A DNA stretch of 64,000 nt from Hydrolagus colliei (Eukaryota), in NCBI GenBank assembly GCA_035084275.1, contig CM068749.1, positions 13,392,001 to 13,456,000 of the forward strand. The letters are read 5' to 3'. The translations under genes were made by a program, and so were the position numbers. The notes below the pieces were generated by a model, which was not told the DNA's origin, did not search any database, and was given only the letters and a program-made list of their open reading frames with translations. How positions within the stretch are numbered: the stretch's first letter is position 1; the number at the start of each line of letters is the position of its first letter. Below are positions 1-64,000 of the stretch, piece after piece.

Positions 1-282
1 TCTTGAACATATTTTTATATATTCTGGAGGCAGTTTTTATTTTGGTGAACAGTTTCAAATATTTTCCTGTTGTCTTGGAGTATGTGAAGTATTGTTCCAG
101 GTTTATTTTCTCTTATCCCATTTTTTGCCTCTTGTATAACTCTATAAAAGTTGAGGTCTACCTTTTCAAGATGAGTCCTAATTTATCTAACTGATCTCAC
201 AGACGCTGGAGATCAATCTAGTTGCTCTCCTCTGCACTTTTCAGACAATGCGCAACTTATTTTGAAAATGTCCTTGTTTCAG

Positions 283-558
283 GGCCGCTTCCTCCGCAAT
301 CGGTCCGAGCTTCTCTGACTAGTAATTCAACCGGTGGACCTCTGGAGGTTTTGGTCTCGTGGAGTCATGTGAAAGGCTCGCAGAATTACACTGCTTCACC
401 CACTGAAAAAAATCGCAACACAGTCCAGAACTGTACATCACCTTCTACGTCCTGCACTATCTCGCCGGTCGACTGCAGCAAAACGTACAACATCACAGTA
501 ATTGCCATCAATGATGCAGGTCCTTCTCTGCCTGCAAATGCCACCGAATTGACAACTG
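283..558 (+). CDS. FNDC7: FNDC7 exon (FN3 module GPLPPQSVR...ELTT)
   Basis: ttgtttcag acceptor, gtttgt donor, 276 nt, phase 1-1. Confidence 0.88.
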
Positions 559-3500
559 GTTTGTATGAAGTTGAACATAAACGCGCCAATAAGTCAGTAT
601 TGACTTTTTACTGATATTCAACTTTAAATTCTACTTTATTCTTTGATTTGTTCAAGTAATCATTCAAGTAGCTTATTTCATTATTATTAATGTTATTCTG
701 TAGGCCTGTAAGCAATTATTGCAGCCTTATTACAGTAAGCAGCAGACAAGGGGGAATAAGAATCAGACACATATAGGCTCTGGTGAAATCCGGACAAGTT
801 GCTCAAGTCTCAGTGTGAGTCAAATAATTAGTCAGAGCAATAAATGTTTGGGAGGAGAAGTGACAGAGAATGTCTGGGGATGATCAGCAAATATATGGAA
901 GCTAATGTTGCTGCAACCAGGATATGCGTATGAATGAAGACTAAGAATGGAGCCTTGGCCATGCCTAGAGATGACAGCGTGGGTATGGAATGGGAAGCCG
1001 TAGAAGATCTACTGATTGCATTGTGGCAGAAAGGATTGGAACCATTTTTTAAAAAAGTGCAGTTCCTTCAGGGGATTATGACTTCAATGGTAAACAATCA
1101 ACTTAGGTAGTCTTTCTGCAAACAACAATTTGAATCTTAAAAGCATTTGTGCTGAATTATTATAGGTGGTTGTTTTAAAAAAAATCGAGTATATCGACAG
1201 AATGCAATGGCTCTCCATGAATAAGAATTTTCAATAATAACTTTATCCATTTTGTTATTTTTAGTCCCTTGTTGTCCACAGTTGATAAAAATCCAGGAGG
1301 TGCACATGGGTAATCTGACAGTGTCTTGGGACCAAGTCATCCTGGCTGACTACTACATGACGTTTGTGAAAAGAGATGATGGCCTGGAGGTTATGTGCAA
1401 CACTACATCAAGGAGCTGTGATTTCCAATCGCAATGCGGGTTCACTTACCTTATCACTGTTTTTGCATACAACAAAGCTGGCCAGAGTCTTGCAGGCGAA
1501 GTGTTAAATTATATAACAGGCAAGTGTTGGATTTGTGGCTATTTTGTAAACAACAATTTGAGGAGAAATATAGCTTTTTAATGTGCTCAATTGCTCATTA
1601 AAGATCAAGAACAACAGAATAACAGACATCAGAGATGCTGAGAGAATGAGATGCAATGTGTTCAACCCTCAGTTGACTTCTACACGGAAATTGCCCCACA
1701 CATCTGTCTAGTGATTGATTTTTTTTCTGAATAAATATGACGTTTACATTTCCAGAGAAGACCTTGTGTTGGTATATTCCTTGACAAAGATGGTGGGTAT
1801 GTTTGACTTGTGATAGTTTTGCATTCCCAACCTTGATTAGTCTCTGAAAAATGAACAGAATCATGTTTATAATGTAATACACAGATATATAAGTGCTCCT
1901 GGACACAGAGACCTTTTGCGCTTGTTGTACGTAATGATATGCCGGAGTTAAATTAATCCTGATATTTGTATCTAAATAATACATTCGCAATTTATAGTTG
2001 TGAACATGACTCAATGGAAACGTGATCAGCACACAGTTATTCTTATTGTCATCCATATTCTTTGTGTCCTAGCTCCTTGTTGCCCAGAAGATGTGAAAGC
2101 TGTGTACCTCTCAAGTGACACCATTGAAGTGGAGTGGAGTCCAGTACGTGGAGCTGAAATTTACGAAACAAAGGCACAAGATGAGAGTACTGTGGTGCTC
2201 TGTAATGACACTTCCTCAGTCTGTACATTATCTGGTTTGAACTGTAACACGCTCTACAATATTACTGTATATTCATACAGTGATGTCAGAGGGTACAATT
2301 CCTCATGTGGGAAAAAGGAGATCACAACAGGTAAAAACACATTCAGAAACGGAAGCCTGAGGTACCGTCAAACACTATTACTGTATTATCATTTCTCAAC
2401 GTTATTTTCGTGACTACAATTTTTCAGATAAAATTTTTGGTGCATCACAGTTAATGTAAAATGGATCGCTGGGGTAGAATAGAAAACAATTAGTGTGTAG
2501 GTTAAGTAAATAAAAAATCATTGCAATCGTTACACCACTTATAGTGTTAAGCGTCTCAAAGCTAGTTGCTGTAAAGTGCGGTGATTATATCTCTGTTGGT
2601 GAACACAGCAGTTAATCTTCTCAGCAGTTAATGTCCCATGAACAGCTATGAAGAAAATGACCAGTTTATGTGGAGGTTTGTTTGGCCAGGACACCAGGAG
2701 AAACTCCCTTCTCTTTTTGAATCCTGTTACGACATCTTTAAAATCCACCTCAATAGGCAGACTTCTTATCCAAAAGCCAAGACTTTGATAATACAGTACT
2801 CTTCCACCACCAAAATGCCAATTTAGCCAGGACTGCGCATTAAAAATCTTAACATGGGGCTTGAACACATCTTCAGACTCTGTGGAATGGGAGCTCCCAA
2901 TTGAATCAGCCTCACACTTCTAATTCATACACAATTAACTACGAAGACTTGAAGCAAAGCATGCTAAATCTAAAACTTAGTTGAATAATTTATCATTTCA
3001 ATTTTGCAGGACCATGCACTCCTATCATTTTGGACATTACAAAGGTGTCTCCATCCTCTATTACTGTACTTTGGCAGCCCAATAATGAATATGCCAGCTA
3101 CACCGTGTTTGCCGCGGGAGACAGTGGTGTTTGGTCTTGCAATAGCTCAGAATTTTCTTGCCATATCGACAATCTCCCCTGTGGATCAACCGTCTCTGTC
3201 AGTGTAGTGGCTACAACTCCAGAAGGAAAGAGTTTACCCAGTTACAGCCTGCCTTTAGAAACAGGTAAGATATTATCCAATGTGATAAGAAATGTAGAAA
3301 ATGATTTTGGTAGAAAATCTATCTTTAACTGGGATTGACAAACTGGCTTATGGTTCAATCTTATATAAATGGAGCAAAATTAGTATAATGTGTGGAATGC
3401 TTATATATTTTGAAATATGGTGCCAGTTATCTTATTAATTTAATAGTCACACAATTTATTTCTATTCTTAAAATATGTCTTAAAGCTTCACAATGTTAAA

Positions 3501-4699
3501 TGACAGATTTTTAAATCTTGAAAGGATTTAAGGCTTAAGGCTGTTTCTTTTTTTTAAGAATGCTCTCAACTGTTTTAAAGAACATTTAAGAATAAATACT
3601 GTATTTTCTTTCCAAGCACCCTGTTGTCCTGAAAGCTTCACAGTTACACCGATCACTCAATCAATGACCAATGTAAGTTGGTCTGATGCAGTTGGAGGAT
3701 CGTCTTATACCACACTCCTCAAGTCTTCTAAAGGAGAGGCCAAATGCCATACAGGAGAAACTCACTGCCTTCTTGGTTGTATGACGTGTAGCACCAACTA
3801 CACAGTGTCTTTAAATGCCATTAGTGTCACTGGCCTATCATCAGTCTGCAAATATCAAGGCTATTCATCCAGTAAGTAAAGGAAAACATCTGGGTAGTTG
3901 ACGATAGCACTCCTTTGCAAGTTTAAAATATGAATCAATGTGTGCGAAGCAAACACATAGAATTTGGTGGGGGGTGGTTATAGTAAATCAAAGTTGCATT
4001 TCTACCATTGCAGGTAACATATCAGTGTTAAACATAACAAATTGTCATGTACATTTTAATTGATCTTTTATAAGATGGAAGTCCTTTAACAAAAAATCAT
4101 TTCTATTTCACACCAGGTGCTTGCTGCCCATCTGGGGTTAGACTTTACAATCTTGCAAACAATGCTTTGAGAGTTTACTGGCGAGCTACCCCTGGCTCAA
4201 AAAATTACATTGCAAATGTTACTGGATCAAACTCAAACTTCACCTGTACCCCAACACCGGGCTACACATACTGTGACGTAACTGGGATTTCCTGTGGGGA
4301 CATATATAATGTGATTGTCTCTCCAGTTTCTATGGATGGATCAGTGGCCACATTTTGTTCGAGGAAAACATTTTCAGGTAAATTAGATGATATAAAAGTC
4401 TGAGTCCTGATCTCTCATCCAAATTCTCATAAATGCTTTGCTAATATAGATCTAATAAATAAATTTCCAGTTACTGTATATATGAATGTTAAATTCAGTA
4501 CTGTACTATATTTTAACCATAATTTGCTTTTTATTCTTTTTCTAGTTTCTTGTTCCATGAATTCAGGAGCAATGGGTAAGAACTAGTTTGTGAACACATT
4601 ATATTTTCCAGAAATAAAATTCATTTTTGTTTGAAATGTTATTTAAACCATTTTATTTATTCAGTAATTTATCGAGGAAAGAGGAGCTTGTCATCCTAG
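283..4699 (+). CDS. FNDC7: FNDC7, fibronectin type III domain-containing protein 7, 3' part (8 coding exons; 5' exons lie upstream of the window)
   Basis: Exons 283-558, 1265-1519, 2073-2330, 3010-3264, 3617-3871, 4117-4377, 4546-4575, 4665-4699 splice in phase 1 into one ORF. Motifs FVKRDDGLEVMCNT, CGFTYLITVFAYNKAGQS, WSPVRGAEIYETKA, SLPSYSLPLET, KCHTGETHCLLGC and terminal VIYRGKR match human FNDC7 as I recall it. PRPF38B is nearby, as in human. Confidence 0.93.
1265..1519 (+). CDS. FNDC7: FNDC7 exon (VPCCPQ...NYIT), GC donor
   Basis: ttttag acceptor, AG|gcaagt donor, 255 nt. Confidence 0.9.
2073..2330 (+). CDS. FNDC7: FNDC7 exon (APCCPED...EITT)
   Basis: cctag acceptor, gtaaaa donor, 258 nt. 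Confidence 0.92.
3010..3264 (+). CDS. FNDC7: FNDC7 exon (GPCTP...LPLET)
   Basis: tttgcag acceptor, gtaaga donor, 255 nt. Confidence 0.92.
3617..3871 (+). CDS. FNDC7: FNDC7 exon (APCCPES...GYSS)
   Basis: ttccaag acceptor, gtaagt donor, 255 nt. Confidence 0.92.
4117..4377 (+). CDS. FNDC7: FNDC7 exon (SACCPSG...RKTFS)
   Basis: caccag acceptor, gtaaat donor, 261 nt. Confidence 0.92.
4546..4575 (+). CDS. FNDC7: FNDC7 30-nt exon (VSCSMNSGAM)
   Basis: Long pyrimidine tract + tag, gtaaga donor; corresponds to recalled human VTCSGSTLGM. Confidence 0.85.
4665..4699 (+). CDS. FNDC7: FNDC7 last coding exon (VIYRGKRSLSS*)
   Basis: ttcag acceptor, stop TAG 4697-4699; recalled human terminus VIYRGKRNEE. 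Confidence 0.88.
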
Positions 4700-4957
4700 A
4701 AAAACCCAGATAAGTAAGGTAAAACTAAAAAAAATTTGAAAGAATTATTTGGTACATAACAGTTTTTTAAGTATTAAACTAAAATGTAATATTTTCTAAT
4801 AGATGTTTATTTTAACAGGATTAGGATTACAGATGAACAAAACAAGATTATTCCCACAGAAATCAAACTGAAATGATTTTCTTCACAATATACTTACTTT
4901 AGACTATGGACTTATGCAAATTACTTAGATGCTTCCTGTTCTTAAATGCTGGGAAAC

Positions 4958-4963
4958 AATAAA
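4958..4963 (+). promoter_or_regulatory. Candidate FNDC7 polyadenylation signal AATAAA (alternative at 5181-5186)
   Basis: Canonical hexamer downstream of the stop; AT-rich context makes chance matches likely. Confidence 0.35.
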
Positions 4964-6624
4964 TTTGATTGTAAAAGATTTTTTCGAGACTTATCATTGT
5001 TCACTGATTGAACAACAAAGATAATGTTATCGTATTCATATTAAAACGATCGTGATTTGCTTAAAACATGTCTGAGAAATAGCAATTGTACTAATTAAAC
5101 AGTTTCTGTTCCATTGCACTTTCCTTGTTTGAATTTGGTGTGTTCTGTGCTATGTTTTTTGCAGAAATATCATTGCAAAGAATAAATATTACGCAGAATT
5201 TTCTTTTTTGCTTGGTTATGTGATACAAATAAAAAGCAAACGTAAATAGTTATTCTTCTCCATCATGTATGTGTATTTGATTTTTATGTTGCTACATTTG
5301 TGGTATGCGCTACACAATAGACACTTGCAACTTGTGGCAATTAAACAGCAAAACACTCCAGCATCAACACAAAAGACCACAACCTGCCTGGCCAGGTTAC
5401 TTTTCAGTTTTGGCAAGTTTGACAACGGTGCAAATTACCAGTTTGTAAGTGTGTTTAGTTCAACATTTCATAGTCTACAATCGTCTCCTGAGATTCATCT
5501 CAATCCTACTGAACAGCCACATCCTCCACTAAAGGCACATTTTACTCCAATTTAGAATTTATTTTCCCCGGTTATTGTACGACAAGCAAGTTACGATAGT
5601 TAAAACAGTTAATTTGGGCAAACCAAAACACTTGGCAAATGAGAGCTGTATATTCAACAGAGATTTCAGCACTGTTCGTGCCTTTGGAGAGTCTGACGAG
5701 GCTCAATATATGGTCTTCGGATATTAATGACACTTCTAGATCTCTGAACTTGTTACAAACTCTAATTAGAAACTCTATCCAGTAATTGCAAAATGAAGCT
5801 TGCATGTATATAAATAACATGCATTGCATATTATCACGATTTGTTGTCATTTATATTTTAAATTATGTCAGTCCAATAGTAAGTTTTACCCAAACCGTCA
5901 TTTGATAAACGTAGGGACATCAAAGCTGAGCCTTATCCTGTCTGAGATCCACATGGAACTTTTAGCAGAGGTAATAAATAGGAGTGGGACAGTTTAGGAA
6001 TCATTCAATGGATAAATGGGTTCATGGAGAGACACTATTTTCATGCAAATCCCTATGGGAATTAAAACAATAATCACTGAAAAAAGGCTCTAAAGACTAT
6101 TTCAGGAAAAATTACTTAAGAGTTAATTTAGAGAGAACACTTTCTGACCAATTTGTCTGCCTCGTTTTTTCACACTGTTGCCTAATCCAACAGATATGGA
6201 AATAGTTCACATTAAAAAAAGAAGGGACTTGGACACAAAAGCGGGAGAGAAATAAACATAATTTATGCCTGTGGAGGCTGTTCATGGAGCAGTAGTTAAT
6301 TGTTAGAGATATTGGTACAAGGCAGGTAAAAAGTACACTCAATATGAAGCATTTCCAAACTATTGCATTCACAACAGTCCCGGTTTCCCCAAAGAAAGAA
6401 AACCCAGCCTGAGTAATGACAACTCTCTTTGAATAACTAGAATATCTTTGCTCATATAAAAGGGATCATCGCGCACCACTTGCAATAGTTGCAATAGTTT
6501 CCACGTAATCTGCCAACATATTGATCAAGACTTTCATTTGGAGATTGTATCTAATCTGTTCTGTTATCAATAGAACGTAGTTAGGATACATTTGAAATGA
6601 AAAGGGCACCATCAGCACAGTATA

Positions 6625-6800
6625 AATTGATTAATCAATCCACGACTGTTTGTCAGACACTGCTGTGCACAATTGGTTGTGCACGTTTGGGCTGTCCACA
6701 AAATATACAGTCAATTCACTTTACAGTATATTCTGTGAAGCGCTTTCAGATATCTTGATGATGTGATGAGGCTCCCAATTAAATGCAAGGATTATTATAT
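6625..6800 (+). mobile_element. SINE 3' fragment (same family as 56047-56343)
   Basis: gactgtttgtcagacactgctgtgcacaattgg...tgtgaagcgcttt...aaatgcaaggattatta tail shared with other copies. Confidence 0.7.
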
Positions 6801-9414
6801 GATAGTATGTTCCTGAGAACCTATGTGTAGGCCTGACACTTGTCGTTCACGTCACCTCCATGGTTCAAAAGAAGAGTAGAGAAAACAAGAAGTGGTGAGT
6901 TGATCTCTGTTTGGATGTTGAATGGATTGAATGAGGAAGGGATGACTGAGATAAGGAGTTTCGCTATTTTAGGTGTAAGGAAAGAGATAGCACAGGAAAT
7001 CACAATGGAAGAATAACAACAAATATTTTTCCCAAACTTGACATAAAATTATTAATTATTATTGGAAGGCAGCAGAATATTAAGTTTTTTTTACCCTGCC
7101 TTTTATATCTGACTGTACCACTTTTCCTAAGTACAGTGATTAAAATAGAAACTTTGTAACATGAATTAAATCAGTACAATTAGTTATCTGACAGGATTAA
7201 TTGTGACTAGTGACAAAGACGAAGGTAACTCAAAGCCCTAGATTGTGAAGACTTAGCGTGCCTCTAAAGTTAAATAGGTCGGATCATGTATCGTATTCAG
7301 TGGTGATCTGAGCCAGATAAACTCAGGGTGAAGTATTGTTCTAAGTGGCCTAAATAGGTTTATTGCCTCCCACAGGAGATTATCATATTAGAAAACAAAT
7401 ATTTGTATGAAAAAAGAACACATCAAGATGAGCCTCTATTATAATCTTGTCCTCAAGTTTTGTTCTGAAAATAATGGTCCAGTAAAAAGGACCCTATGAT
7501 ACACATTAGGAAAGAAATTGTGGTGGTAAATACATGGCAAGTGCCAAAATAGGCAGGGTTATGTAAAAGCGCTTAGTCTGTGGAAGCAAAATAACTCTGA
7601 AGAAAGTTGATTAGAGAATACATGTACAGCAGGGTACAGTTGAAAATTCCCGCACTTGCATGAAGAAATGTGGAAGTTTGATTAAGGTTTAAAATGAATG
7701 GTTTGCTGAGATCAACATATGTTGATGGATTTCACACAGCAGAAGAACATATTTGGGGATATATTTCCACACACTTCAGATTTACAATTTGAGGTTTCTA
7801 CCAACCTTTAATGATTAATGTTTGCTGCGTAAAATCCAATGAATCCAGCAATTCAGATAACAGAATGTTCTAGCATTAAAGATTACCAACATAACCCAAC
7901 AAATATAAAGAAGCATAAACATGCTGAGTTCTGACAAGCAACAATAATTACACTGAATGGGAAAAATGACATAGACTCAGCTTGTCTGACTTTCTTCGTC
8001 AGCATAATGATCATTTAGCGAATTCCTAGGATACTTCTGTCTGTCTCCTCGTGTCTTAAAATGGGCAGAAGATTATATGTGAGCAAATGGCCAACTCCAT
8101 ATTGTCTCCAAAGATATTTCTTTGAAGAGTTTGAAACCTTATTGCTGAAAATAATACAATATTTTTGTGATTGCAATATGGAGGCACATATTTAATCCCT
8201 TCTTTAATATTTATAATTTAAGGCAACACATTTGTATAGTGTTCAAGCCAGCTGTGGAAGTAGGGAGGGAGGGGGAACAGAGACCAATGGGGGAGCTGAA
8301 GGGAGTCAAAGGCTGGGTGAAAAAATACATTTTAAGGCGGGGTTTGAAGATGGAGAAGGGGAGGGTAAGATGATGAAGGGAAGAGTAAGCCAGTAGAACT
8401 AATTTACTGTCTGAAAGTAAATGTACACATAACAAACAATAGTGATCTCCATTTTACCTGTACTTTTGCATTAATTTCTTTTTTTAATAAAATATACAAA
8501 ACAAGTGATTGAAATGGCTAGTTTCTGTTCTGTAAAGTTGTTGGGGGCTACACTGGTGTTTCAGAAACCCTATACATATATGTTTGTTTATATATATACA
8601 TATATATATATCATAGATATCAACTGACAGATAGAAATGTACCTTGCTTATCCAATCGCTGGGAGAAGAAATGTCGCTTACTTATTATGATTCTTATTAG
8701 AAAAGGTGAATTCTAACAATCTAACAATATCGAGCTATTATTTTAAGAAGGATAAGCTGCTTTGGGCTCATCTATACCTTCCTCTACTTGTCGCTAGTGC
8801 CAAGAATGAAAATTCATCCAGAATCCAATGAGTTGGGTTCTCACATAGAAAATATGGCCGATGAAGTACAAAGAGTATCGATAGGAAGCGATAGGTTTCA
8901 GATTTTTGGCTGACACAAAAAATATTTTAAAACAATTCCAAAAATAATGAAGCTGCTCCAAACTACTCTCAGTCTTACATAATTGAAATGATGATGTCGC
9001 GGTAAGAAACTAAGGAGAGAGTGAGTCACCATAACTGGAAAGACGATACCTGTATTCTCACGTTATCTATGAGACTCGAATATTTTGTGGGTTATAATGA
9101 GACGCCTATCTCATAACATAGAACTGATGCAACCTGAAACAAAGTGCTACTTTCTGATGCTATAGTTAAGGACCTTTACAATGAGGTTGGGGTGTGGTGA
9201 AGTACAGTACTAGTATAAGAATTGGAAGTTCAAAGAAGCACAGAATAATGCCTTTATAATTGTGTAGAGTTACATTACCAGGAATAAAATGATCTGATTG
9301 TTATCTCCCACTGTGATTGCAAGCATGTTGAGATATTTTGCTAATCCGATCATTCATCTCCTGTAATATATCTCTTTTTGGTATTTCACAGGGGTGAGTG
9401 ATGCTGCGCTAGGA

Positions 9415-9453
9415 ATGGAACTCATTTCTGTGCTTTTGGTGCTTAATGTCAGT
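9415..9453 (+). CDS. Candidate signal-peptide exon of the giant FN3 gene (MELISVLLVLNVS)
   Basis: Hydrophobic ORF ending in phase 0 at a weak gtaata donor. Joined to the 19-nt exon it gives MELISVLLVLNVSGSHS-QHEFAIT. Upstream acceptor at 9390-9391. The alternative candidate at 12624 is out of phase. Confidence 0.35.
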
Positions 9454-10049
9454 GTAATACATTACACATTCAACATAGGACATCATTAAGTTCCCTACAG
9501 TCTGTCCAAATAATATAACCTAATTTAAGCTTGCAGCACCTCAGGACTTCCTCCCTACGTGATAGGCATTTATGTAATGTAATTTTGGATGGTATTTTGT
9601 ACTGAGAAGGCAATCTTCTAATGAATTTTTTTTTACATAATTAACTATTCCTCTAGCTTTCCTGAGTGAGACTATGCCTACAGTGACTAATTGTGTTCGG
9701 GTTTTGCTGTCAAATCATGCCCTCTAGGAACTGGATTCAAATGAATATGATCAATCTCTCTACTACAGGCAGAGAGAAGAAACATTCATCCTATCAGTCT
9801 GGGTAGGATTTGAAGTCACCTTCCAGAAATGAAGAGATATTTTTCTAACCCACTCAATCATTTACTAACAATGATTGACAATGACTAACAATAATTCTAT
9901 TCCTTACTGTATGGTTATATAAATGAACAAAATATTACACTGTTCGATTTGAGGCCATTTTTAAAAAACAATAATTTTTAATGTTGGTATCATACAACCA
10001 ACCAACTGACTGACTGACTGACTAACCAACCAGCTTCCTAACTAACTAA

Positions 10050-10270
10050 TGTTAAAGATCCCATGGCATTATTTGAAAAGAGAGGAGGTTTCTTCTCGGA
10101 TCTTTGCCAAGAATCCCACAAACACAATTGGCAATTCACTTCATGGCTGTCTGTGGGACCCTGCCATGTGCAAATTGGCTGCTGCATTCATTCACCTTCA
10201 AAAACATAGTCACCCTAATCCTGTGAAGTGTGTTGAGGTGATTGTGACATGATAAGGAACTACAGTATAT
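10050..10270 (+). mobile_element. SINE fragment (Deu-like core plus LINE-derived tail)
   Basis: aaagatcccatggcattatt...gctgtctgtgggacc...gtgcaaattggctgctgcatt...tgtgaagtg. Confidence 0.6.
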
Positions 10271-11494
10271 CAAGTGCATTAATTGTTATAATGAATTGTT
10301 ACCGTAACTACTAAAAACTGTAATCGTAAAGAGATAAAAAAAACACCTGACAGTCAGGATTTGGAACTCAAAATTTCAATAAATTTTCCTTTATTTGTAA
10401 GCACTTGTTTTATGACATTTTAAGGTCACAAAAATATTAAACAATGATATGATTGAATTTCAAGGAACATATTAATTAATTGATCATGTAACATATATCT
10501 TACACGGTAAAGTGAATCATTTACAATATTCATTGCTTCTTCCTTTATGTTTTAACAGCCTACAGGTATAAGGATCAAATCATTTGAAACAAGCAAAGAA
10601 GTGTTTCTCAAGATTATTCTCTGACACTGACTGTTTTCTCGATCAAAGTCAGATTATTAACCCCAATTTTTTTGAGTCTATGAACAAAATAGGTCAAACT
10701 AACAATGTTCTATCAATCTCAACATTTCAAAATTAAAGGCTAAAATTATTTCCGGATGAAACGAAACATAGCTCTCCACACCAGTTGTTTCAATAAATAG
10801 ATCTGTAGGGATTTAGAAAAAATTAATTTTCTAAATGACAACCAACAAAAAAGCAGAATAATTTCAGATGTTTAAAAAATAAAATCTGGGTATTTGTCAG
10901 GTAAAAATAATTAAAACCAGCAAACGAAGAACTGGTCTGAATTATTGGTGAAGAAAAGCGACATAATGATGTTTTGCAACATTGTGACACCGTCCAAAGT
11001 GTCTTTTATGACTGCATGAGAACACTGGTTCTTGAAACAGTTTTCAAAGAGTTTTGAGCCGCTTTAGAAAAGTTGCCTTCTGAAGTTGCATTATCAATAA
11101 CAACAAAGTAAGCCACTCCCTTAAATAAGCGAAGGAAAAGAAAGTTTAGGATTATGTTAACACAATAGAAAAAATGTGTGAAATTCACAAAATCAAGTAC
11201 AGCTCTTAGTTTGGGTACTTTATCTATGGTCAGTTTGGGATCCCTCATACTGAGGCAATCCATCAACAACAACAGTAAGTTGCACTTTTGTGCCCTCCAC
11301 ACCAGGCAGCGTCTCAGAGCACAACGTTGGCGGAGCCTGGCTCCGAGCTGGTGTGTATATTATTACAACGGCCCAAGCCATACCAGTGCAATAATCACAT
11401 ATTCAGCAAGTAGTCACACATTGCAGGCTGAGTAATACAAAAGTAGTGGCCTACAATCTCATTCTGAACAGACAATTTGTTAATATCAAATTCT

Positions 11495-11700
11495 GATCTA
11501 CAGGAAAACAAAAGTTGCTGGGTCAGGCAACATCTATGGAGAAAGGAAAGTGAGTCAACGTTTTGGGTTCTGATGAAGGGTCGTGGACCCGAAACATTGA
11601 TTCACTTTCCTTTCTCCATAGATGCTGCCTGACCTGTTGAATGTTCCCAGCAAGTTCTGTTTTTGTTTTAGATTTCCAGTATCTGCAGTATTTTGCGTTC
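11495..11700 (+). mobile_element. Palindromic Penelope-like terminal repeat with hammerhead-like core
   Basis: 48-bp inverted arms 11521-11568 / 11587-11634 (4 mismatches); core CTGATGA-A-GGGTC-gtg-GACCC-GAAAC at 11570-11595. Confidence 0.65.
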
Positions 11701-13224
11701 TGATCTATAGCAACAAATGGCTCTAAATCTGCAGCTGATGACATGGCACTTGAAACAAAATATAAGCTTTCATGTAATTCATGTTGGTATATTTTGAGTA
11801 CTATTGTAGAACAGCAATGAGAAAAATAATGACAGTAACTTAATAGCATTACAACTGGGATGGCGCCTTTAATCACCTCCGTCTCCCCCACCTCACTGCC
11901 CTGCCATTGTTCAGATAGCTCTTAGTTTTGGTCCTTTTATTTGTGGTCCCTTTGGGATCCCTGATTCTGGTCAAACCTTAAAAACTAGGTTGTACTTTTG
12001 ACGGTTCTATTGTCTAACATTTGAGTGCTCCATATGTGAACAATTAAAGCTTGGCTTCACCCAGATCATATTTGTGTGAAATAGGAAGAAGGTATCCTCT
12101 GTGAAGGGTATTATTTAAATGCAAGTTGTTATTGTTGTTGTTTTTTGGGATTTGCAACAATCGGTGGCATCACTCAAATCTGCCCTCACCATTGCACACA
12201 TTAAAAATGATCCACTAAAGCGGTCGGAATTTGTGGTGAAGAGCAAAGTGTGATGAATATACAAGTGAAAAAGATCAAAGTCCGAAAAAATTATGTTGGC
12301 TGCCATGTTTGCATTACAATCACAGAGTCAGTACAATTAAAAATGGTTTACTGTGCAGCGCTTTGAGACGTTTCAAAATAATAAGGCACTATAACAAATG
12401 CAAGAATTATTCTTATTAATAATCAGAATCTAAGACAAAGGAGAGGAATCAGTGGTAGAAGGAGCATAGGAGAAATCATAGTGGCTCAATTTATTACTTT
12501 CCCAAGCATCAACGGAACAATACGCACTGTTCAAAACCTGCCTCCACTAATGTTCTGACTAAGAGTATATGAAACAGCCCTGACTAAGCATGAGGCAGTA
12601 TATTTGAACCCCGATCTCTAAGTATGGAGGGGAAAATAATCTACTTTTCTTTTATTTCTGTTGTGATTATTCATTTGTTCCCTGAAGACAGGTATTCAAG
12701 GCCTATCAATGTTGGACAGGTGCTAGAGTTAGTGTTGGGTGCTGCCCAAATGAAAATGACTTGTGTAATACAGTACTGTCTAACTGGTAACCTTAGGTGA
12801 TTGTAAAAAGGTGGATCCCACTGGAGGTTCCTGATGCTTCTGATTGGATCATGTAGACTTTGTCTGTAAAAAATTCCTCTCCCAAACTCTTGAAAAGAAT
12901 CCTCTTGTGTCCTTTGGGGGTTTACTTTTATTCAAACGTCTAGGATCCCAGCTTGTTGTTATTTTTTTGGAGCTCCATGTGAAAAGTTTGCAATGGGGTT
13001 TCTAGAGGCGTTGAAAATATGGTTAACATTGACAACTTTGTATCAGGTAAATAAATGTACTCGATTAGTTCAAGAAATAATATGAGAGAAATTATGTTCT
13101 GGTAGCTGTGTGTAAAATAGATTATACGTTTTATGAACACAATGACAAATGGCATTGGTAGTGTAAAAGTAAAATTGTAAGACTGTTATTGATTTAAACA
13201 CTGCCTTTTCTCTTTCTGTTTCAG

Positions 13225-13243
13225 GGGTCACACAGTCAACATG
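13225..13243 (+). CDS. Giant FN3 gene 19-nt micro-exon (GSHSQH)
   Basis: Strong ctgccttttctctttctgtttcag acceptor, G|gtaagt donor; phase 0 to 1, matching the first FN3 exon. Confidence 0.75.
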
Positions 13244-16200
13244 GTAAGTTTAAATTGCCTAATTTATCTCTTCTGTACGGGACTGTATTCAGATACAAGA
13301 AACACACCTTCCCGAAAGAATATTACTGTAGCTCCCTGCACATGAGTTTGTAAACTTATTGAGAGCTGATCAAATGGTCTGACAGTGGACTGCATTAAAA
13401 CTCATTCGTTTTCGTTTGTGAAACAGAATATTTCATTGGATATTTCCCATATATACAGTGCTGCACATGCAATTGTTTCTTTGAAGTCGTTTGTTACCAG
13501 AGGGTAAGAAATACCTCCTGGTTGCTAAGGTTGTTGCTGTGATCGCTTGTGTGTCTGCGGACTGTGGAGTTCTAGAGAGGGTCAGACTTTATGGTAGAAG
13601 CTGCAATGCTCAGGCTCAAATATACCCAAAATAGCAAATCCACCCCAAATAAAAGTTTCACATCTCGCCTGGGTGGCCGGTCACTCATGAAAAGGAATAG
13701 ATTAAATTAAATCAATTCTAGGAATTTACCGGTGAAAGACTATGTAACTCCCCTTGCCACCACCCCCACCCCTCCACACCCACCCCCCCATCCTGCCAAA
13801 TAGGCGTCATACAGTTGAAGTATTATTAAGAAAACAAGCTTTCAAAACTATATTCCACTCACTTTTCGCCTATGTCCTTTTTTATTTTAACATGAATTGT
13901 TCAAACGTTGATATTTTGATACATTTACTGTTAAAACTTTGAGTTTATTTCTAAAAAAAATTACCTTTTCACTGTTTTATTTCTCATTTTAAAAAAATCA
14001 GTGTTAGTAATTCCAGAGCAAGTGTTTGGAGATACTGAAGTTTTAATTACTTTTTATATAAATTACTAATGTATTGCATAAATAAAGGACCTGCTATTAG
14101 TTCAGGTCCTGATAAGATCCCTCTTTGCAGCGGCTGTATAACCTGTATCCACTATGCATACCCAATAGGACCTCTTACTAATGATGGTTTTTAAGGCTTT
14201 CAGTTCATTATAGTGCTGTATTAACGAGTTACTTGTCCTTTCTTATCTCTGACCTCAGGATTCTACTCCTTAGTTTATCAAACAAGATCCTGGATTTAGT
14301 TGTTTCCCTGGTTTTAGTGTGTTCATATGATTGGAGTACAGCTTCCAATTGCATTACCTAACCACTATTTTAACTTTCCAATTGTCTTATTAACTACTGA
14401 CCCTTATTAACTTACCATTGTTTGATTTTTCCTAAATCATTTTTACAATTTTGTAATAGCTAACCTTTTTATAAAAAAAGAGAGTGTTTGGCAAAACCTG
14501 ACATATTTTCCAAAAGCACGAAAGGATATTGCATTTGCCTGCAAACCATGAGATGAGTTGCTAAATGGATTGACTGTGGACATGTAGAAAATCTTCCTAT
14601 CCCACTGTCTCCTGAGAACAATGGTGTGAAATCCCCTCTCCCTTGTCTTCCTGTAGCCACTTTCCTTTGATAATACTTTGTATTCTGAACAGATTACATA
14701 CAGTAAAGGGACAGCCATAGAAACAATTGTTATACACCGTCACTATACTTGAAGGATTTTCTTGTCTTTAATTCCTACTGACCTGTAATAAGAATGTATG
14801 GTTGCAAACATGTTATCGATTCGATAACAACTTTTAAAAGAGAATTAGATCTTTATTTAGGGAGAACAGGTCTGTTAGGTTATGGGGAGAGAGCAGTACA
14901 GTGGGATTGAGTTGCTCTTTTCAAAGAACTGGCACAGACGAGATGCGACAAATGGCCTCCTTTTGTGCCGTAAAATTCTATGATTCTATGAAACCATATA
15001 AGCCCTATTTATAAAGAACCACTGTGTCATCTGGGTTGCTATTTCTTCTCAAATTCACTCATGTCCTGTCTCCTCAACTGTGGTGGATTTTTATGCAGCA
15101 ATAAAAAGAAAAATGACACCTTGACTTCAGTGTGAACCAATGTGACAAAAACTATTTGCATTTAAATAGTGCCCTGAACATAAATGAATGTGTCGGAGTG
15201 TTCATATTAATTGAAGAGCATTATTCAATGAATCTTTTACCACTATTTTCTAGCAAATAGTAACAATACCTCTGCGCATGTAACATATAATTCCATGCAC
15301 AGTGTTGGCTAACCATTATGGAGAATGATTTGCCTATACTGTTCATATTTCGATGTAATTAAAGGCTTCTTAAAAAATAGAGCTGTAGTGCCACCTAATG
15401 TTAGACTTATAGAATTCTACAGTGTAGAGGAGGAGCATTTTGCCTATTGTACTTACTTTCTCTGAAACAACAACTTGGATTTATATAGCGCCCTCCATGC
15501 CAGACAGCATCTCAGAGCGCTTGAAACAGGTATCACAAGATAATAAAAGATGCTCGGCCCATTTGATCTCCTTTCAGAATACCCAGCCCATTTAGTCCGA
15601 CTTCTGTGCCCATTTTCCTATACCCTGTTGTATATATAATTGCCGTGATTTATTTTGAAAAAGTGGGTCTTTTTATTTAAAGTATGCTATTGGTCATTTT
15701 TCATTCTGCATTCAACAGAATTTTAAGTCAGGATTATCCTTTGCTTTAGGAGTTCTTTCACCACATTGCTTTGTAAGGACAGTGAAAGAATACTGGAACT
15801 GTAGTTAAACAAGACATCTGGGTCACAATCTATTCAGTTTCTTACCAATCTCACAGTTTGTGGCGTTGAAGTTTTAACACAACCTTAGGTGAAAATAATC
15901 TATTTAGACTATACTCAAATATAATCGTTGAATTATAACACCATTGTATTGGTGTACAACATGTGAGACGTTAATATACAAGGTGTGCAAATTACAAGTC
16001 ACGTCAAATTTGTCTTGTTGTTTTACAGAGTTTGCCATCACAAAGATATCGTCAATATCATCAACTGAGTTAACTGTTTCATGGACACCTTTTCCCAAAA
16101 TTACCAGTTATATTCTTGACTTGAGGATTGTGAATAACACCAGTATTCCACCGGTTACGAGGGTGGCATATTCATTTCAAACATCTCGAAATATTTATGG

Positions 16201-19200
16201 GTTACGATCTGGAATGCTCTATAATGTGACAATCAAAGCTTTCAGATCCTTCCCTGTGGTTGCCATTGCTTGGAAGACAGGAAGAACAGGTAATAAGATC
16301 TTCACGTTCTTAAAAGCGTTTAGGAAAAGAATGAAAAGAAAAGAATCCCCATCATTTGTATTAGAGATGAGTACACTCCACACATCTGTCTTTTGTGTAA
16401 GACTGTCTTAACTCTCTAATGACAAGGTGACCGCCATGCAGTGATGACTCGTGTATTTTACTGAAGCTTGCCCAACAGGCTCTAAGGGCAGCTCTCTATT
16501 GGCAGAAGTTCGCAAGTTCTGGGTGATTGCGATTTCCTGTGGAAACTTGCAAGATCGTTGGTTACAACACTGGAGAAATAGCGCCAAAGAACCTGAAATA
16601 CTTTCAATATTCCGGACAGGTGCAAAAAAATAGTTGGCCAACAAAACTGAGTCATGCTGGATCAATTTGTTTCCAAAATAAAGACCAGTCTGATAGGGTA
16701 TGTGCTATCAGTGGAGCATTACCTCTGATGACTTTTCAGACACCCATTGGGCAAAAACGAATCAAGCCTAGAAAATAAGTATTAAACAAAACAATATTGC
16801 TCCCACAGCTACAATTTACAATACAAATACACCAGGCTTCAAAAACATCAGGCATCAGATGTGATCCAAAAGAAGGGTGACACCACTTTGCAGGAGCAGT
16901 GTGCTGGTGAACTCAACAGCTTGCGTCCTCACCCGTACCAAGTTCCGCGACCACATCACTCCCACCCTCGCCAGGCTGCATTGGCTCCCGATCCCCCAGG
17001 GGATCAAATTCAAGATCCTCATCCTTACTTTCAAGGCCATTCACGGCCTTGCCCTCTCCTACCTTTCTGACCTAATGTGCCCCTATTATCCTCCACACCC
17101 CCTCCATTCAGTGGGCTCCGGCCTGCTCCATGTCCCCCACCCGACCCACCCTAGCATCAGCAGATGGACTTTCAGCCTCTCTACCCCCACACTCTGGAAC
17201 TCCATCCCACAGTCCCTTTGCCTCGCTCCCTCCCTTGCCTCCTTCAAGATTGGTCTCGAGACCCTCCTCTTCAATTGTGCCTTCTGCTGCCCTCCCAAAT
17301 CTTTCCCTCCACTCCTAACTCTCTTCCACCCCTCTCCCCCCTACCCTGCCCCTCTCCCTTGCTCGGGTCCCGACCTGACTGTTCAGCCCCTTGGGACGTC
17401 CTCCCGACATGAAAGATGCCCTATAAATTTTATTTTGTTGTTGTGTTAAATGTCAAATGATTGCAAATTCAATCCTGTCATACTTGTGTCTGGCAGTAGT
17501 TAGCACATTAAAGATTTAACCTCATCATTTTAAATTAATTTTTAGCGCAAAATATGAAAATCGTATCCTACAGTTACATTATGCCTACGCGTTAGCAATT
17601 GTCTGTTGACTAACTTTTTAAAATCTTTTTATTTGTAAAGTGCCGAGAGGACCAACGATCGTCAGTTTGGCATCAAATGCAAGTTCATTTATCACTGCTG
17701 AATGGACAAGTGTAGTGGGAGCAGATTATTACATTCTGAATTTGAAATCCAAGGCCAGCGAATATAATTTTTCTTTTTATGATACCGAGGGAATTGCCAC
17801 AAAGTTGCACTCAGCCACTATCTACAATGTTGTCGTCTTTGCAGCAAATTCAGCTGGTGTTAGCTATCCTAGCAGAATGAAGCAAGTTGTTACGAGTAAG
17901 TTCCATTCACTTCTTCCAGATTTAAACAAAAACTCCAGTTAAAAATAAAATCCAGCCCAAATGCTATAAGACTTGCATGTACAGTACTGTACTTTACTTT
18001 GCTTAGTTTACAATTTAACATTAGAGGCATGTGTAAGCAAAATGTATCCATTAAACCATTGGGAATAACAAAGCTTCTATAATATTATTTACTATATGTT
18101 TATTATTTAGTGAAAACATATTATAGTTTGAACAATTAAATATGATTTCACTTTTCTCGTTACAGTGATAAGACCTCCAAATGACTTCAGAGCTACAGCT
18201 GTTAACCAAAGAACTGTCAACCTAGAATGGGATCCATTGCCTAGAGCATTGAAATTTGGCATCACTGTGTACACAAATTCCAAAGAAGTGGCCATAATAT
18301 CAAAAGAAACATTTAATAATTTCATACAACTATCAGGACTTGAACTCTGTACCCAATACACCATTACACTGAAGTCAATGAATGATTTTGGCCTTTTTGG
18401 TGAAGGCACTTCACTATATTATGCAACTGAAAGTAAGTAATATGTACAATTTGTTTTGCACTCTATGATGAAGTGACTTTATTGCATTATATATTGAATA
18501 ATATATTGGAATGTATTATTCAAACTTAGTTAATGTTCCTCAAAGCAACACAGTCTACATTTGCTATCCTGGAGCTAATGAGCTGTGAAATTTACTGTGA
18601 CCACACCATTTACTGACTCAAACATACAGAGGTCTCCTCAGACATTTTTTTATTTGCCTCTATTGACCTCCAGGCTGGACAGGAATGCCTGATTTTGATA
18701 TGCAGTTTGCTGAACTCAGGTGTTTCATATATTGTCAGTTTCACTTCTTAATCAGATGATTTTAATTTGAGATCAAAATAAATGATCGATTTCTTTGTGA
18801 ATTTCTTTCTCCACAGCCTTGAAACCAGTAGTTAATCTGGAAGCAGTTTACAATTGCACTGGGGGTTTAGTGGAAGTATCATGGCATGCAAATCCCCTGG
18901 CAACATCTTACAAAGCAATTGCTAGAAGCGAAAGAGGTGTCACTAAGCATTGTACATCATCAACAACCAACTGTAGAATAAATGGCCTCCATTGCCACGA
19001 AAAATATGCCGTAACAGTTGTGGCAGAGAACCACGACTGCACTGGTGCCGAAAGTCACAGTGTTGCATTTGATACTGGTATGTTTTATTCAATCAGCAGA
19101 TGTTTCATTATGTTGTACTTATTTTTTAGCAAGTTAACCTGTACACTAATTGTTTTGTGGAAGCATGCTTGTTTTCTTACGGGAGGTACTACCCACAATT

Positions 19201-22200
19201 TTGAAACAATGGTTTATTTCTTCCATTTGTGGACATTGTGTGAGCCCACAACAAGCGGTAGTGTGTTTTAATACATCACGTCGTCCATCACAGTCACATT
19301 TCAGCATGAACAATTTGGCACAGTTTCATCGAATCTCAATAATGCTCTCAAAGTTTGGTGATTCTACCATGGCTCAAACAGTAGAGCTGGTTTGTTGGTG
19401 GCAGAGCATTGTTTCAGCTCCAGTCTATTGCTTCAGGCGATTAAAAGCAAAATATTGATATTTGTAATAATTTGTAATTATTGTAGAATCGTAGAAATAT
19501 ACAGAACTGTAGGAGGCCATGTGGCCCATGAGACCACACCGACTTTCACAGGAAGGTAATCAATCAATCCCACTGCCCTACCTTATCCCCATAACGCTTC
19601 AAGTTGGTAACCTTCATATATTTTATATGAAACACTGTGACGAGAGCATAGAACTAGGGCATTTACCACAACTGATCCATGCTGGTTAGAATGTTTATAC
19701 TTCACTCTCGTACATCCCTATTCTCTTCTCACTTCATGTATGGGTGATTTGACTAATTGAAGTTTATTTTGTACCTGATTGATAACTATTATTTTCCTTT
19801 GTCATTCTTACAGAACCTTGTGCTCCTCAGAGTTTGCAAATATCTCGTGACTGCCACGTTAACAGTGTGCAAATCTCCTGGACTGCCAGCATGGGTGCCC
19901 TCTTTTACCGAGTAAATCTATGGTCATCTGACGGAATAAAAGATCAGTGTCACACAAGGGGGATCTCCTGTTTATTTCCCTCTCTACCGTGTGGACGGAA
20001 TTTCAAATTGAATGCATTGGCCATATCAAGCAGCAGCTGTCACAGCAACGTCAGTGACACAGTTGAAATAAACACAGGTAATAACCAACCCACAGCAAGC
20101 AGTTCATGTAAAGTTTGGGATTTCATGGTGGAGCCTCACTTCAAAACTGAGTTAGGTTAATTTGCGCCGGACAACTATTTAATAAGTAAGATTCCATCTT
20201 AGAGATGGAATCATCATGATCTTCCATCAACTTAGAGATGTGCTCAAGTTACTTCTCAACCAGCCCCCAAGGTGCCCTCACAGTGATTCTCCTAACTTCT
20301 CCATCGTTGTTCTGGGAAGGCACCTGCAGTGTAAAGCTCTACCTCAACCTATAAGACTATTTTAAATGCTGTCCCAATCTGCAATCTGGTGCAGATTGGT
20401 GGAAAGCAGTCAACTTCCAAATTAAGAACTGATTAAAGAACTACTGCACTTTTGCACAATTATAATTTGAAAACAAAGACTATGGGGCTTCTGGGTACAT
20501 CCTCAAAGCTGAGATTGGCAACTCAGTAGAGCAAGAAAATAGATTTATATATAACTACATTAGATACAGTATTTTGGAGCTCTGTTTTCATTCTCCCAAC
20601 ACAAAATGCTAGCCCAAATCACGGTATAATAACTGAAGTGAGATCTTGAGGTCTATAAGTTGTCTTTTTCTGGTGTTCCTGCTGTCAGAGAGACTAGTTT
20701 CTATTGAACAGCAGATCCAGACATTATGTTTTATTAAAGATTCTTTATGTACAAGCACGTTGGTCGACTCACCTATTTTGCTTGCTTTCCAGGTCCCTGT
20801 GTACCCCAGCAATTGAAAGCTACCACTGATTGCAAGTCGAACGTAAACATTTTGTGGGAGACAGCAGAAGGAGCCCTGCAGTATGAAATTGAGGTCATCG
20901 GAACTAATCATATGAAATACAACTTCACCACTTCTACCAACGCTTTTGCACTCCACAATTTGCCATGTGGGACTGGTTTTGTTATATTTGTTAGTGCTAA
21001 CAATAATGAATGCAACAGTGGTAAATCTTATTATGCCATTGCAGAAACAGGTACAGTACAGCATAGATGATTTTTGTCCCATTTGACTAGCAGTTGCCGT
21101 TGTTTGGCATTTACAGATTTAGATTTGAAAGCCTTGTCTGTTTTTATATCATTCCAAACATGTGTTTTCCTCTTCTACAGAGCCCTGCACCCCTGAGAGT
21201 GTCACTGCTCAGATGAACTGTAATACTAACATAGCAACTGTTCTATGGAGAAAGTATGATGGTGCATTCATTCACTCGGTCGTTGCTGAGGGAATTAATG
21301 GAGATCAATTTACGTGTTTGGGAGGTGATACGACCTGCCAGCTACAAGGACTGAGCTGTGGCGAGATATACGTTGCTACAGTCATTGCTGTTAATTTGAA
21401 TTGCAACAGTTCCCAAAGTGCTCCTGTCAATATTCAAACAGGTGATTCTCTCCTGCAAGTTAAAAATGAAAATCTACATTTGTTCTGAAGAGGCTGAATA
21501 TCCCATTCATTCTGTGATCAGAGATGGGAAAATCGTATTTGGAGTTTAAAAAAACATAGAATAGTCGGATGCAGATGGACTGAAATTCTGTTCAGCTTTA
21601 CCTAGATCAATAGGCCTCCTGCTTCTCCCTTGTGCCCTCCATTCCACCATCTGTGGGCTGCACTTTGAGCCACTATGCCCCAAAACTCTGGAATACTTTC
21701 CCTCTATCCCTCTACTTTGTCCCTCCTTCCCCATTTTCAGATCACGCCTAAAGGCCTTCATCTTTGACCATGTCTATGGCCACCTCCTGCTTCCACCCGA
21801 CTGGGCATTGTGCTCTGCCACTGTCGAGTGCTCTGGGAAGCTACCTTGCATGAGGAGCGGTATATAAATGCAAGTTCTTGTTGTTGTTATAATATTGGTT
21901 GCAAATGGGATTCCAGCATTGAAAATTCTGGTTTGATCCTTAATTGAGCACTACTAAAAGCATTAAGTGCATTGCCAAATGGAATCTCAGCCCAAAGAGT
22001 TTTAAATATTTTATTACTTTGTAGCAAAGGTTCTTTGCAACAATCTTTAGATTGGCTTTTTATCTGCACTGATTTCAATAGAGTAATTTAGTTCTGTTTT
22101 AGCCATTCTTTAATATTTCAAACACTCCTCCCCCTCCCCCCATACCACCTCACCCCAACCGAAATCTGTAACTCAGTACAAAATGGCTTGAAACGTGCAC

Positions 22201-25200
22201 TGAATTGTTAGAATGAGAGGAGGATTTATGCCACAAATTCAAGTCCTTGGGTTCAATTCCAGGCAGGGAGAAACTTTTTGCAAATTTCCTTACTCCACAC
22301 ACCTAATAATAATCCCTCATTTGAAAAAAAACAATAATAAATTTGTAATTTTAATCTGTGACTGTTTGTGGGACACTGCAGTGCGGAATTGGCTGCCGCA
22401 TTTCGCCCACATATATTCAGTCAATTAACTTTAGAGTATATTCTGTGAAGCACTTTGAGAAGTCTAGAAGATGTGAAAAGCGCTATATCAAATGCAAGGA
22501 TTATTATTATTGTATAAATTCGACTGGCCAGCCTACCTCAGAATCCCTAAGTGCTAAAGAATAGAAAGAAGAGTGTTACATCATAGAGACTGTACTTCTG
22601 CCCGAGCTTCATTACACAGTTGTTGTTTACTTCAATATTTAATTCAATATTAAATGGGGACAGTGATTGATTTTCCACTCAAGAAACGTTTGTACAAAAA
22701 GCTATCTCTTAGCTCCATATTATCCCCAAGACATAGATGCTTACATTAACTGCGGTAATAATTCCGCTTTGCTGTCTATTTAAAAAGGTTTCATTAACAT
22801 TCCTCTCTCTGTATCGCAGTGCCATGTGTTCCACAGAATGTGATAGCACATCAGGACTGTACTGCAAACACTGTTTCAGTATCGTGGAGTTCCAGTGCTG
22901 GGGCAGTGACATACACAGCAGCAGCTGCAGCACCCGAAAGTGATGGAGTGAAATATTCATGTAACACAACACAAGATAACTGTGAAATTACAAATCTCCC
23001 ATGTGGCCAGGAATACTCTATTACTGTAACAGCGTCTGATGAACAGTGTCGTAGCGGTAATAGCCCTGCCATCCACATTGAAACAGGTATTGAATTAGCT
23101 CTGGGAAGCAGAAGTAATTCTGCGAGGTGAATGACAGTATTTATTATTTTGTTGTTGGAGACAACATTAAAAAAAACTACGGTTTATAATTTCATCTATT
23201 TTCTTCAGATAATATGCGATCTTAATAAACTTTAAAAAATATATAACACATGAATGTTTGCAGTGTAATTTGTCTAGCTCTGTAAAATATGCTATTTGGA
23301 AAAATGTTTATCTCTTCAGGAGCATTCAATGTAATTATTTCTTGTCTTGGTTTATTTTCCTCTCCTTGCATCAAGGTGAACCAGCCACGGGTTGCATGGC
23401 ACAGAATGTATATGGTTATTTGAACTGTGGCAATAATACTGTCTCCATGTCATGGGCAAACAATAATGGAATCAACTTATTCATACTAACGGTAGAAGGA
23501 AATCACGGACACACAACTTCACTCAGCACGGCAGAGACACACGCTGAGATCACAGGCCTGAAGTGTGGTCAGAAGTATAATGTAATCATAAAATCAGACG
23601 ATGTGGCATGCGACAACTCAAGAGGCTCAGCGTTTATGACTGAGACAGGTACTGCAACATCCTCTGAACATTTAGTTAGAACAAGTTATGAGGAGGGGTG
23701 GTTGAGGCCAGGATAGTGAACTCATTCAAGACACAGATGTAATACCGAATGCTAAAACAAAAGTTAAGTTGCAATTCAGGAAGGTTAAAGGCCAAAAGGC
23801 ATTTAAACTTTTGTGAACTCATGATCCTTTTGCAAATGGTACATGGCAAGCATAGGTGTATGAAAGATAGCCCTTTGAATTGATATGAATTGTCTGCTTG
23901 TGAACATGTTTTGTAACCTTGGGCTGGCAGAACTCATGTCCCAGTGAAAATATTTACACTCAGATACAGAATGTAGTGTGATGTATTTCTTATCCCAAAT
24001 GTCTCTTTGATTTTTCTGTGTGTTTGAGCAGTCCCGTGCCCTCCCAAGAATGTGTCAGCTCGACAGGACTGTGCCACTAAGATTACCTCTGTATTGTGGG
24101 ATCTCAGTGATGAGGCAGTGTCTTATAGAGCAGTGGCAGAAGGGAGTGATGGAACAATGCATTGGTGTAACACAACAGACACAAACTGTAATATCCCAAA
24201 TCTACATTGTGGCCATGAATATATTATAACTGTAAGAGCATTCGGTGAAAAGTGCACAAGCAACCAAAGCAACATCTACCAACTTAAAACAGGTACAACA
24301 TTACCTTGGAAAAATACGTATTTCAATGAGATTAATGGTATTGTTTATTATTAGGTTCAATATAATGCAAAAATATAGAATCAGTGATTTAACAACAACA
24401 TCAAATTACATTTATATTGTGGCCTTTCACGCTAGATAAAGATGTTCCAAGGCTCTGGACAGTCAAAAGTTTGCAGCTGAGCTGGGTGTTGGAATTAAGA
24501 GGGTTGGAGGGCAAGGAGCAGTTGAGGTGTGAAAGTGGCTGACAACATAAGCAAAGAGTAAGGCCTGAGATGGGCTTTGATGAAGACAATGGAGGGTGCG
24601 AGAGGAAGGGATGAAGTTCCATAGGGTGGGATAGAAAAGGCTGAAGGCCCGACTGCTGATGGTGGGGCAGGAAGTGAGCGAGAGATAGATTTGATAGATT
24701 TTGTTAAGACGACGTGAAAGCTTTTGTAGTGGAGTACCTGGATAATTTGAGAAAGCAACAGCAACTAAAATTTAACTTCTATTTTTCCAGGCTGTGGACG
24801 TGCTATTGCAAAGAGCTTCCATGTAATTTTTTTTTGCCTCTGTTAATTTCTCCCTTTCTGTTGCACTAAATCAGTCTTGGAATGCATGCCACAATATGAA
24901 GTCTGGCTATTTGAGCTGTGACAGTGATACGGTCTTTGTGTTGTGGGCAAACAATAATGACATTGCATCATACACGGTAAAGGCAGAAGGGAATCTCGGA
25001 CACACGGCTTCACTCATCACGACAAAGACACACGCTGAGATGACAGGCCTGCAGTGTGGTCAAAAGTACAATATAATCATAAAATCAGCCAGTGTGGCAT
25101 GCGACAGCTTTCAGGGCTCAGAGTTTATGACTGAAACAGATACTGTAACAGCATTTAAGTATTCACAAGCATTTGTTTCAAAAGGAATAATTAATAGTCC

Positions 25201-28200
25201 TAATAGCTAAATAATTTGTCACTTTTTCATTCATGTCATTTACATTTCCGTATTTGTTATGCACAGAGAATGTGTTGGATGTGAAAGTGTAGAATTATTG
25301 CCACGGCTCTGCCCTTCGCAACCATTTCTTTGGCAATTTCTTTTAATCTTTTTCCCATTTTAAAATGTCTCCCTTTTGGTTCTCCTCCTTTGGTCTGTAG
25401 AGCCGTGCGCACCCCAGAATGTGATGATGCATCCAGAGTGTCCCAACACTGATGCCACAATATCATGGAATTCCAGTGCCGGCGCTGTGTCGTACACAGC
25501 AGTGGCAGAAGGGAGATATGGAGTGATTCATTCATGTAACACAACAAACCCCAAGTGTGAATTTGCAAATCTTCACTGCGGCCAAGAATATTCTGTAACT
25601 GTGAGAGCGTTTGGTGAAAAGTGTGGGAGCCACAAAAGCTCTGCCTTCCTTCTTGAAACAGGTACAGTACTAACACTAAGAAAGTATTTCTTTGAGTTGA
25701 ATGATGCTATTTATTATTTACTGTTAGGTCTAATATTGACAATTTAACAGATTTGCTTTGCATCGTAGTAAAAATTGCTATTGTGACAAACTTGCCCATT
25801 TTAAGATTGAACATTTAAAGTATATTGAACATTTTTCACTTGCTTATAAATACAATGTAAATGCTCACAGTTTGTGACCAAGACAGGTATGTTTACACCT
25901 TCAATAATGTCCATTACACATGTTTTCACTGAGAGCCTTAGTAACAGAACAAATGACCACCAGGCTGATAACTGCAGATTCAGTAATTTGCCTATTTTTT
26001 ACACTCAGTAAATATACCGAACATGACACTTAAGGAATTCATGCTTCCATATGCTGCTGCAAATTTATCATTTGGTTATTAATGAGAAACATTAAATAAT
26101 AATCTTTGCATTCAGTATTCACTTCTTTCACATTGGGTGAACATCTCAAAGAGCTTCCCAGGATATACTTTAATGCCATTGTTTACAATGCACTGTGTTA
26201 TAAAGTATTTCTGTGAGATTAATGATGGTTTTATGATTTAATTTTTATTTGTTAGCATTTTTTATGATAAGGAACTCTATCCTGGAGTCCCTCCCTCTAT
26301 TCAAGGCACATTTCAAAATATATCTCTATGACCTTGGATTTGGTCATTATTCTCCACCGCACACCACTCAACTCCCACCTTTAGCTTTTTGATACATTGT
26401 CCCAATGTGAACAGTGCATATACATATAAATTGTGTTGTATTGTATTATACTGTATTTTACTAAACACTTCAAATAAGTGCAGTCTGAAAAGCTAAAATT
26501 AATTCTTTACCCATTTTTAAAAAAATCTTTGTCTGTTTACAGTGCCATGCATTCCTCAGAATGTCACAGCTCAGCAGGACTGTGTCTCTAAATCTGTCCC
26601 AGTATCATGGATATCTAGTGATGGGGCATTATCATACCAGGCAGTGGCCACAGGCATTGATAAAGCAATACATTTCTGTGATGCACCGAACACTAACTGT
26701 GAAATCACAAATTTACCATGCGGCCGTAATTATTCTGTAACCGTAACAGCAATCAATGCAAAGTGTTCAAGCAACAGGAGTTCCGCCTTTACTTTAAAAA
26801 CAGGTACAGTATTAACACTGAGAAATATATATCTTTGGTGACATGTATGACGTTATTTATTATTATATCCAAAAATAATAAAAAGTAGCTTTTATGGTTT
26901 ACTAGATTTTCATTAGCAGATATTCAACACCAATGTGAAAATCTGGATGAATAGTTCAGGAATGACTAGTCACAATTGCTGTCTTAACATTGTATTGAAT
27001 TTTGTAAAAATGCGATTGTGACATTCTTTGTTAGACTCATGGGTGGGGGGGCTCTTCAATGCCTTCCCCCCCACCCACCGAATATGTTGGAATTCCATCC
27101 CACAATCCCTTTGCCTTGCTCCCTCCCTTGCCCTTTACAAGCCTGGTCTGAATACCCTACTCTTTGACCATGCCTTCAGTTACCCTTCTACCTCACCCCC
27201 ATATCCCCATGTTTGGGTCCAGAACCCTGACTATTCAACACCTTGGGATGTCCTCCTGACATAAAAGGCGCTCTGCAAATGTCATTTTGTTGTTGTTCTC
27301 TTTATTCTTATTTTGGAACACACAATCATTATTTTTACCTTTGTGAATTTCTCTCTCTGTCTATCGCGTTGAATCAGTCTTGGAATGCAAGCCACAGAAC
27401 GTTTCCAGCTATTTGAACTGTGACAATAATACCGTCTACACGTGGTGGTCAGAGACTAATGGAATTGAATCATACAAGATTATGGTAGAAGGGAATCTCG
27501 GACATACAACTTCATTCAATACGACAGGGACACACGCTGAAATCACAGGCCTGCAGTGTGGCCAGAAATATAATGTAACCATAAAATCAGCTAATCTGGC
27601 ATGCAGGAATTCTCAAGGCTCAGAATTTATGACTGAGACAGGTACTGTAACAATCTCAAAACATTTAGCCCAAGTTCATTACAAATTCAATAACCATTAA
27701 CCTTAAACGTAGAACAATTCACCTTGTCTTTGTGCACCTACTGTTTTGATATTTTCTTATACTTAACGTGTGGTATGGAAAATTCACATACAGCGAATTA
27801 GAATTTTGAAAATTTGGGGATTACAGCCGTGTGTTCGCTTGCAGCTATTTTTGTTCAAAAGGATCATTTGTTTTAATTTATTTCCCAAAGATAATGTTTG
27901 TTTAACTTTCCTCTGTCCATTCGCAGTGCCATGTGTTCCCCTGAATGTGAATGCTGATCTGGACTATGCCACTAATGATGCCTCTGTATCGTGGAATCTG
28001 AGGGCTGAGGCTCTGTCATACACAGCAGTGGCACAGGGGAGTGATGAACACATGCATTCATGTCACACACCAAACACTAACTGTGAAATCACAGATCTAC
28101 ACTGTGGCCAGGATTATTCGATAACTGTAAGAGCGTTTGGTGAAAAGTGTGGAAGCAGCAAAAGCTCTGACTTCCACCTTCAAACAGGTACGACATTAAC

Positions 28201-31200
28201 ACACTCAAAGAGACAGGAGCATTTTGTTTAGATCAGCAATCTTATTTGATGCACAGTAAACCTCACTGGAGTCATATCAGTTGGGACCATATATTTAATA
28301 TGGCATGAACAAAGTATGAATGATATCAAACTTGCAAAAGGCATCAGATATATGATTTTGTAAAGTTATGTACTCTATGCTGTTATACCTAATAATCATA
28401 TCATCTTCCGCAGCAGCTATTTTCAATAACAATCTTTTAATTGTTTGAGTTTATGACCTATCTAACTGGCCTCTTTGTTTTTCCTCTGTCTATTTCCAGT
28501 GCCTTGTGTTCCCCAGAATGTTAGAGCTCATCAGGACTGTGCCATTAATACTGCTTCAGTATCGTGGAATTCCAGTGCGGGGGCTCTGTCATACACGGCA
28601 ATGATAAAAAGGAGCGATGGTGTAATCCTTCTCTGTAACACCACAGGCGTAAACTGTGAAATCGCAAATGTACCTTGTAACCAGGCATATTCTGTAACAG
28701 TGAAAGCATTTGGTGAAAGATATGGGAGTATGCCAAGCTCTGTCTTCCACCTTGAGACAGGTAAGATACTAATACTGAAAAGCAAGTATTTCTGAGAACT
28801 TATTGGTGTTATTATTCAAGTCCAATAGAATAACAAAAACTATTTTCATGTTTTAGCAACTTTACAATAACAGTTTATATTTTTTATATTTTATAAATGC
28901 TTCCATTCAGTATAACGCCTTATCATGTATTCAAGACATTTCAAAGCACTTCACAGGATAAACTGTAAAGTGAATTGACTGTGTTTTGCTGTTGAAACAC
29001 GGCTACCACACAGCAATGTCCCAAAACAGCCATGGAGTCAGTGACGCATTTGAGGGATTTTATTTGGGGGAATGTCGGCCTGGACACCGGGAAAAACTCC
29101 CGTTTCTTTTTGAATAGTGCCAGGGCATCTGAGGGATGGCACGTACAACAATGCACCCCACCCCGTCACGAACTGCATTAGAGTTTCAGCTTAGACATTG
29201 TGATTCCGTGTCGGGCTTGAACCTACAATCCTATGACTGAGAGCTTTGCCGCTGGGCCAGACTGATGCATGTTTACATAGCACTCTTGATGCGGGGTAGA
29301 GTATCTGAGTACTTTACACTGTACTTTAGGCAAAACACAAAGCTGCTGTTGAGAAACACTCTATGAAGTTAGGAAGCTTACACTTGTATTTTTTAGCGTC
29401 AGAAAACTTTATTGTGTAAAGCTTCCACCCTTTTATTAGAACGCAATGCAATTATTCTTACATTTGTTAATTTCTCTCCCCGTGTGTCACATTGAATCAG
29501 ATTTGAATTGCATGACACAGAAGGTGTCCAGCTATTTGAACTGTGACAACAATACTGTCTTCATGTCATGGGAAAAGAATAATGGAATCAAATCATACAT
29601 GATAAGAGCAGAAGGGAATCTCGGACACACAAGCTCACTGAGCACAGTGGGGACAAGCGTTGAATTCACAGACCTGCAGTGTGGCCAAGAGTATCACCTA
29701 ACCGTAAAATCAGACAATGCAGCATGCAGCAACTCTCAAGGCTCAGAGATTATGACTAAAACAGGTACTGTAACAACCTTGAAACACTTCGCAAAGCACA
29801 TACAAATTCATTGACTATTATTCTTCAATGTAGAACCGTTCACCTCATCAATCGTGCACTTGCTGTTTTGGTATTTTCTTAAACTTAATGTTTGGTACAT
29901 ATCAATGAACATGAGTCTTGAAAATGTGGTGATTTCAGACAGACAGGTATGTATATATTTGTGCTGCAACCTCTCCTTTTACGAACATTTCTGTTGCGTG
30001 CACTTACAGCAAACGTGTAAATAAAACCTGACAATAAACACAACCCTTGTCCACCACACATTTTACCCAGCCTTTTCCATTTGTAATTCCACCTGAATTC
30101 GGGAAGGTAGCTGAGCCATATCACTTACCTTTCTTTGGGTCGTGCTGCTCGCATCCTGTCAGCAGTTGACAGGAGCACCTGCGGAGGTGAGAATTAGACA
30201 TTGACATAATATTTTACTAACCAAGAGATGAGGATCACAAGGTCAGACCAGACTATCAGATGAATAAAGACTTGCAGCCCATTTGATATCTTGTTTCCGG
30301 AATGTCAAACCTACACTCTTACTGTTACAGTTTCAAGCTGTTTCATTAAATAGTCCATCAAGCTGGACTCATCCATCCCATCTGTTAACCTGTTTCAGCA
30401 GTACATTTTGCTCTGTGACCTTCCTGATATCTGTCCTAAATTGCTCTTCACAAACCTGAATCTATAATAATCTATCTTCGAGTCCAATTATAGTGCAGTA
30501 TTTGAATAAATTGTTCTGTGGTTACTTTCTCAATCCTATTTTATTTTATTTTCATCTATAAGGTCGTCAGATTTCTGTTTTCATGGATAAAAAGCCCTAT
30601 TGATCTAGTTGTTCCTCAAAGCTCATCCATCTAACATAAAGTTTGCTGCTCTCCTCTGCATAGTCACAAGGACCTCAACAAAACTAATCGAACTACACAG
30701 TTGATATGAGTGAAAGTAGCTTGTGGATTTAGATAAACTTGAGAAATGAATGTTATAATTTTGTGCGCGCAGAAATCAACTCCTACTGAAGCCATGTTCA
30801 CTGGAAAGGATGATTTGTTTTAGTTTATTTCTCAAAGATTTATTTCCCAAAGATAATTGTTTAACTTTCCTCTGTCCATTCGCAGTGCCATGTGTTCCCC
30901 TGAACGTGAACGTTGATCTGGACTATGCCACTAATGATGCTTCAATATCGTGGAATCGTGGGGCTGAGGCTCTGTCATACACAGCAGTGGCACAGGGGAG
31001 TGATGAACACATGCATTCATGTCACACACCAAACACTAACTGTGAAATCACAGATCTACACTGTGGCCAGGATTATTTGATAACTGTAAGAGCGTTTGGT
31101 GAAAAGTGTGGAAGCAGCAAAAGCTCTGACTTCCACCTTCAAACAGGTACGACATTAACACACTCAAAGAGACAGGAGCATTTTGTTTAGATCAGCAATC

Positions 31201-34200
31201 TTATTTGATGCACAGTAAACCTCACTGGAGTCATATCAGTTGGGACCATATATTTAATATGGCTTAGACAAAGTATGAATGATATCAAACTTGCAAAAGG
31301 CATCAGATATATGACTTTGTAAAGTTATGTACTCTATGCTGTTATACCTAATAATCATATCATTTTCCGCAGCAGCTATTTTCAATAACAATCTTTTAAT
31401 TGTTTGAGTTTATGACCTATCTAACTGGCCTCTTTGTTTTTCCTCTGTCTATTTCCAGTGCCTTGTGTTCCCCAGAATGTTAGAGCTCATCAGGACTGTG
31501 CCATTAATACTGCTTCAGTATCGTGGAATTCCAGTGCTGGGGCTCTGTCATACACGGCAATGATAAAAAGGAGCGATGGTGTAATCCTTCTCTGTAACAC
31601 CACAGGTGTAAACTGTGAAATCGCAAATGTACCTTGTAACCAGGCATATTCTGTAACAGTGAAAGCATTTGGTGAAAGATATGGGAGTATGCCAAGCTCT
31701 GTCTTCCACCTTGAGACAGGTAAGATACTAATACTGAAAAGCAAGTATTTCTGAGAACTTATTGGTGTTATTATTCAAGTCCAATAGAATAACAAAAACT
31801 ATTTTCATGTTTCAGCAACTTTAAAATAACAACACTTTCGCCCACAAATATACGGTCAATTTTCCTACTCTTCTTCATCCTGCCCCGGCCCCTCCCTCCC
31901 TGTTCTTGTCTCTACTTAACTGTACAGCGCCTTGGGATGTCCTCTCGATGTGAAAGGCGCTATATAAATGTAAGTTTTGATTTGATTGATTGAACACTTG
32001 CATCAGATATATGGCCTTATCGGATCTTCACAGTGCTTCACAGGAATTTCTGGAAAGTGATTTGACTCTATCTTGTTGGGAGCCAGTTGCACTGACGGAT
32101 GGCACTTCCGACAATCCCCCTCCCACTCACCAAATTGCATTGGAGATGAACTTAGACTATGTGATTCCAAGTTCCAATGTAGGGCTTGCACACAAAGCCT
32201 TCATACTCAGAGGCGGGATTGCCACCACTGAGCCAGAGTGACATACCTTGATATGGCGCTCCTTATTTGGGGCTAGAGTCTCTGATTGCTGTAAGTTGTA
32301 CTTTAGATAATATACAAAACTGCTGTTGAGGAAAACATAGGGAGTTTACATCCTATTTTTTTTTAGGTTAGTTTGTTATTCTGAAATGTTTCCACCCCTT
32401 TATGAGCATTCAATATAATTATTTCTTGCCTTTGTGTACTTTTTTCTCCTCTCCGTGTGTCACACTGAATCAGCCTTGGATTGCCTGCCGCAGGATGTGT
32501 CCGGTTATTTGAACTGTGACGGTAATACTATCTCCGTGTCATGGGCAAACAATAATGGAATTGCATTATTCGTGGTAACAGCAGTAGGGAATCTTGGAAA
32601 CAGAACTTCACTCACTACCGCAGAGATAAACACTGACATCGCAGGTCTGCAGTGTGGCCAGAAGTATAATGTAACCATAAGATCAGCCAATGCAGCATGC
32701 AACAACTCTCAAGGCTCACAGATCATGATTAAGACAGGTATTGTAGTAACACCTAAACTTTTATTAACCAAAATAAATAATAATAATAATAATAATAAAA
32801 ATGACAATAGTCCTCACAGAAAGTGCTGTGACTTGTTTTTAGCAACATTCATTGCAAAACAATAACTATTGGTTCCAGTAATCTACACTGATTTTCCTAA
32901 TGATGTAACTACTATTTTGGTACATTCAATCTGTGTATAATGAGGTGTATAATTGCAGTTAATTGTTTGTCAATGTAGTAGATTTCCAAACATCTGAAAG
33001 CTTAAATCCCAAATTGATATTATTCATTCCATTCACCTTTGGGAACCATTGCCTCTATAAATGCTTCTGCATTTGGAAAGCCAAATTAGGAGGATCTGTA
33101 TATCTGTGTCTCTCCTATCAATCGCATCTGATTTTCAGATTCCTGGTCTCACCCAACCTCCTAATAATCAGTAAACCAGCTAGCTGTGTATTTGTTGCCA
33201 AAATTACCTTCCACAAATCTGAACCTGTGTGTGCCCTCTTACCCTCCTATCTTAGTGTTTCAAATGCAAATGCAAGGGTTCATCCGAAAGTACTTTTTGT
33301 TTTAGTTCTTTTTCTCATTTGGCATTCTATAAACTTCCATACTTTCTCTGAAAATATGTCTATTTTCAAGAATGATAGCTTATCTTGAGATTTCGCCGAA
33401 CTTGTGGCTCTAACACTGGGATTCAGTGCTGACACTCCCCTCGTGAATGCATGGTAAGAATTGATCAAACGAGGAATTAGATATTATGTGAAAAGGTAGC
33501 CAATTGATTTGAACAGTCAGGTTGTGAATGCATTGTATTACATGAGGTTACAGAGCTACTGAAGCCATTCTCGCTGGAAATGATCACTTGTTTTAGCTTT
33601 ACTTCCATTATACAGTATAATGCTTGCTTTATTTTCTCTGTCTGCTTTCAGTGCCATGCGCTCCTCAGCACGTGATAGCTCATCAGGACTGTGTCACTAA
33701 TACTATGTCAGTATCATGGAATTCCAGTGCCTGGCCACTGTCATACACAGCAATTGCAGAAGATATTGATGGAGTGAAGTATTCATGTAATACCTCAAAC
33801 AATAACTGCAAAATGACAAATCTACACTGTGGATATGAATTTTCTGTAACAGTAAGAGCATTTGGTGCAAAGTGTTCAAGCAACATAAGCTCTGCCATCC
33901 ACATTAAAACAGGTACGGCATTTAAAATGAGAAAACAAGTATTTTTGTGAGTGTAATTATGTTATTTATTATCAGGCCCATAGTAATAAAATGCCATGTT
34001 CAATGGTTTCATAGATTTCTTCCACACAATGTTCAACACTGTAATGGAAAACCTGACTCCATTTTTTTTTAATCGAGCAAGCAAAGTGTAGCTTAATACA
34101 AAAAAATGCTATTGTGACAATCAGCTCGTTTAGGAAATGCTCAATGGAATTATTTATCAATATTTTGTTTATTTCTCATTGTTTTGTGTATTTCTCACTC

Positions 34201-37200
34201 CCTGTGTCACACTGAAACAGTCATGGATTGCATGCCACAAGACGTAACCGGCTATTTGAGCTGTGACAGTAATACTGTCTCCATGTCGTGGGAAAACAGT
34301 AATGGAATTCCCTCATTCACGGTAACGGCAGAAGGAAATCATGGACACACAACTTCACTTAACACATCAAAGACAAATCCTGAGATCACAGGCCTGCATT
34401 GTGGTCAGAATTACAATATAATCATAAAATCAGCCAGTGTGGCATGCCACATGTCTCAGGGTTCAGAGTTTCATATTGAGACAGGTACTGTAACAACATT
34501 TAAGCTTTTAATATCGTCAAATGTTTAATTACTGTTTCAATTGTTTCCGTTTTTATTATACACAATAAACACAGTGAACGCACATCAGTTCGTCAGTTTA
34601 CAGTTCTATCCGTTCTAGGCATCCCTTGTTTGCACCCATAGCAAAGATACAAATAAAACCCATTATTAGTTCTTCGTCTTTCTCTGTAAATAATTTTCAC
34701 AGCCTGTTCACTCTATAATCGTTTACCCACATTGAAAGGCGGAGTGATGTGTTTTCATGAACTATTCCATGGCTCCTGCCAAACCTACTGTATCAAGAGA
34801 GAAGGGTCACAGCTGATCACAACAGGATTTGGAGTAATTGGTACAGAGCTCACTTGCCACTGAAACCTTGTTGGTGACAAAACAATCTATTGCCAATTTA
34901 AAAACATGGCTTGATTCTTCCGTCTGTTTGCAGTGCCATGCCCTCCGCAGAACGTGAACGCCCAGTTGGACTGCACTAGTGGGACAACTTTGGTGTCGTG
35001 GCATTCCAGTGATGGAGCTCAGTCGTATACAGCAGTGGCAGAAGGCAGCGATGGAGTGATGCATTCATGTAACGCCACAGGCACTGCCTGTGAAATCACA
35101 AACTTACAATGTGGCTGGGAATATTCTGTAGCTATAACAGCATTCGATGGAAAGTGTAGGAGTGAAAAAAGCTCTGCCTTCTACTTTCAAACAGGTACAG
35201 GATGAATTCTGAGAAAGCAGTTTAATGCTATAATTCATATTATTCAACATTATTTAACCATCGCACAGCTGCACGCTGTGCGATGGTTAAAAAATATATC
35301 ACAATCTTTTTGCAGTGAGATTTCATTTGGGTAATTTTTAAATTGCTGCTGCAATTTTTTGTTATAATTTGAATGATTAAACAATGAAAGTTGAACATTT
35401 TCTTTCTTTCTCTGAAACGAACAGTTCCATGCCCCCCTGAGAATCTTATTAGCAGCTCAGTGTGCCAGCCTCTGTCAGTATCGTGGGCTCCAAGTGCTGG
35501 AGCAGTGTCTTATTTTACAAGAGCGGAATCAAGTGATGGGAACACGGCATTCTGTAGCACGAGAAACACAGAGTGTGAATTCCCACAGCTGCAATGTGGC
35601 CACATTTACACCATCACAGCAGCGGCAATGAGTGACAAATGCAACAGTTCACAATCCTCCGGTTTGCAGTTCAGTACAGGTAAACCGAGTGTCCGTTTGG
35701 AACGCGTTTTGAGTAGAAACTGCCAGATCAATTCAGAGAAATATTCCTACAATTTGACTTCATGTGAATCTAGTGAGAGTGCACCTGGCCTAAGATATAC
35801 TCTCCTGATGCCTAACATGATTTATCACAATAATAATAAATAATAATAATCCTTTCATATAATGTACATTTCACGAGCTGAAGTAATCACATAGCACTTC
35901 ACAGAATATTTTTTGTGGCAAAGGAGTCGTGTGTCCTTTTTGGTAGAATCACCAGGAACACATTTGATGTAAGAAAACAATTTGGGGGGGAAATTCCCCA
36001 ACTTTTAGATCTACTCAATTACTGTAGTATTTTAGAGACTAATTTCTATATACTGTATTTCTTTTACAATAATAACAACAACAATCCATGGCATTTGATA
36101 TACAGTAGTTCCTGTACATTTACAGTAGTGACTGTACATTTTGTAGGCAGTCTACAAACTCCTACTGATAAGAACTACAGAAAACTGACATCAAAGTTAC
36201 AACCGAATTCAACAACTTGCCAAACACTGGTGTGAGGATTGGGTTTGTTTTGGGAGTAACATCTGTGGAAACTGTAGAGCAGGTCATTCGGTGTCCTTTT
36301 GCCAGATGGTGGCAGATGAGTGAAAAACGGGACCAAATTTCATACAATTAGAAAATCTCCTTCTTAGCAGTTCTTGTCCTTCCCTCTCTTCCGTAACAAT
36401 TTCTATTTCCTGCCCTAGAGCCATGTGCTCCCCAGAATGTCGATGCTCTCCTCGATTGCCAGGATAATTCAGTGTCGGTGCAATGGTATCGTAGCATCGG
36501 TGCAACATCATACATTGCAACAGCGAAAGGATTGGATGGTTATCAAGCATTGTGCAATTCATCCAGCGCTGACTGTGACATTACAGAGCTAGGCTGTGGG
36601 CAGTCTTACAACATAACGGTCATGGCTGTGGATGGGATGTGCAAAAGTGTCCCGAGTTCAAGTTTTGAAATCAAAACAGGTAACTTTGTTCACTTTACTA
36701 TTCAATGTAAATTCCACCGAAGTGTTAAAATAGCACGGAGCTATGCGCATGATATATCATAAATAATAAGATAAAAAATAAAACATAACAAATGTTAACA
36801 CAGTACTGCAATAGGTAGTTTGCATTTAGCACAATGTTGAATGCGTGCATTTATTCACATGTACAGTTGTTTTTCAGGATCCATGGAAACTAATATGTGG
36901 TAATCATAAAGCTGACACTGTATGCATTAGTTCAATCCAGACCTGAAGTCACATCTAAACTGGAGTGGAATTGAGCCCAAATCAAGATTTAGCAAGAAAT
37001 AAACTCTGATGTTTTTCTCTATCAATTGTGAAATTAAAAGTCAAAATTGAGTTGAATCTTGCGTAGGATTTACATCATATTTGACGCTGATCGATGTGAG
37101 GATGTGAAGAGATATTCCAACTCACTAATCGCTTTAACAATCAAAGGCTGGGATGAATGAGCGGAAAATACTCTGTAGCCAACAGTAGCAACTGGTCAGT

Positions 37201-40200
37201 AAGTTTAAAAAGTCAATTAGAGCATGATGATTTAAAAAGGAATAGTGAGATCCAAAGAGTGAGCAGGAGAAACATCAGTCATTGGAGAAGCATCAATTAA
37301 TCAAAAAGCTACTATAGGCTTCTGTCTTCGTTGGCCCACAAATGTAACATACACAGATATAAAGATTATTCCTTTTCAAGACACTTGAGAATTTCCAAAA
37401 GTTAGATCACTGAATCACTAATAAGCCAGGACACACAACAATCAAATGCAGCCTTTTTGATACTTTGAGAATAAACTATGGGTTGGATTTTTTATTCTGA
37501 ATTACAGATCCTGACACTTTTTATTCACATTTCAGCACCATGCAAACTTCAGAATGTCACAACTCATCGTGACTGCAAGACACAAACTGCAATGGTATCG
37601 TGGGATGCCAGCGAAGGTGCAGTGACGTATGTAGCAACCGTTGAAGCAGGCAATGGGTTCAGCGATTTCTGTGTCACGACTGACGAGAGATGCGAATTCA
37701 CAACTCTACCCTGTGGCCAGAAGTACAATGTCACTGTCACAGCCCAGAATGACAGGTGCAACAGCTCTGAGTCTGGGTATATGGAATCAGGTAATTCTGA
37801 AAGTCTACAATCCATTCAGAGCTATGAAAACAAGTTTTATAATAATATAAATAATCCTTGCATTCGATAGAGCGCCTTATCATGTCTTCGAGGTGTCTCA
37901 AGGCGCTGAACAATATACTGTAAAGTGTAATAACTGTGCATTTTGTGGGTGAAATGTGGCAGTCAGTTGCACACAGCAGTGTCCCACAAACAGTCATGGA
38001 TTTTTCTTTGAAATTCTTTTGAAGGGATTATATTTTCCAAACTGGTGTGGGGTGGGTGGTTAAATGATAAATACTATTTATAGAATCTTTTTATATACCA
38101 ATTAAAGTACTGTGCAGGGTGGTTGTAAATTAGTTATGTGAATAACTAATTTTGAGGTGGTAGCATCAGCATTAATGCTTTAATATAATAGTTTGTATAT
38201 GAGGATTAATGCTTTGATATAATGATTTGTCCCATAATAGTTTCTGAATGAGATCTAGGCATGAAAGAAAATTTTCAGCTTGATATAGACAAAAGTGTTT
38301 TTGAATGTTGTGTTGCGAATCAATTATTATTTTGACCACAAAATTATTATTTTGCTCTTTTTCTTTCTGAAGCACCTTGTGCTCCGATGGACGTGACAGC
38401 AAATATAAAGTGTGAAGTGAATGAGGCATCAGTGACTTGGAAACCGAGTGATGGAGCGGAAATGTACATCGCAACAGCAGTTTCAAATAAAAGGCACAAA
38501 ATGTGGTGCAACACAACAGGAACGTCTTGTGATATTAAAGAGTTACAATGCGGGCGGACGTACGACGTATCTGTTAAGGCGCTGAAAGAGAACTGCGGAA
38601 GTAGCGACAGTATGAGCATTCAACTTCAAACAGGTGGGTATTATTCTGAAATAAACGTAAATAATTAACCAGATAATTCAACAAGTTGTACTACGTTGAG
38701 ACGTACTATCCTGTATAGAGCAATATGTCCTATTAATGAAGGTGTCCTTGGGACGTCTTCCTGATGTGAAAGGTGATATACGTAGGTAATTTTTGTTTTT
38801 TGTTGTTGTTGTGTTCCACATTCAAACAAAGTTGAAACAAATGACAATAATAATTAAAATAATCCTTTCTTTGATGAAGCAAATTTCACACTAGGAGGAC
38901 ATCTCAAAGCGCACATTTTGCACATACATTTAATACATTTTGTGTGGGTTTTTTCAGCACCGTGTATTCCACAGAATGTTGAAGCTACTCTGGACTGTGA
39001 AATCAACAGTGCTTTGATTCATTGGAGACCTGCTGATGGAGCAGAGATGTATTCTGTAACTGCTGAAGGGAACGATGGGCATTTAGTGTCATGCAATTCA
39101 AGCCAGGCATTCTGTGACATTCAAGAGCTACACTGTGGCCAAGAGTATATCATCAAAGTAAAAGCTATTAATCAGTATTGTGAAAGTCCACAGAATTCCA
39201 GCTCGAACGTTAATTCAGGTAACACTTTAGTATGAATCAATTGTAAAATTCAATGCTTAAAATCTCATTCCTCAGTGTAATGTTTGCAAAACTACAGGCC
39301 ATATATGAGATTTAATCTAATCATTTATTCCCCTGCTTGTGCAGGACTGTTTCAGTCCTGACTCTTTTTACACATAATAATTATTTCTTTATAAATGCAG
39401 GTGAAGCAAATTTAACTCACCTCACTTAGCTTAATATTTTTACACACATTCAACTAACTTATTGTAATGTCCCTAAGTAAAAGATAAACGTATAAATTTT
39501 GGAGCAAGTTGTTTTTAAAAAAAGAATGAAGACCATATACCGGTAATTGGAGAAGTAGTTTTTAATTTGGATTGTACAGTTGATAAGTTATACTTTGCTA
39601 AAGTAAAATATATGCTATATTTTTACATCGTAATTCTTGATATTCTTTTAAAAGATGACATGGTTAATGTTTTATTTGAGCTTACTCTTTTGCATGCTCT
39701 TGCCCAACCTACATGAAGTATGTTTCACATCATGGAAATGATCACCAATAAATTTATTAGCCATTTTCATGTACAGAACATAGTTCACTGTAATGAATGA
39801 GAAACAATAATTTACTATAATTGATTGTGATTTACAATTACTCAATTTACTGTGTTCTAGGGCACTTGAATGTAATGGCAAAAGAGCAGCATTCTTTAGA
39901 AATAAAGAGTTCAGGATATAGCAGTTAATGCAAAATTACAGTTTACTTATGGTCATTGCTTTATACAGCTGTGATTTTAGTCAGTACTTTACCATGTGTT
40001 GACAAAAACTAACAATATCCTGTTGAGCTGACTCAGTTCAAGCTTCCTGCTATGAAGTGAAGTCATGGTAGTCACATAGTTGGGAGATGCTTTGATCTCC
40101 CAGGTAGACTTGTATGTGAATCGGCTCAGCCACCTGAAAGAGCAGGGACATTTAATGAAGCAAAATTAAATATGCTTGAGGTTAACAGGAGATGTCTAAA

Positions 40201-40982
40201 TTGTTTCTACATTTGTGTTTTCAAACATGCAGCACCCTGCACCCCACTCAATGTCACTGCGGTTCAGAACTGCAATAGTAACTCTGCCACCATATCGTGG
40301 GAGAAGAGTGGAGGAACAAGCTCTTACGTTGCAACAGCAACATCGCAGGTTGGAGATGTATATTGGTGCAACACAACAAATACAGCGTGTGAAATTACAG
40401 AACTGCAATGTGGCCAGATATATAACGTTACTGTAATGGGACAAGATGAAAACTGCCATAATGCACAAAGTGACTCTTTTGAAATGCAAACAGGTATATA
40501 ATATGACAAAGAATATTTATTTAGTCATTTAAATTTAGAAAGTTATGCTATCTTTCAAATAGCTATAGATTATTTTCAAAATGTCAATGATGAATTGTGT
40601 GCTCTTTGTCACCATAAAGTGTTCCTAGGTATAATCAGAGCCGGGAGTAAATTCAATGCATTGTTAAGAATGGGTCAAATAATGCGATACATTTCCCTTA
40701 ATATTTAGCACCCTGTATCCCACAAAATATTGAAGTACATCTCGACTGCACTACAAATAGTCTATCTGTGTCATGGGAAGAAAGTGCTGGGACAGCCTTG
40801 TACACAGCAACAGCAGAAGGGAGCGATGGACACTTGCACTCCTGCATGTCAGCCAACAACAGCTGCGAGGTGGAAAATCTTCACTGTGGCGGGGTTTATA
40901 ATGTAATAGTGGAAGCATCAAATGAAGAATGTCATAGTTCGACAGGCTTCGGTGATGACATCCGAACAGGTATGCACTCTTT

Positions 40983-41016
<34 letters not shown>

Positions 41017-44000
41017 AATAAATATTTAGCTTGGGTAAATCGAAAAGTACAGACAGAAAGAAAAGCTTGATGATCATTCTCCCAGTGACTGAAAGGATGA
41101 GCAAGTCATGCTAGATTTTTGTCTCATTTTTTAATTAATATGAACAAAATACTGGCTGACACAAATTCATTATATCATTTCAATGGGATGAGGCAGCACA
41201 GCCAAGCCAAACTTCACCCTTACCTATACGTAGCAAGTCAGGAGTAGGTAACCTTACTGATTTTCTACTCCCAAATCTTGGTAGTGGATGCTTATTGTAG
41301 AGGTCTTGGTTTAGATTGGCACAGTCTAGTGGCTCAGTTACTATAGCATAGAACTTTCAAAGTAGTTACGTTATCTTGTTTACTGATTGAATTTGAACTT
41401 CACATCACCTTGTCTTAGAAACAGTGTTATTTGCTGCAAATATTCACACGGTGAGTTTTTTTTCAGGAATTTTCCATTTGTATTTCAGCCACCACAACAT
41501 TATCATGAAGGTTAGTGATAATAAAAAGTAAACTGATTGTGTTTGTTTATACTGTTCAGCGCCATGTACTCCAGAAAACGTTGAAGCCCATCTGGACTGT
41601 ACAACTAAAACTGTGTCAGTATCATGGAATCAAAGCAATGGGTCATCAATATACAGTGCAGTTGCCCAAGGATCCACTGGCCACACCGACTTGTGCACAG
41701 CAGCGGGAACAACCTGTGAATTATCAGACCTAAACTGTGGTCAGGTGTACAAGATAATTGTAACAGCACAAGACATCATATGCACAAGTTACCCGAGTAC
41801 CAGTTTTGAAATCCACACAGGTACATTTTCATCTTGTATATCTCACAAAGTTAAAGCTCTGTTGATTAACTCCTATTTTTGTTTCAAAAACTGGGTGAAT
41901 ATTTGATCAACGATCAGACTGAAGGTTAAAAGAATAAGTATAGGTGGCAGACCAGCAGATACTCTGAAGAACAAATGCAATCTGGTGAATTATGCACAAA
42001 ATGATTTTTTTTCTATTGGCTGCAACTGAAATGCAATATCACTTGAGTTTAGGTGTCAGCCTGGCTCAGTGGGTTTCTTCTGTCAGAAAGTTGTGTGTTC
42101 AAGGCAGGACTTTAAGATCATAGTCGAGGCTGACGCTTCAATGCAGTCCTGGGGTGGGGGGCTAAATTGTCAGATGTGCCATTTTTGTAATGAAATGTTA
42201 AATTGAGGGCTTCTCTATACAAGGGATGTTAGAGATCCAATGACAATACCTGAACCAGCCACTGAACAACAATCCTCCAGAAAAAGTTGATTTGCTCAAT
42301 GACTGTTGGAGTGACATTACTACTTGCAAGATGGCTAGTATTTGCCTGCACATACATAGTCATGATACATTTTATAGTAAATTATTTGAGAAATGTCATC
42401 AAATGATAAAACAACTGAATCTTTTATTATTGGGTGAAGATTAGTGAAACTGACAACAGGTAGGATCCCAAATCTAAACATTCATTCACCTCAGCACTCA
42501 TAAAGTAATGGGTAATGTTTCGAGCTGGATAGAATATTTAGCGGGAGGAAAATTTCAGATTTATATTAATATTTGTTAATGTGTTTTCAGAACCGTGTGC
42601 TCCACAGAATATTTACGCTGAAGTGGACTGTACCGATAATTGGGGTTTGGTGTCATGGGACTCCAGTGAGAGTGCAAAGTTGTACACCGCAATCATGCAG
42701 GGCATTGATGGGCATCAGCACACTTGTGACACAGAGAGTACAAGCTGTGAATTTAATGATCTGCACTGTGGCGAGTCATACAGTGTGATGGTGACAGCGC
42801 AAAACCACAAATGCAACAACTCACAACATTTAGTGGAAAAAATCCACACGGGTGAGTTTTTAGATTAGGTATATGGACGATGTCAATTCATTTAATTTTC
42901 ATGAATGTATCTCCTCGTTTGACTTGCATGTGAAAATTCCAATGTTGCCATCAAGTTTGATGCAATTTCACTTGAAACTTTTCAGCCCCAATATGCTTCA
43001 TTGGAAGAAGTTTTTTTTGGTATAAAGTAATCCATTCAGATTACAATAAACACTTACAATAAATAGTTTTTCTATTTACAGTAATCCATTCTCATGAACC
43101 ATATTGTTCTCTCTGAGATGGGAATATTATATGTGCTTTCAGTCAACAGAAACAATCGGGCAGGTTTCATGTCTGTGGCAGAGTTTTGTATGTTTGATGA
43201 TGTTTGATAAATAGTCAGCCATATCTTCCCCAAAGTTATTTTAAAACATGGGATAGATTCCATTACTGTGTTGGCTGTAGCTTTGTGAAGAAGTCGAGAC
43301 TGACAAGCTTAATGGCCTTTTTACTCTGTGTTTTATTTTATTCCTACTAAAAGCAACTTTGAAGACCCACCAAGTTGGCTGTCTTTGAATGAGGCTCAAG
43401 TAGTGCTATTGTTGCTTTTTAAGTAACAGTAATTGATTTGAATGCATTTACGGATAACAGATTGATCATTTCCTTTTGTGATCCATCAAAAATTTAGCAC
43501 CGTGTGAGCCAACCAACCTCGAGGCGTATCTGAACTGTGGGGCTAACTATATAAGCGTGTACTGGCAGAGCAGTGATGGAGCAAAGTCATACATTGTGAC
43601 TGCAGAAAATAATGATGGATCGTCCTCACATTCGTGTAGTGCAAATGGCACAGAGTGTGAGCTCACCAACTTGCCATGTGGCCAGATATACAACATATCC
43701 ATGATAGGACAGGATGAGAAGTGTAACTCTTCACGTACTTCTACTGTTGTTGTGACAATAGAAACAGGTAACTGTACTGTAGTTATCCTTTTGCCCATTA
43801 TGTATAATGTCATATATTCCACTTTAATTTTAATATTTGATGCAGATAAAACTTGTTTTTCTACAAAGTGGCTTCCTTATATAATAAATTGGTCACTCAA
43901 CTTGTGACTGTTTGAGAGACATTGCTGTACGCAATTGGCTGCTGCGTTTTTCACCCACAAATATACAATCAATTTACTTTACAGTACTGCATATTCTGTG

Positions 44001-47000
44001 AAGTGATTTGAACCATTTAGAGGATGTGCAAAGCGCTCTATCAAATGCAAGGATTATTATTATTATTAAATTGCAAAACCTAAACCATTATATTGTGACT
44101 CACAGTTGGAATTGCATCTGTTTTTGCTTTTATATCATTGCAGAACCCTGTATCCCAGAGAACGTTACGGCTTTTGTAGACTGTGCATCCAATGTTGCAA
44201 TACTGTCATGGGATCCAAGTCCTGGAGCTGATTCATATGTTGCAACTGTAAATGGAAGCAGTGGCCAGAGATTGTCATGTAACACAACAGAAATAAACTG
44301 CGAAATTCCAGATCTGCCATGTGGCGAGTATCACATGGTGATTGTCAAAGCGCTGGCTGATCACTGTAACAGTTTACAATCTTCGGAATTAGAAATTAAA
44401 TCAGGTATTATTATCCTCAATTTCAATCTGACTGTGATCATCTGAAGTAGATGCAAAACAAATTACACAAAGCAATGCATTTTACAAAATAATATTGGGT
44501 GATGCTGAGTCAAGTAGGAAGGATTGATCATTTAAGAAACAGTTAGATGCTGTAACGAGAAGAGGATAGGTCTGATGTTTTGGAAATCAAATGTACAGAA
44601 AGGCCTTCTTCAACCAAACATCTCTGGTGAGCTTGTAACTGAGTTATTCATTACTGTTATATCATTCAATGCATAGGTGAATGTGTTAAAACACTTACAA
44701 TAAATTGTTTTTCTATTTGATGATGTGGATTAATATAGGGTGAAGCAGCTCATGGAACCTCAGCATCAAATATCATGCATCAAAATCATTAAAGGTGTTG
44801 AAAAATTCAGATGGATCTGGAAACGTACAAGTTCTAGAATTTCAATGACCCATGCTGTTCTGTGTCCTAATTAACATTGGCAACCTTGTAGGATGAAAAA
44901 CACTCTTCTAAAATGTTTGCCTCCTCCTTAAAGATAGGTCACTACCAATATGACATGACTTATCTGGAAGTCTGGCTCTCGGTTGATGGCAATTCACTTC
45001 TGAAGCAAAGGGTCAAAATTAGGTCAAGATTCAAATTTCAATCTTTTCAATGGGAGTTGAATACATTAGACGTTATGGGAATGTCTAGATTAAATGATTA
45101 TTTAACAAAGTCCACTGATGTTAGTTTCGTTCACTTTCATTTTTACTCTTCCCAAAAGTACCCTGTCCGCCTCAGAATGTGGAAGTTGTTTTGGAATGTG
45201 AGAACAACACTGCCTTGGTAGTGTGGGATCCATGTAATAAAACAGTGATGTACACTGCATTAGCAAAAGGGAGTGATGGACACACAGCTCTATGTACCAC
45301 ATCCGATGCATATTGTGAAATATCAGATCTTCATTGTGGACTAATGTATAGTATCACTGTACAAGCCTTTGACGACAACTGCAATGGAAGTGAAAGCATG
45401 ATTTATGAAATTCAGACAGGTAAATATATGTTCATTGGAATGATTTATACCCCATGTATTGCACTGGACACATTGCATAAATGAGAGAAAAAGCATATGA
45501 TATTGTGATGGGAAATACCTTAGAAGGCACCAGTTTTGTATAGATTAGATGCTCGATCAGTGGGGGAGTTAAAGATAACAACAACAACAAAATTACACTT
45601 GTACAGCGCCTTTCACTTCAGGAGGACGTAAACGAGGTGTACAAATGGTATCAAATCTTAAAATTGTTTTGAAAAGATGGTAATGATATAATACAGTTAT
45701 TTTAATGTTTTGTGGAAAGATCCACATAGCAAAAAGTAGAAAGAATTGTTTTACAGTGGCTTATCACATCAAAACATCAACAAATATTTCACTGGTAAGT
45801 CACATCAAGTGGAGTGACTGTTTTTGTATGCCAATTCTACAAGGTTCCCGCAACCATCCAATAGGTGAAAGACCAATTAATCCGGAGGGCTGTTGTCAAA
45901 AACAAACGTGTTTCTGCTTTCTGATTAGTGTCAAATTATCTTTAGCGGCCAGATGGCTTAAAATCATATTCAAAAGACAGCGCTCCCAACATCGCAACTC
46001 CCACCTTCCTACCGTCAGAGTTTTAAACCAAGTACAATCTTCTGACCAAGCAGCTACCAATTGACCCAAGGTGATTCATGTGCATCACATTAAGGTGTAA
46101 TGTTCGAGTGGTCACATTTCCTGAAAAACAACTGAGAGCAAACTGAAACTGAAATTATACAGTAAAATAATTAAATTCCACAAATTGGAAAAGTTACAGA
46201 ACAATAGCAGACAATAGGGAAATAAGGAAATATGCAGTTAATATATTCCAAGTCAACTGTATTCATTTAATTAAATAATCAGCGCAACCTATCATTTTTA
46301 TTAGATATGATTAAATGCACCCTGGGCACTACCCTGGACAAGGGGCGCTATATAAATTCAAATTGTTGTTGTATTAATTCAAATTGTTGTTGTATTTTTT
46401 CCCCTCTTATTTCCTTTCTTCAGCACCATGTATGCCAGAAGAGTTTACTGCTCACCTGGAGTGTAATTCTAACACAGCAATAATCTCATGGGTGCAAAAT
46501 AATAGGACAGAATCATATGTTGCAACTGCAGAAGGATATGATGGACATACTCATTCATGCCAAACAACAGGGCTAAGCTGTGAAATTTTCGACCTGCACT
46601 GTGGACAGACTTATACTATAACTATCACTACACTAAGTGAAAAATGTAACAGTACTACAAGATCATTTGTTGAAATCACAGCTGGTAATAATTTCTTCAA
46701 TTCCTAAAGTGATTTATAACTATGAAAAATATATTCCCATTGTTCAATTAATGTATTTACAGGACATTACCTGAACTGATATTCATTCCTATTTATCTTC
46801 ACCAGCACCATGCATTCCTGAGAATGTAGTAGCTCAGCTGAACTGTGACACAAATACTGTAATAATCATATGGGATCCAAACATTAGAGCACAATTATAC
46901 AGTGTGATTGCTGAGGACAGAAGCGGAATTCTAACTTCATTCAGCACATCAGCTACAGAAGCTCAAATTTCAAACTTGGAGTGCGGTGAGAAGTATGCCA

Positions 47001-50000
47001 TTTCTGTGCTGGCCACAGATAACACATGCAACAGTTCCCAAAGTGCAGCAATTAACATGTACACAGGTAAAATTCATATTCATTAAGCATTTTTATGTCT
47101 CTTAACACACAACGTATTCAAGAGGCACTTTGTGAACGGCATATTGTTTTTGCTATGTTTTCCATTTGCTTGGTGAAAATATAGAGTTGGTTTGAGAAAG
47201 AGGCCCCATGATACAATTATATTTTCTAATGAATGGAAACATCTGTGCTTATGTAAGATATATATCTGCATATGTGAATTATTTAGTCATTATAATATAA
47301 GAGCCGAACTAGGCAAGGTCCTCGAAAATTTAACTGAGAGGAGAGGCGTATTAAACAATAAGCAATTAAACAATATTGAAATAAAGGTAATATGATCCCT
47401 GTCTTGTTAATAACATGTTTATGATTTAATTTTCTTTCTAGTTCCTTGTATCCCTGAAGCGACAGAAGCCTTTGTGAACTGTTTTACCAATGTTGTTTCA
47501 CTTCATTGGATACGGACTAAAGGTGCAAATTCATACCTTGTCACAACTGAAGGACGCAATGGCACCATTTCTGTGGACACAGTAACAAGCATACCCTTTG
47601 AAGTTGAAAATTTAGAATGTGGAGAGACATTTACTTTAAGTGTAACAGCACAGGGTGAGACATGTGACTCTCCGAAGGGCTCAAATGTTGACATAGAGAC
47701 AGGTAAACAATTTATTTCACAGATGTTCTGATTGAAAGTAGCATCCATTACTCTTGATAAAGGCTTGTGTCCATCTGAAGAAGCAAAAGCACTGCTGAAT
47801 AGAAAATTCTAAATAATTTGAGAAACTGGACAGTACTTGTACTTCCTAAATAAAGCAACATATTGTAGAGTAAGACCAGTCAAATACGAGTAAATGTTGG
47901 TGAAACAAATATTGCATTTAATCAGTGTTGTAAACTGATGTTGTAAACGGCACAGATTCAAATTAGAGCCACATCCAGTTCGACATTTTGAAACAAAAAA
48001 GCTTCTCCAAATGCATACAACCTCTTTGAAAGAGTCACCTCCCACAGGATGCTATTACAGAATGGAAACCCTACAGCACTACAAGTTATCAAGTATTTTT
48101 CCATATCCATAATGTTTAATATATTAAGTGATATAGTGCAGGTTTTATTTGCCATTCACTTTCTCTTTTGTTTAGAAACTCAAATATGACAGATATGCTC
48201 TACTGTCCTTGACTATCAGATAAATTTACCACTGTACAGTATTGTATATTTGAAATCTGTGGTCTTCTATGCATTTTAAACTTCCATTTCCTTTGTTTAA
48301 TTCTAGTCCCATGCGGTCCACAGATGATAAATGTAATTGTGGATTATGAGCTAAACACTGCCCAAGTGTCCTGGAATCAAAGTAAAGGTGCTAAATCGTA
48401 CTTTGCAACCGCTTTAGGAGATAACTGGGACTTTCTTTCATGCCGTACCTCAGAAACATCCTGCACACTACCCGTGTTATCTTGTGGCATGATTTATTCT
48501 GTGCTTGTCTATGCATCTAACAACAAATGCAATGAGTCGCAGAGTACAGCAGTTACAATCAGTTCAGGTAACATCACTTTTCGGTGATTAAATTAGTATG
48601 TTAATCAAGTAGAATCCCAGTTTAGAATCAGTATAATGTAAAGCACAGAAGAAGGCCATTCAGCCCACTATGTCTGTGCCAGGCCCCTTGAACAATCCTT
48701 TTAGTCCTACTTATCTGTCTTTTCGCCATATCCCTGACTCCAGGTAAGCAAGATGAACTGCATTAGAAGCAACAATAGAATATTTTTTTTTTTGAATTGA
48801 CCAAGTAAAAAATGACCAGAGAAGTGGTTTTAAGTTTTCAATAGATCACTATTATACATTTACTGTCCAACATTTTCAATACTAAAAAATAGAGGATGCA
48901 TATTTTATTTTTAGCTTTCATGTCACATTTGTATAAATGTTTGCATTTAAAGTAAATGCTGAATATGTCTTAATTTATGTCTCCTGTTTCTGAACTTTCA
49001 GCTCTATGCAGGCCCCAGAATGTAAGTGCTTCCGTTGACTGTCACAATAATTCAATCTTAGTAAATTGGGTGGAAAGTGAGAGAGCAATATTTTATACTG
49101 CATTTGCCGAAGGAATGGAAGGAGACAAAGTTTCATGTGAAGCAGAACACTCATTTTGTGCACTCACAGGACTCCTGTGTGGAGAGATTTACAGCATAAC
49201 TGTTTTTGCGATCAATGACCAAGGTAGCAGTTTACCAAGTTCTGCTATTGATGTTGAAACAGGTAAAACTATGTTTATTCTTCGGAAAATTAACAGAAAG
49301 GCAGAGGTGTTCGTAATGATGCTACATATTAGAAATGAATCATTAGTTTGTAATTAAATAAATGTTCTATTGAAATATCAGTTTTAAAAAAATAACTTTT
49401 ATTTGATTCTGATCGAATTTTTAGTTTCTCTATTTACTGCTTTGAAAAGTCTTCTGGGATCAAAAGAAACATTTGTTGCGATGAGGTTTTAATAATTGAT
49501 GTTGTGACTGCTAATTTTGCTAAAGGAATTTAAGTTGCAAATAGATGTAATTAATTATTTAATAAAAAACTGTATTTAAAATTTTAATACTGCCTTCTTG
49601 TGTTGCAATCGTCATTGTTTTAATAATAAGGGACCATGTTACTATCAAAGAAATGCAACTTTAGTCACCTGTGGTAATAAATGTATTTTTTATTCACAGT
49701 TCTCTCATGTGATTTCTTCTGTTTACAGTTCCATGCACCCCACAGAATGTAACCGCTTCCCTCAACTGTGATACTAACGATTTGTTAGTTTTATGGAATC
49801 CTGGTAATATCACAGAGACATACGTAATAACAACAGAAGGAAATGATGGGTCATTTACGTCATTCAATGAAACAGAAGCTAATACTACAATTTCCAATCT
49901 GCCTTGTGGACAGACATATTATATACGTGTACAGGCAATCAGCTCCCAGTGCAACAGCTTAGTAAGCTCTGCTGTTGACGTCAGATCAGGTAGCAAGGAA

Positions 50001-53000
50001 TAAAATATTGTGAACTATTCCTATAATTGATGGTGTATTGCAGCTCTTCTTGTGGACAACTGTAAGCCTTTGATCTTTTTGCAGTGGGTCATAACTTGCA
50101 CATTTTCTTTACACACAGCACCATGTTGCCCACAGGATGTGGATGCTCACATGGACTGTAACACTGGATTTCTGTCAGTCTCGTGGCAACCAAGTGAAGG
50201 CGCAGTATCATTTACTGCACGTGCAGAAGGGAGCAGTGTATCTATATCATCATGTACCTCTAACAGCACGATGTGTGAAATCACTGATTTTGAGTGTGGA
50301 GAGATCTATAATATAACAGTTTATGCTCATGCCGATTTGTGCGTCAGTCTTGAAAGTCCTCGTATCACGCTGAAAACAGGTAATTGGAGACCCATACCAA
50401 AATGGGCAGTTCGAATAAGGATTTATATCCTAATACCAATGTATGTGTTTTCACCTCTGACCTAGTAATCAGATTACACACCAATACAAAATGAGATATT
50501 AAATGACTTTTTTTAAAGTTGCAAATGTTAATATAAAACATTAGTTTCTGTTGTAACTTTCCTGCTGATATTACTATCCTGATCACTCTTGTATTCTTAT
50601 CAGATCCAGATTAACTGCTAGATTCACATGCATCATCTGACTTTATTTTCTTTGTTTTTAGCCTCGTGTGCCCCACAAAATGTCAGTGCTCATCTGGACT
50701 GTGACACCAATGATGCTCTCGTATCATGGGCAGACGCGAAAGGTACAGAGACATACTTTATAACAGCAGAGGGAAGAAATGGGAAAACAATATCATGCTA
50801 CACAAGCGACATATATTGTGAACTATATAATCTACCTTGTGGAGATATATATAATTTGACTGTGACAACAATGGATGCAGTATGTGACATTTCCCACAAC
50901 TCTCACTTGGATATTATATCTGGTAAGTGCTATTGTATGTGGTATGAAATTTAAAACAATTGTATTTGATTTCACACATGACAGAACACTTGTTGGAAGG
51001 CTTCAAATACTGTACTGTACAAGCAATATTCTGCTAAAATATTCCTGTTATATAAGAAAAAAAATATCTATAAGTGTGTTAGGAAGTGAATAAATATGTC
51101 CAGGGCAGGAGTTGACTTCATTTTTTTTCTGAACATAATTCATTTTTTTTATATGGGAACCAAGAAGCATGACATTTTCTGTATTTAGGGCTTTTGCTTA
51201 AAGGGCTGAGAAAGGGGATTGAGATTTTCTTTAAATCTAATAAACTGGTGCAATTGCCTAGATGGACTGAATGCCTCCTCTTTTTCCTGTTTTCTTATCT
51301 TCTTATGCATTCTGCTTCATACATCCACATTTTTTTTAACCAGTCTTTTAAAAAAAAACTCTACAGCTTATATACATTTTGCTTTTAGATTCCTGTACGG
51401 TAGTTTTTTTTTGACATATTTTACCTTTTTAGCACCATGTCCTCCATACTATGTCGATGTTGATGTGGAATGTGAAAATAACACAATGCTACTGTCATGG
51501 GGTGATAGTGACACAGCACTATCATACGTAGCATCTGTAAATGGCAGTGATGGAGCCTTATTCACTTGTATCACAACAAACAGAAGCTGCGAAATCAATA
51601 ATCTGGTATGCGGTGTCAAATACATAATTGATGTAGCGTCTGTGGATGGAAATTGCAATAGTATATCCAATGCATCTCATGAAGTCGGAGCAGGTAAAAA
51701 TTATCTTTAATATCAATTATTATATTTTGCTCAAATTGATCCATGAGAAAGTTAATGATAATACAGATTAGTATTCTCCCTCAGTTATTCAATTAAAAAA
51801 AATTCTGCCATTAAATCATTAAGTGTAATATTAACATTTAAAAGTAGATCAAAATATTGATTAGACATGTTCTACTACACTAAGTCAATTAATTTGCTTT
51901 ATAGGAAGTCAAAACATTAATTGAAATAGTAATAACAAGCTGAAGTATTTTATATCATAACTGATTTTCTTTTTTGTATTGTCTAGTTCCTTGTGCACCA
52001 CAAATTTTACAAGTTAGTTTAAACCCTCCTGGTGATGGTCTACAGGAGGTAGAGGTCTTCTGGAGTGACAGTAGCTGTGCTGAAGTTTATCAAGTAACTA
52101 TAGAAGGATACATTGAACTGGATCCAAATTCCATGTATATCTTACAATCATACTGGACTCCTACAGATAACTTCATTATACCAGTTCCTTGCAGTTCCTC
52201 ATACAAAGTGTTTGTCACAGCTAGAAATTCAGCAGGAATCAGCAGCCCTAGTTTTCTTTGGATTGGTGTTACTGGTAAGTGACCAAATACAGTACAGTAT
52301 AAGACAATTTAATGTGTGTAAAAAGTGAATGATTACAGCCAGTTTTAACAGGTCTTCTGGAATGGCATGGAAATAAAAATCATCTGCCTTGTAATCTAAT
52401 TTTGGTTTTAACAGCTTGTCTATATTAAATGCCTTGGAGTTGTACTGTTTACTACAGTTTAAACTATTTAGTTATTTTTCAAGGCAATAATCCCTCTTGG
52501 TGCATTGAGGAAAAACAGGAGCAACACTCCTTCAGTTGTTCACATTTGATATAGTGCTTTTCACATCTTATCGACGTCTCAAAGTGCTTCACAGAATGTA
52601 TGGTAAAGTGAATTGACTGTATATTTGTGGGCGAAACACAGCAGCCAAGTGAGCACAGCAGTGTCCCACAAACAGTCGTGGATTGAAAAATGATCCATTT
52701 TAATGGTTTTTGGAGGGACAGATTATTACTAGGTGTGTGGAGTAAGGAAAATTGCCCAAGGTTTCGCCTTCATCTGCCTGAATTCAAACACAGGTCTCAT
52801 GCTTGTAAGGCGAGTACTCTAACCATCGAGCTACAGGAGCTCCATATATTTGAGAAAACAGCACAATTTGAACATAGTATCTCTTCTCTCCTGACATTGA
52901 GTCCTGGATGAGGGCAAATTTCCTACAGCTCAAAGTCAATAAGACAGAGGCACTCCTGATTGGCTCACGTCAGTGCCTCCGCACCTCGGGCGCTGACAAC

Positions 53001-56000
53001 ATCAGCGTTCAAGGCTGCTCTCTCAACCTCTCGAAGCCAATCAGGAATCTGGGCATCTTGTTCGACCCCAAACTACCCTTCCTCCCCCACACCCACTCCA
53101 TGACCGGCACAGCCTTCCACCACCTCCGCAATATTGCCAGACTCCGCCACTACCTCACCCCCCATGCCGCCAAAACTCTCATCCACGCCTTTATCACTTC
53201 CAGGCTTGACTACAGGAACTCTCTCCTCATCGGCCTTCCTAGCTCCTCCCTTCACAGGCTGCAGATCATTCAGAACCCTGCAGCTCAGAATTCTACTTTC
53301 CTGTACCAGACTTCGTGACCACATCACTCCCACCCTCACGCGTCTCCACTGGATCCCCATCCCCCAGAGAATCGAATTCAAGATCCTCGTCGTCACTTTC
53401 AAGGCCATTCACGGCCTTGCCTCCGCCTATCTCTCTGACCTGTTGTCTCCCTATCAGCCTGCCTGCCCCCTCTGTTCAGCAGACTCAGGTCTGCTCCGCT
53501 TCCACCGCCCTAACTGCCCAAACATCGACGGCCGGGCTTTCAGCCTCTCTGCTCCCACACTGTGGAACTCCATCCCGCAGCCCCTCCACCTTGCCTCCTC
53601 CCTTTCCTCCTTCAAGGCCAGTCTCAAGACCTTCCTCTTCAACCGCGCCTTCGGCTGCCCCACTAACTCTTCCCCCTTTGATTCCCCTTCCCTAATCAAT
53701 ATGTCAAACTTTTATTTAACATACTTCCTCTTTGATGTTTTCTTTTAGCCTATTCATTTCAGCTGTAAGAATGATTCTGATACCATATTGTTTTCAATTA
53801 TACAATCTTAATGCCATGAACAGATTTTCACTTAATTCATCATTCTGTATCCTGCACCAAATATCTTTGATGGACATGTTTGAATATATCTAAACAAGCA
53901 GGTGAAATGCCTTATCAGTCCAAAAAATAAGTTTGGGGTTAGAAAACAATTTAATTAAATAAGGCATTCAAGAAATTTTCAGGTTTTGACATCAGGACTT
54001 GTCATCTGCATATTCAGACATTTTTATCCTTGAAATTAAAACTTATGACAGACAGAGTACTAGTCATCAAATGGATTGGATTACAATCTTTTTTTAAAGG
54101 CTTTGTGTACCTTAATAGTACAAAACTTTAATTGTATACATTTTTAAATCTTGTTTCAGTTCCTTGTCCTCCAAAGAACTTCACTGCAGTTGCAGAAAAC
54201 AACACTCTATCATTGTCATGGATGGAGTCAATCAATGCTACAGAATATATTGTGTATGCCGTCTCTAGTTCAGCTAATATTCAAATATGCAGAACACCAC
54301 AGCTGTATTGTGAAGCTGAAGCAAATAGTTACAACACAAATAATGTTGAAATTATTGCATCAAATTCTGTTGGTGAAAGTGAACCCAGCGTTATCAATGT
54401 CTTGCAAGGTAAGTTTTCCTGCACTAAAGACAACTGAGTTATCAGGAGGATAATTCTCAGCACTTCATAGGTATTACTGTAAATAGAATCACTGTATTTG
54501 TAAGTAAATATCGCAGCAAATGGCACAGGAATGTCCTATAGTGATAAAACAATTAACAATTTTATTTGGGGGATTGTAGGCCAGAAGAAAATCTCTTCTC
54601 TTTTCAAATAGTGCAATGGGATATTTAACGTCTACCTGAACCGGCAAAAACTTAAATTTAATATCTCATCAGAAGAGACGGCACCTCCAAAAATCCAACA
54701 CACCCAGCACTAAATTTGGAATGTTATTTTTAGGCTATATGAGTTCAAGTCCCAATGTGGAATTTGAATACTCTTACCTTCTGACTCAAGGAGAGAATGA
54801 GTCACATTCCCCAGCACCGTTCACATAAGCAATAAGCAAAAAAACACAGATAGTGGATATATCTGAGCAAAAGCGAAATGGACAGACTTGAAGGAAATCA
54901 AAAGCCCAGTGAAGTGATTTTAAAGGATTGAAAAGGTACATTTTCAGAAGTTTTGAAAATGGGAGGATGGGAGGCTGAGATTTTGGAGAGTTCCAAAGAG
55001 CTACCATTGGTGGGCATACACACATTCCTAAATTTGCAGAGATAAGGAATTAGGCAGGAATGTGGGACTGGGGGAAATTACAGAGGTAGTGAGAAGCCAT
55101 AGTGTAGAGAAATTTGAAGATCAAGAATCGTGCAGTTGATCATTGAGAAACAGGTAGCCAACAGAGCCCGGGAAGGACAATTAACTGAAATTTGTAAGAA
55201 TAAAAATCAGAAAAATTTCTAATGAAATATATTCTGAAATTAATTTTGTCTTAGCAATCAATAGAAATTAATGGCAAAACACATGTTCCAAAACATTCTA
55301 GAGGCTTTATCTTCCTGAATGTTTGTCAAATCTTGAGTTTGAAAATGGAAGAGCAGTTGCCAAAATATTACTTGCAAGTGATATGATGAACACCTCAACT
55401 CTATTCCACTACCAAACAATTTTTCTTATAGTAATTGAACTTTAAAGTAGATTCTAAAGTAGCACAAGTTATTTCTAGACATGATAAGCAAAGGCAATGT
55501 GTTTTCCTAGGAAATTGAACATTTATTTATAAAGACACTGCATGTATAACACTATCATGTAATGTTTTAATTATCAAGCACTGTTTCACAAGTTGTCTGA
55601 GGACATTCACGATTGCTAACCATAATATTGATTTGTGTTTTTAAGCAAATGTTTACTTTGTTTTAATAATACAGGGAGACATCATATTATCATTATAATT
55701 TTGAGGCCGAGGAACAAATTATACAATGCCTCTTTGAACAACGAAGGTAATTCATTTTCATAAATGAGAATTTATAAGGAAACACGTATAAATTAGCTTT
55801 ATATCTCAACATTTTTAATTTTTGGTAAACTTCACTGCTGAGAAATAGAACAATTTTGTACATTTGGCATCGAAGCAATCACAAGCCACATATTGTAATT
55901 ACAAGCTCCAAATTTTTACAGGGCAGAGAAAAGTTCAAAGCACCATTTAAAAAAATAATCACATAAAAGCACCCAATTTGAATCTCTTGATTATCCATAC

Positions 56001-56880
56001 CAACTAACATAGGTGTGATCGCCAATATTTAGTGCTAAATTGTCAGTTAATAATCTTTGCATTTGATATATAGCACACATCTTCTAAACATCTCAAAGCG
56101 CTTCACAAAATATCTTGTAATATTTACGGGTGAAATGCATATTTACGGGTGAAATGCAGCAGCCAATTGCGTACAGCAGTGTGCCACAACCAGTCATGAA
56201 TTGAAATGACCAATTTTGTTTTGAGGGATTATTATTAGGTGTGGAGTAAGGAAACTTACCCAAGATTTTGCCCTGCCTGGAATCGAACCCAGGTCTCTCG
56301 CTTGCAAAGCAAGTGCTTTTAATCACTGAGCTACAGGACTCCAAAATGGGGAATATACATCAGTAGTGTTATTATTATGGTAGAGGCTAATCTTGAATCG
56401 TTCTATTGTCCTCAGGACCTCCAACAATATAATAGAGCATGATCTAAGTTGTTTGCCTTCTGAGCCATCCTAATTAATATGAGTTCACAAAGATGCTTTT
56501 GGAACAATAATTTTGCCAATTGGAGAGAAAATGCATTTTAAGTTGGAATTTTTTTTAAAAAAAGTTCAGATGGTAATCGTTGAATTTTTTTTCCAGAGCA
56601 TCTTTCCCCTCCACAATTGTATTTCATTGAAGCCACAAGTGACTCGGTGCATGTGAAATGGTTCCCGGTAGATGGTGCAGAGTATTATACTGTGATAGTG
56701 AAAGAAGATACCACTGTGATTTCAAAACCATTTAAACCCATTGTAAAATCAGTTCAAACAAACTACGTCCAAGTGAACAACCTTTCACCTGAAACACAAT
56801 ACATCGTTCTGATATCAGCTAAAAACTCAGCTGAAAGCAGTCAATGCTCTGAGGTTAATTTTGTAACAAGTGATGAATGA
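13225..56880 (+). CDS. Giant FNDC7-related secreted protein, 46 intact Cys-rich FN3 modules (~4,050 aa); resembles fish fndc7-related-sequence genes
   Basis: 19-nt micro-exon, then 45 intact phase 1-1 FN3 exons of 249-288 nt, a 72-nt linker exon and a terminal FN3 exon with stop at 56878-56880. All junctions GT-AG; ~12.15 kb coding in the listed exons. FN3 signatures (W in strand B, Y in C, L-x-C-G-x-x-Y-x-V/I-x-V-x-A) recur through the modules. Confidence 0.9.
14825..14992 (+). mobile_element. CR1-type LINE 3' tail
   Basis: ttttaaaagagaattagat...ggttatggggagagagcag...aaatggcctcct...ttctatgattctatga terminal microrepeat; reverse-oriented relatives near 15410-15630, 19485-19600, 48630-48740. 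Confidence 0.7.
16029..16289 (+). CDS. Module M1 (EFAITK...GRT), Cys-free FN3
   Basis: AG/GT, 261 nt. Confidence 0.88.
16925..17450 (+). mobile_element. LINE2-type 3' fragment (RT C-terminus DHITPTLARLHWLPIPQGIKFKIL plus tail)
   Basis: Typical L2 ORF2 C-terminal peptide; tail gatgccctataaat...ttgttgttg. Confidence 0.85.
17641..17895 (+). CDS. Module M2 (VPRGP...VVT), Cys-free FN3
   Basis: AG/GT, 255 nt. Confidence 0.88.
18166..18432 (+). CDS. Module M3 (MIRPP...ATE), 1 Cys
   Basis: AG/GT, 267 nt. Confidence 0.88.
18817..19077 (+). CDS. Module M4 (TLKPV...FDT)
   Basis: AG/GT, 261 nt. Confidence 0.88.
19814..20077 (+). CDS. Module M5 (EPCAPQ...INT)
   Basis: AG/GT, 264 nt. Confidence 0.9.
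20793..21050 (+). CDS. Module M6 (GPCVPQ...AET)
   Basis: AG/GT, 258 nt. Confidence 0.9.
21181..21441 (+). CDS. Module M7 (EPCTPE...IQT)
   Basis: AG/GT, 261 nt. Confidence 0.9.
21620..21887 (+). mobile_element. Degenerate LINE2 3' tail
   Basis: ctctggaatactttccct...aaggccttcatctttgacc...tataaatgcaagttcttgttgttg. Confidence 0.6.
22215..22511 (+). mobile_element. tRNA-derived SINE, near full length
   Basis: B-box gggttcaattcc, body ccttactccacac...gactgtttgtgggacactgc...ggctgccgcatttcgcccac, tail aaatgcaaggattattattat. Confidence 0.8.
22820..23086 (+). CDS. Module M8, type A (VPCVPQ...IET)
   Basis: AG/GT, 267 nt. Confidence 0.9.
23385..23648 (+). CDS. Module M9, type B (ATGCMAQ...TET), 4 Cys
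   Basis: tgaaccag acceptor, gtactg donor, 264 nt. Confidence 0.8.
24032..24292 (+). CDS. Module M10, type A (VPCPPK...LKT)
   Basis: AG/GT, 261 nt. Confidence 0.9.
24385..24670 (-). mobile_element. LINE2 3' tail, reverse orientation
   Basis: caacaacaacatcaaattacatttatattgtggcctttcac...purine-rich gagaggaagggatgaagttccatagggtggg is the reverse of the 17150-17450 tail. Confidence 0.65.
24875..25139 (+). pseudogene. Module M11, type B pseudo-exon
   Basis: 265 nt (+1 frameshift after CMPQ, giving a stop) and donor acag|ATactg instead of GTactg. Confidence 0.85.
25401..25661 (+). CDS. Module M12, type A (EPCAPQ...LET)
   Basis: AG/GT, 261 nt. Confidence 0.9.
26543..26803 (+). CDS. Module M13, type A (VPCIPQ...LKT)
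   Basis: AG/GT, 261 nt. Confidence 0.9.
27050..27296 (+). mobile_element. LINE2 3' tail
   Basis: tggaattccatcccacaatccctttgccttgctccctccc...aaggcgctctgcaaatgtcattttgttgttgtt; closely resembles 17190-17445. Confidence 0.75.
27378..27641 (+). CDS. Module M14, type B (VLECKPQ...TET)
   Basis: tgaatcag acceptor, gtactg donor, 264 nt. Confidence 0.85.
27927..28187 (+). CDS. Module M15 (VPCVPLNVNADLDY...LQT), lacks Cys2
   Basis: AG/GT, 261 nt. Confidence 0.9.
28500..28760 (+). CDS. Module M16 (VPCVPQ...GERYG...LET), lacks Cys6
   Basis: AG/GT, 261 nt. Confidence 0.9.
28935..29270 (-). mobile_element. SINE (Deu-like), reverse orientation
   Basis: tcaaagcacttcacagg...gtcccaaaacagccatg...gaatagtgccagggcatct...gggcttgaacctacaatcctatgactgagag. 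Confidence 0.65.
29501..29764 (+). CDS. Module M17, type B (DLNCMTQ...TKT)
   Basis: tgaatcag acceptor, gtactg donor, 264 nt. Confidence 0.85.
30886..31146 (+). CDS. Module M18 (copy of M15), lacks Cys2
   Basis: AG/GT, 261 nt. Confidence 0.9.
31459..31719 (+). CDS. Module M19 (copy of M16), lacks Cys6
   Basis: AG/GT, 261 nt. Confidence 0.9.
32474..32737 (+). CDS. Module M20, type B (ALDCLPQ...IKT)
   Basis: tgaatcag acceptor, gtattg donor, 264 nt. Confidence 0.85.
33652..33912 (+). CDS. Module M21, type A (VPCAPQ...IKT)
   Basis: AG/GT, 261 nt. Confidence 0.9.
34221..34484 (+). CDS. Module M22, type B (VMDCMPQ...IET)
   Basis: tgaaacag acceptor, gtactg donor, 264 nt. Confidence 0.85.
34934..35194 (+). 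CDS. Module M23 (VPCPPQ...FQT)
   Basis: AG/GT, 261 nt. Confidence 0.9.
35253..35291. repeat. Perfect 17-bp inverted repeat with 5-nt spacer, TTAA at both ends
   Basis: tttaaccatcgcacagc-tgcac-gctgtgcgatggttaaa. Confidence 0.9.
35425..35679 (+). CDS. Module M24 (VPCPPE...FST)
   Basis: AG/GT, 255 nt. Confidence 0.9.
36419..36679 (+). CDS. Module M25 (EPCAPQ...IKT)
   Basis: AG/GT, 261 nt. Confidence 0.9.
37536..37790 (+). CDS. Module M26 (APCKLQ...MES)
   Basis: AG/GT, 255 nt. Confidence 0.9.
37850..38000 (-). mobile_element. SINE 3' fragment, reverse orientation
   Basis: ataatccttgcattcgatagagcgcctt...gtcccacaaacagtcatg. Confidence 0.75.
38373..38633 (+). CDS. Module M27 (APCAPM...LQT)
   Basis: AG/GT, 261 nt. 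Confidence 0.9.
38958..39218 (+). CDS. Module M28 (APCIPQ...VNS)
   Basis: AG/GT, 261 nt. Confidence 0.9.
40233..40493 (+). CDS. Module M29 (APCTPL...MQT)
   Basis: AG/GT, 261 nt. Confidence 0.9.
40709..40969 (+). CDS. Module M30 (APCIPQ...IRT)
   Basis: AG/GT, 261 nt. Confidence 0.9.
40983..41016. repeat. Compound (CT)n(AT)n microsatellite
   Basis: tctctctc...tatatata just downstream of the M30 donor. Confidence 0.85.
41560..41820 (+). CDS. Module M31 (APCTPE...IHT)
   Basis: AG/GT, 261 nt. Confidence 0.9.
42591..42851 (+). CDS. Module M32 (EPCAPQ...IHT)
   Basis: AG/GT, 261 nt. Confidence 0.9.
43498..43767 (+). CDS. Module M33 (APCEPT...IET)
   Basis: AG/GT, 270 nt. Confidence 0.9.
43890..44070 (+). 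mobile_element. SINE 3' fragment
   Basis: gtgactgtttgagagacattgctgtacgcaattggctgctgcg...tcaaatgcaaggattattattattatt. Confidence 0.75.
44144..44404 (+). CDS. Module M34 (EPCIPE...IKS)
   Basis: AG/GT, 261 nt. Confidence 0.9.
45159..45419 (+). CDS. Module M35 (VPCPPQ...IQT)
   Basis: AG/GT, 261 nt. Confidence 0.9.
46424..46684 (+). CDS. Module M36 (APCMPE...ITA)
   Basis: AG/GT, 261 nt. Confidence 0.9.
46806..47066 (+). CDS. Module M37 (APCIPE...MYT), 4 Cys
   Basis: AG/GT, 261 nt. Confidence 0.9.
47442..47702 (+). CDS. Module M38 (VPCIPE...IET), 4 Cys
   Basis: AG/GT, 261 nt. Confidence 0.9.
48307..48567 (+). CDS. Module M39 (VPCGPQ...VDYELN...ISS), lacks Cys2
   Basis: AG/GT, 261 nt. Confidence 0.9.
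49002..49262 (+). CDS. Module M40 (ALCRPQ...NDQGSS...VET), lacks Cys6
   Basis: AG/GT, 261 nt. Confidence 0.9.
49729..49989 (+). CDS. Module M41 (VPCTPQ...VRS), 4 Cys
   Basis: AG/GT, 261 nt. Confidence 0.9.
50119..50379 (+). CDS. Module M42 (APCCPQ...LKT), 7 Cys
   Basis: AG/GT, 261 nt. Confidence 0.9.
50662..50922 (+). CDS. Module M43 (ASCAPQ...IIS)
   Basis: AG/GT, 261 nt. Confidence 0.9.
51433..51693 (+). CDS. Module M44 (APCPPY...VGA)
   Basis: AG/GT, 261 nt. Confidence 0.9.
51987..52274 (+). CDS. Module M45, divergent longer FN3 (VPCAPQILQ...GVT)
   Basis: AG/GT, 288 nt. Confidence 0.88.
52535..52843 (-). mobile_element. tRNA-derived SINE, reverse orientation
   Basis: Reverse head ctcctgtagctcgatggttagagtactcgcc...; body and tail like 56047-56343. 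Confidence 0.8.
52900..53690 (+). mobile_element. LINE2-type ORF2 3' fragment, frameshifted
   Basis: WMRANFLQLKVNKTEALLIG, RNLGILFD, LRNIARLR, IHAFITSRLDY, DHITPTLTRLHWIPIPQRIEFKIL, GRAFSLSAPTLWNSIP; frame change near 53290. Confidence 0.92.
54160..54408 (+). CDS. Module M46 (VPCPPK...VLQ)
   Basis: AG/GT, 249 nt. Confidence 0.88.
55675..55746 (+). CDS. Putative 72-nt linker exon (GRHHIIIIILRPRNKLYNASLNNE)
   Basis: tacag acceptor, AAG|gtaatt donor, open frame, phase 1-1. Confidence 0.5.
56047..56343 (-). mobile_element. tRNA-derived SINE, full length
   Basis: Reverse head gagtcctgtagctcagtgattaaaagcac...gggttcgattccagg (Pol III A and B boxes); tail aaatgcaaagattattaa; internal 19-bp tandem duplication 56120-56157. 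Confidence 0.88.
56597..56880 (+). CDS. Module M47, terminal FN3 exon (EHLSPPQ...VTSDE*)
   Basis: ttttttccag acceptor, FN3 motifs VKWFPVDGAEYY / LSPETQYIVLISAKN, stop TGA. Confidence 0.88.
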
Positions 56881-57438
56881 AAGTGCATAACTCTTGAGCT
56901 GAATTTTATACTTGCATCCTACATTTTGTTTATCTACCTGGGATAAAATATCAAGTACATTTTTAACAAAGGCTGGTAAATCACAATTTAAAAACAAAAA
57001 TGTAATTTTTTTAGCAATTAGAAATTCTTAGAGGAACAATTACGGTCCAGCATATCTTGCAATGACACATTAATATAAATTGCAAGCCTCTGTCAGATTT
57101 TTCCATTACACTTTATACATGAGATTTCTAATATAAATTTTATTGTTAAATTACTATATGCCGATATAATGTGAGATGAATCAAATCAGATTATTCCATT
57201 ATGTTTTCTTTACATGCGATGTCTAATGAATTGTCCTGTTCATTCAAATTATTGAGTACTGTACATCTCAATATACTGTAATAATAATACTGATTTTATT
57301 TAGTCTTTGTGGTATACAAAGAAAATGTGCAATTTAATTGTTGATGCTAATTAGTGATTTCTAAAACAAGCTTTGTGGTCTGTATAAAATTATATTTTTA
57401 CTGGCTTCATTGTAAAATATTGTTCCTGTATTTGATGA

Positions 57439-57444
57439 AATAAA
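57439..57444 (+). promoter_or_regulatory. Candidate polyadenylation signal of the giant FN3 gene
   Basis: AATAAA ~560 nt after the stop, followed by GT/T-rich sequence. Confidence 0.45.
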
Positions 57445-59675
57445 AATCTCAGCATTTTAGTAACTTGTGGAATTATTCTGTTCACAAATAACGTTTGCCT
57501 TAAAAAGTTATAAATAGGTAATAACATTTATACAGTACAAGGAACAAAGTGTCCAGGTGTGAGTATGGAACAAACCCGTAACCTCCATTTTAATAGTTAT
57601 ACTCGCAGTTTGCTATGAACATGTATTTTAATGAGCATGACACATTCTTAGAACAAGCTATATAGCTCAGTTGTTTGTCAACTATTTTCCTTTATAATTA
57701 CCGAAACTCCTTAGATATTCAGCAATTTGTGAAAACAAATCTAACACATATTGGAAGTTGTATATCAATTAGTTGCTAAACTTGGGATATAGATCAGTAA
57801 ACTTTCATTTTGCTGCAGAGGGAGACTAATGTATATGGTTTACTACTGCAGAATATTCATCAACAATTTAAAAACATTAGTGCAGGTGAAACTGACATTT
57901 TAGTTAGAATACATTAGTATAAGAATCGTTGGAACTATACCAAAGTACAGAAATATTCTGTAAAAAGTCAAGAGTACATTTGAAGTGCACTAAACTATCT
58001 TGGACTTTAATATTTGCATTAAACTCTGTTTAGTTTGCACTAGTGAATTACATGGCTGTAATACCTCAAAATTTACAAATTTTGATATAATTTCCAAATG
58101 GCCTCAACACAAGACTTATCAATTTTGATCTTAAACAGCTTGTTTTTAATTAATAAGTATGTTGAACATACTAAACAAAGTACAGATAACAATGTCCCTC
58201 AGCCTCTGCCTGTTTGAAATAAAATATGGGGTTTCATTATAAAAAGCCTTTTGAATAGTGTAATGGGATCTTTAATGCCCCCAATTTAACAGGCAGATAG
58301 GATCAACCAGTATCATCGAGAGGATGGTAATTCTGATTTGGCAGTCCATTGCTGTTCATGCAATGTTACTGGTTCAATTAGTTTGCACACACGAAAAACA
58401 AATTTAGTCAGATTGAAGTTCTAAAGTTAAAAATTATAACCACAACCTACCTAATAAATTGTTTGAAATTCAGCTTTTTTGTGAAATTTGTTTCAATTTC
58501 AAACATTCCTGTGTGAACTCATCAGAATTCCACAAAGAAATTGTGCCTTCAATTGTGCCTATTATTCAATTTGACAGGTTCCAAATTTCACTTATGATTT
58601 ACAGCTTTACTTAGAATTGTTAATTATACACCAGCCAATGTGTTGCCCGTGTCTATAATAGTAACAAATAAACACCTTAAAATTACCGTTAAACATTACA
58701 ACAAAGCACTTTATATTACTTAATTATGCATATTTTTAAAAAAGCAATTCACGTCATAATACAAGATTGGAGAACCAGACACGCAAATTGCCCTCATGCT
58801 TGCTTTCCAGCCCTCAATTACAGATGTCCCTTGAAATATAAATTATACAAAAATGGATTGTGAAAATTCTGAACAGTTGTACTAGTGAGGAGGTCATCTT
58901 TCTGTTTAATACATTCTAAACTTCTAAATATTCATTGAGCAGAGTGCAGGCAAAATTGTAAGAACCGAATAATACAAAGTGTTACTGATTAAAGAAAATA
59001 TCTTGTAGCTTGCACTATTACAAGTATACTGTTATGCATGGATGGACTATGAAATCTAACTCTTCTATTTTCATACAGTAAAATTCCAGATGAATTGCTG
59101 ATTTTGAGATTCAATTTACATCCCATTTGTCATCATAACTTTCCCCCTATCAGAAAATAATTGAAAGCCAAATAATAAAGGAAAGACTGTTACAATGAAC
59201 ACCTCTCCCTAAAATTTTCCACATTACAAGAATTTAACAAATAAAATTTTAACATCAGGCTAATACATCTCCTCACCATATCAATCGTCTCTGTACAATA
59301 TCAACACACCACACTTGAACAGTTGAAGTACTGGCAGTTTATTGCCCATCATACAAAATGAACCAACATGGCAGTTGCGCCATGGATTAAAACTCTTAGA
59401 ACATATGTACATAGTGTACTTGCAAAAACATAATTTCAAACAAAAACAAATCTTGTATCATCAACTACATTGTACAGAATAAAGTTGGTTTTGAATTACA
59501 ATGGTAAGTTGAACAGCTGGTTACCAAAGGCACTTCCCTACAAACAGGAAATATCTGCAGGCTACAGGGATCTGAAGACGCATTTATCCTAGCCATAGCA
59601 TAATTTTTAAAATTGTTTAAAGAAAAATGTTCAATTCAAGCAATTTATTCACTGTACAATTAAAGATTCAAACTC

Positions 59676-60537
59676 TCAGTCCTCATCTGTTGCACTGCCT
59701 TCCAACTGTTCCTCCACATTACTTTTGTTCTCTCTTTCTGTACTCTGGCTTCTTCCATGGCCTTGTTTACTTGAGTGGTCCTTGCCGTCGCTGTGGCTTT
59801 GCTTGTGAGATCGTTCTGTGCTCCGACTGCGTTTACGGGCACGTTCTTTGCTATCACTACGTCGTTTCTTTATTCGTTCCCCATCATTCACACTAGTCCT
59901 TTCTCTACTAATGCTCCTTTTGTTTGATTTCTCCTTATGTTCATTTCGGTGTTTAGACTTCTCTTTGCTTTTGCTTCTACGACCCCTACCAGGACTGCCA
60001 CTTCTATGTCTTTTGTCTCGGCTTCTGCTTCTACTATGCCTTTTGTCCTTCTTGGATTCTTTTTTATCTTCTTTGTGTCTCCTTTCATCCTTCTCTCTTT
60101 TGTCATCCTTATGCTTCCTGTCTTCCAATTCTGAACGGCTTCTTTTTTCCCTGTCTTTTGATCTCTCTGGTTCTTTCTCAAAATTTCTCTCTCGGTCTCT
60201 CTCACTTGCCCTTTCCTTGTCTCTGTCATGGTCTTTGTCTCGCTTTCTGCTTCGCTCATTTTCCTTCTCTCGGTCCTTATCCCTCTTATCACTCCTTTGA
60301 TCTCTGCTTCGACTTCGGTGTCGGTCTCTACTTCTACTTCGCCTACGGTCTAAGCTTCGAGATCTATGCCTATCCTTTTCACTTCGATCTCGAATCTGCT
60401 CTCTTTCTCTTTTCTGTCGCTCCCTCTCTCTTTCTAATTCTTTCTCAAAACCAAAAGATCCATGACCATCTCTGTGGCGACTTCTGCTCCTGGATCGCCT
60501 GGGTGACTTGCGTGGACTAAGTGATCTTCTCGGTGAC
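59676..60537 (-). CDS. PRPF38B: PRPF38B last coding exon (RS domain)
   Basis: ttttaag acceptor, 862 nt, in frame SPRRSLSPRKSPRRSRSRSR..., stop TGA 59678-59676. Confidence 0.93.
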
Positions 60538-60840
60538 CTTAAAATAAAAACAGTAAGATGCTGTAAATTCTAAAATACTTTCACATCTCATTTTTAAAAA
60601 TAAATAGAATGCCTTAAGTTACCGTGAATGTCTACGTTCTGGAGGACGCTCTGCCTCTTCCATACCGTCCTTCTTGACAATTTTCCTTGGTCGAGATTTC
60701 AGCAATTGGTCCAAATTCTTTTGAACTGGGACTGGAATTCTTGGGAATAAAGTGGAGAACCATTCAAGTTTTGTGAGGAAAGAACGAATCATCTCTCCTA
60801 TTGTCATGACACAACCTCCTCCAGCCTTTACATCTAGTTC
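59676..60840 (-). CDS. PRPF38B: PRPF38B, pre-mRNA-splicing factor 38B, last two coding exons (upstream exons beyond the window)
   Basis: ELDVKAGGGCVMTIGEMIRSFLTKLEWFSTLFPRIPVPVQKN matches recalled human PRPF38B, followed by an RS/RE-rich tail ending SATDED*. Confidence 0.95.
60623..60840 (-). CDS. PRPF38B: PRPF38B penultimate exon
   Basis: tttttcag acceptor, CG|gtaact donor, 218 nt, phase 0 to 2. Confidence 0.93.
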
Positions 60841-63364
60841 CTGAAAAACACAAGTATAACATCCTCAAAAAATGATTTTAAGGAATGTTCTTCACATTTG
60901 TGTTAGTATATATATATTTTTAAAAAGCCCCAATGAGCTACATTGAAGTAACCTAAGGAATGTGTATTTGAAAGGCATGCAGCTCAACCTGCAAGACTCT
61001 CAAGACTATCCCAAATTAATGCAGTGAAGCCTGTAAAAAATGGTTAAAATTAGATTGATACAACTTTGATAATACCACTAATTTGTGCAAGTATCTGCAA
61101 GATAACCTGCACAATTCCTCCTAGAACAGGCAAATACAATGTAATCTGACCCCGTCGTTGTGTGATCTAAAACTGCATTCTAATTGCCCTGTTTTTTTTA
61201 AAAAAAATTCCCACATCTAAATCTCTTTAAATTTGGTAATTTAAGAATCTTAAAACAGATCACGAACTATCAACCAATGATTTCAATATGCAGCTAGAAA
61301 AGTACAGCTACACTTGAAAACTATTGGAAAGCAGTTACACTTTCTTCTATATTTGATCCTTGTGACCCTCATATCTGAAATATACCATGTTTAACATTAA
61401 GGCAACTTTTTGAAACAATAGCAAACCAACTGCCTTGAAGCAGTGAGGTATTATGAGTTAACATTTGAGAACAAAATAGTTTGAAACTGCATAATCCACG
61501 ATGACCATTGTCTGTGGAAAAGGGTCATTACCGCATGATTGCCTTCTTGCCATGCCCTCTCACAGCTCAGGACATGTTGGTCAGCTATTGTCAGTCCCCA
61601 ACCTACAGTGCAAGCACACAGGAAAATCAGATTTTGTTATTAAGCTAGAAAAACAAAAAAACAGTCTAAACATAAAATAAGCGCTTGCACTCACACACAT
61701 TAATCAACAGTGTTGCTCAGCTACATTTCCAAATTCACCTGCTGCCCAATGAAGATCTAAAGAAGAAAACAGGGCAATTAGCTTAAATGCAGGCAGTCTC
61801 AGAGCTTCATTCAACTCAGGTTCAGATCTAAAATTCTGAGGAATAGATAGATGCAAACACAGGCAGAACTGCAACTTTGTTTGTTTATTGTTTGCCTTAA
61901 GTAAAAGTAGACTACAAGCACTATGACTGAAATCAAAGGGCACATAAACACAAAATCCATTAGATTGATGAAAATTTATGATGAAACAATAGTTTCTTGT
62001 GTTTTTTTAAAAAAATCAGCCCATTAGAATATTACGGTCCAGGGTATAAATGGCAAATTGCCATAAAAACAAAACATTTCTTAGATGAATCCCATGCAGG
62101 GGATGAGAGAGTAATCCAAAATTTCTCAGGACCTATGCATATTGAAGAAAATGTGTTACAGGCAAGAAAGTGGGATACTAGACTTTATTCCTCATCATAA
62201 GACTATACTGCATTGTCACTAGCACTGCAAACCCCAAAGGACAAAACCATAACATAACTGCTATTGCAAACACAAAAAACTACAATAGGATTATTTTGAG
62301 TTCGTAGGAATATAGGTCAATTACATGGTCAAGGATGAAATGCCATTTAATCCCATTCCCCCCCATAAATTTTCAAACAAGAAAATCCTTACATTACAAT
62401 TAAGAATTGATTCTGTGTTCATGACATTCTGTGGCAGAGTATTCAGTCTCAATCATTTAAATGAAGGTTTTTCTGATCTCATTTATATCTTGGTTAAGTT
62501 GTATTTAAAAATTAAGTGCTGTTTGTTTTGGATCCCTTTTACTAAAGGGAAAGCAACCTTCCACTTCCCATAACAATGCAGCTCAATCAAATCACCTTTT
62601 TACCTTGAGCTTTGCAGAATATAACCTAAATTCATTCAAAGACTCATGATAGATGACCACCCCTTTGATAACTTAATCTCTCATCCCAATTACGTTTACT
62701 TTGTGAACCATCATTGGATGCCTTTAGGTTAGTATATTCTTCCCATTGTGCACCTGAAAACAGAAAACAATCAAGCTGCATGCCCACCAATCTGATTTTT
62801 TTTCATTACCATAGGGAGGAAGCAGTACAAAATTTGAAGGTTAAACTTTAAAAATGTACTTCTGCAAAGATCAAGAAACTGATTATTTATATATCTGTAA
62901 AATGAGATTTGTCAGTATTTCTTTGTGAATGGAAAAGATTATAAATCAAACTGAAGATGTGGCATAAAGGTCTCACACACCACTCAAATCATCGCAAAAT
63001 AGACAATTGGGACAGGGTATAATCTAATTTTCCTTTCACAGTGGTAGACAAATTGTTTATTGTGCTTGCATATTATTCAATTTTTTTCCAGGTGTGTTGG
63101 GGAGCGGAAAAGGTACTGAACAAACTAAATTGTTACATATCTTACAATTAGCCACCATAAATTACACTCGGATTAAGAGTCACATCCATTCCAGAATATG
63201 AAACGTCACATTTTTAAAGCAGCAATCATTTGATACAAAAATCACTTCCAATAATGATGGGAATATCATTGCCAAATGCTTTGTAGCAAGGTATTCACTA
63301 TGAGCCTTGTAACAAATCAGTATTCTTTTAACAAAGTTACATCAGTTCCTTGTTTCCTCTTATA

Positions 63365-63880
63365 TAATATCAAAGGATATTGCAGCAATTGAGACGATGC
63401 AGTGGAGAGCAGCCAAAATGATTTGAGGGGATAGAGGGACTGGATTACAAGGAGTGATTAGATAAAAGGAGCATGTTTGCATTGGAACAGAGAAAGTTGC
63501 GAAGCGATAATTATGATCTAAAGGTTCAGAAGGAAATAAGATAATGTAGACTATGATAAGATGTTTCATCTTGAAACGAAAAGTAGAATCTGAGGACTCA
63601 GCCAGTGATCAAAGGGGGCTAACTTTTAAAAACAAATCTTATGGAGCAGGCTTCCTTCGGAGACAGGAAGCAGAAAATGTTGTTTGTTTCAAGAATAAAT
63701 TAGATAGATTTCTGCTAGAAAATAGTATCTCTGGACATAATTTAGAACACAACATGTAAAACAACTGCCAGAATGAAAATAGTATCTCTGGACATAATTT
63801 AGAACACAACATGTAAAACAACTGCCAGAATGGTGGAAGGCAAACTAGATGGACCTTGGTTTTGCAAGTTCTTATGTCAT
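63365..63880 (+). mobile_element. Degenerate CR1 LINE 3' fragment in PRPF38B intron
   Basis: KDIAAIETMQWRAAKMI resembles the CR1 DIxxLExVQRRATKMI motif; FKNKLDRFL; tail ctagatggacc...gttcttatg. Confidence 0.75.
63718..63831. repeat. Exact 57-bp tandem duplication
   Basis: gaaaatagtatctctggacataatttagaacacaacatgtaaaacaactgccagaat twice (63718, 63775). Confidence 0.92.
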
Positions 63881-64000
63881 TAACTTGAAAAGGCAGTGCA
63901 CCAACAATTCTGTAACATCCCCCATGGAATAGAAACAGTTAGAAATCATTCAATTCCTTGCAAGTATTAATAATAATCCTTGCATTTGATATAGCGCTTT

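Follow-up and report, generated by a model that had tools for sequence, protein, structure and literature searches.

Canonical FNDC7 consists of 8–9 FN3 domains and a short basic tail. FN3 domains, seven-strand beta-sandwiches that have a strand-B Trp and a tyrosine corner and are each ~3.5 nm long, also form the arrays of fibronectin, tenascin and titin, which are typically disulfide-free and unfold under load; such arrays are the standard example of domains unfolding under force. The closest described systems to the gene reported here are the fndc7rs giants (gar LOC102685057, 4,576 aa; Misgurnus fndc7rs1, 4,241 aa; Pleurodeles, 5,160 aa; zebrafish fndc7rs1/2/4), for which no functional study was found. 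These names are database labels without a curated definition, and the features used below were drawn from relatives. The window, a stretch of 64,000 nucleotides of Hydrolagus colliei DNA, contains a gene of this kind. Its size is not news, since databases already contain the gene, in uncharacterised or broken models. What is new is that cysteine covariation, a sequence signal, points to neighbouring FN3 domains being joined, in a natural protein, by double disulfide staples; given that FN3 arrays normally unfold under force, an array locked in this way would be mechanically novel. Narrow-phrase searches of the open-access literature found no paper on inter-domain disulfides in FN3. In addition, a full-length chondrichthyan fndc7rs model is now supplied.

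Gene Structure and Fold

A profile made from the window's own FN3 exons was searched against the window, with the reversed window as a control. It recovered 53 FN3-like stretches, all on the plus strand (47 in the giant, 6 in an upstream gene), while the control gave a single match (E 5.5). The features of the locus, with predicted splicing, are:

283..4699, +: upstream FNDC7-type gene, 3' part; 6 FN3 exons, then the small exons 4546-4575 and 4665-4699 up to the stop
12993..13046, +: exon 1, coding part; ATG, hydrophobic signal peptide, phase-0 donor; similar to the N-termini in gar P0005 and paddlefish P0169
13225..13243, +: exon 2 (19 nt); signal peptide end and mature chain start
16029..16289, +: M1, basic FN3 (net +8), Cys-free; closest to module 1 in 5/5 full-length relatives compared
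17641..17895, +: M2, Cys-free FN3; nearest to FNDC7 module F1
18166..18432, +: M3, one conserved EF-loop Cys, its presumed partner the M4 FG-loop Cys
18817..19077, +: M4, first Cys-rich module (5 Cys, without C2)
19814..21441, +: M5 (19814-20077), M6 (20793-21050, 4 Cys), M7 (21181-21441); old, position-conserved
22820..24292, +: M8 (22820-23086), M9 (23385-23648, 4-Cys type B), M10 (24032-24292); young expansion begins
24875..25139, +: M11, type B pseudo-exon; 1-nt insertion, donor GT changed to AT
25401..27641, +: M12 (25401-25661), M13 (26543-26803), M14 (27378-27641, type B)
27927..28760, +: M15 (27927-28187, without C13), M16 (28500-28760, without C74); compensating Cys loss across the junction
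29501..29764, +: M17 (type B)
30886..31719, +: M18 (30886-31146), M19 (31459-31719); 97.8% copy of the M15-M16 block
32474..35194, +: M20 (32474-32737, type B), M21 (33652-33912), M22 (34221-34484, type B), M23 (34934-35194); young expansion ends
35425..44404, +: M24-M34, six-Cys core; M24 (35425-35679), M25 (36419-36679), M26 (37536-37790), M27 (38373-38633), M28 (38958-39218), M29 (40233-40493), M30 (40709-40969), M31 (41560-41820), M32 (42591-42851), M33 (43498-43767), M34 (44144-44404)
45159..45419, +: M35; BC-loop seventh Cys, partnerless under the pairing rule
46424..49989, +: M36 (46424-46684), M37 (46806-47066), M38 (47442-47702), M39 (48307-48567, without C13), M40 (49002-49262, without C74), M41 (49729-49989); colinear with P0046
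50119..51693, +: M42 (50119-50379, extra Cys3), M43 (50662-50922), M44 (51433-51693); colinear with Heptranchias P0041
51987..52274, +: M45, divergent, strongly conserved family-signature module; FN3 fold, no Pfam match
54160..54408, +: M46, last tandem module
55675..55746, +: linker exon, 24 codons, without R-x-K/R-R
56597..56880, +: M47, terminal FN3 and stop; one unpaired Cys
57439..57444, +: candidate polyA signal, first AATAAA 3' of the stop
59679..60843, -: PRP38-family gene (which we take to be PRPF38B), last exons, RS/charged tail; convergent with the giant

The giant gene is real, with corrections to its first model. Predicted splicing gives 49 exons encoding 4,068 aa with 46 FN3 modules, the 48 GT-AG introns joining one open frame with one signal peptide and one stop (codon 56878-80). 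Single-exon modules joined by phase-1 introns, as the first-pass annotation described them, are found in the 45 open exons M1-M10 and M12-M46 (phase-1/phase-1, GT-AG). The start that it gave, 13225, has to be moved: this is exon 2, and the ATG with most of the signal peptide lies upstream in exon 1. Its 47 modules correspond to the 47 FN3 stretches, but M11 is dead: its length of 265 nt, where its five paralogues have 264, puts it out of frame, its donor reads AT where GT is expected, and no rescuing exon between M10 and M12 scored above -2.4, which leaves 45 tandem and 1 terminal coding modules. Skipping M11 preserves both the reading frame and the Cys pairing. The surrounding M8-M23 block is the only recent local expansion in the giant, and dN/dS was below 1 in 60/60 young module pairs (range 0–0.94). 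At the N-terminus, M1 and M2 do lack Cys, but the Cys-poor modules number three, M3 having one; this M1-M3 head is basic (pI 9.5). The short linker followed by a terminal FN3 was read correctly, as a 72-nt exon and the stop-bearing M47.

The earlier picture of a secreted, glycosylated FN3 rod without a transmembrane segment was likewise supported. The highest 19-residue hydropathy (1.72) falls within a core module, and no credible exon was found 3' of M47, where the best splice score was 1.0 against 13.1 for the linker exon. N-x-S/T sequons recur (86, ~2 per 100 aa, versus 62.9±6.8 in 500 shuffles, maximum 88). The product computed from the model has ~436 kDa before glycans and a pI of 4.7. 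As to the fold, the Pfam FN3 domain (PF00041) matched 13 of the 14 giant modules tested (E≤0.1), W22 is invariant, and the best PDB sequence matches are 1fnf (E 1.7e-17) and titin. The predicted model of M25 (pLDDT 94.4) has an FN3 fold with TM 0.83 to fibronectin FN3. The only Pfam miss was M45, rightly singled out as divergent, yet it too adopts an FN3 fold (pLDDT 93; VIA Z 12.7, rmsd 1.8 over 88).

FN3 exons account for the whole model (Pro 3.8%) and leave no room for other domains. Thus, neither a Pro/Thr/Ser tract nor the vWD, C8 or CK domains of gel-forming mucins were found in it, nor RGD (count 0), FN1/FN2, EGF or fibrinogen domains as in fibronectin and tenascin, nor the ZP domain and TM or GPI anchor of ZP cupula or tectorial proteins. 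With 46 FN3, the last of them a terminal FN3, the giant is not a canonical FNDC7 either; the short, basic tail, presumably the FNDC7 tail, is present in the upstream gene. That gene appears to be of canonical FNDC7 type, a name that rests on this tail and a colinear match to the N-terminal part of carp P0156.

Relatives and Orthology

Among ray-finned fishes and amphibians, giants with the same ends are already in the databases (one of them under the name fndc7rs1); the entries for sharks and rays are fragments. Nine of the top 10 library matches have 4,030–5,143 aa and 43–58 modules, with end modules common to them. Named matches came from fishes and amphibians only, with 0/35 in amniotes (word-seeded searches with length limits). 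The nearest relatives are elasmobranchs (57% identity over M44-M46, clade support 100/99), 7/7 of which are annotated as 800–1,070-aa pieces; the window copy is their sister, outside them on a long branch, which would be a holocephalan-like position. It has a signal peptide, three Cys-poor N-terminal FN3, a long core with C2, C13, C45, C52, C59 and C74, and near the C-end the signature modules M45 and M46, orthologous by tree. By these sequence features the window giant is orthologous to the fndc7rs giants of fishes and amphibians and represents them in chondrichthyans. A position directly downstream of canonical FNDC7 was seen in the window and in one other species only, in the carp fused model P0156.

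The proposed paralogy to FNDC7 was supported: FNDC7-type Cys modules score 34–62 bits on the core profile, on which FN3s from Cys-poor proteins reach 35 at most and have their 95th percentile at 25, and M2 and M4 match FNDC7's N-terminal modules in order. The giant may have arisen by expansion of FNDC7, or FNDC7 may be its short sister. The duplication is old, since the giant is common to chondrichthyans, ray-finned fishes and amphibians, and the recent expansion is limited to M8-M23. A furin-type R-x-K/R-R, which the first-pass annotation overlooked along with the inter-module disulfide pattern, is found at the linker of 17/27 relatives and, being common but not universal, was not treated as defining; between M46 and M47 of the window giant none occurs in any plausible exon. 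The terminal FN3 is present in the window giant and was found in 0/6 amphibian models. In bony fishes, a furin-type cut would release this last FN3, perhaps starting assembly.

Expression and Possible Role

Zebrafish fndc7rs4 gives a ring of in situ signal in the mantle, A/P and polar support cells of the neuromast (PMC6363392). Its probe primer encodes a motif of M45 type, which 10 relatives carry only near their C-end; fndc7rs4 is apparently the 3' end of the zebrafish counterpart of the giant. Zebrafish rs1, rs2 and rs4 are listed as separate genes; they share one gene module with fndc7a (PMC9851615 suppl.). These three and the shark 'FNDC7-like' pieces may be fragments of one gene. The zebrafish datasets were pre-selected for neuromast and ear cells, so they give no test of specificity. 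A paddlefish 'FNDC7' transcript, 33-fold more abundant in operculum than in fin (PMC5429088 suppl.), may be the short FNDC7. The one protein named in a study of the salmon ear cupula is a 45-kDa ZP protein, on a 12% gel that would not resolve 450 kDa (PMC4219815).

On these data lateral-line support cells would secrete the giant as a load-bearing filament of the cupula jelly or matrix, a role that we regard as plausible, at somewhat short of even odds. Cupula stiffness sets the flow sensitivity of the neuromast, and with the giant one of the structural parts of the cupula gains a candidate that has a name and can be tested. The same rod might instead serve water-dwelling vertebrates more generally, as a scaffold in the mucus of skin or gill, in egg jelly or in the egg case. 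A fish and amphibian range fits mucous skin as well as lateral line, the giant is acidic and carries ~2 sequons per 100 aa, and two relatives carry the automatic label 'mucin-4-like'; but it is FN3 end to end, and all expression reports found concern neuromast or ear. The mucus or egg-case role suggested by the first-pass annotation received no direct support, and we consider such a scaffold unlikely. Less probable still is a niche matrix, basal or pericellular, that surrounds the stem and mantle cells of the neuromast and in which the giant would act as a rigid spacer or ligand and not as an apical gel filament. The ring pattern is common to hopx, cmah and alpl, with low expression in central cells (PMC6363392), and fndc7rs fall in module 1 while the known ear-gel genes otog, otogl, tecta, tectb and zpld1a fall in module 4 (PMC9851615 suppl.); nevertheless, the model lacks RGD, and a 160-nm homopolymeric rod without a globular binding domain would better suit a structural filament.

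Probable Disulfide Staples Between Modules

Cysteine covariation was measured over 2,187 adjacent core-core junctions in 121 proteins. C13 of one module covaries with C74 of the next (phi 0.85), and C59 with the following C2 (phi 0.48), whereas the reverse-direction controls gave 0.13 and -0.01; since modules are related by descent, p-values for this covariation would overstate it. Modules without C13 have a C74-less successor in 119/133 cases, compared with 24/2,054 otherwise, and modules without C59 a C2-less successor in 7/8. After clustering at 50% identity, the staple rule is still kept in 42/51 clusters. Within the giant, all 3 C13-less core modules directly precede the only 3 C74-less ones. 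The predicted single-domain fold places C13 and C59 at one pole and C2 and C74 at the opposite pole, as cross-junction bonds require. The C59-C2 staple draws on 8 C59 losses, next to 19 C2 losses without C59 loss. From this pattern it is very probable that two of the three disulfides join neighbouring modules, C13(n)-C74(n+1) and C59(n)-C2(n+1). Were all three intra-domain instead (C2-C74, C13-C59, C45-C52), the chain would be flexible beads on a string. This is geometrically possible, each pair lying at the same pole of the single-domain model, but C13-C59 (phi 0.05) and C2-C74 (phi -0.01) show nearly zero covariation, and an intra-module rule orphans 304 of 4,374 Cys positions compared with 58 under the staple rule (11 mismatches versus 3 over the 42 junctions of the window), which makes it very improbable.

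In the stapled rod, each core domain would keep one internal disulfide, C45-C52. The AB-loop C13 would bond to the FG-loop C74 of the next domain and the EF-loop C59 to the C2 of the linker that follows, and Cys30 in the BC-loop of M45 may take the staple from C13 of M44. Such a double staple would fix the inter-domain angle and prevent strands A and G from being pulled apart. The product would be a stiff, nearly inextensible, unfolding-resistant, acidic and N-glycosylated filament of ~160 nm (46 x ~3.5 nm). Bundling or cross-linking of rods might be the task of the basic head and of the three spare cysteines; both stiffness and assembly are predictions.

A single transcript for the whole giant is highly likely. 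That the locus makes several shorter proteins, or exon-skipped length variants, is most doubtful: annotation is fragmented in 7/7 elasmobranchs and zebrafish, loss of a symmetric phase-1 exon keeps the frame, M11 is a dead module, and with several weak acceptors (M33 -0.4, M9 3.5) skipping is possible, but no second signal-peptide exon or internal stop was found in the locus, deposited fragments start and stop within modules, rs1, rs2 and rs4 are co-expressed, the 4,708-aa relative P0165 is transcript-like, its contig of 14.7 kb leaving no space for introns, and skipping M15, M16, M39 or M40 singly would leave free Cys.

Building on the demonstrated exons, fold, orthology and covariation, the best overall explanation (one gene, an orthologous fndc7rs giant, a stapled FN3 rod and a lateral-line role) is nearly an even bet as a whole. 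A broader proposal is decidedly speculative: fndc7rs would be a single ancient jawed-vertebrate giant gene, encoding a matrix filament of a kind not described before, a rigid and inextensible, doubly stapled FN3 chain that forms stiff cupula fibrils, its length tuned per lineage by exon duplication, and lost in amniotes with the lateral line.

Comparison with Known Systems

Like the fndc7rs giants, the window copy has a signal peptide, three Cys-poor FN3, a long Cys-rich core, the M45/M46 signatures and no TM, and lies downstream of an FNDC7-type gene (cf. carp P0156); it differs in lacking the linker R-x-K/R-R of 17/27 relatives, in its own M8-M23 expansion and, from the amphibian models, in keeping the terminal FN3. 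The elasmobranch 'FNDC7-like' models (Heptranchias, Cetorhinus, Stegostoma, Rhinoraja, Narcine, Pristis, Hypanus) have modules colinear with it, but as pieces of 800–1,070 aa, whereas the window gives a full-length model. Canonical FNDC7 shares the Cys-poor N-terminal modules followed by modules with C2, C45, C52 and C59, is the closest FN3 type to the core and shows the C59-C2 staple pattern by eye; absent from it are M45, the terminal FN3 and the C13/C74 pair, and it has 8–9 modules plus a short basic tail.

The fibronectin, tenascin and titin arrays share the tandem FN3 fold, but neither RGD nor EGF, FN1/FN2 or fibrinogen domains occur in the giant. Fibrillin cbEGF rods are secreted, module-per-exon and junction-stiffened, and a furin-removed C-terminal domain gates their assembly. 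The analogy is functional, as the fold is another one and the junctions are fixed by calcium, not by inter-domain disulfides. Otogelin, the tectorins and ZPLD1/cupulin are large secreted glycoproteins of hair-cell support cells, as the giant would be, and cupulin is furin-processed (PMC4219815); these proteins are, however, built of vWD and ZP domains, not FN3, and belong to a co-expression module separate from that of fndc7rs.

Gene model of the giant and its neighbours

The DNA of the window is AT-rich and of vertebrate type. With a profile built from the window's own exons, 53 FN3-like stretches were found, all on the forward strand, six of them upstream and 47 in the giant; in the reversed window, which served as control, the best match had an E value of 5.5. 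The first-pass annotation had placed here a secreted rod of FN3 modules (M1 to M47). The FN3 gene is real, but its module count and its start needed correction, since M11 is a dead exon and the ATG lies further upstream. The main features are:

283-4699, forward strand: FNDC7-type gene
12993-13046, forward strand: first exon of the giant, with the ATG and a signal peptide
16.0-56.9 kb, forward strand: modules M1 to M47
55675-55746, forward strand: linker before the terminal FN3
56268-56340, reverse strand: Rfam tRNA match (44 bits) within a repeated element

The joined model, based on predicted splicing, comprises 49 exons, 48 GT-AG introns and a single stop, and encodes 4,068 aa. M1-M10 and M12-M46 are open exons bounded by phase-1 introns on both sides; the start first proposed corresponds to the second exon, of 19 nt, and the N-terminus resembles those of gar and paddlefish. 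Pfam matched 13 of the 14 giant modules tested, M25 and M45 adopt the FN3 fold in predicted structures, and dN/dS is below 1 for 60/60 pairs among young modules. Neither a TM segment nor an RGD motif is present in the 4,068-aa model, which carries 86 sequons against 62.9 ± 6.8 in shuffles (n = 500) and combines a basic head (pI 9.5) with an acidic core (pI 4.6). M11 measures 265 nt versus 264 in five paralogues, its donor is AT, and a search for alternatives found no exon that rescues it. Its loss looks recent; by dN/dS (0.51-0.71) it is not separable from live modules.

We take the upstream gene to be FNDC7, and the downstream one is presumably PRPF38B, of which Pfam confirms PRP38 only. The clusters found in atlas searches were generic FN3 and FNDC7 ones; they are not discriminating and give the upstream gene no name. 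In this gene, the fourth Cys-type exon is followed by what appears to be a GC donor (1519-1525). Two introns of the giant (16930-17310 and 52880-53680) contain reverse-transcriptase 3' remnants with 77% mutual identity, which we assume to be LINE-like. The element with the tRNA match has related copies near 22248-22506 and 52543-52844 and is probably a tRNA-derived SINE.

Cysteine covariation and probable disulfide staples

Six Cys positions recur in the modules (2, 13, 45, 52, 59 and 74). Their covariation was analyzed in 2,265 adjacent module pairs from 121 Cys-rich proteins, reduced to 2,187 by removing 78 pairs with terminal or FNDC7-type modules; kinship among modules inflates these counts. 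C45 varies with C52 of the same module (phi 0.89). Across junctions, C13 covaries with the following module's C74 (2030/24/14/119, phi 0.85), as C59 does with the following module's C2 (2160/19/1/7, phi 0.48). The intra-module pairings C13-C59 and C2-C74 gave phi values of 0.05 and -0.01, and the reverse-direction controls 0.13 and -0.01. Among clusters of C13-less modules, 42/51 precede a C74-less module, against a background of 6.5%, while 16/51 are without their own C74. Within the window, compensating C13/C74 losses occur at M15/16, M18/19 and M39/40, representing two independent events.

The ends of the giant would fit the same rule through variant partners, M3 C59 with M4 C74, and M44 C13 with the conserved C30 of M45. 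Applied to the mature chain, the rule pairs 222 of 225 Cys and leaves three free. Two bonds across every junction would produce a stiff rod of ~160 nm, resistant to unfolding. The basic head might bundle such rods, and in relatives with the motif a furin-type cut might gate assembly. The FNDC7-type gene also has the C59/next-C2 pattern, reaching a Cys in a short tail exon. One staple may be ancestral, in which case mammalian FNDC7 would be the place to test it.

A furin-type motif follows M46 in 17/27 giants (15 of these 17 have the terminal FN3) and in 1/7 elasmobranch pieces; it was found in 0/6 amphibian models and is absent from the window copy. The window linker has a five-Ile run and an L-R-P-R motif where the furin site would be, and its lineage may have switched to another protease or to no cleavage. 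Amphibian giants and the loach fndc7rs1 (library models P0159, P0009, P0167, P0170, P0171, P0011 and P0173) stop directly after M46, with neither furin motif nor terminal FN3, reflecting either real loss or model truncation.

Relatives and module expansion

All core modules except M11, M18 and M19 (38 of 41) went into the core profile. At E<=0.001 it picked up 21,456 proteins of the library, for the most part generic FN3, and the ten best include nine of 4,030-5,143 aa with 43-58 modules. Searching with the gar C-end yielded 27 giants (20 from ray-finned fishes, six from amphibians and one other), two of which bear the name fndc7rs1, and the closest fragment yielded nine matches, including seven from elasmobranchs that are pieces 800-1,070 aa long. 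No amniote appeared among 35 named matches from two word-seeded and length-limited searches. The locus is less unique than the first-pass annotation supposed, as giants with the same ends are already in databases; mechanistically, it is more interesting.

In a tree of M44-M46 (31 rows), the window copy is sister to all seven elasmobranchs (support 100/99), and amphibians and chondrosteans form separate clades. The giant therefore predates the split between cartilaginous and bony fishes. The closest outside relatives are FNDC7-type modules, at 34-62 bits versus an outgroup 95th percentile of 25. The library also holds Cys-poor FN3 giants of up to ~7,300 aa with 43-78 matched modules (P0037, P0040, P0045 and others), which served only as outgroup. 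The window's gene order, FNDC7-type then giant, is seen also in a fused carp model (P0156). M47, searched against proteins of up to 2,000 aa, gave 2/26 candidates, none an fndc7rs protein. An apparent FNDC7 tail in the library protein P0018 was rejected as a chance motif.

M4-M7 have positional orthologues, as does part of M32-M44. Since the core modules do not correspond one-to-one to gar or newt modules, the idea that the core has a fixed ancestral order was rejected. M8-M23 group only with one another and represent a recent local expansion. A 997-bp block at 27876-28872 and 30838-31831 is 97.8% identical between copies, a pattern suggestive of gene conversion or of recent unequal crossing-over. 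An assembly artefact as the source of the M15-16/M18-19 duplicate is disfavoured by its 21 differences in ~1 kb and by the adjoining part of the units, only 72% identical. Type-B modules (M9, M14, M17, M20 and M22; 23385-34484) have lost the C45-C52 pair, have a shifted and weaker acceptor, and recur at intervals of 2-3 units among six-Cys modules.

Expression in relatives and possible role

Expression data come from species other than Hydrolagus colliei, several concerning the short paralogue. In zebrafish (PMC6363392, including rows of supplement files 1, 4, 5, 7, 8 and 11), fndc7rs4 expression is ring-shaped, covering support cells of the mantle, A/P and polar types, and fndc7a is a support-cell marker; the zebrafish sets cannot show specificity of expression. 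Translated, the rs4 reverse primer gives a motif that 10 relatives have solely in their M45-type module, close to the C-end, which makes rs4 the probable 3' portion of the giant; the forward primer motif had no match in these relatives. In one supplementary file (PMC9851615, supp2.csv), the gene coordinates of rs1, rs2 and rs4 nearly coincide, and all three share gene module 1 with fndc7a; otog, otogl, tecta, tectb and zpld1a belong to gene module 4, apart from fndc7rs. Excerpts of two further papers use fndc7a as a neuromast marker (PMC11328412; PMC11789645). An FNDC7-labelled transcript is enriched 33-fold in paddlefish operculum (one supplement row, PMC5429088), and mouse Fndc7 138-fold in cochlear support cells (one table, PMC5137903). 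The sole protein named for the ear cupula in an excerpt of PMC4219815 is a 45-kDa ZP protein, and the main text of a catshark paper has 0 mentions of these genes (PMC11979771).

Tentatively, the giant could well be a filament of the cupula or neuromast gel. A mucus or egg scaffold is unlikely, and a niche matrix more doubtful still.

Comparison with known FN3 proteins

The fndc7rs family is already in databases, named but unstudied: one open-access study uses the name 'fndc7rs', and among the open-access papers listed none was found on the size, structure or function of this sequence family. The locus is an additional member of the family, and its stapled architecture appears to be new among FN3 rods.

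Follow-up and report, generated by a model that had tools for sequence, protein, structure and literature searches.

The FN3 modules of fibronectin and tenascin contain no disulfides and can unfold under force (compare the title of Erickson 1994, cited in PMC8355295). What, then, do the cysteines do in an FN3 array that has 225 of them, and which of them pair? This question is raised by a 64,000-nucleotide stretch of Hydrolagus colliei DNA (assembly GCA_035084275.1, contig CM068749.1, positions 13,392,001 to 13,456,000, forward strand; hereafter the window). Here we report that cysteine pairs are lost in a matched manner across neighbouring domains, in this gene and in its relatives, which makes it likely that two disulfides lock every domain to its neighbour. 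With C1 to C6 denoting the cysteines of a module, and n and n+1 neighbouring modules, these comparisons make it very likely that, in the probably secreted product with its 46 FN3 modules, neighbouring domains are joined by C2(n)-C6(n+1) and C5(n)-C1(n+1) bonds, with an optional internal C3-C4 bond.

The gene comprises 47 predicted FN3 exons on the + strand (16029-56877), one exon per module, with AG/GT phase-1 borders; 46 are intact and encode about 4,019 amino acids, including the 225 Cys and 85 N-glycan sequons. Numbering from M1 at 16029, which places M9 at 23385-23648, reproduces the module labels of an earlier sequence-only reading. The finding of that reading was placed at 18166..54408; the array continues outward to M1, M2 and M47. 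The features are as follows.

16029..56877, + strand: body of the array gene, M1-M47 (exon calls, orthology to P0002)
16029..17895, + strand: M1-M2, cysteine-free N-terminal FN3 modules (Pfam fn3 for M1)
18166..19077, + strand: M3-M4 entry junction, predicted single staple between the shifted EF-loop Cys of M3 and C6 of M4; M4 lacks C1
18817..51693, + strand: M4-M44 core array, 39 live junctions, of which 36 are predicted double and 3 predicted single staples
24875..25139, + strand: M11, a dead exon with one inserted base and a GT>AT change at the donor
27927..28760, + strand: M15-M16, C2(n) and C6(n+1) both changed to Tyr
30886..31719, + strand: M18-M19, 98% identical copy of M15-M16 with the same paired loss
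45159..45419, + strand: M35, BC loop with an additional Cys that has no partner
48307..49262, + strand: M39-M40, C2(n) changed to Tyr and C6(n+1) to Gly
50119..50379, + strand: M42, extra unpaired Cys beside C1
51433..52274, + strand: M44-M45, predicted staple from C2 of M44, where the core ends, to the Cys in the BC loop of M45; M45 lacks C6
51987..54408, + strand: M45-M46, predicted single C5-C1 staple (tail alignment)
56597..56877, + strand: M47, terminal FN3 exon with the stop codon at its end and one unpaired Cys
283..4700, + strand: 3' part of FNDC7, six FN3 exons and a short tail exon (from 4546); 92% match to an FNDC7 entry

By its sequence, the array gene is an FNDC7-related gene of the fndc7rs1/fndc7b type within the vertebrate FNDC7 family. 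It shows sequence orthology and the same layout of three Cys-poor N-terminal modules, a six-Cys core and an M45/M46-type end, and it lies just downstream of FNDC7, an upstream exon being 92% identical to an FNDC7 entry. Among the matches listed, homologues bear the names fndc7rs1, fndc7b or FNDC7 and the best ones come from sharks and rays; orthologue P0002 is the best match for M1-M6, M24-M27, M29 and M33-M35. A genome search with the M45-type exon gave a single match. Pfam PF00041 was found in M1, M25 and M32 (32.7, 27.5 and 27.4 bits; cut-off 25), and the same search gave no match for M45 and one FNDC7 exon. Some matches carry the automatic names fibronectin, tenascin or R3 receptor phosphatase; these were rejected, as the profile search of P0002 and P0001 returned FN3-type families alone above cut-off (neither FN1/FN2, EGF or fibrinogen domains nor a membrane span plus phosphatase) and a stop follows M47. 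Orthologues start with a signal-peptide-like leader, 53 of 120 homologues have a furin-like site, R-x-[RK]-R, before the last FN3 module, and a membrane-like hydrophobic stretch (19-mer) past residue 40 occurs in one of the 120. Motif, splice-site matrix and tblastn searches of the window yielded no convincing signal-peptide exon, nor a convincing furin-site exon between M46 and M47.

The idea of inter-domain bonds came from the sequence-only reading, which had noticed that a module without C2 is followed by one without C6. We recovered each of the losses that it described. C2 is replaced by Tyr in M15 (LDY; TAT, 27965), M18 (30924) and M39 (48345), and C6 is replaced in the modules that follow, by Tyr in M16 (28721) and M19 (31680) and by Gly in M40 (49223); at the end of the array, C2 is absent from M45 and C6 from M46. 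M45 itself lacks C6 and carries a BC-loop Cys, M3 has a single EF-loop Cys, and M4 has C6 without C1. C3 and C4 are lost jointly: of the 40 live modules in the core (M4-M44), 9 have neither, and none has just one of the two. Across the 39 junctions of M4-M44, C2(n) and C6(n+1) are missing together at three and none is discordant, an arrangement that shuffling of module order produced with P=9e-5. M15-M16 and M18-M19 are copies of a single block, identical at 817 of 834 bases, which leaves two independent loss events in the core and a further one at the M45/M46 end; without the copy M18/M19, the shuffling probability was 1.4e-3. The proposed scheme would place 222 of the 225 Cys in 111 bonds, leaving those in the BC loop of M35, at the second Cys of PCCP in M42 and in strand G of M47 without a partner.

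Covariation of the proposed pairs was examined in two sets of homologues. Set 1 consisted of 120 proteins listed of 143 matches and gave 2,774 junctions, after 473 partial or low-scoring matches among 3,453 profile matches had been removed; set 2 was drawn from 129 further proteins, of which the 78 with at least two core modules were kept (821 junctions) and 51 distant ones without two core modules, mostly Cys-poor FN3 arrays, were left out of the counts. In set 1, C2(n) and C6(n+1) were both present at 2,615 junctions, both absent at 137 and discordant at 11 in each direction (phi 0.92), matching the positive control C3/C4 (phi 0.91); set 2 gave 764 both present, 48 both absent, and 3 and 6 discordant (phi 0.91). 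Independent loss of the two cysteines, named in advance as the pattern that would speak against inter-domain pairing, is therefore rare (22 of 2,774 and 9 of 821 junctions), and the covariation bears out the pairings C2(n)-C6(n+1), C5(n)-C1(n+1) and intradomain C3-C4. Within a module, phi in set 1 was 0.05 for C2/C5, -0.02 for C1/C6 and 0.09 for C2/C6, and between modules n and n+2 it was 0.11; set 2 gave -0.02 and -0.05 for the intradomain C2/C5 and C1/C6 pairings, and 0.37 for same-module C2/C6, which we attribute to runs of consecutive single-staple junctions.

On a tree of 1,573 junctions, built with the Cys columns and their neighbouring columns removed, 25 independent contrasts for C2(n)/C6(n+1) comprised 15.9 changes in the same direction, 0 opposite and 9.1 without change (p 3e-5), and contrasts for same-module C2/C6, same-module C2/C5 and C6/C1 gave no signal (p>0.6). 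Paired inter-domain loss is, at this level of comparison, independent of ancestry. Mean-field coupling analysis ranked C2(n)-C6(n+1) third of all pairs (z 28; C3-C4, z 34). Of the 11 set 1 junctions that lack C6(n+1) alone, 8 have gained a Cys in the linker; no such replacement occurs in 14 of the 22 discordant junctions. Across 2,583 inner modules, the proposed scheme leaves 25 orphan Cys, compared with 241-277 under three alternatives.

The C5(n)-C1(n+1) pair is almost invariant, and its support in the sequences comes from few events. Its two cysteines have disappeared together in four different contexts: in P0082, in P0121 and P0132 (which keep C2/C6) and at the tail junction of three gobies. 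Discordant junctions number 5 in set 1 and 3 in set 2, several of them resembling gene-model errors. C5-C1 is the next inter-module pair by coupling (z 5.9), a value little above the background of 4-5 among invariant columns. FNDC7 offers a second view of this pair: its 3' exons in the window contain C1, C3, C4 and C5 and lack C2 and C6, and its tail exon has one Cys, the predicted partner of the last C5; in FNDC7 generally, C5(n)/C1(n+1) is kept without C2/C6, and 37 of 39 have a tail Cys after the last C5. At the array ends the predicted pairing differs. The M3-M4 junction would use another register, in which the EF-loop Cys is shifted by one residue and its predicted partner is C6; among first core modules of the M4 type, C6 is present in 47/47 and the shifted EF Cys is matched in 42/47. 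An alignment of 90 homologue tails showed C2 of M44 together with the BC-loop Cys of M45 in 90/90, and both C5-C1 cysteines of M45-M46 replaced together in 3/90.

The FN3 sandwich is apparent in an AlphaFold model of M32, which has seven strands and whose fold matches are FN3 domains. The strand-B Trp22 is invariant (38/38) and coupled to the strand-F Tyr63. The single-module model (pLDDT 86) puts the cysteines at the expected positions, and the AB and EF loops lie at one pole of an FN3 domain and the N terminus, BC and FG loops at the other, according to PMC10665226 and PMC7140400. A four-module homologue tandem was predicted as extended (pLDDT 95, pTM 0.81; run without an unstapled control) and came closest to fibronectin 7-10 (Z 19.4, rmsd 8.8, 333 aligned). 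Junctions have almost no linker, with a module period of 86-88 amino acids in 2,444 of 2,774. The N-terminal segment is coupled with the FG hairpin, and the end of the AB loop with the EF loop.

In the proposed arrangement, C2 (AB loop) and C5 (EF loop) would sit at the C-terminal pole, as expected from the fold, and face C6 (FG loop) and C1 (N-terminal segment) of the next domain across a near-linkerless junction, the bonds forming in the secretory pathway. Intradomain bonds, C1-C6 at the N-terminal pole and C2-C5 at the C-terminal pole, would be geometrically plausible because both cysteines of each pair share a pole; the cross-exon pattern would then reflect block duplication and shared ancestry, and M18/M19 is such a copy within the window. 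Against this stand the same-module phi values for these pairs in both sets, tree contrasts at p=1, 277 orphan Cys compared with 25, and FNDC7, which has C1 and C5 without C2 and C6; we consider this pairing very improbable. Alternatively, some of these bonds might link two chains that run parallel and in register, which would produce a cross-linked dimer or fibre. This is improbable, although covariation would be blind to chain identity and unpaired Cys occur in the window gene and at recurring homologue positions: the junction is short, a folding module has its partner next to it in its own chain, the tandem was modelled confidently as a single chain, and the replacement Cys of linker and BC loop sit at the intrachain junction. 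The convergence of four Cys at each junction would also suit a metal-binding Cys4 site in place of disulfides. We give this the least credence of all, because the Cys disappear in twos, always as the same pairs, and either pair can survive alone, the residues replacing them (mostly Tyr, Val, Leu, Ser and Phe) are rarely His or Asp, and the leader of the orthologues points to the secretory pathway, which oxidises Cys.

If neighbouring domains are stapled in this way, the bonds would fix the tilt and twist of every junction and short-circuit strands A and F covalently, and domains under tension could then unfold only a little. The calculated maximum extension is about 280 nm for the stapled chain and about 1,320 nm without bonds; low extensibility would also be expected from intradomain bonds and does not discriminate between pairing schemes. 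The protein is thus predicted to form a stiff rod, hard to stretch, some 140-150 nm long and heavily glycosylated, with a structural role in an extracellular matrix or gel. Junctions keeping C5-C1 alone would be tolerated and may be more flexible. A reading that accepts the proposed bonds and differs on mechanics alone holds that they serve folding and protease or thermal stability only, with bending junctions, no rigid rod, and single-staple junctions representing neutral decay rather than hinges. C2-C6 changed state about 33 times on the tree, and 85 of 120 proteins lack it at one junction or more, with up to 5 such junctions in a row, as this reading would expect; two covalent links plus the backbone should nevertheless leave little rotational freedom, the tandem model has a pTM of 0.81, and C5-C1 is nearly invariant. 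We regard the stability-only role as the less likely one, though a serious contender.

A disulfide across a domain junction has precedents in the Siglec V-C2 bond, in integrin I-EGF modules and in the insulin receptor, whose alpha-beta bond joins FnIII-2 to FnIII-3. In these, a single bond serves a single junction, or the fold is not FN3; the array would repeat two bonds over about 40 FN3 junctions. The alpha-beta bond of the insulin receptor, Cys647-Cys872, is described in PMC8513149. Fibronectin and tenascin tandems (PDB 1fnf, 1fnh, 1qr4) share the FN3 fold and the extended head-to-tail arrangement, but are 14-20% identical, and the rmsd of 8.8 over four domains indicates a different twist. 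The A-band FnIII tandems of titin are likewise long, with junction geometry set by conserved N-terminal-pole motifs and linkers, and no direct domain contacts are reported for A84-A86 in the accessible part of PMC10665226; unlike the array, titin is intracellular and stiffened by linker packing rather than covalent staples. Should the prediction hold, the array would resemble isopeptide-locked Gram-positive pilins, in which covalent cross-links bypass the fold and limit extension (PMC8355295), although chemistry, fold and kingdom differ and the pilin cross-links are intradomain.

FNDC7 and the long fish and amphibian paralogues (fndc7rs1, fndc7b, fndc7rs4) share module family and locus with the array gene. 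FNDC7, too, has three Cys-poor N-terminal modules ahead of Cys-rich ones, but about 9 FN3 modules and the C5-C1 link alone, compared with 46 live modules and a predicted second link, C2-C6. The array gene is a new structural variant within this known, functionally uncharacterised family. A sequence search found no solved structure of the family, and a literature search, light on subscription papers, no description of its disulfides or of such stapling. The analysis supplies a residue-level predicted disulfide map, the C5-C1 half of which also applies to avian, fish and amphibian FNDC7. FN3 arrays being the textbook case of disulfide-free, force-unfoldable modules, a doubly stapled one is predicted to behave oppositely and would suggest itself as a design for stiff protein spacers. 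More speculatively, and with considerable doubt, the long paralogues might be covalently railed, nearly inextensible FN3 rods of 150-200 nm with evolutionarily tunable single-staple joints, forming a load-bearing scaffold of an aquatic-vertebrate sensory gel, such as the neuromast cupula, cross-linked via spare Cys, with amniote FNDC7 as a short, singly stapled survivor. The literature search found no link to the cupula, fibronectin going unmentioned in the accessible part of PMC4219815; fndc7a and fndc7rs4 are markers of the support cells of zebrafish neuromasts (PMC6363392, PMC11789645).

Both lesions of M11, the one-base insertion and the GT>AT donor, also occur in read-derived contigs, probably from the same individual, and skipping from M10 to M12 preserves the frame and the staple register. 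Around 28000-30900 the contigs are two to three times as deep as in the flanks, a weak hint of more collapsed exon copies.

The + strand of the window carries two FN3 genes in tandem:

283–4700, + strand: 3′ end of FNDC7, with one exon 92% identical to an FNDC7 entry and 74–81% identical to shark and ray entries
16029–56877, + strand: 47 FN3 exons (M1–M47) with phase-1 borders
24875–25139, + strand: M11, a dead FN3 exon with a one-base insertion and a GT>AT donor

Among 120 homologues, the best matches of the M-array exons were mostly shark and ray proteins, pointing to a probable cartilaginous-fish origin of the window; the hosts comprise sharks, rays, bichirs, sturgeons, teleosts, a caecilian and frogs, several proteins are named fndc7rs1 or fndc7b, and no amniote protein is listed among the 120, save for a tilapia entry cross-labelled with a mammal's name. 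The 46 live exons encode approximately 4,019 residues with 225 Cys and 85 sequons. Orthologues open with a signal-peptide-like leader; the corresponding leader exon was sought in the window and not found. Both M11 lesions are covered by read-derived contigs (probably from the same individual) that show no differences.

The consensus module has six Cys, located in PCxP (C1), LDC (C2), Cx6C (C3 and C4), LxCG (C5) and EKC (C6). A sequence-only reading had claimed that Cys losses co-vary across neighbouring FN3 exons and had proposed inter-domain C2(n)–C6(n+1) and C5(n)–C1(n+1) bonds, giving a rigid rod with hinges; all Cys patterns that it listed are present in the window exons. Analysis of the core array (M4–M44) revealed that C2(n) and C6(n+1) are both absent at 3 of 39 junctions, with no discordant junctions (P=9e-5 by shuffling; 1.4e-3 after dropping the duplicated pair). 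Over all 46 live exons, the proposed scheme of two staples and intradomain C3–C4 bonds would pair 222 of the 225 Cys. Because the window alone has few independent events, we turned to its relatives.

Searching the 120 proteins with a profile built from 38 window modules yielded 3,453 domains; the 2,980 full-length domains kept gave 2,774 adjacent pairs, where C2(n) and C6(n+1) were both absent in 137 and discordant in 11 + 11 (phi 0.92), on par with the internal control C3/C4 (phi 0.91). Phi was 0.05 for same-module C2/C5, −0.02 for same-module C1/C6 and 0.11 for C2(n)/C6(n+2). The second set, 129 further proteins drawn from another library (78 with at least two core modules) that are kin to the first and so not fully independent of it, gave 48 pairs lacking both, 3 and 6 discordant and 764 with both (phi 0.91). 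To take out ancestry, we placed 1,573 of the 2,774 junctions on a tree after 70% de-duplication and removal of the Cys columns and their neighbours. Changes numbered 33 for C2(n), 32 for C6(n+1) and 42 for the two jointly; for C2 and C6 of one module, the joint figure was 64. Across 25 independent contrasts, a mean of 15.9 agreed in direction, 0 were opposed and 9.1 were unchanged (p 3e-5). In the coupling analysis, C3–C4 gave the strongest signal and C2(n)–C6(n+1) followed (z 28); among inter-module pairs, C5(n)–C1(n+1) came after it at z 5.9, where the background among invariant columns is 4–5. The covariation anticipated for fndc7rs/FNDC7 relatives was borne out in both sets and in the contrasts; independent loss of C2(n) or C6(n+1) was rare (11 + 11 of 2,774 pairs, and 9 more in the second set).

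Some exceptions fit the staples and others do not. C2(n) is kept without C6(n+1) at 11 junctions; at 8 of these, all in frogs, the linker has a new Cys two positions ahead of C1(n+1). No such replacement is seen at 14 of the 22 discordant junctions of the first set, and one of the 9 in the second set has a linker Cys. C2 of the last core module is present in 90/90 tails, and the M45-type module that follows, which has no C6 column, carries a BC-loop Cys in 90/90. At the entry junction, the EF-loop Cys of the preceding module is displaced from the C5 position by one residue towards the C terminus. The first core module is without C1 and has C6 in 47/47; the shifted EF-loop Cys is matched in 42/47. 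C5(n) and C1(n+1) are both gone in homologue P0082, lost jointly while C2/C6 remain in P0121 and P0132, and jointly lost at the M45/M46-type junction in three gobies, probably in one event. Discordant C5/C1 junctions number 5 in the first set and 3 in the second, several resembling gene-model errors. FNDC7 (46 proteins, birds included) has C5 and the next C1 and lacks C2/C6; in 37/39, its last C5 is followed by a Cys in the tail.

In a model of M32, a seven-strand FN3 domain (pLDDT 86), C1 precedes strand A; the AB, EF and FG loops contain C2, C5 and C6, respectively, and strands C′ and E carry C3 and C4. According to PMC10665226, the N-terminal pole bears the N-terminal proline motif together with the BC loop and the FG hairpin; PMC7140400 groups AB, CD and EF as 'south' loops. 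As C1 and C5 lie at opposite ends of one domain, they would not be expected to pair internally. The four-module homologue P0239 (48-row alignment), predicted at pLDDT 95 and pTM 0.81 without an unstapled control, was closest to extended fibronectin 7–10 (Z 19.4, rmsd 8.8 over 333 residues).

With both staples formed in the secretory pathway, two disulfides would join neighbouring modules at every junction in addition to the peptide link. For M4–M46, the shortest covalent path (assuming 0.36 nm per residue and 0.55 nm per bond) puts the maximum length at approximately 280 nm if all bonds form, 830 nm if C5–C1 and C3–C4 alone do and 1,320 nm if none does, compared with a folded length of approximately 140–150 nm, so that in this calculation most of the extension limit comes from the C2–C6 staple. 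Bonds kept within domains would also give a low maximum (340 nm); what would single out the stapled scheme is therefore the stiffness of its junctions, not low extensibility. In 2,583 inner modules, the stapled scheme leaves 25 orphan Cys versus 241–277 under alternatives. The inter-domain C2(n)–C6(n+1) and C5(n)–C1(n+1) bonds are highly probable; a stiff rod is somewhat favoured, and functional hinges are doubtful.

The FN3/FNDC7 family itself is already known; the new part is the predicted stapling pattern, which is well supported by sequence. We found no description of an FNDC7-family disulfide pattern in literature surveyed at the level of titles and abstract openings and, for PMC6363392, PMC10665226, PMC8355295, PMC4219815, PMC11789645, PMC7140400 and PMC8513149, of text passages; the C5–C1 bonds of FNDC7 may already be visible in publicly available AlphaFold models. 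Zebrafish fndc7a and fndc7rs4 are described as markers of neuromast support cells in PMC6363392 and PMC11789645; taken together with the aquatic distribution, this hints at a putative sensory-gel scaffold. Passages of the cupulin paper (PMC4219815) make no mention of fibronectin-type proteins.

Several further features were observed. Conserved Cys in the Cys-rich part of FNDC7 total 31, an odd number, and an extra LGC-motif Cys (FNDC7 exon, window 3617–3871; residue 687 of homologue P0250), present in 46/46 proteins and partnerless in the scheme, is a candidate for dimer formation. FNDC7 homologues P0250–P0296 have two further Cys pairs, mainly in ray-finned fish (positions 394/432 together in 16/16, 530/536 in 18/18), and the second Cys of PCCP co-occurs with a strand-G Cys; FNDC7 exon 1267–1521 has this extra PCCP Cys, absent from its closest homologue. 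The unrelated, Cys-poor FN3 array P0166 has one Cys where a module ends and another in the FG loop of the following module, and these could form a separate junction bond. A furin-like R-x-[RK]-R precedes the last FN3 module in 53/120 homologues (for example, P0039, P0013 and P0123), suggesting that their C-terminal FN3 domain may be cleaved off. An Arg/Ser/Glu-rich exon at 59679–60864 (− strand), with no Pfam match, presumably resembles splicing factor PRPF38B, and we take intronic fragments at 16865–17446 and 52878–53745 to resemble LINE reverse-transcriptase ends. Modules M9, M11, M14, M17, M20 and M22 (23385–34484) form a subfamily without C3/C4 that alternates with full modules; in homologues, C3/C4 loss shows a period-2 correlation (phi approximately 0.23 at n,n+2). 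Loss of the whole M11 exon preserves frame and staple register, showing a route for array shrinkage or growth. A recent tandem duplication at 27927–31719 has 98% identity, intron included, and contig depth two to three times that of its flanks hints at further collapsed copies.
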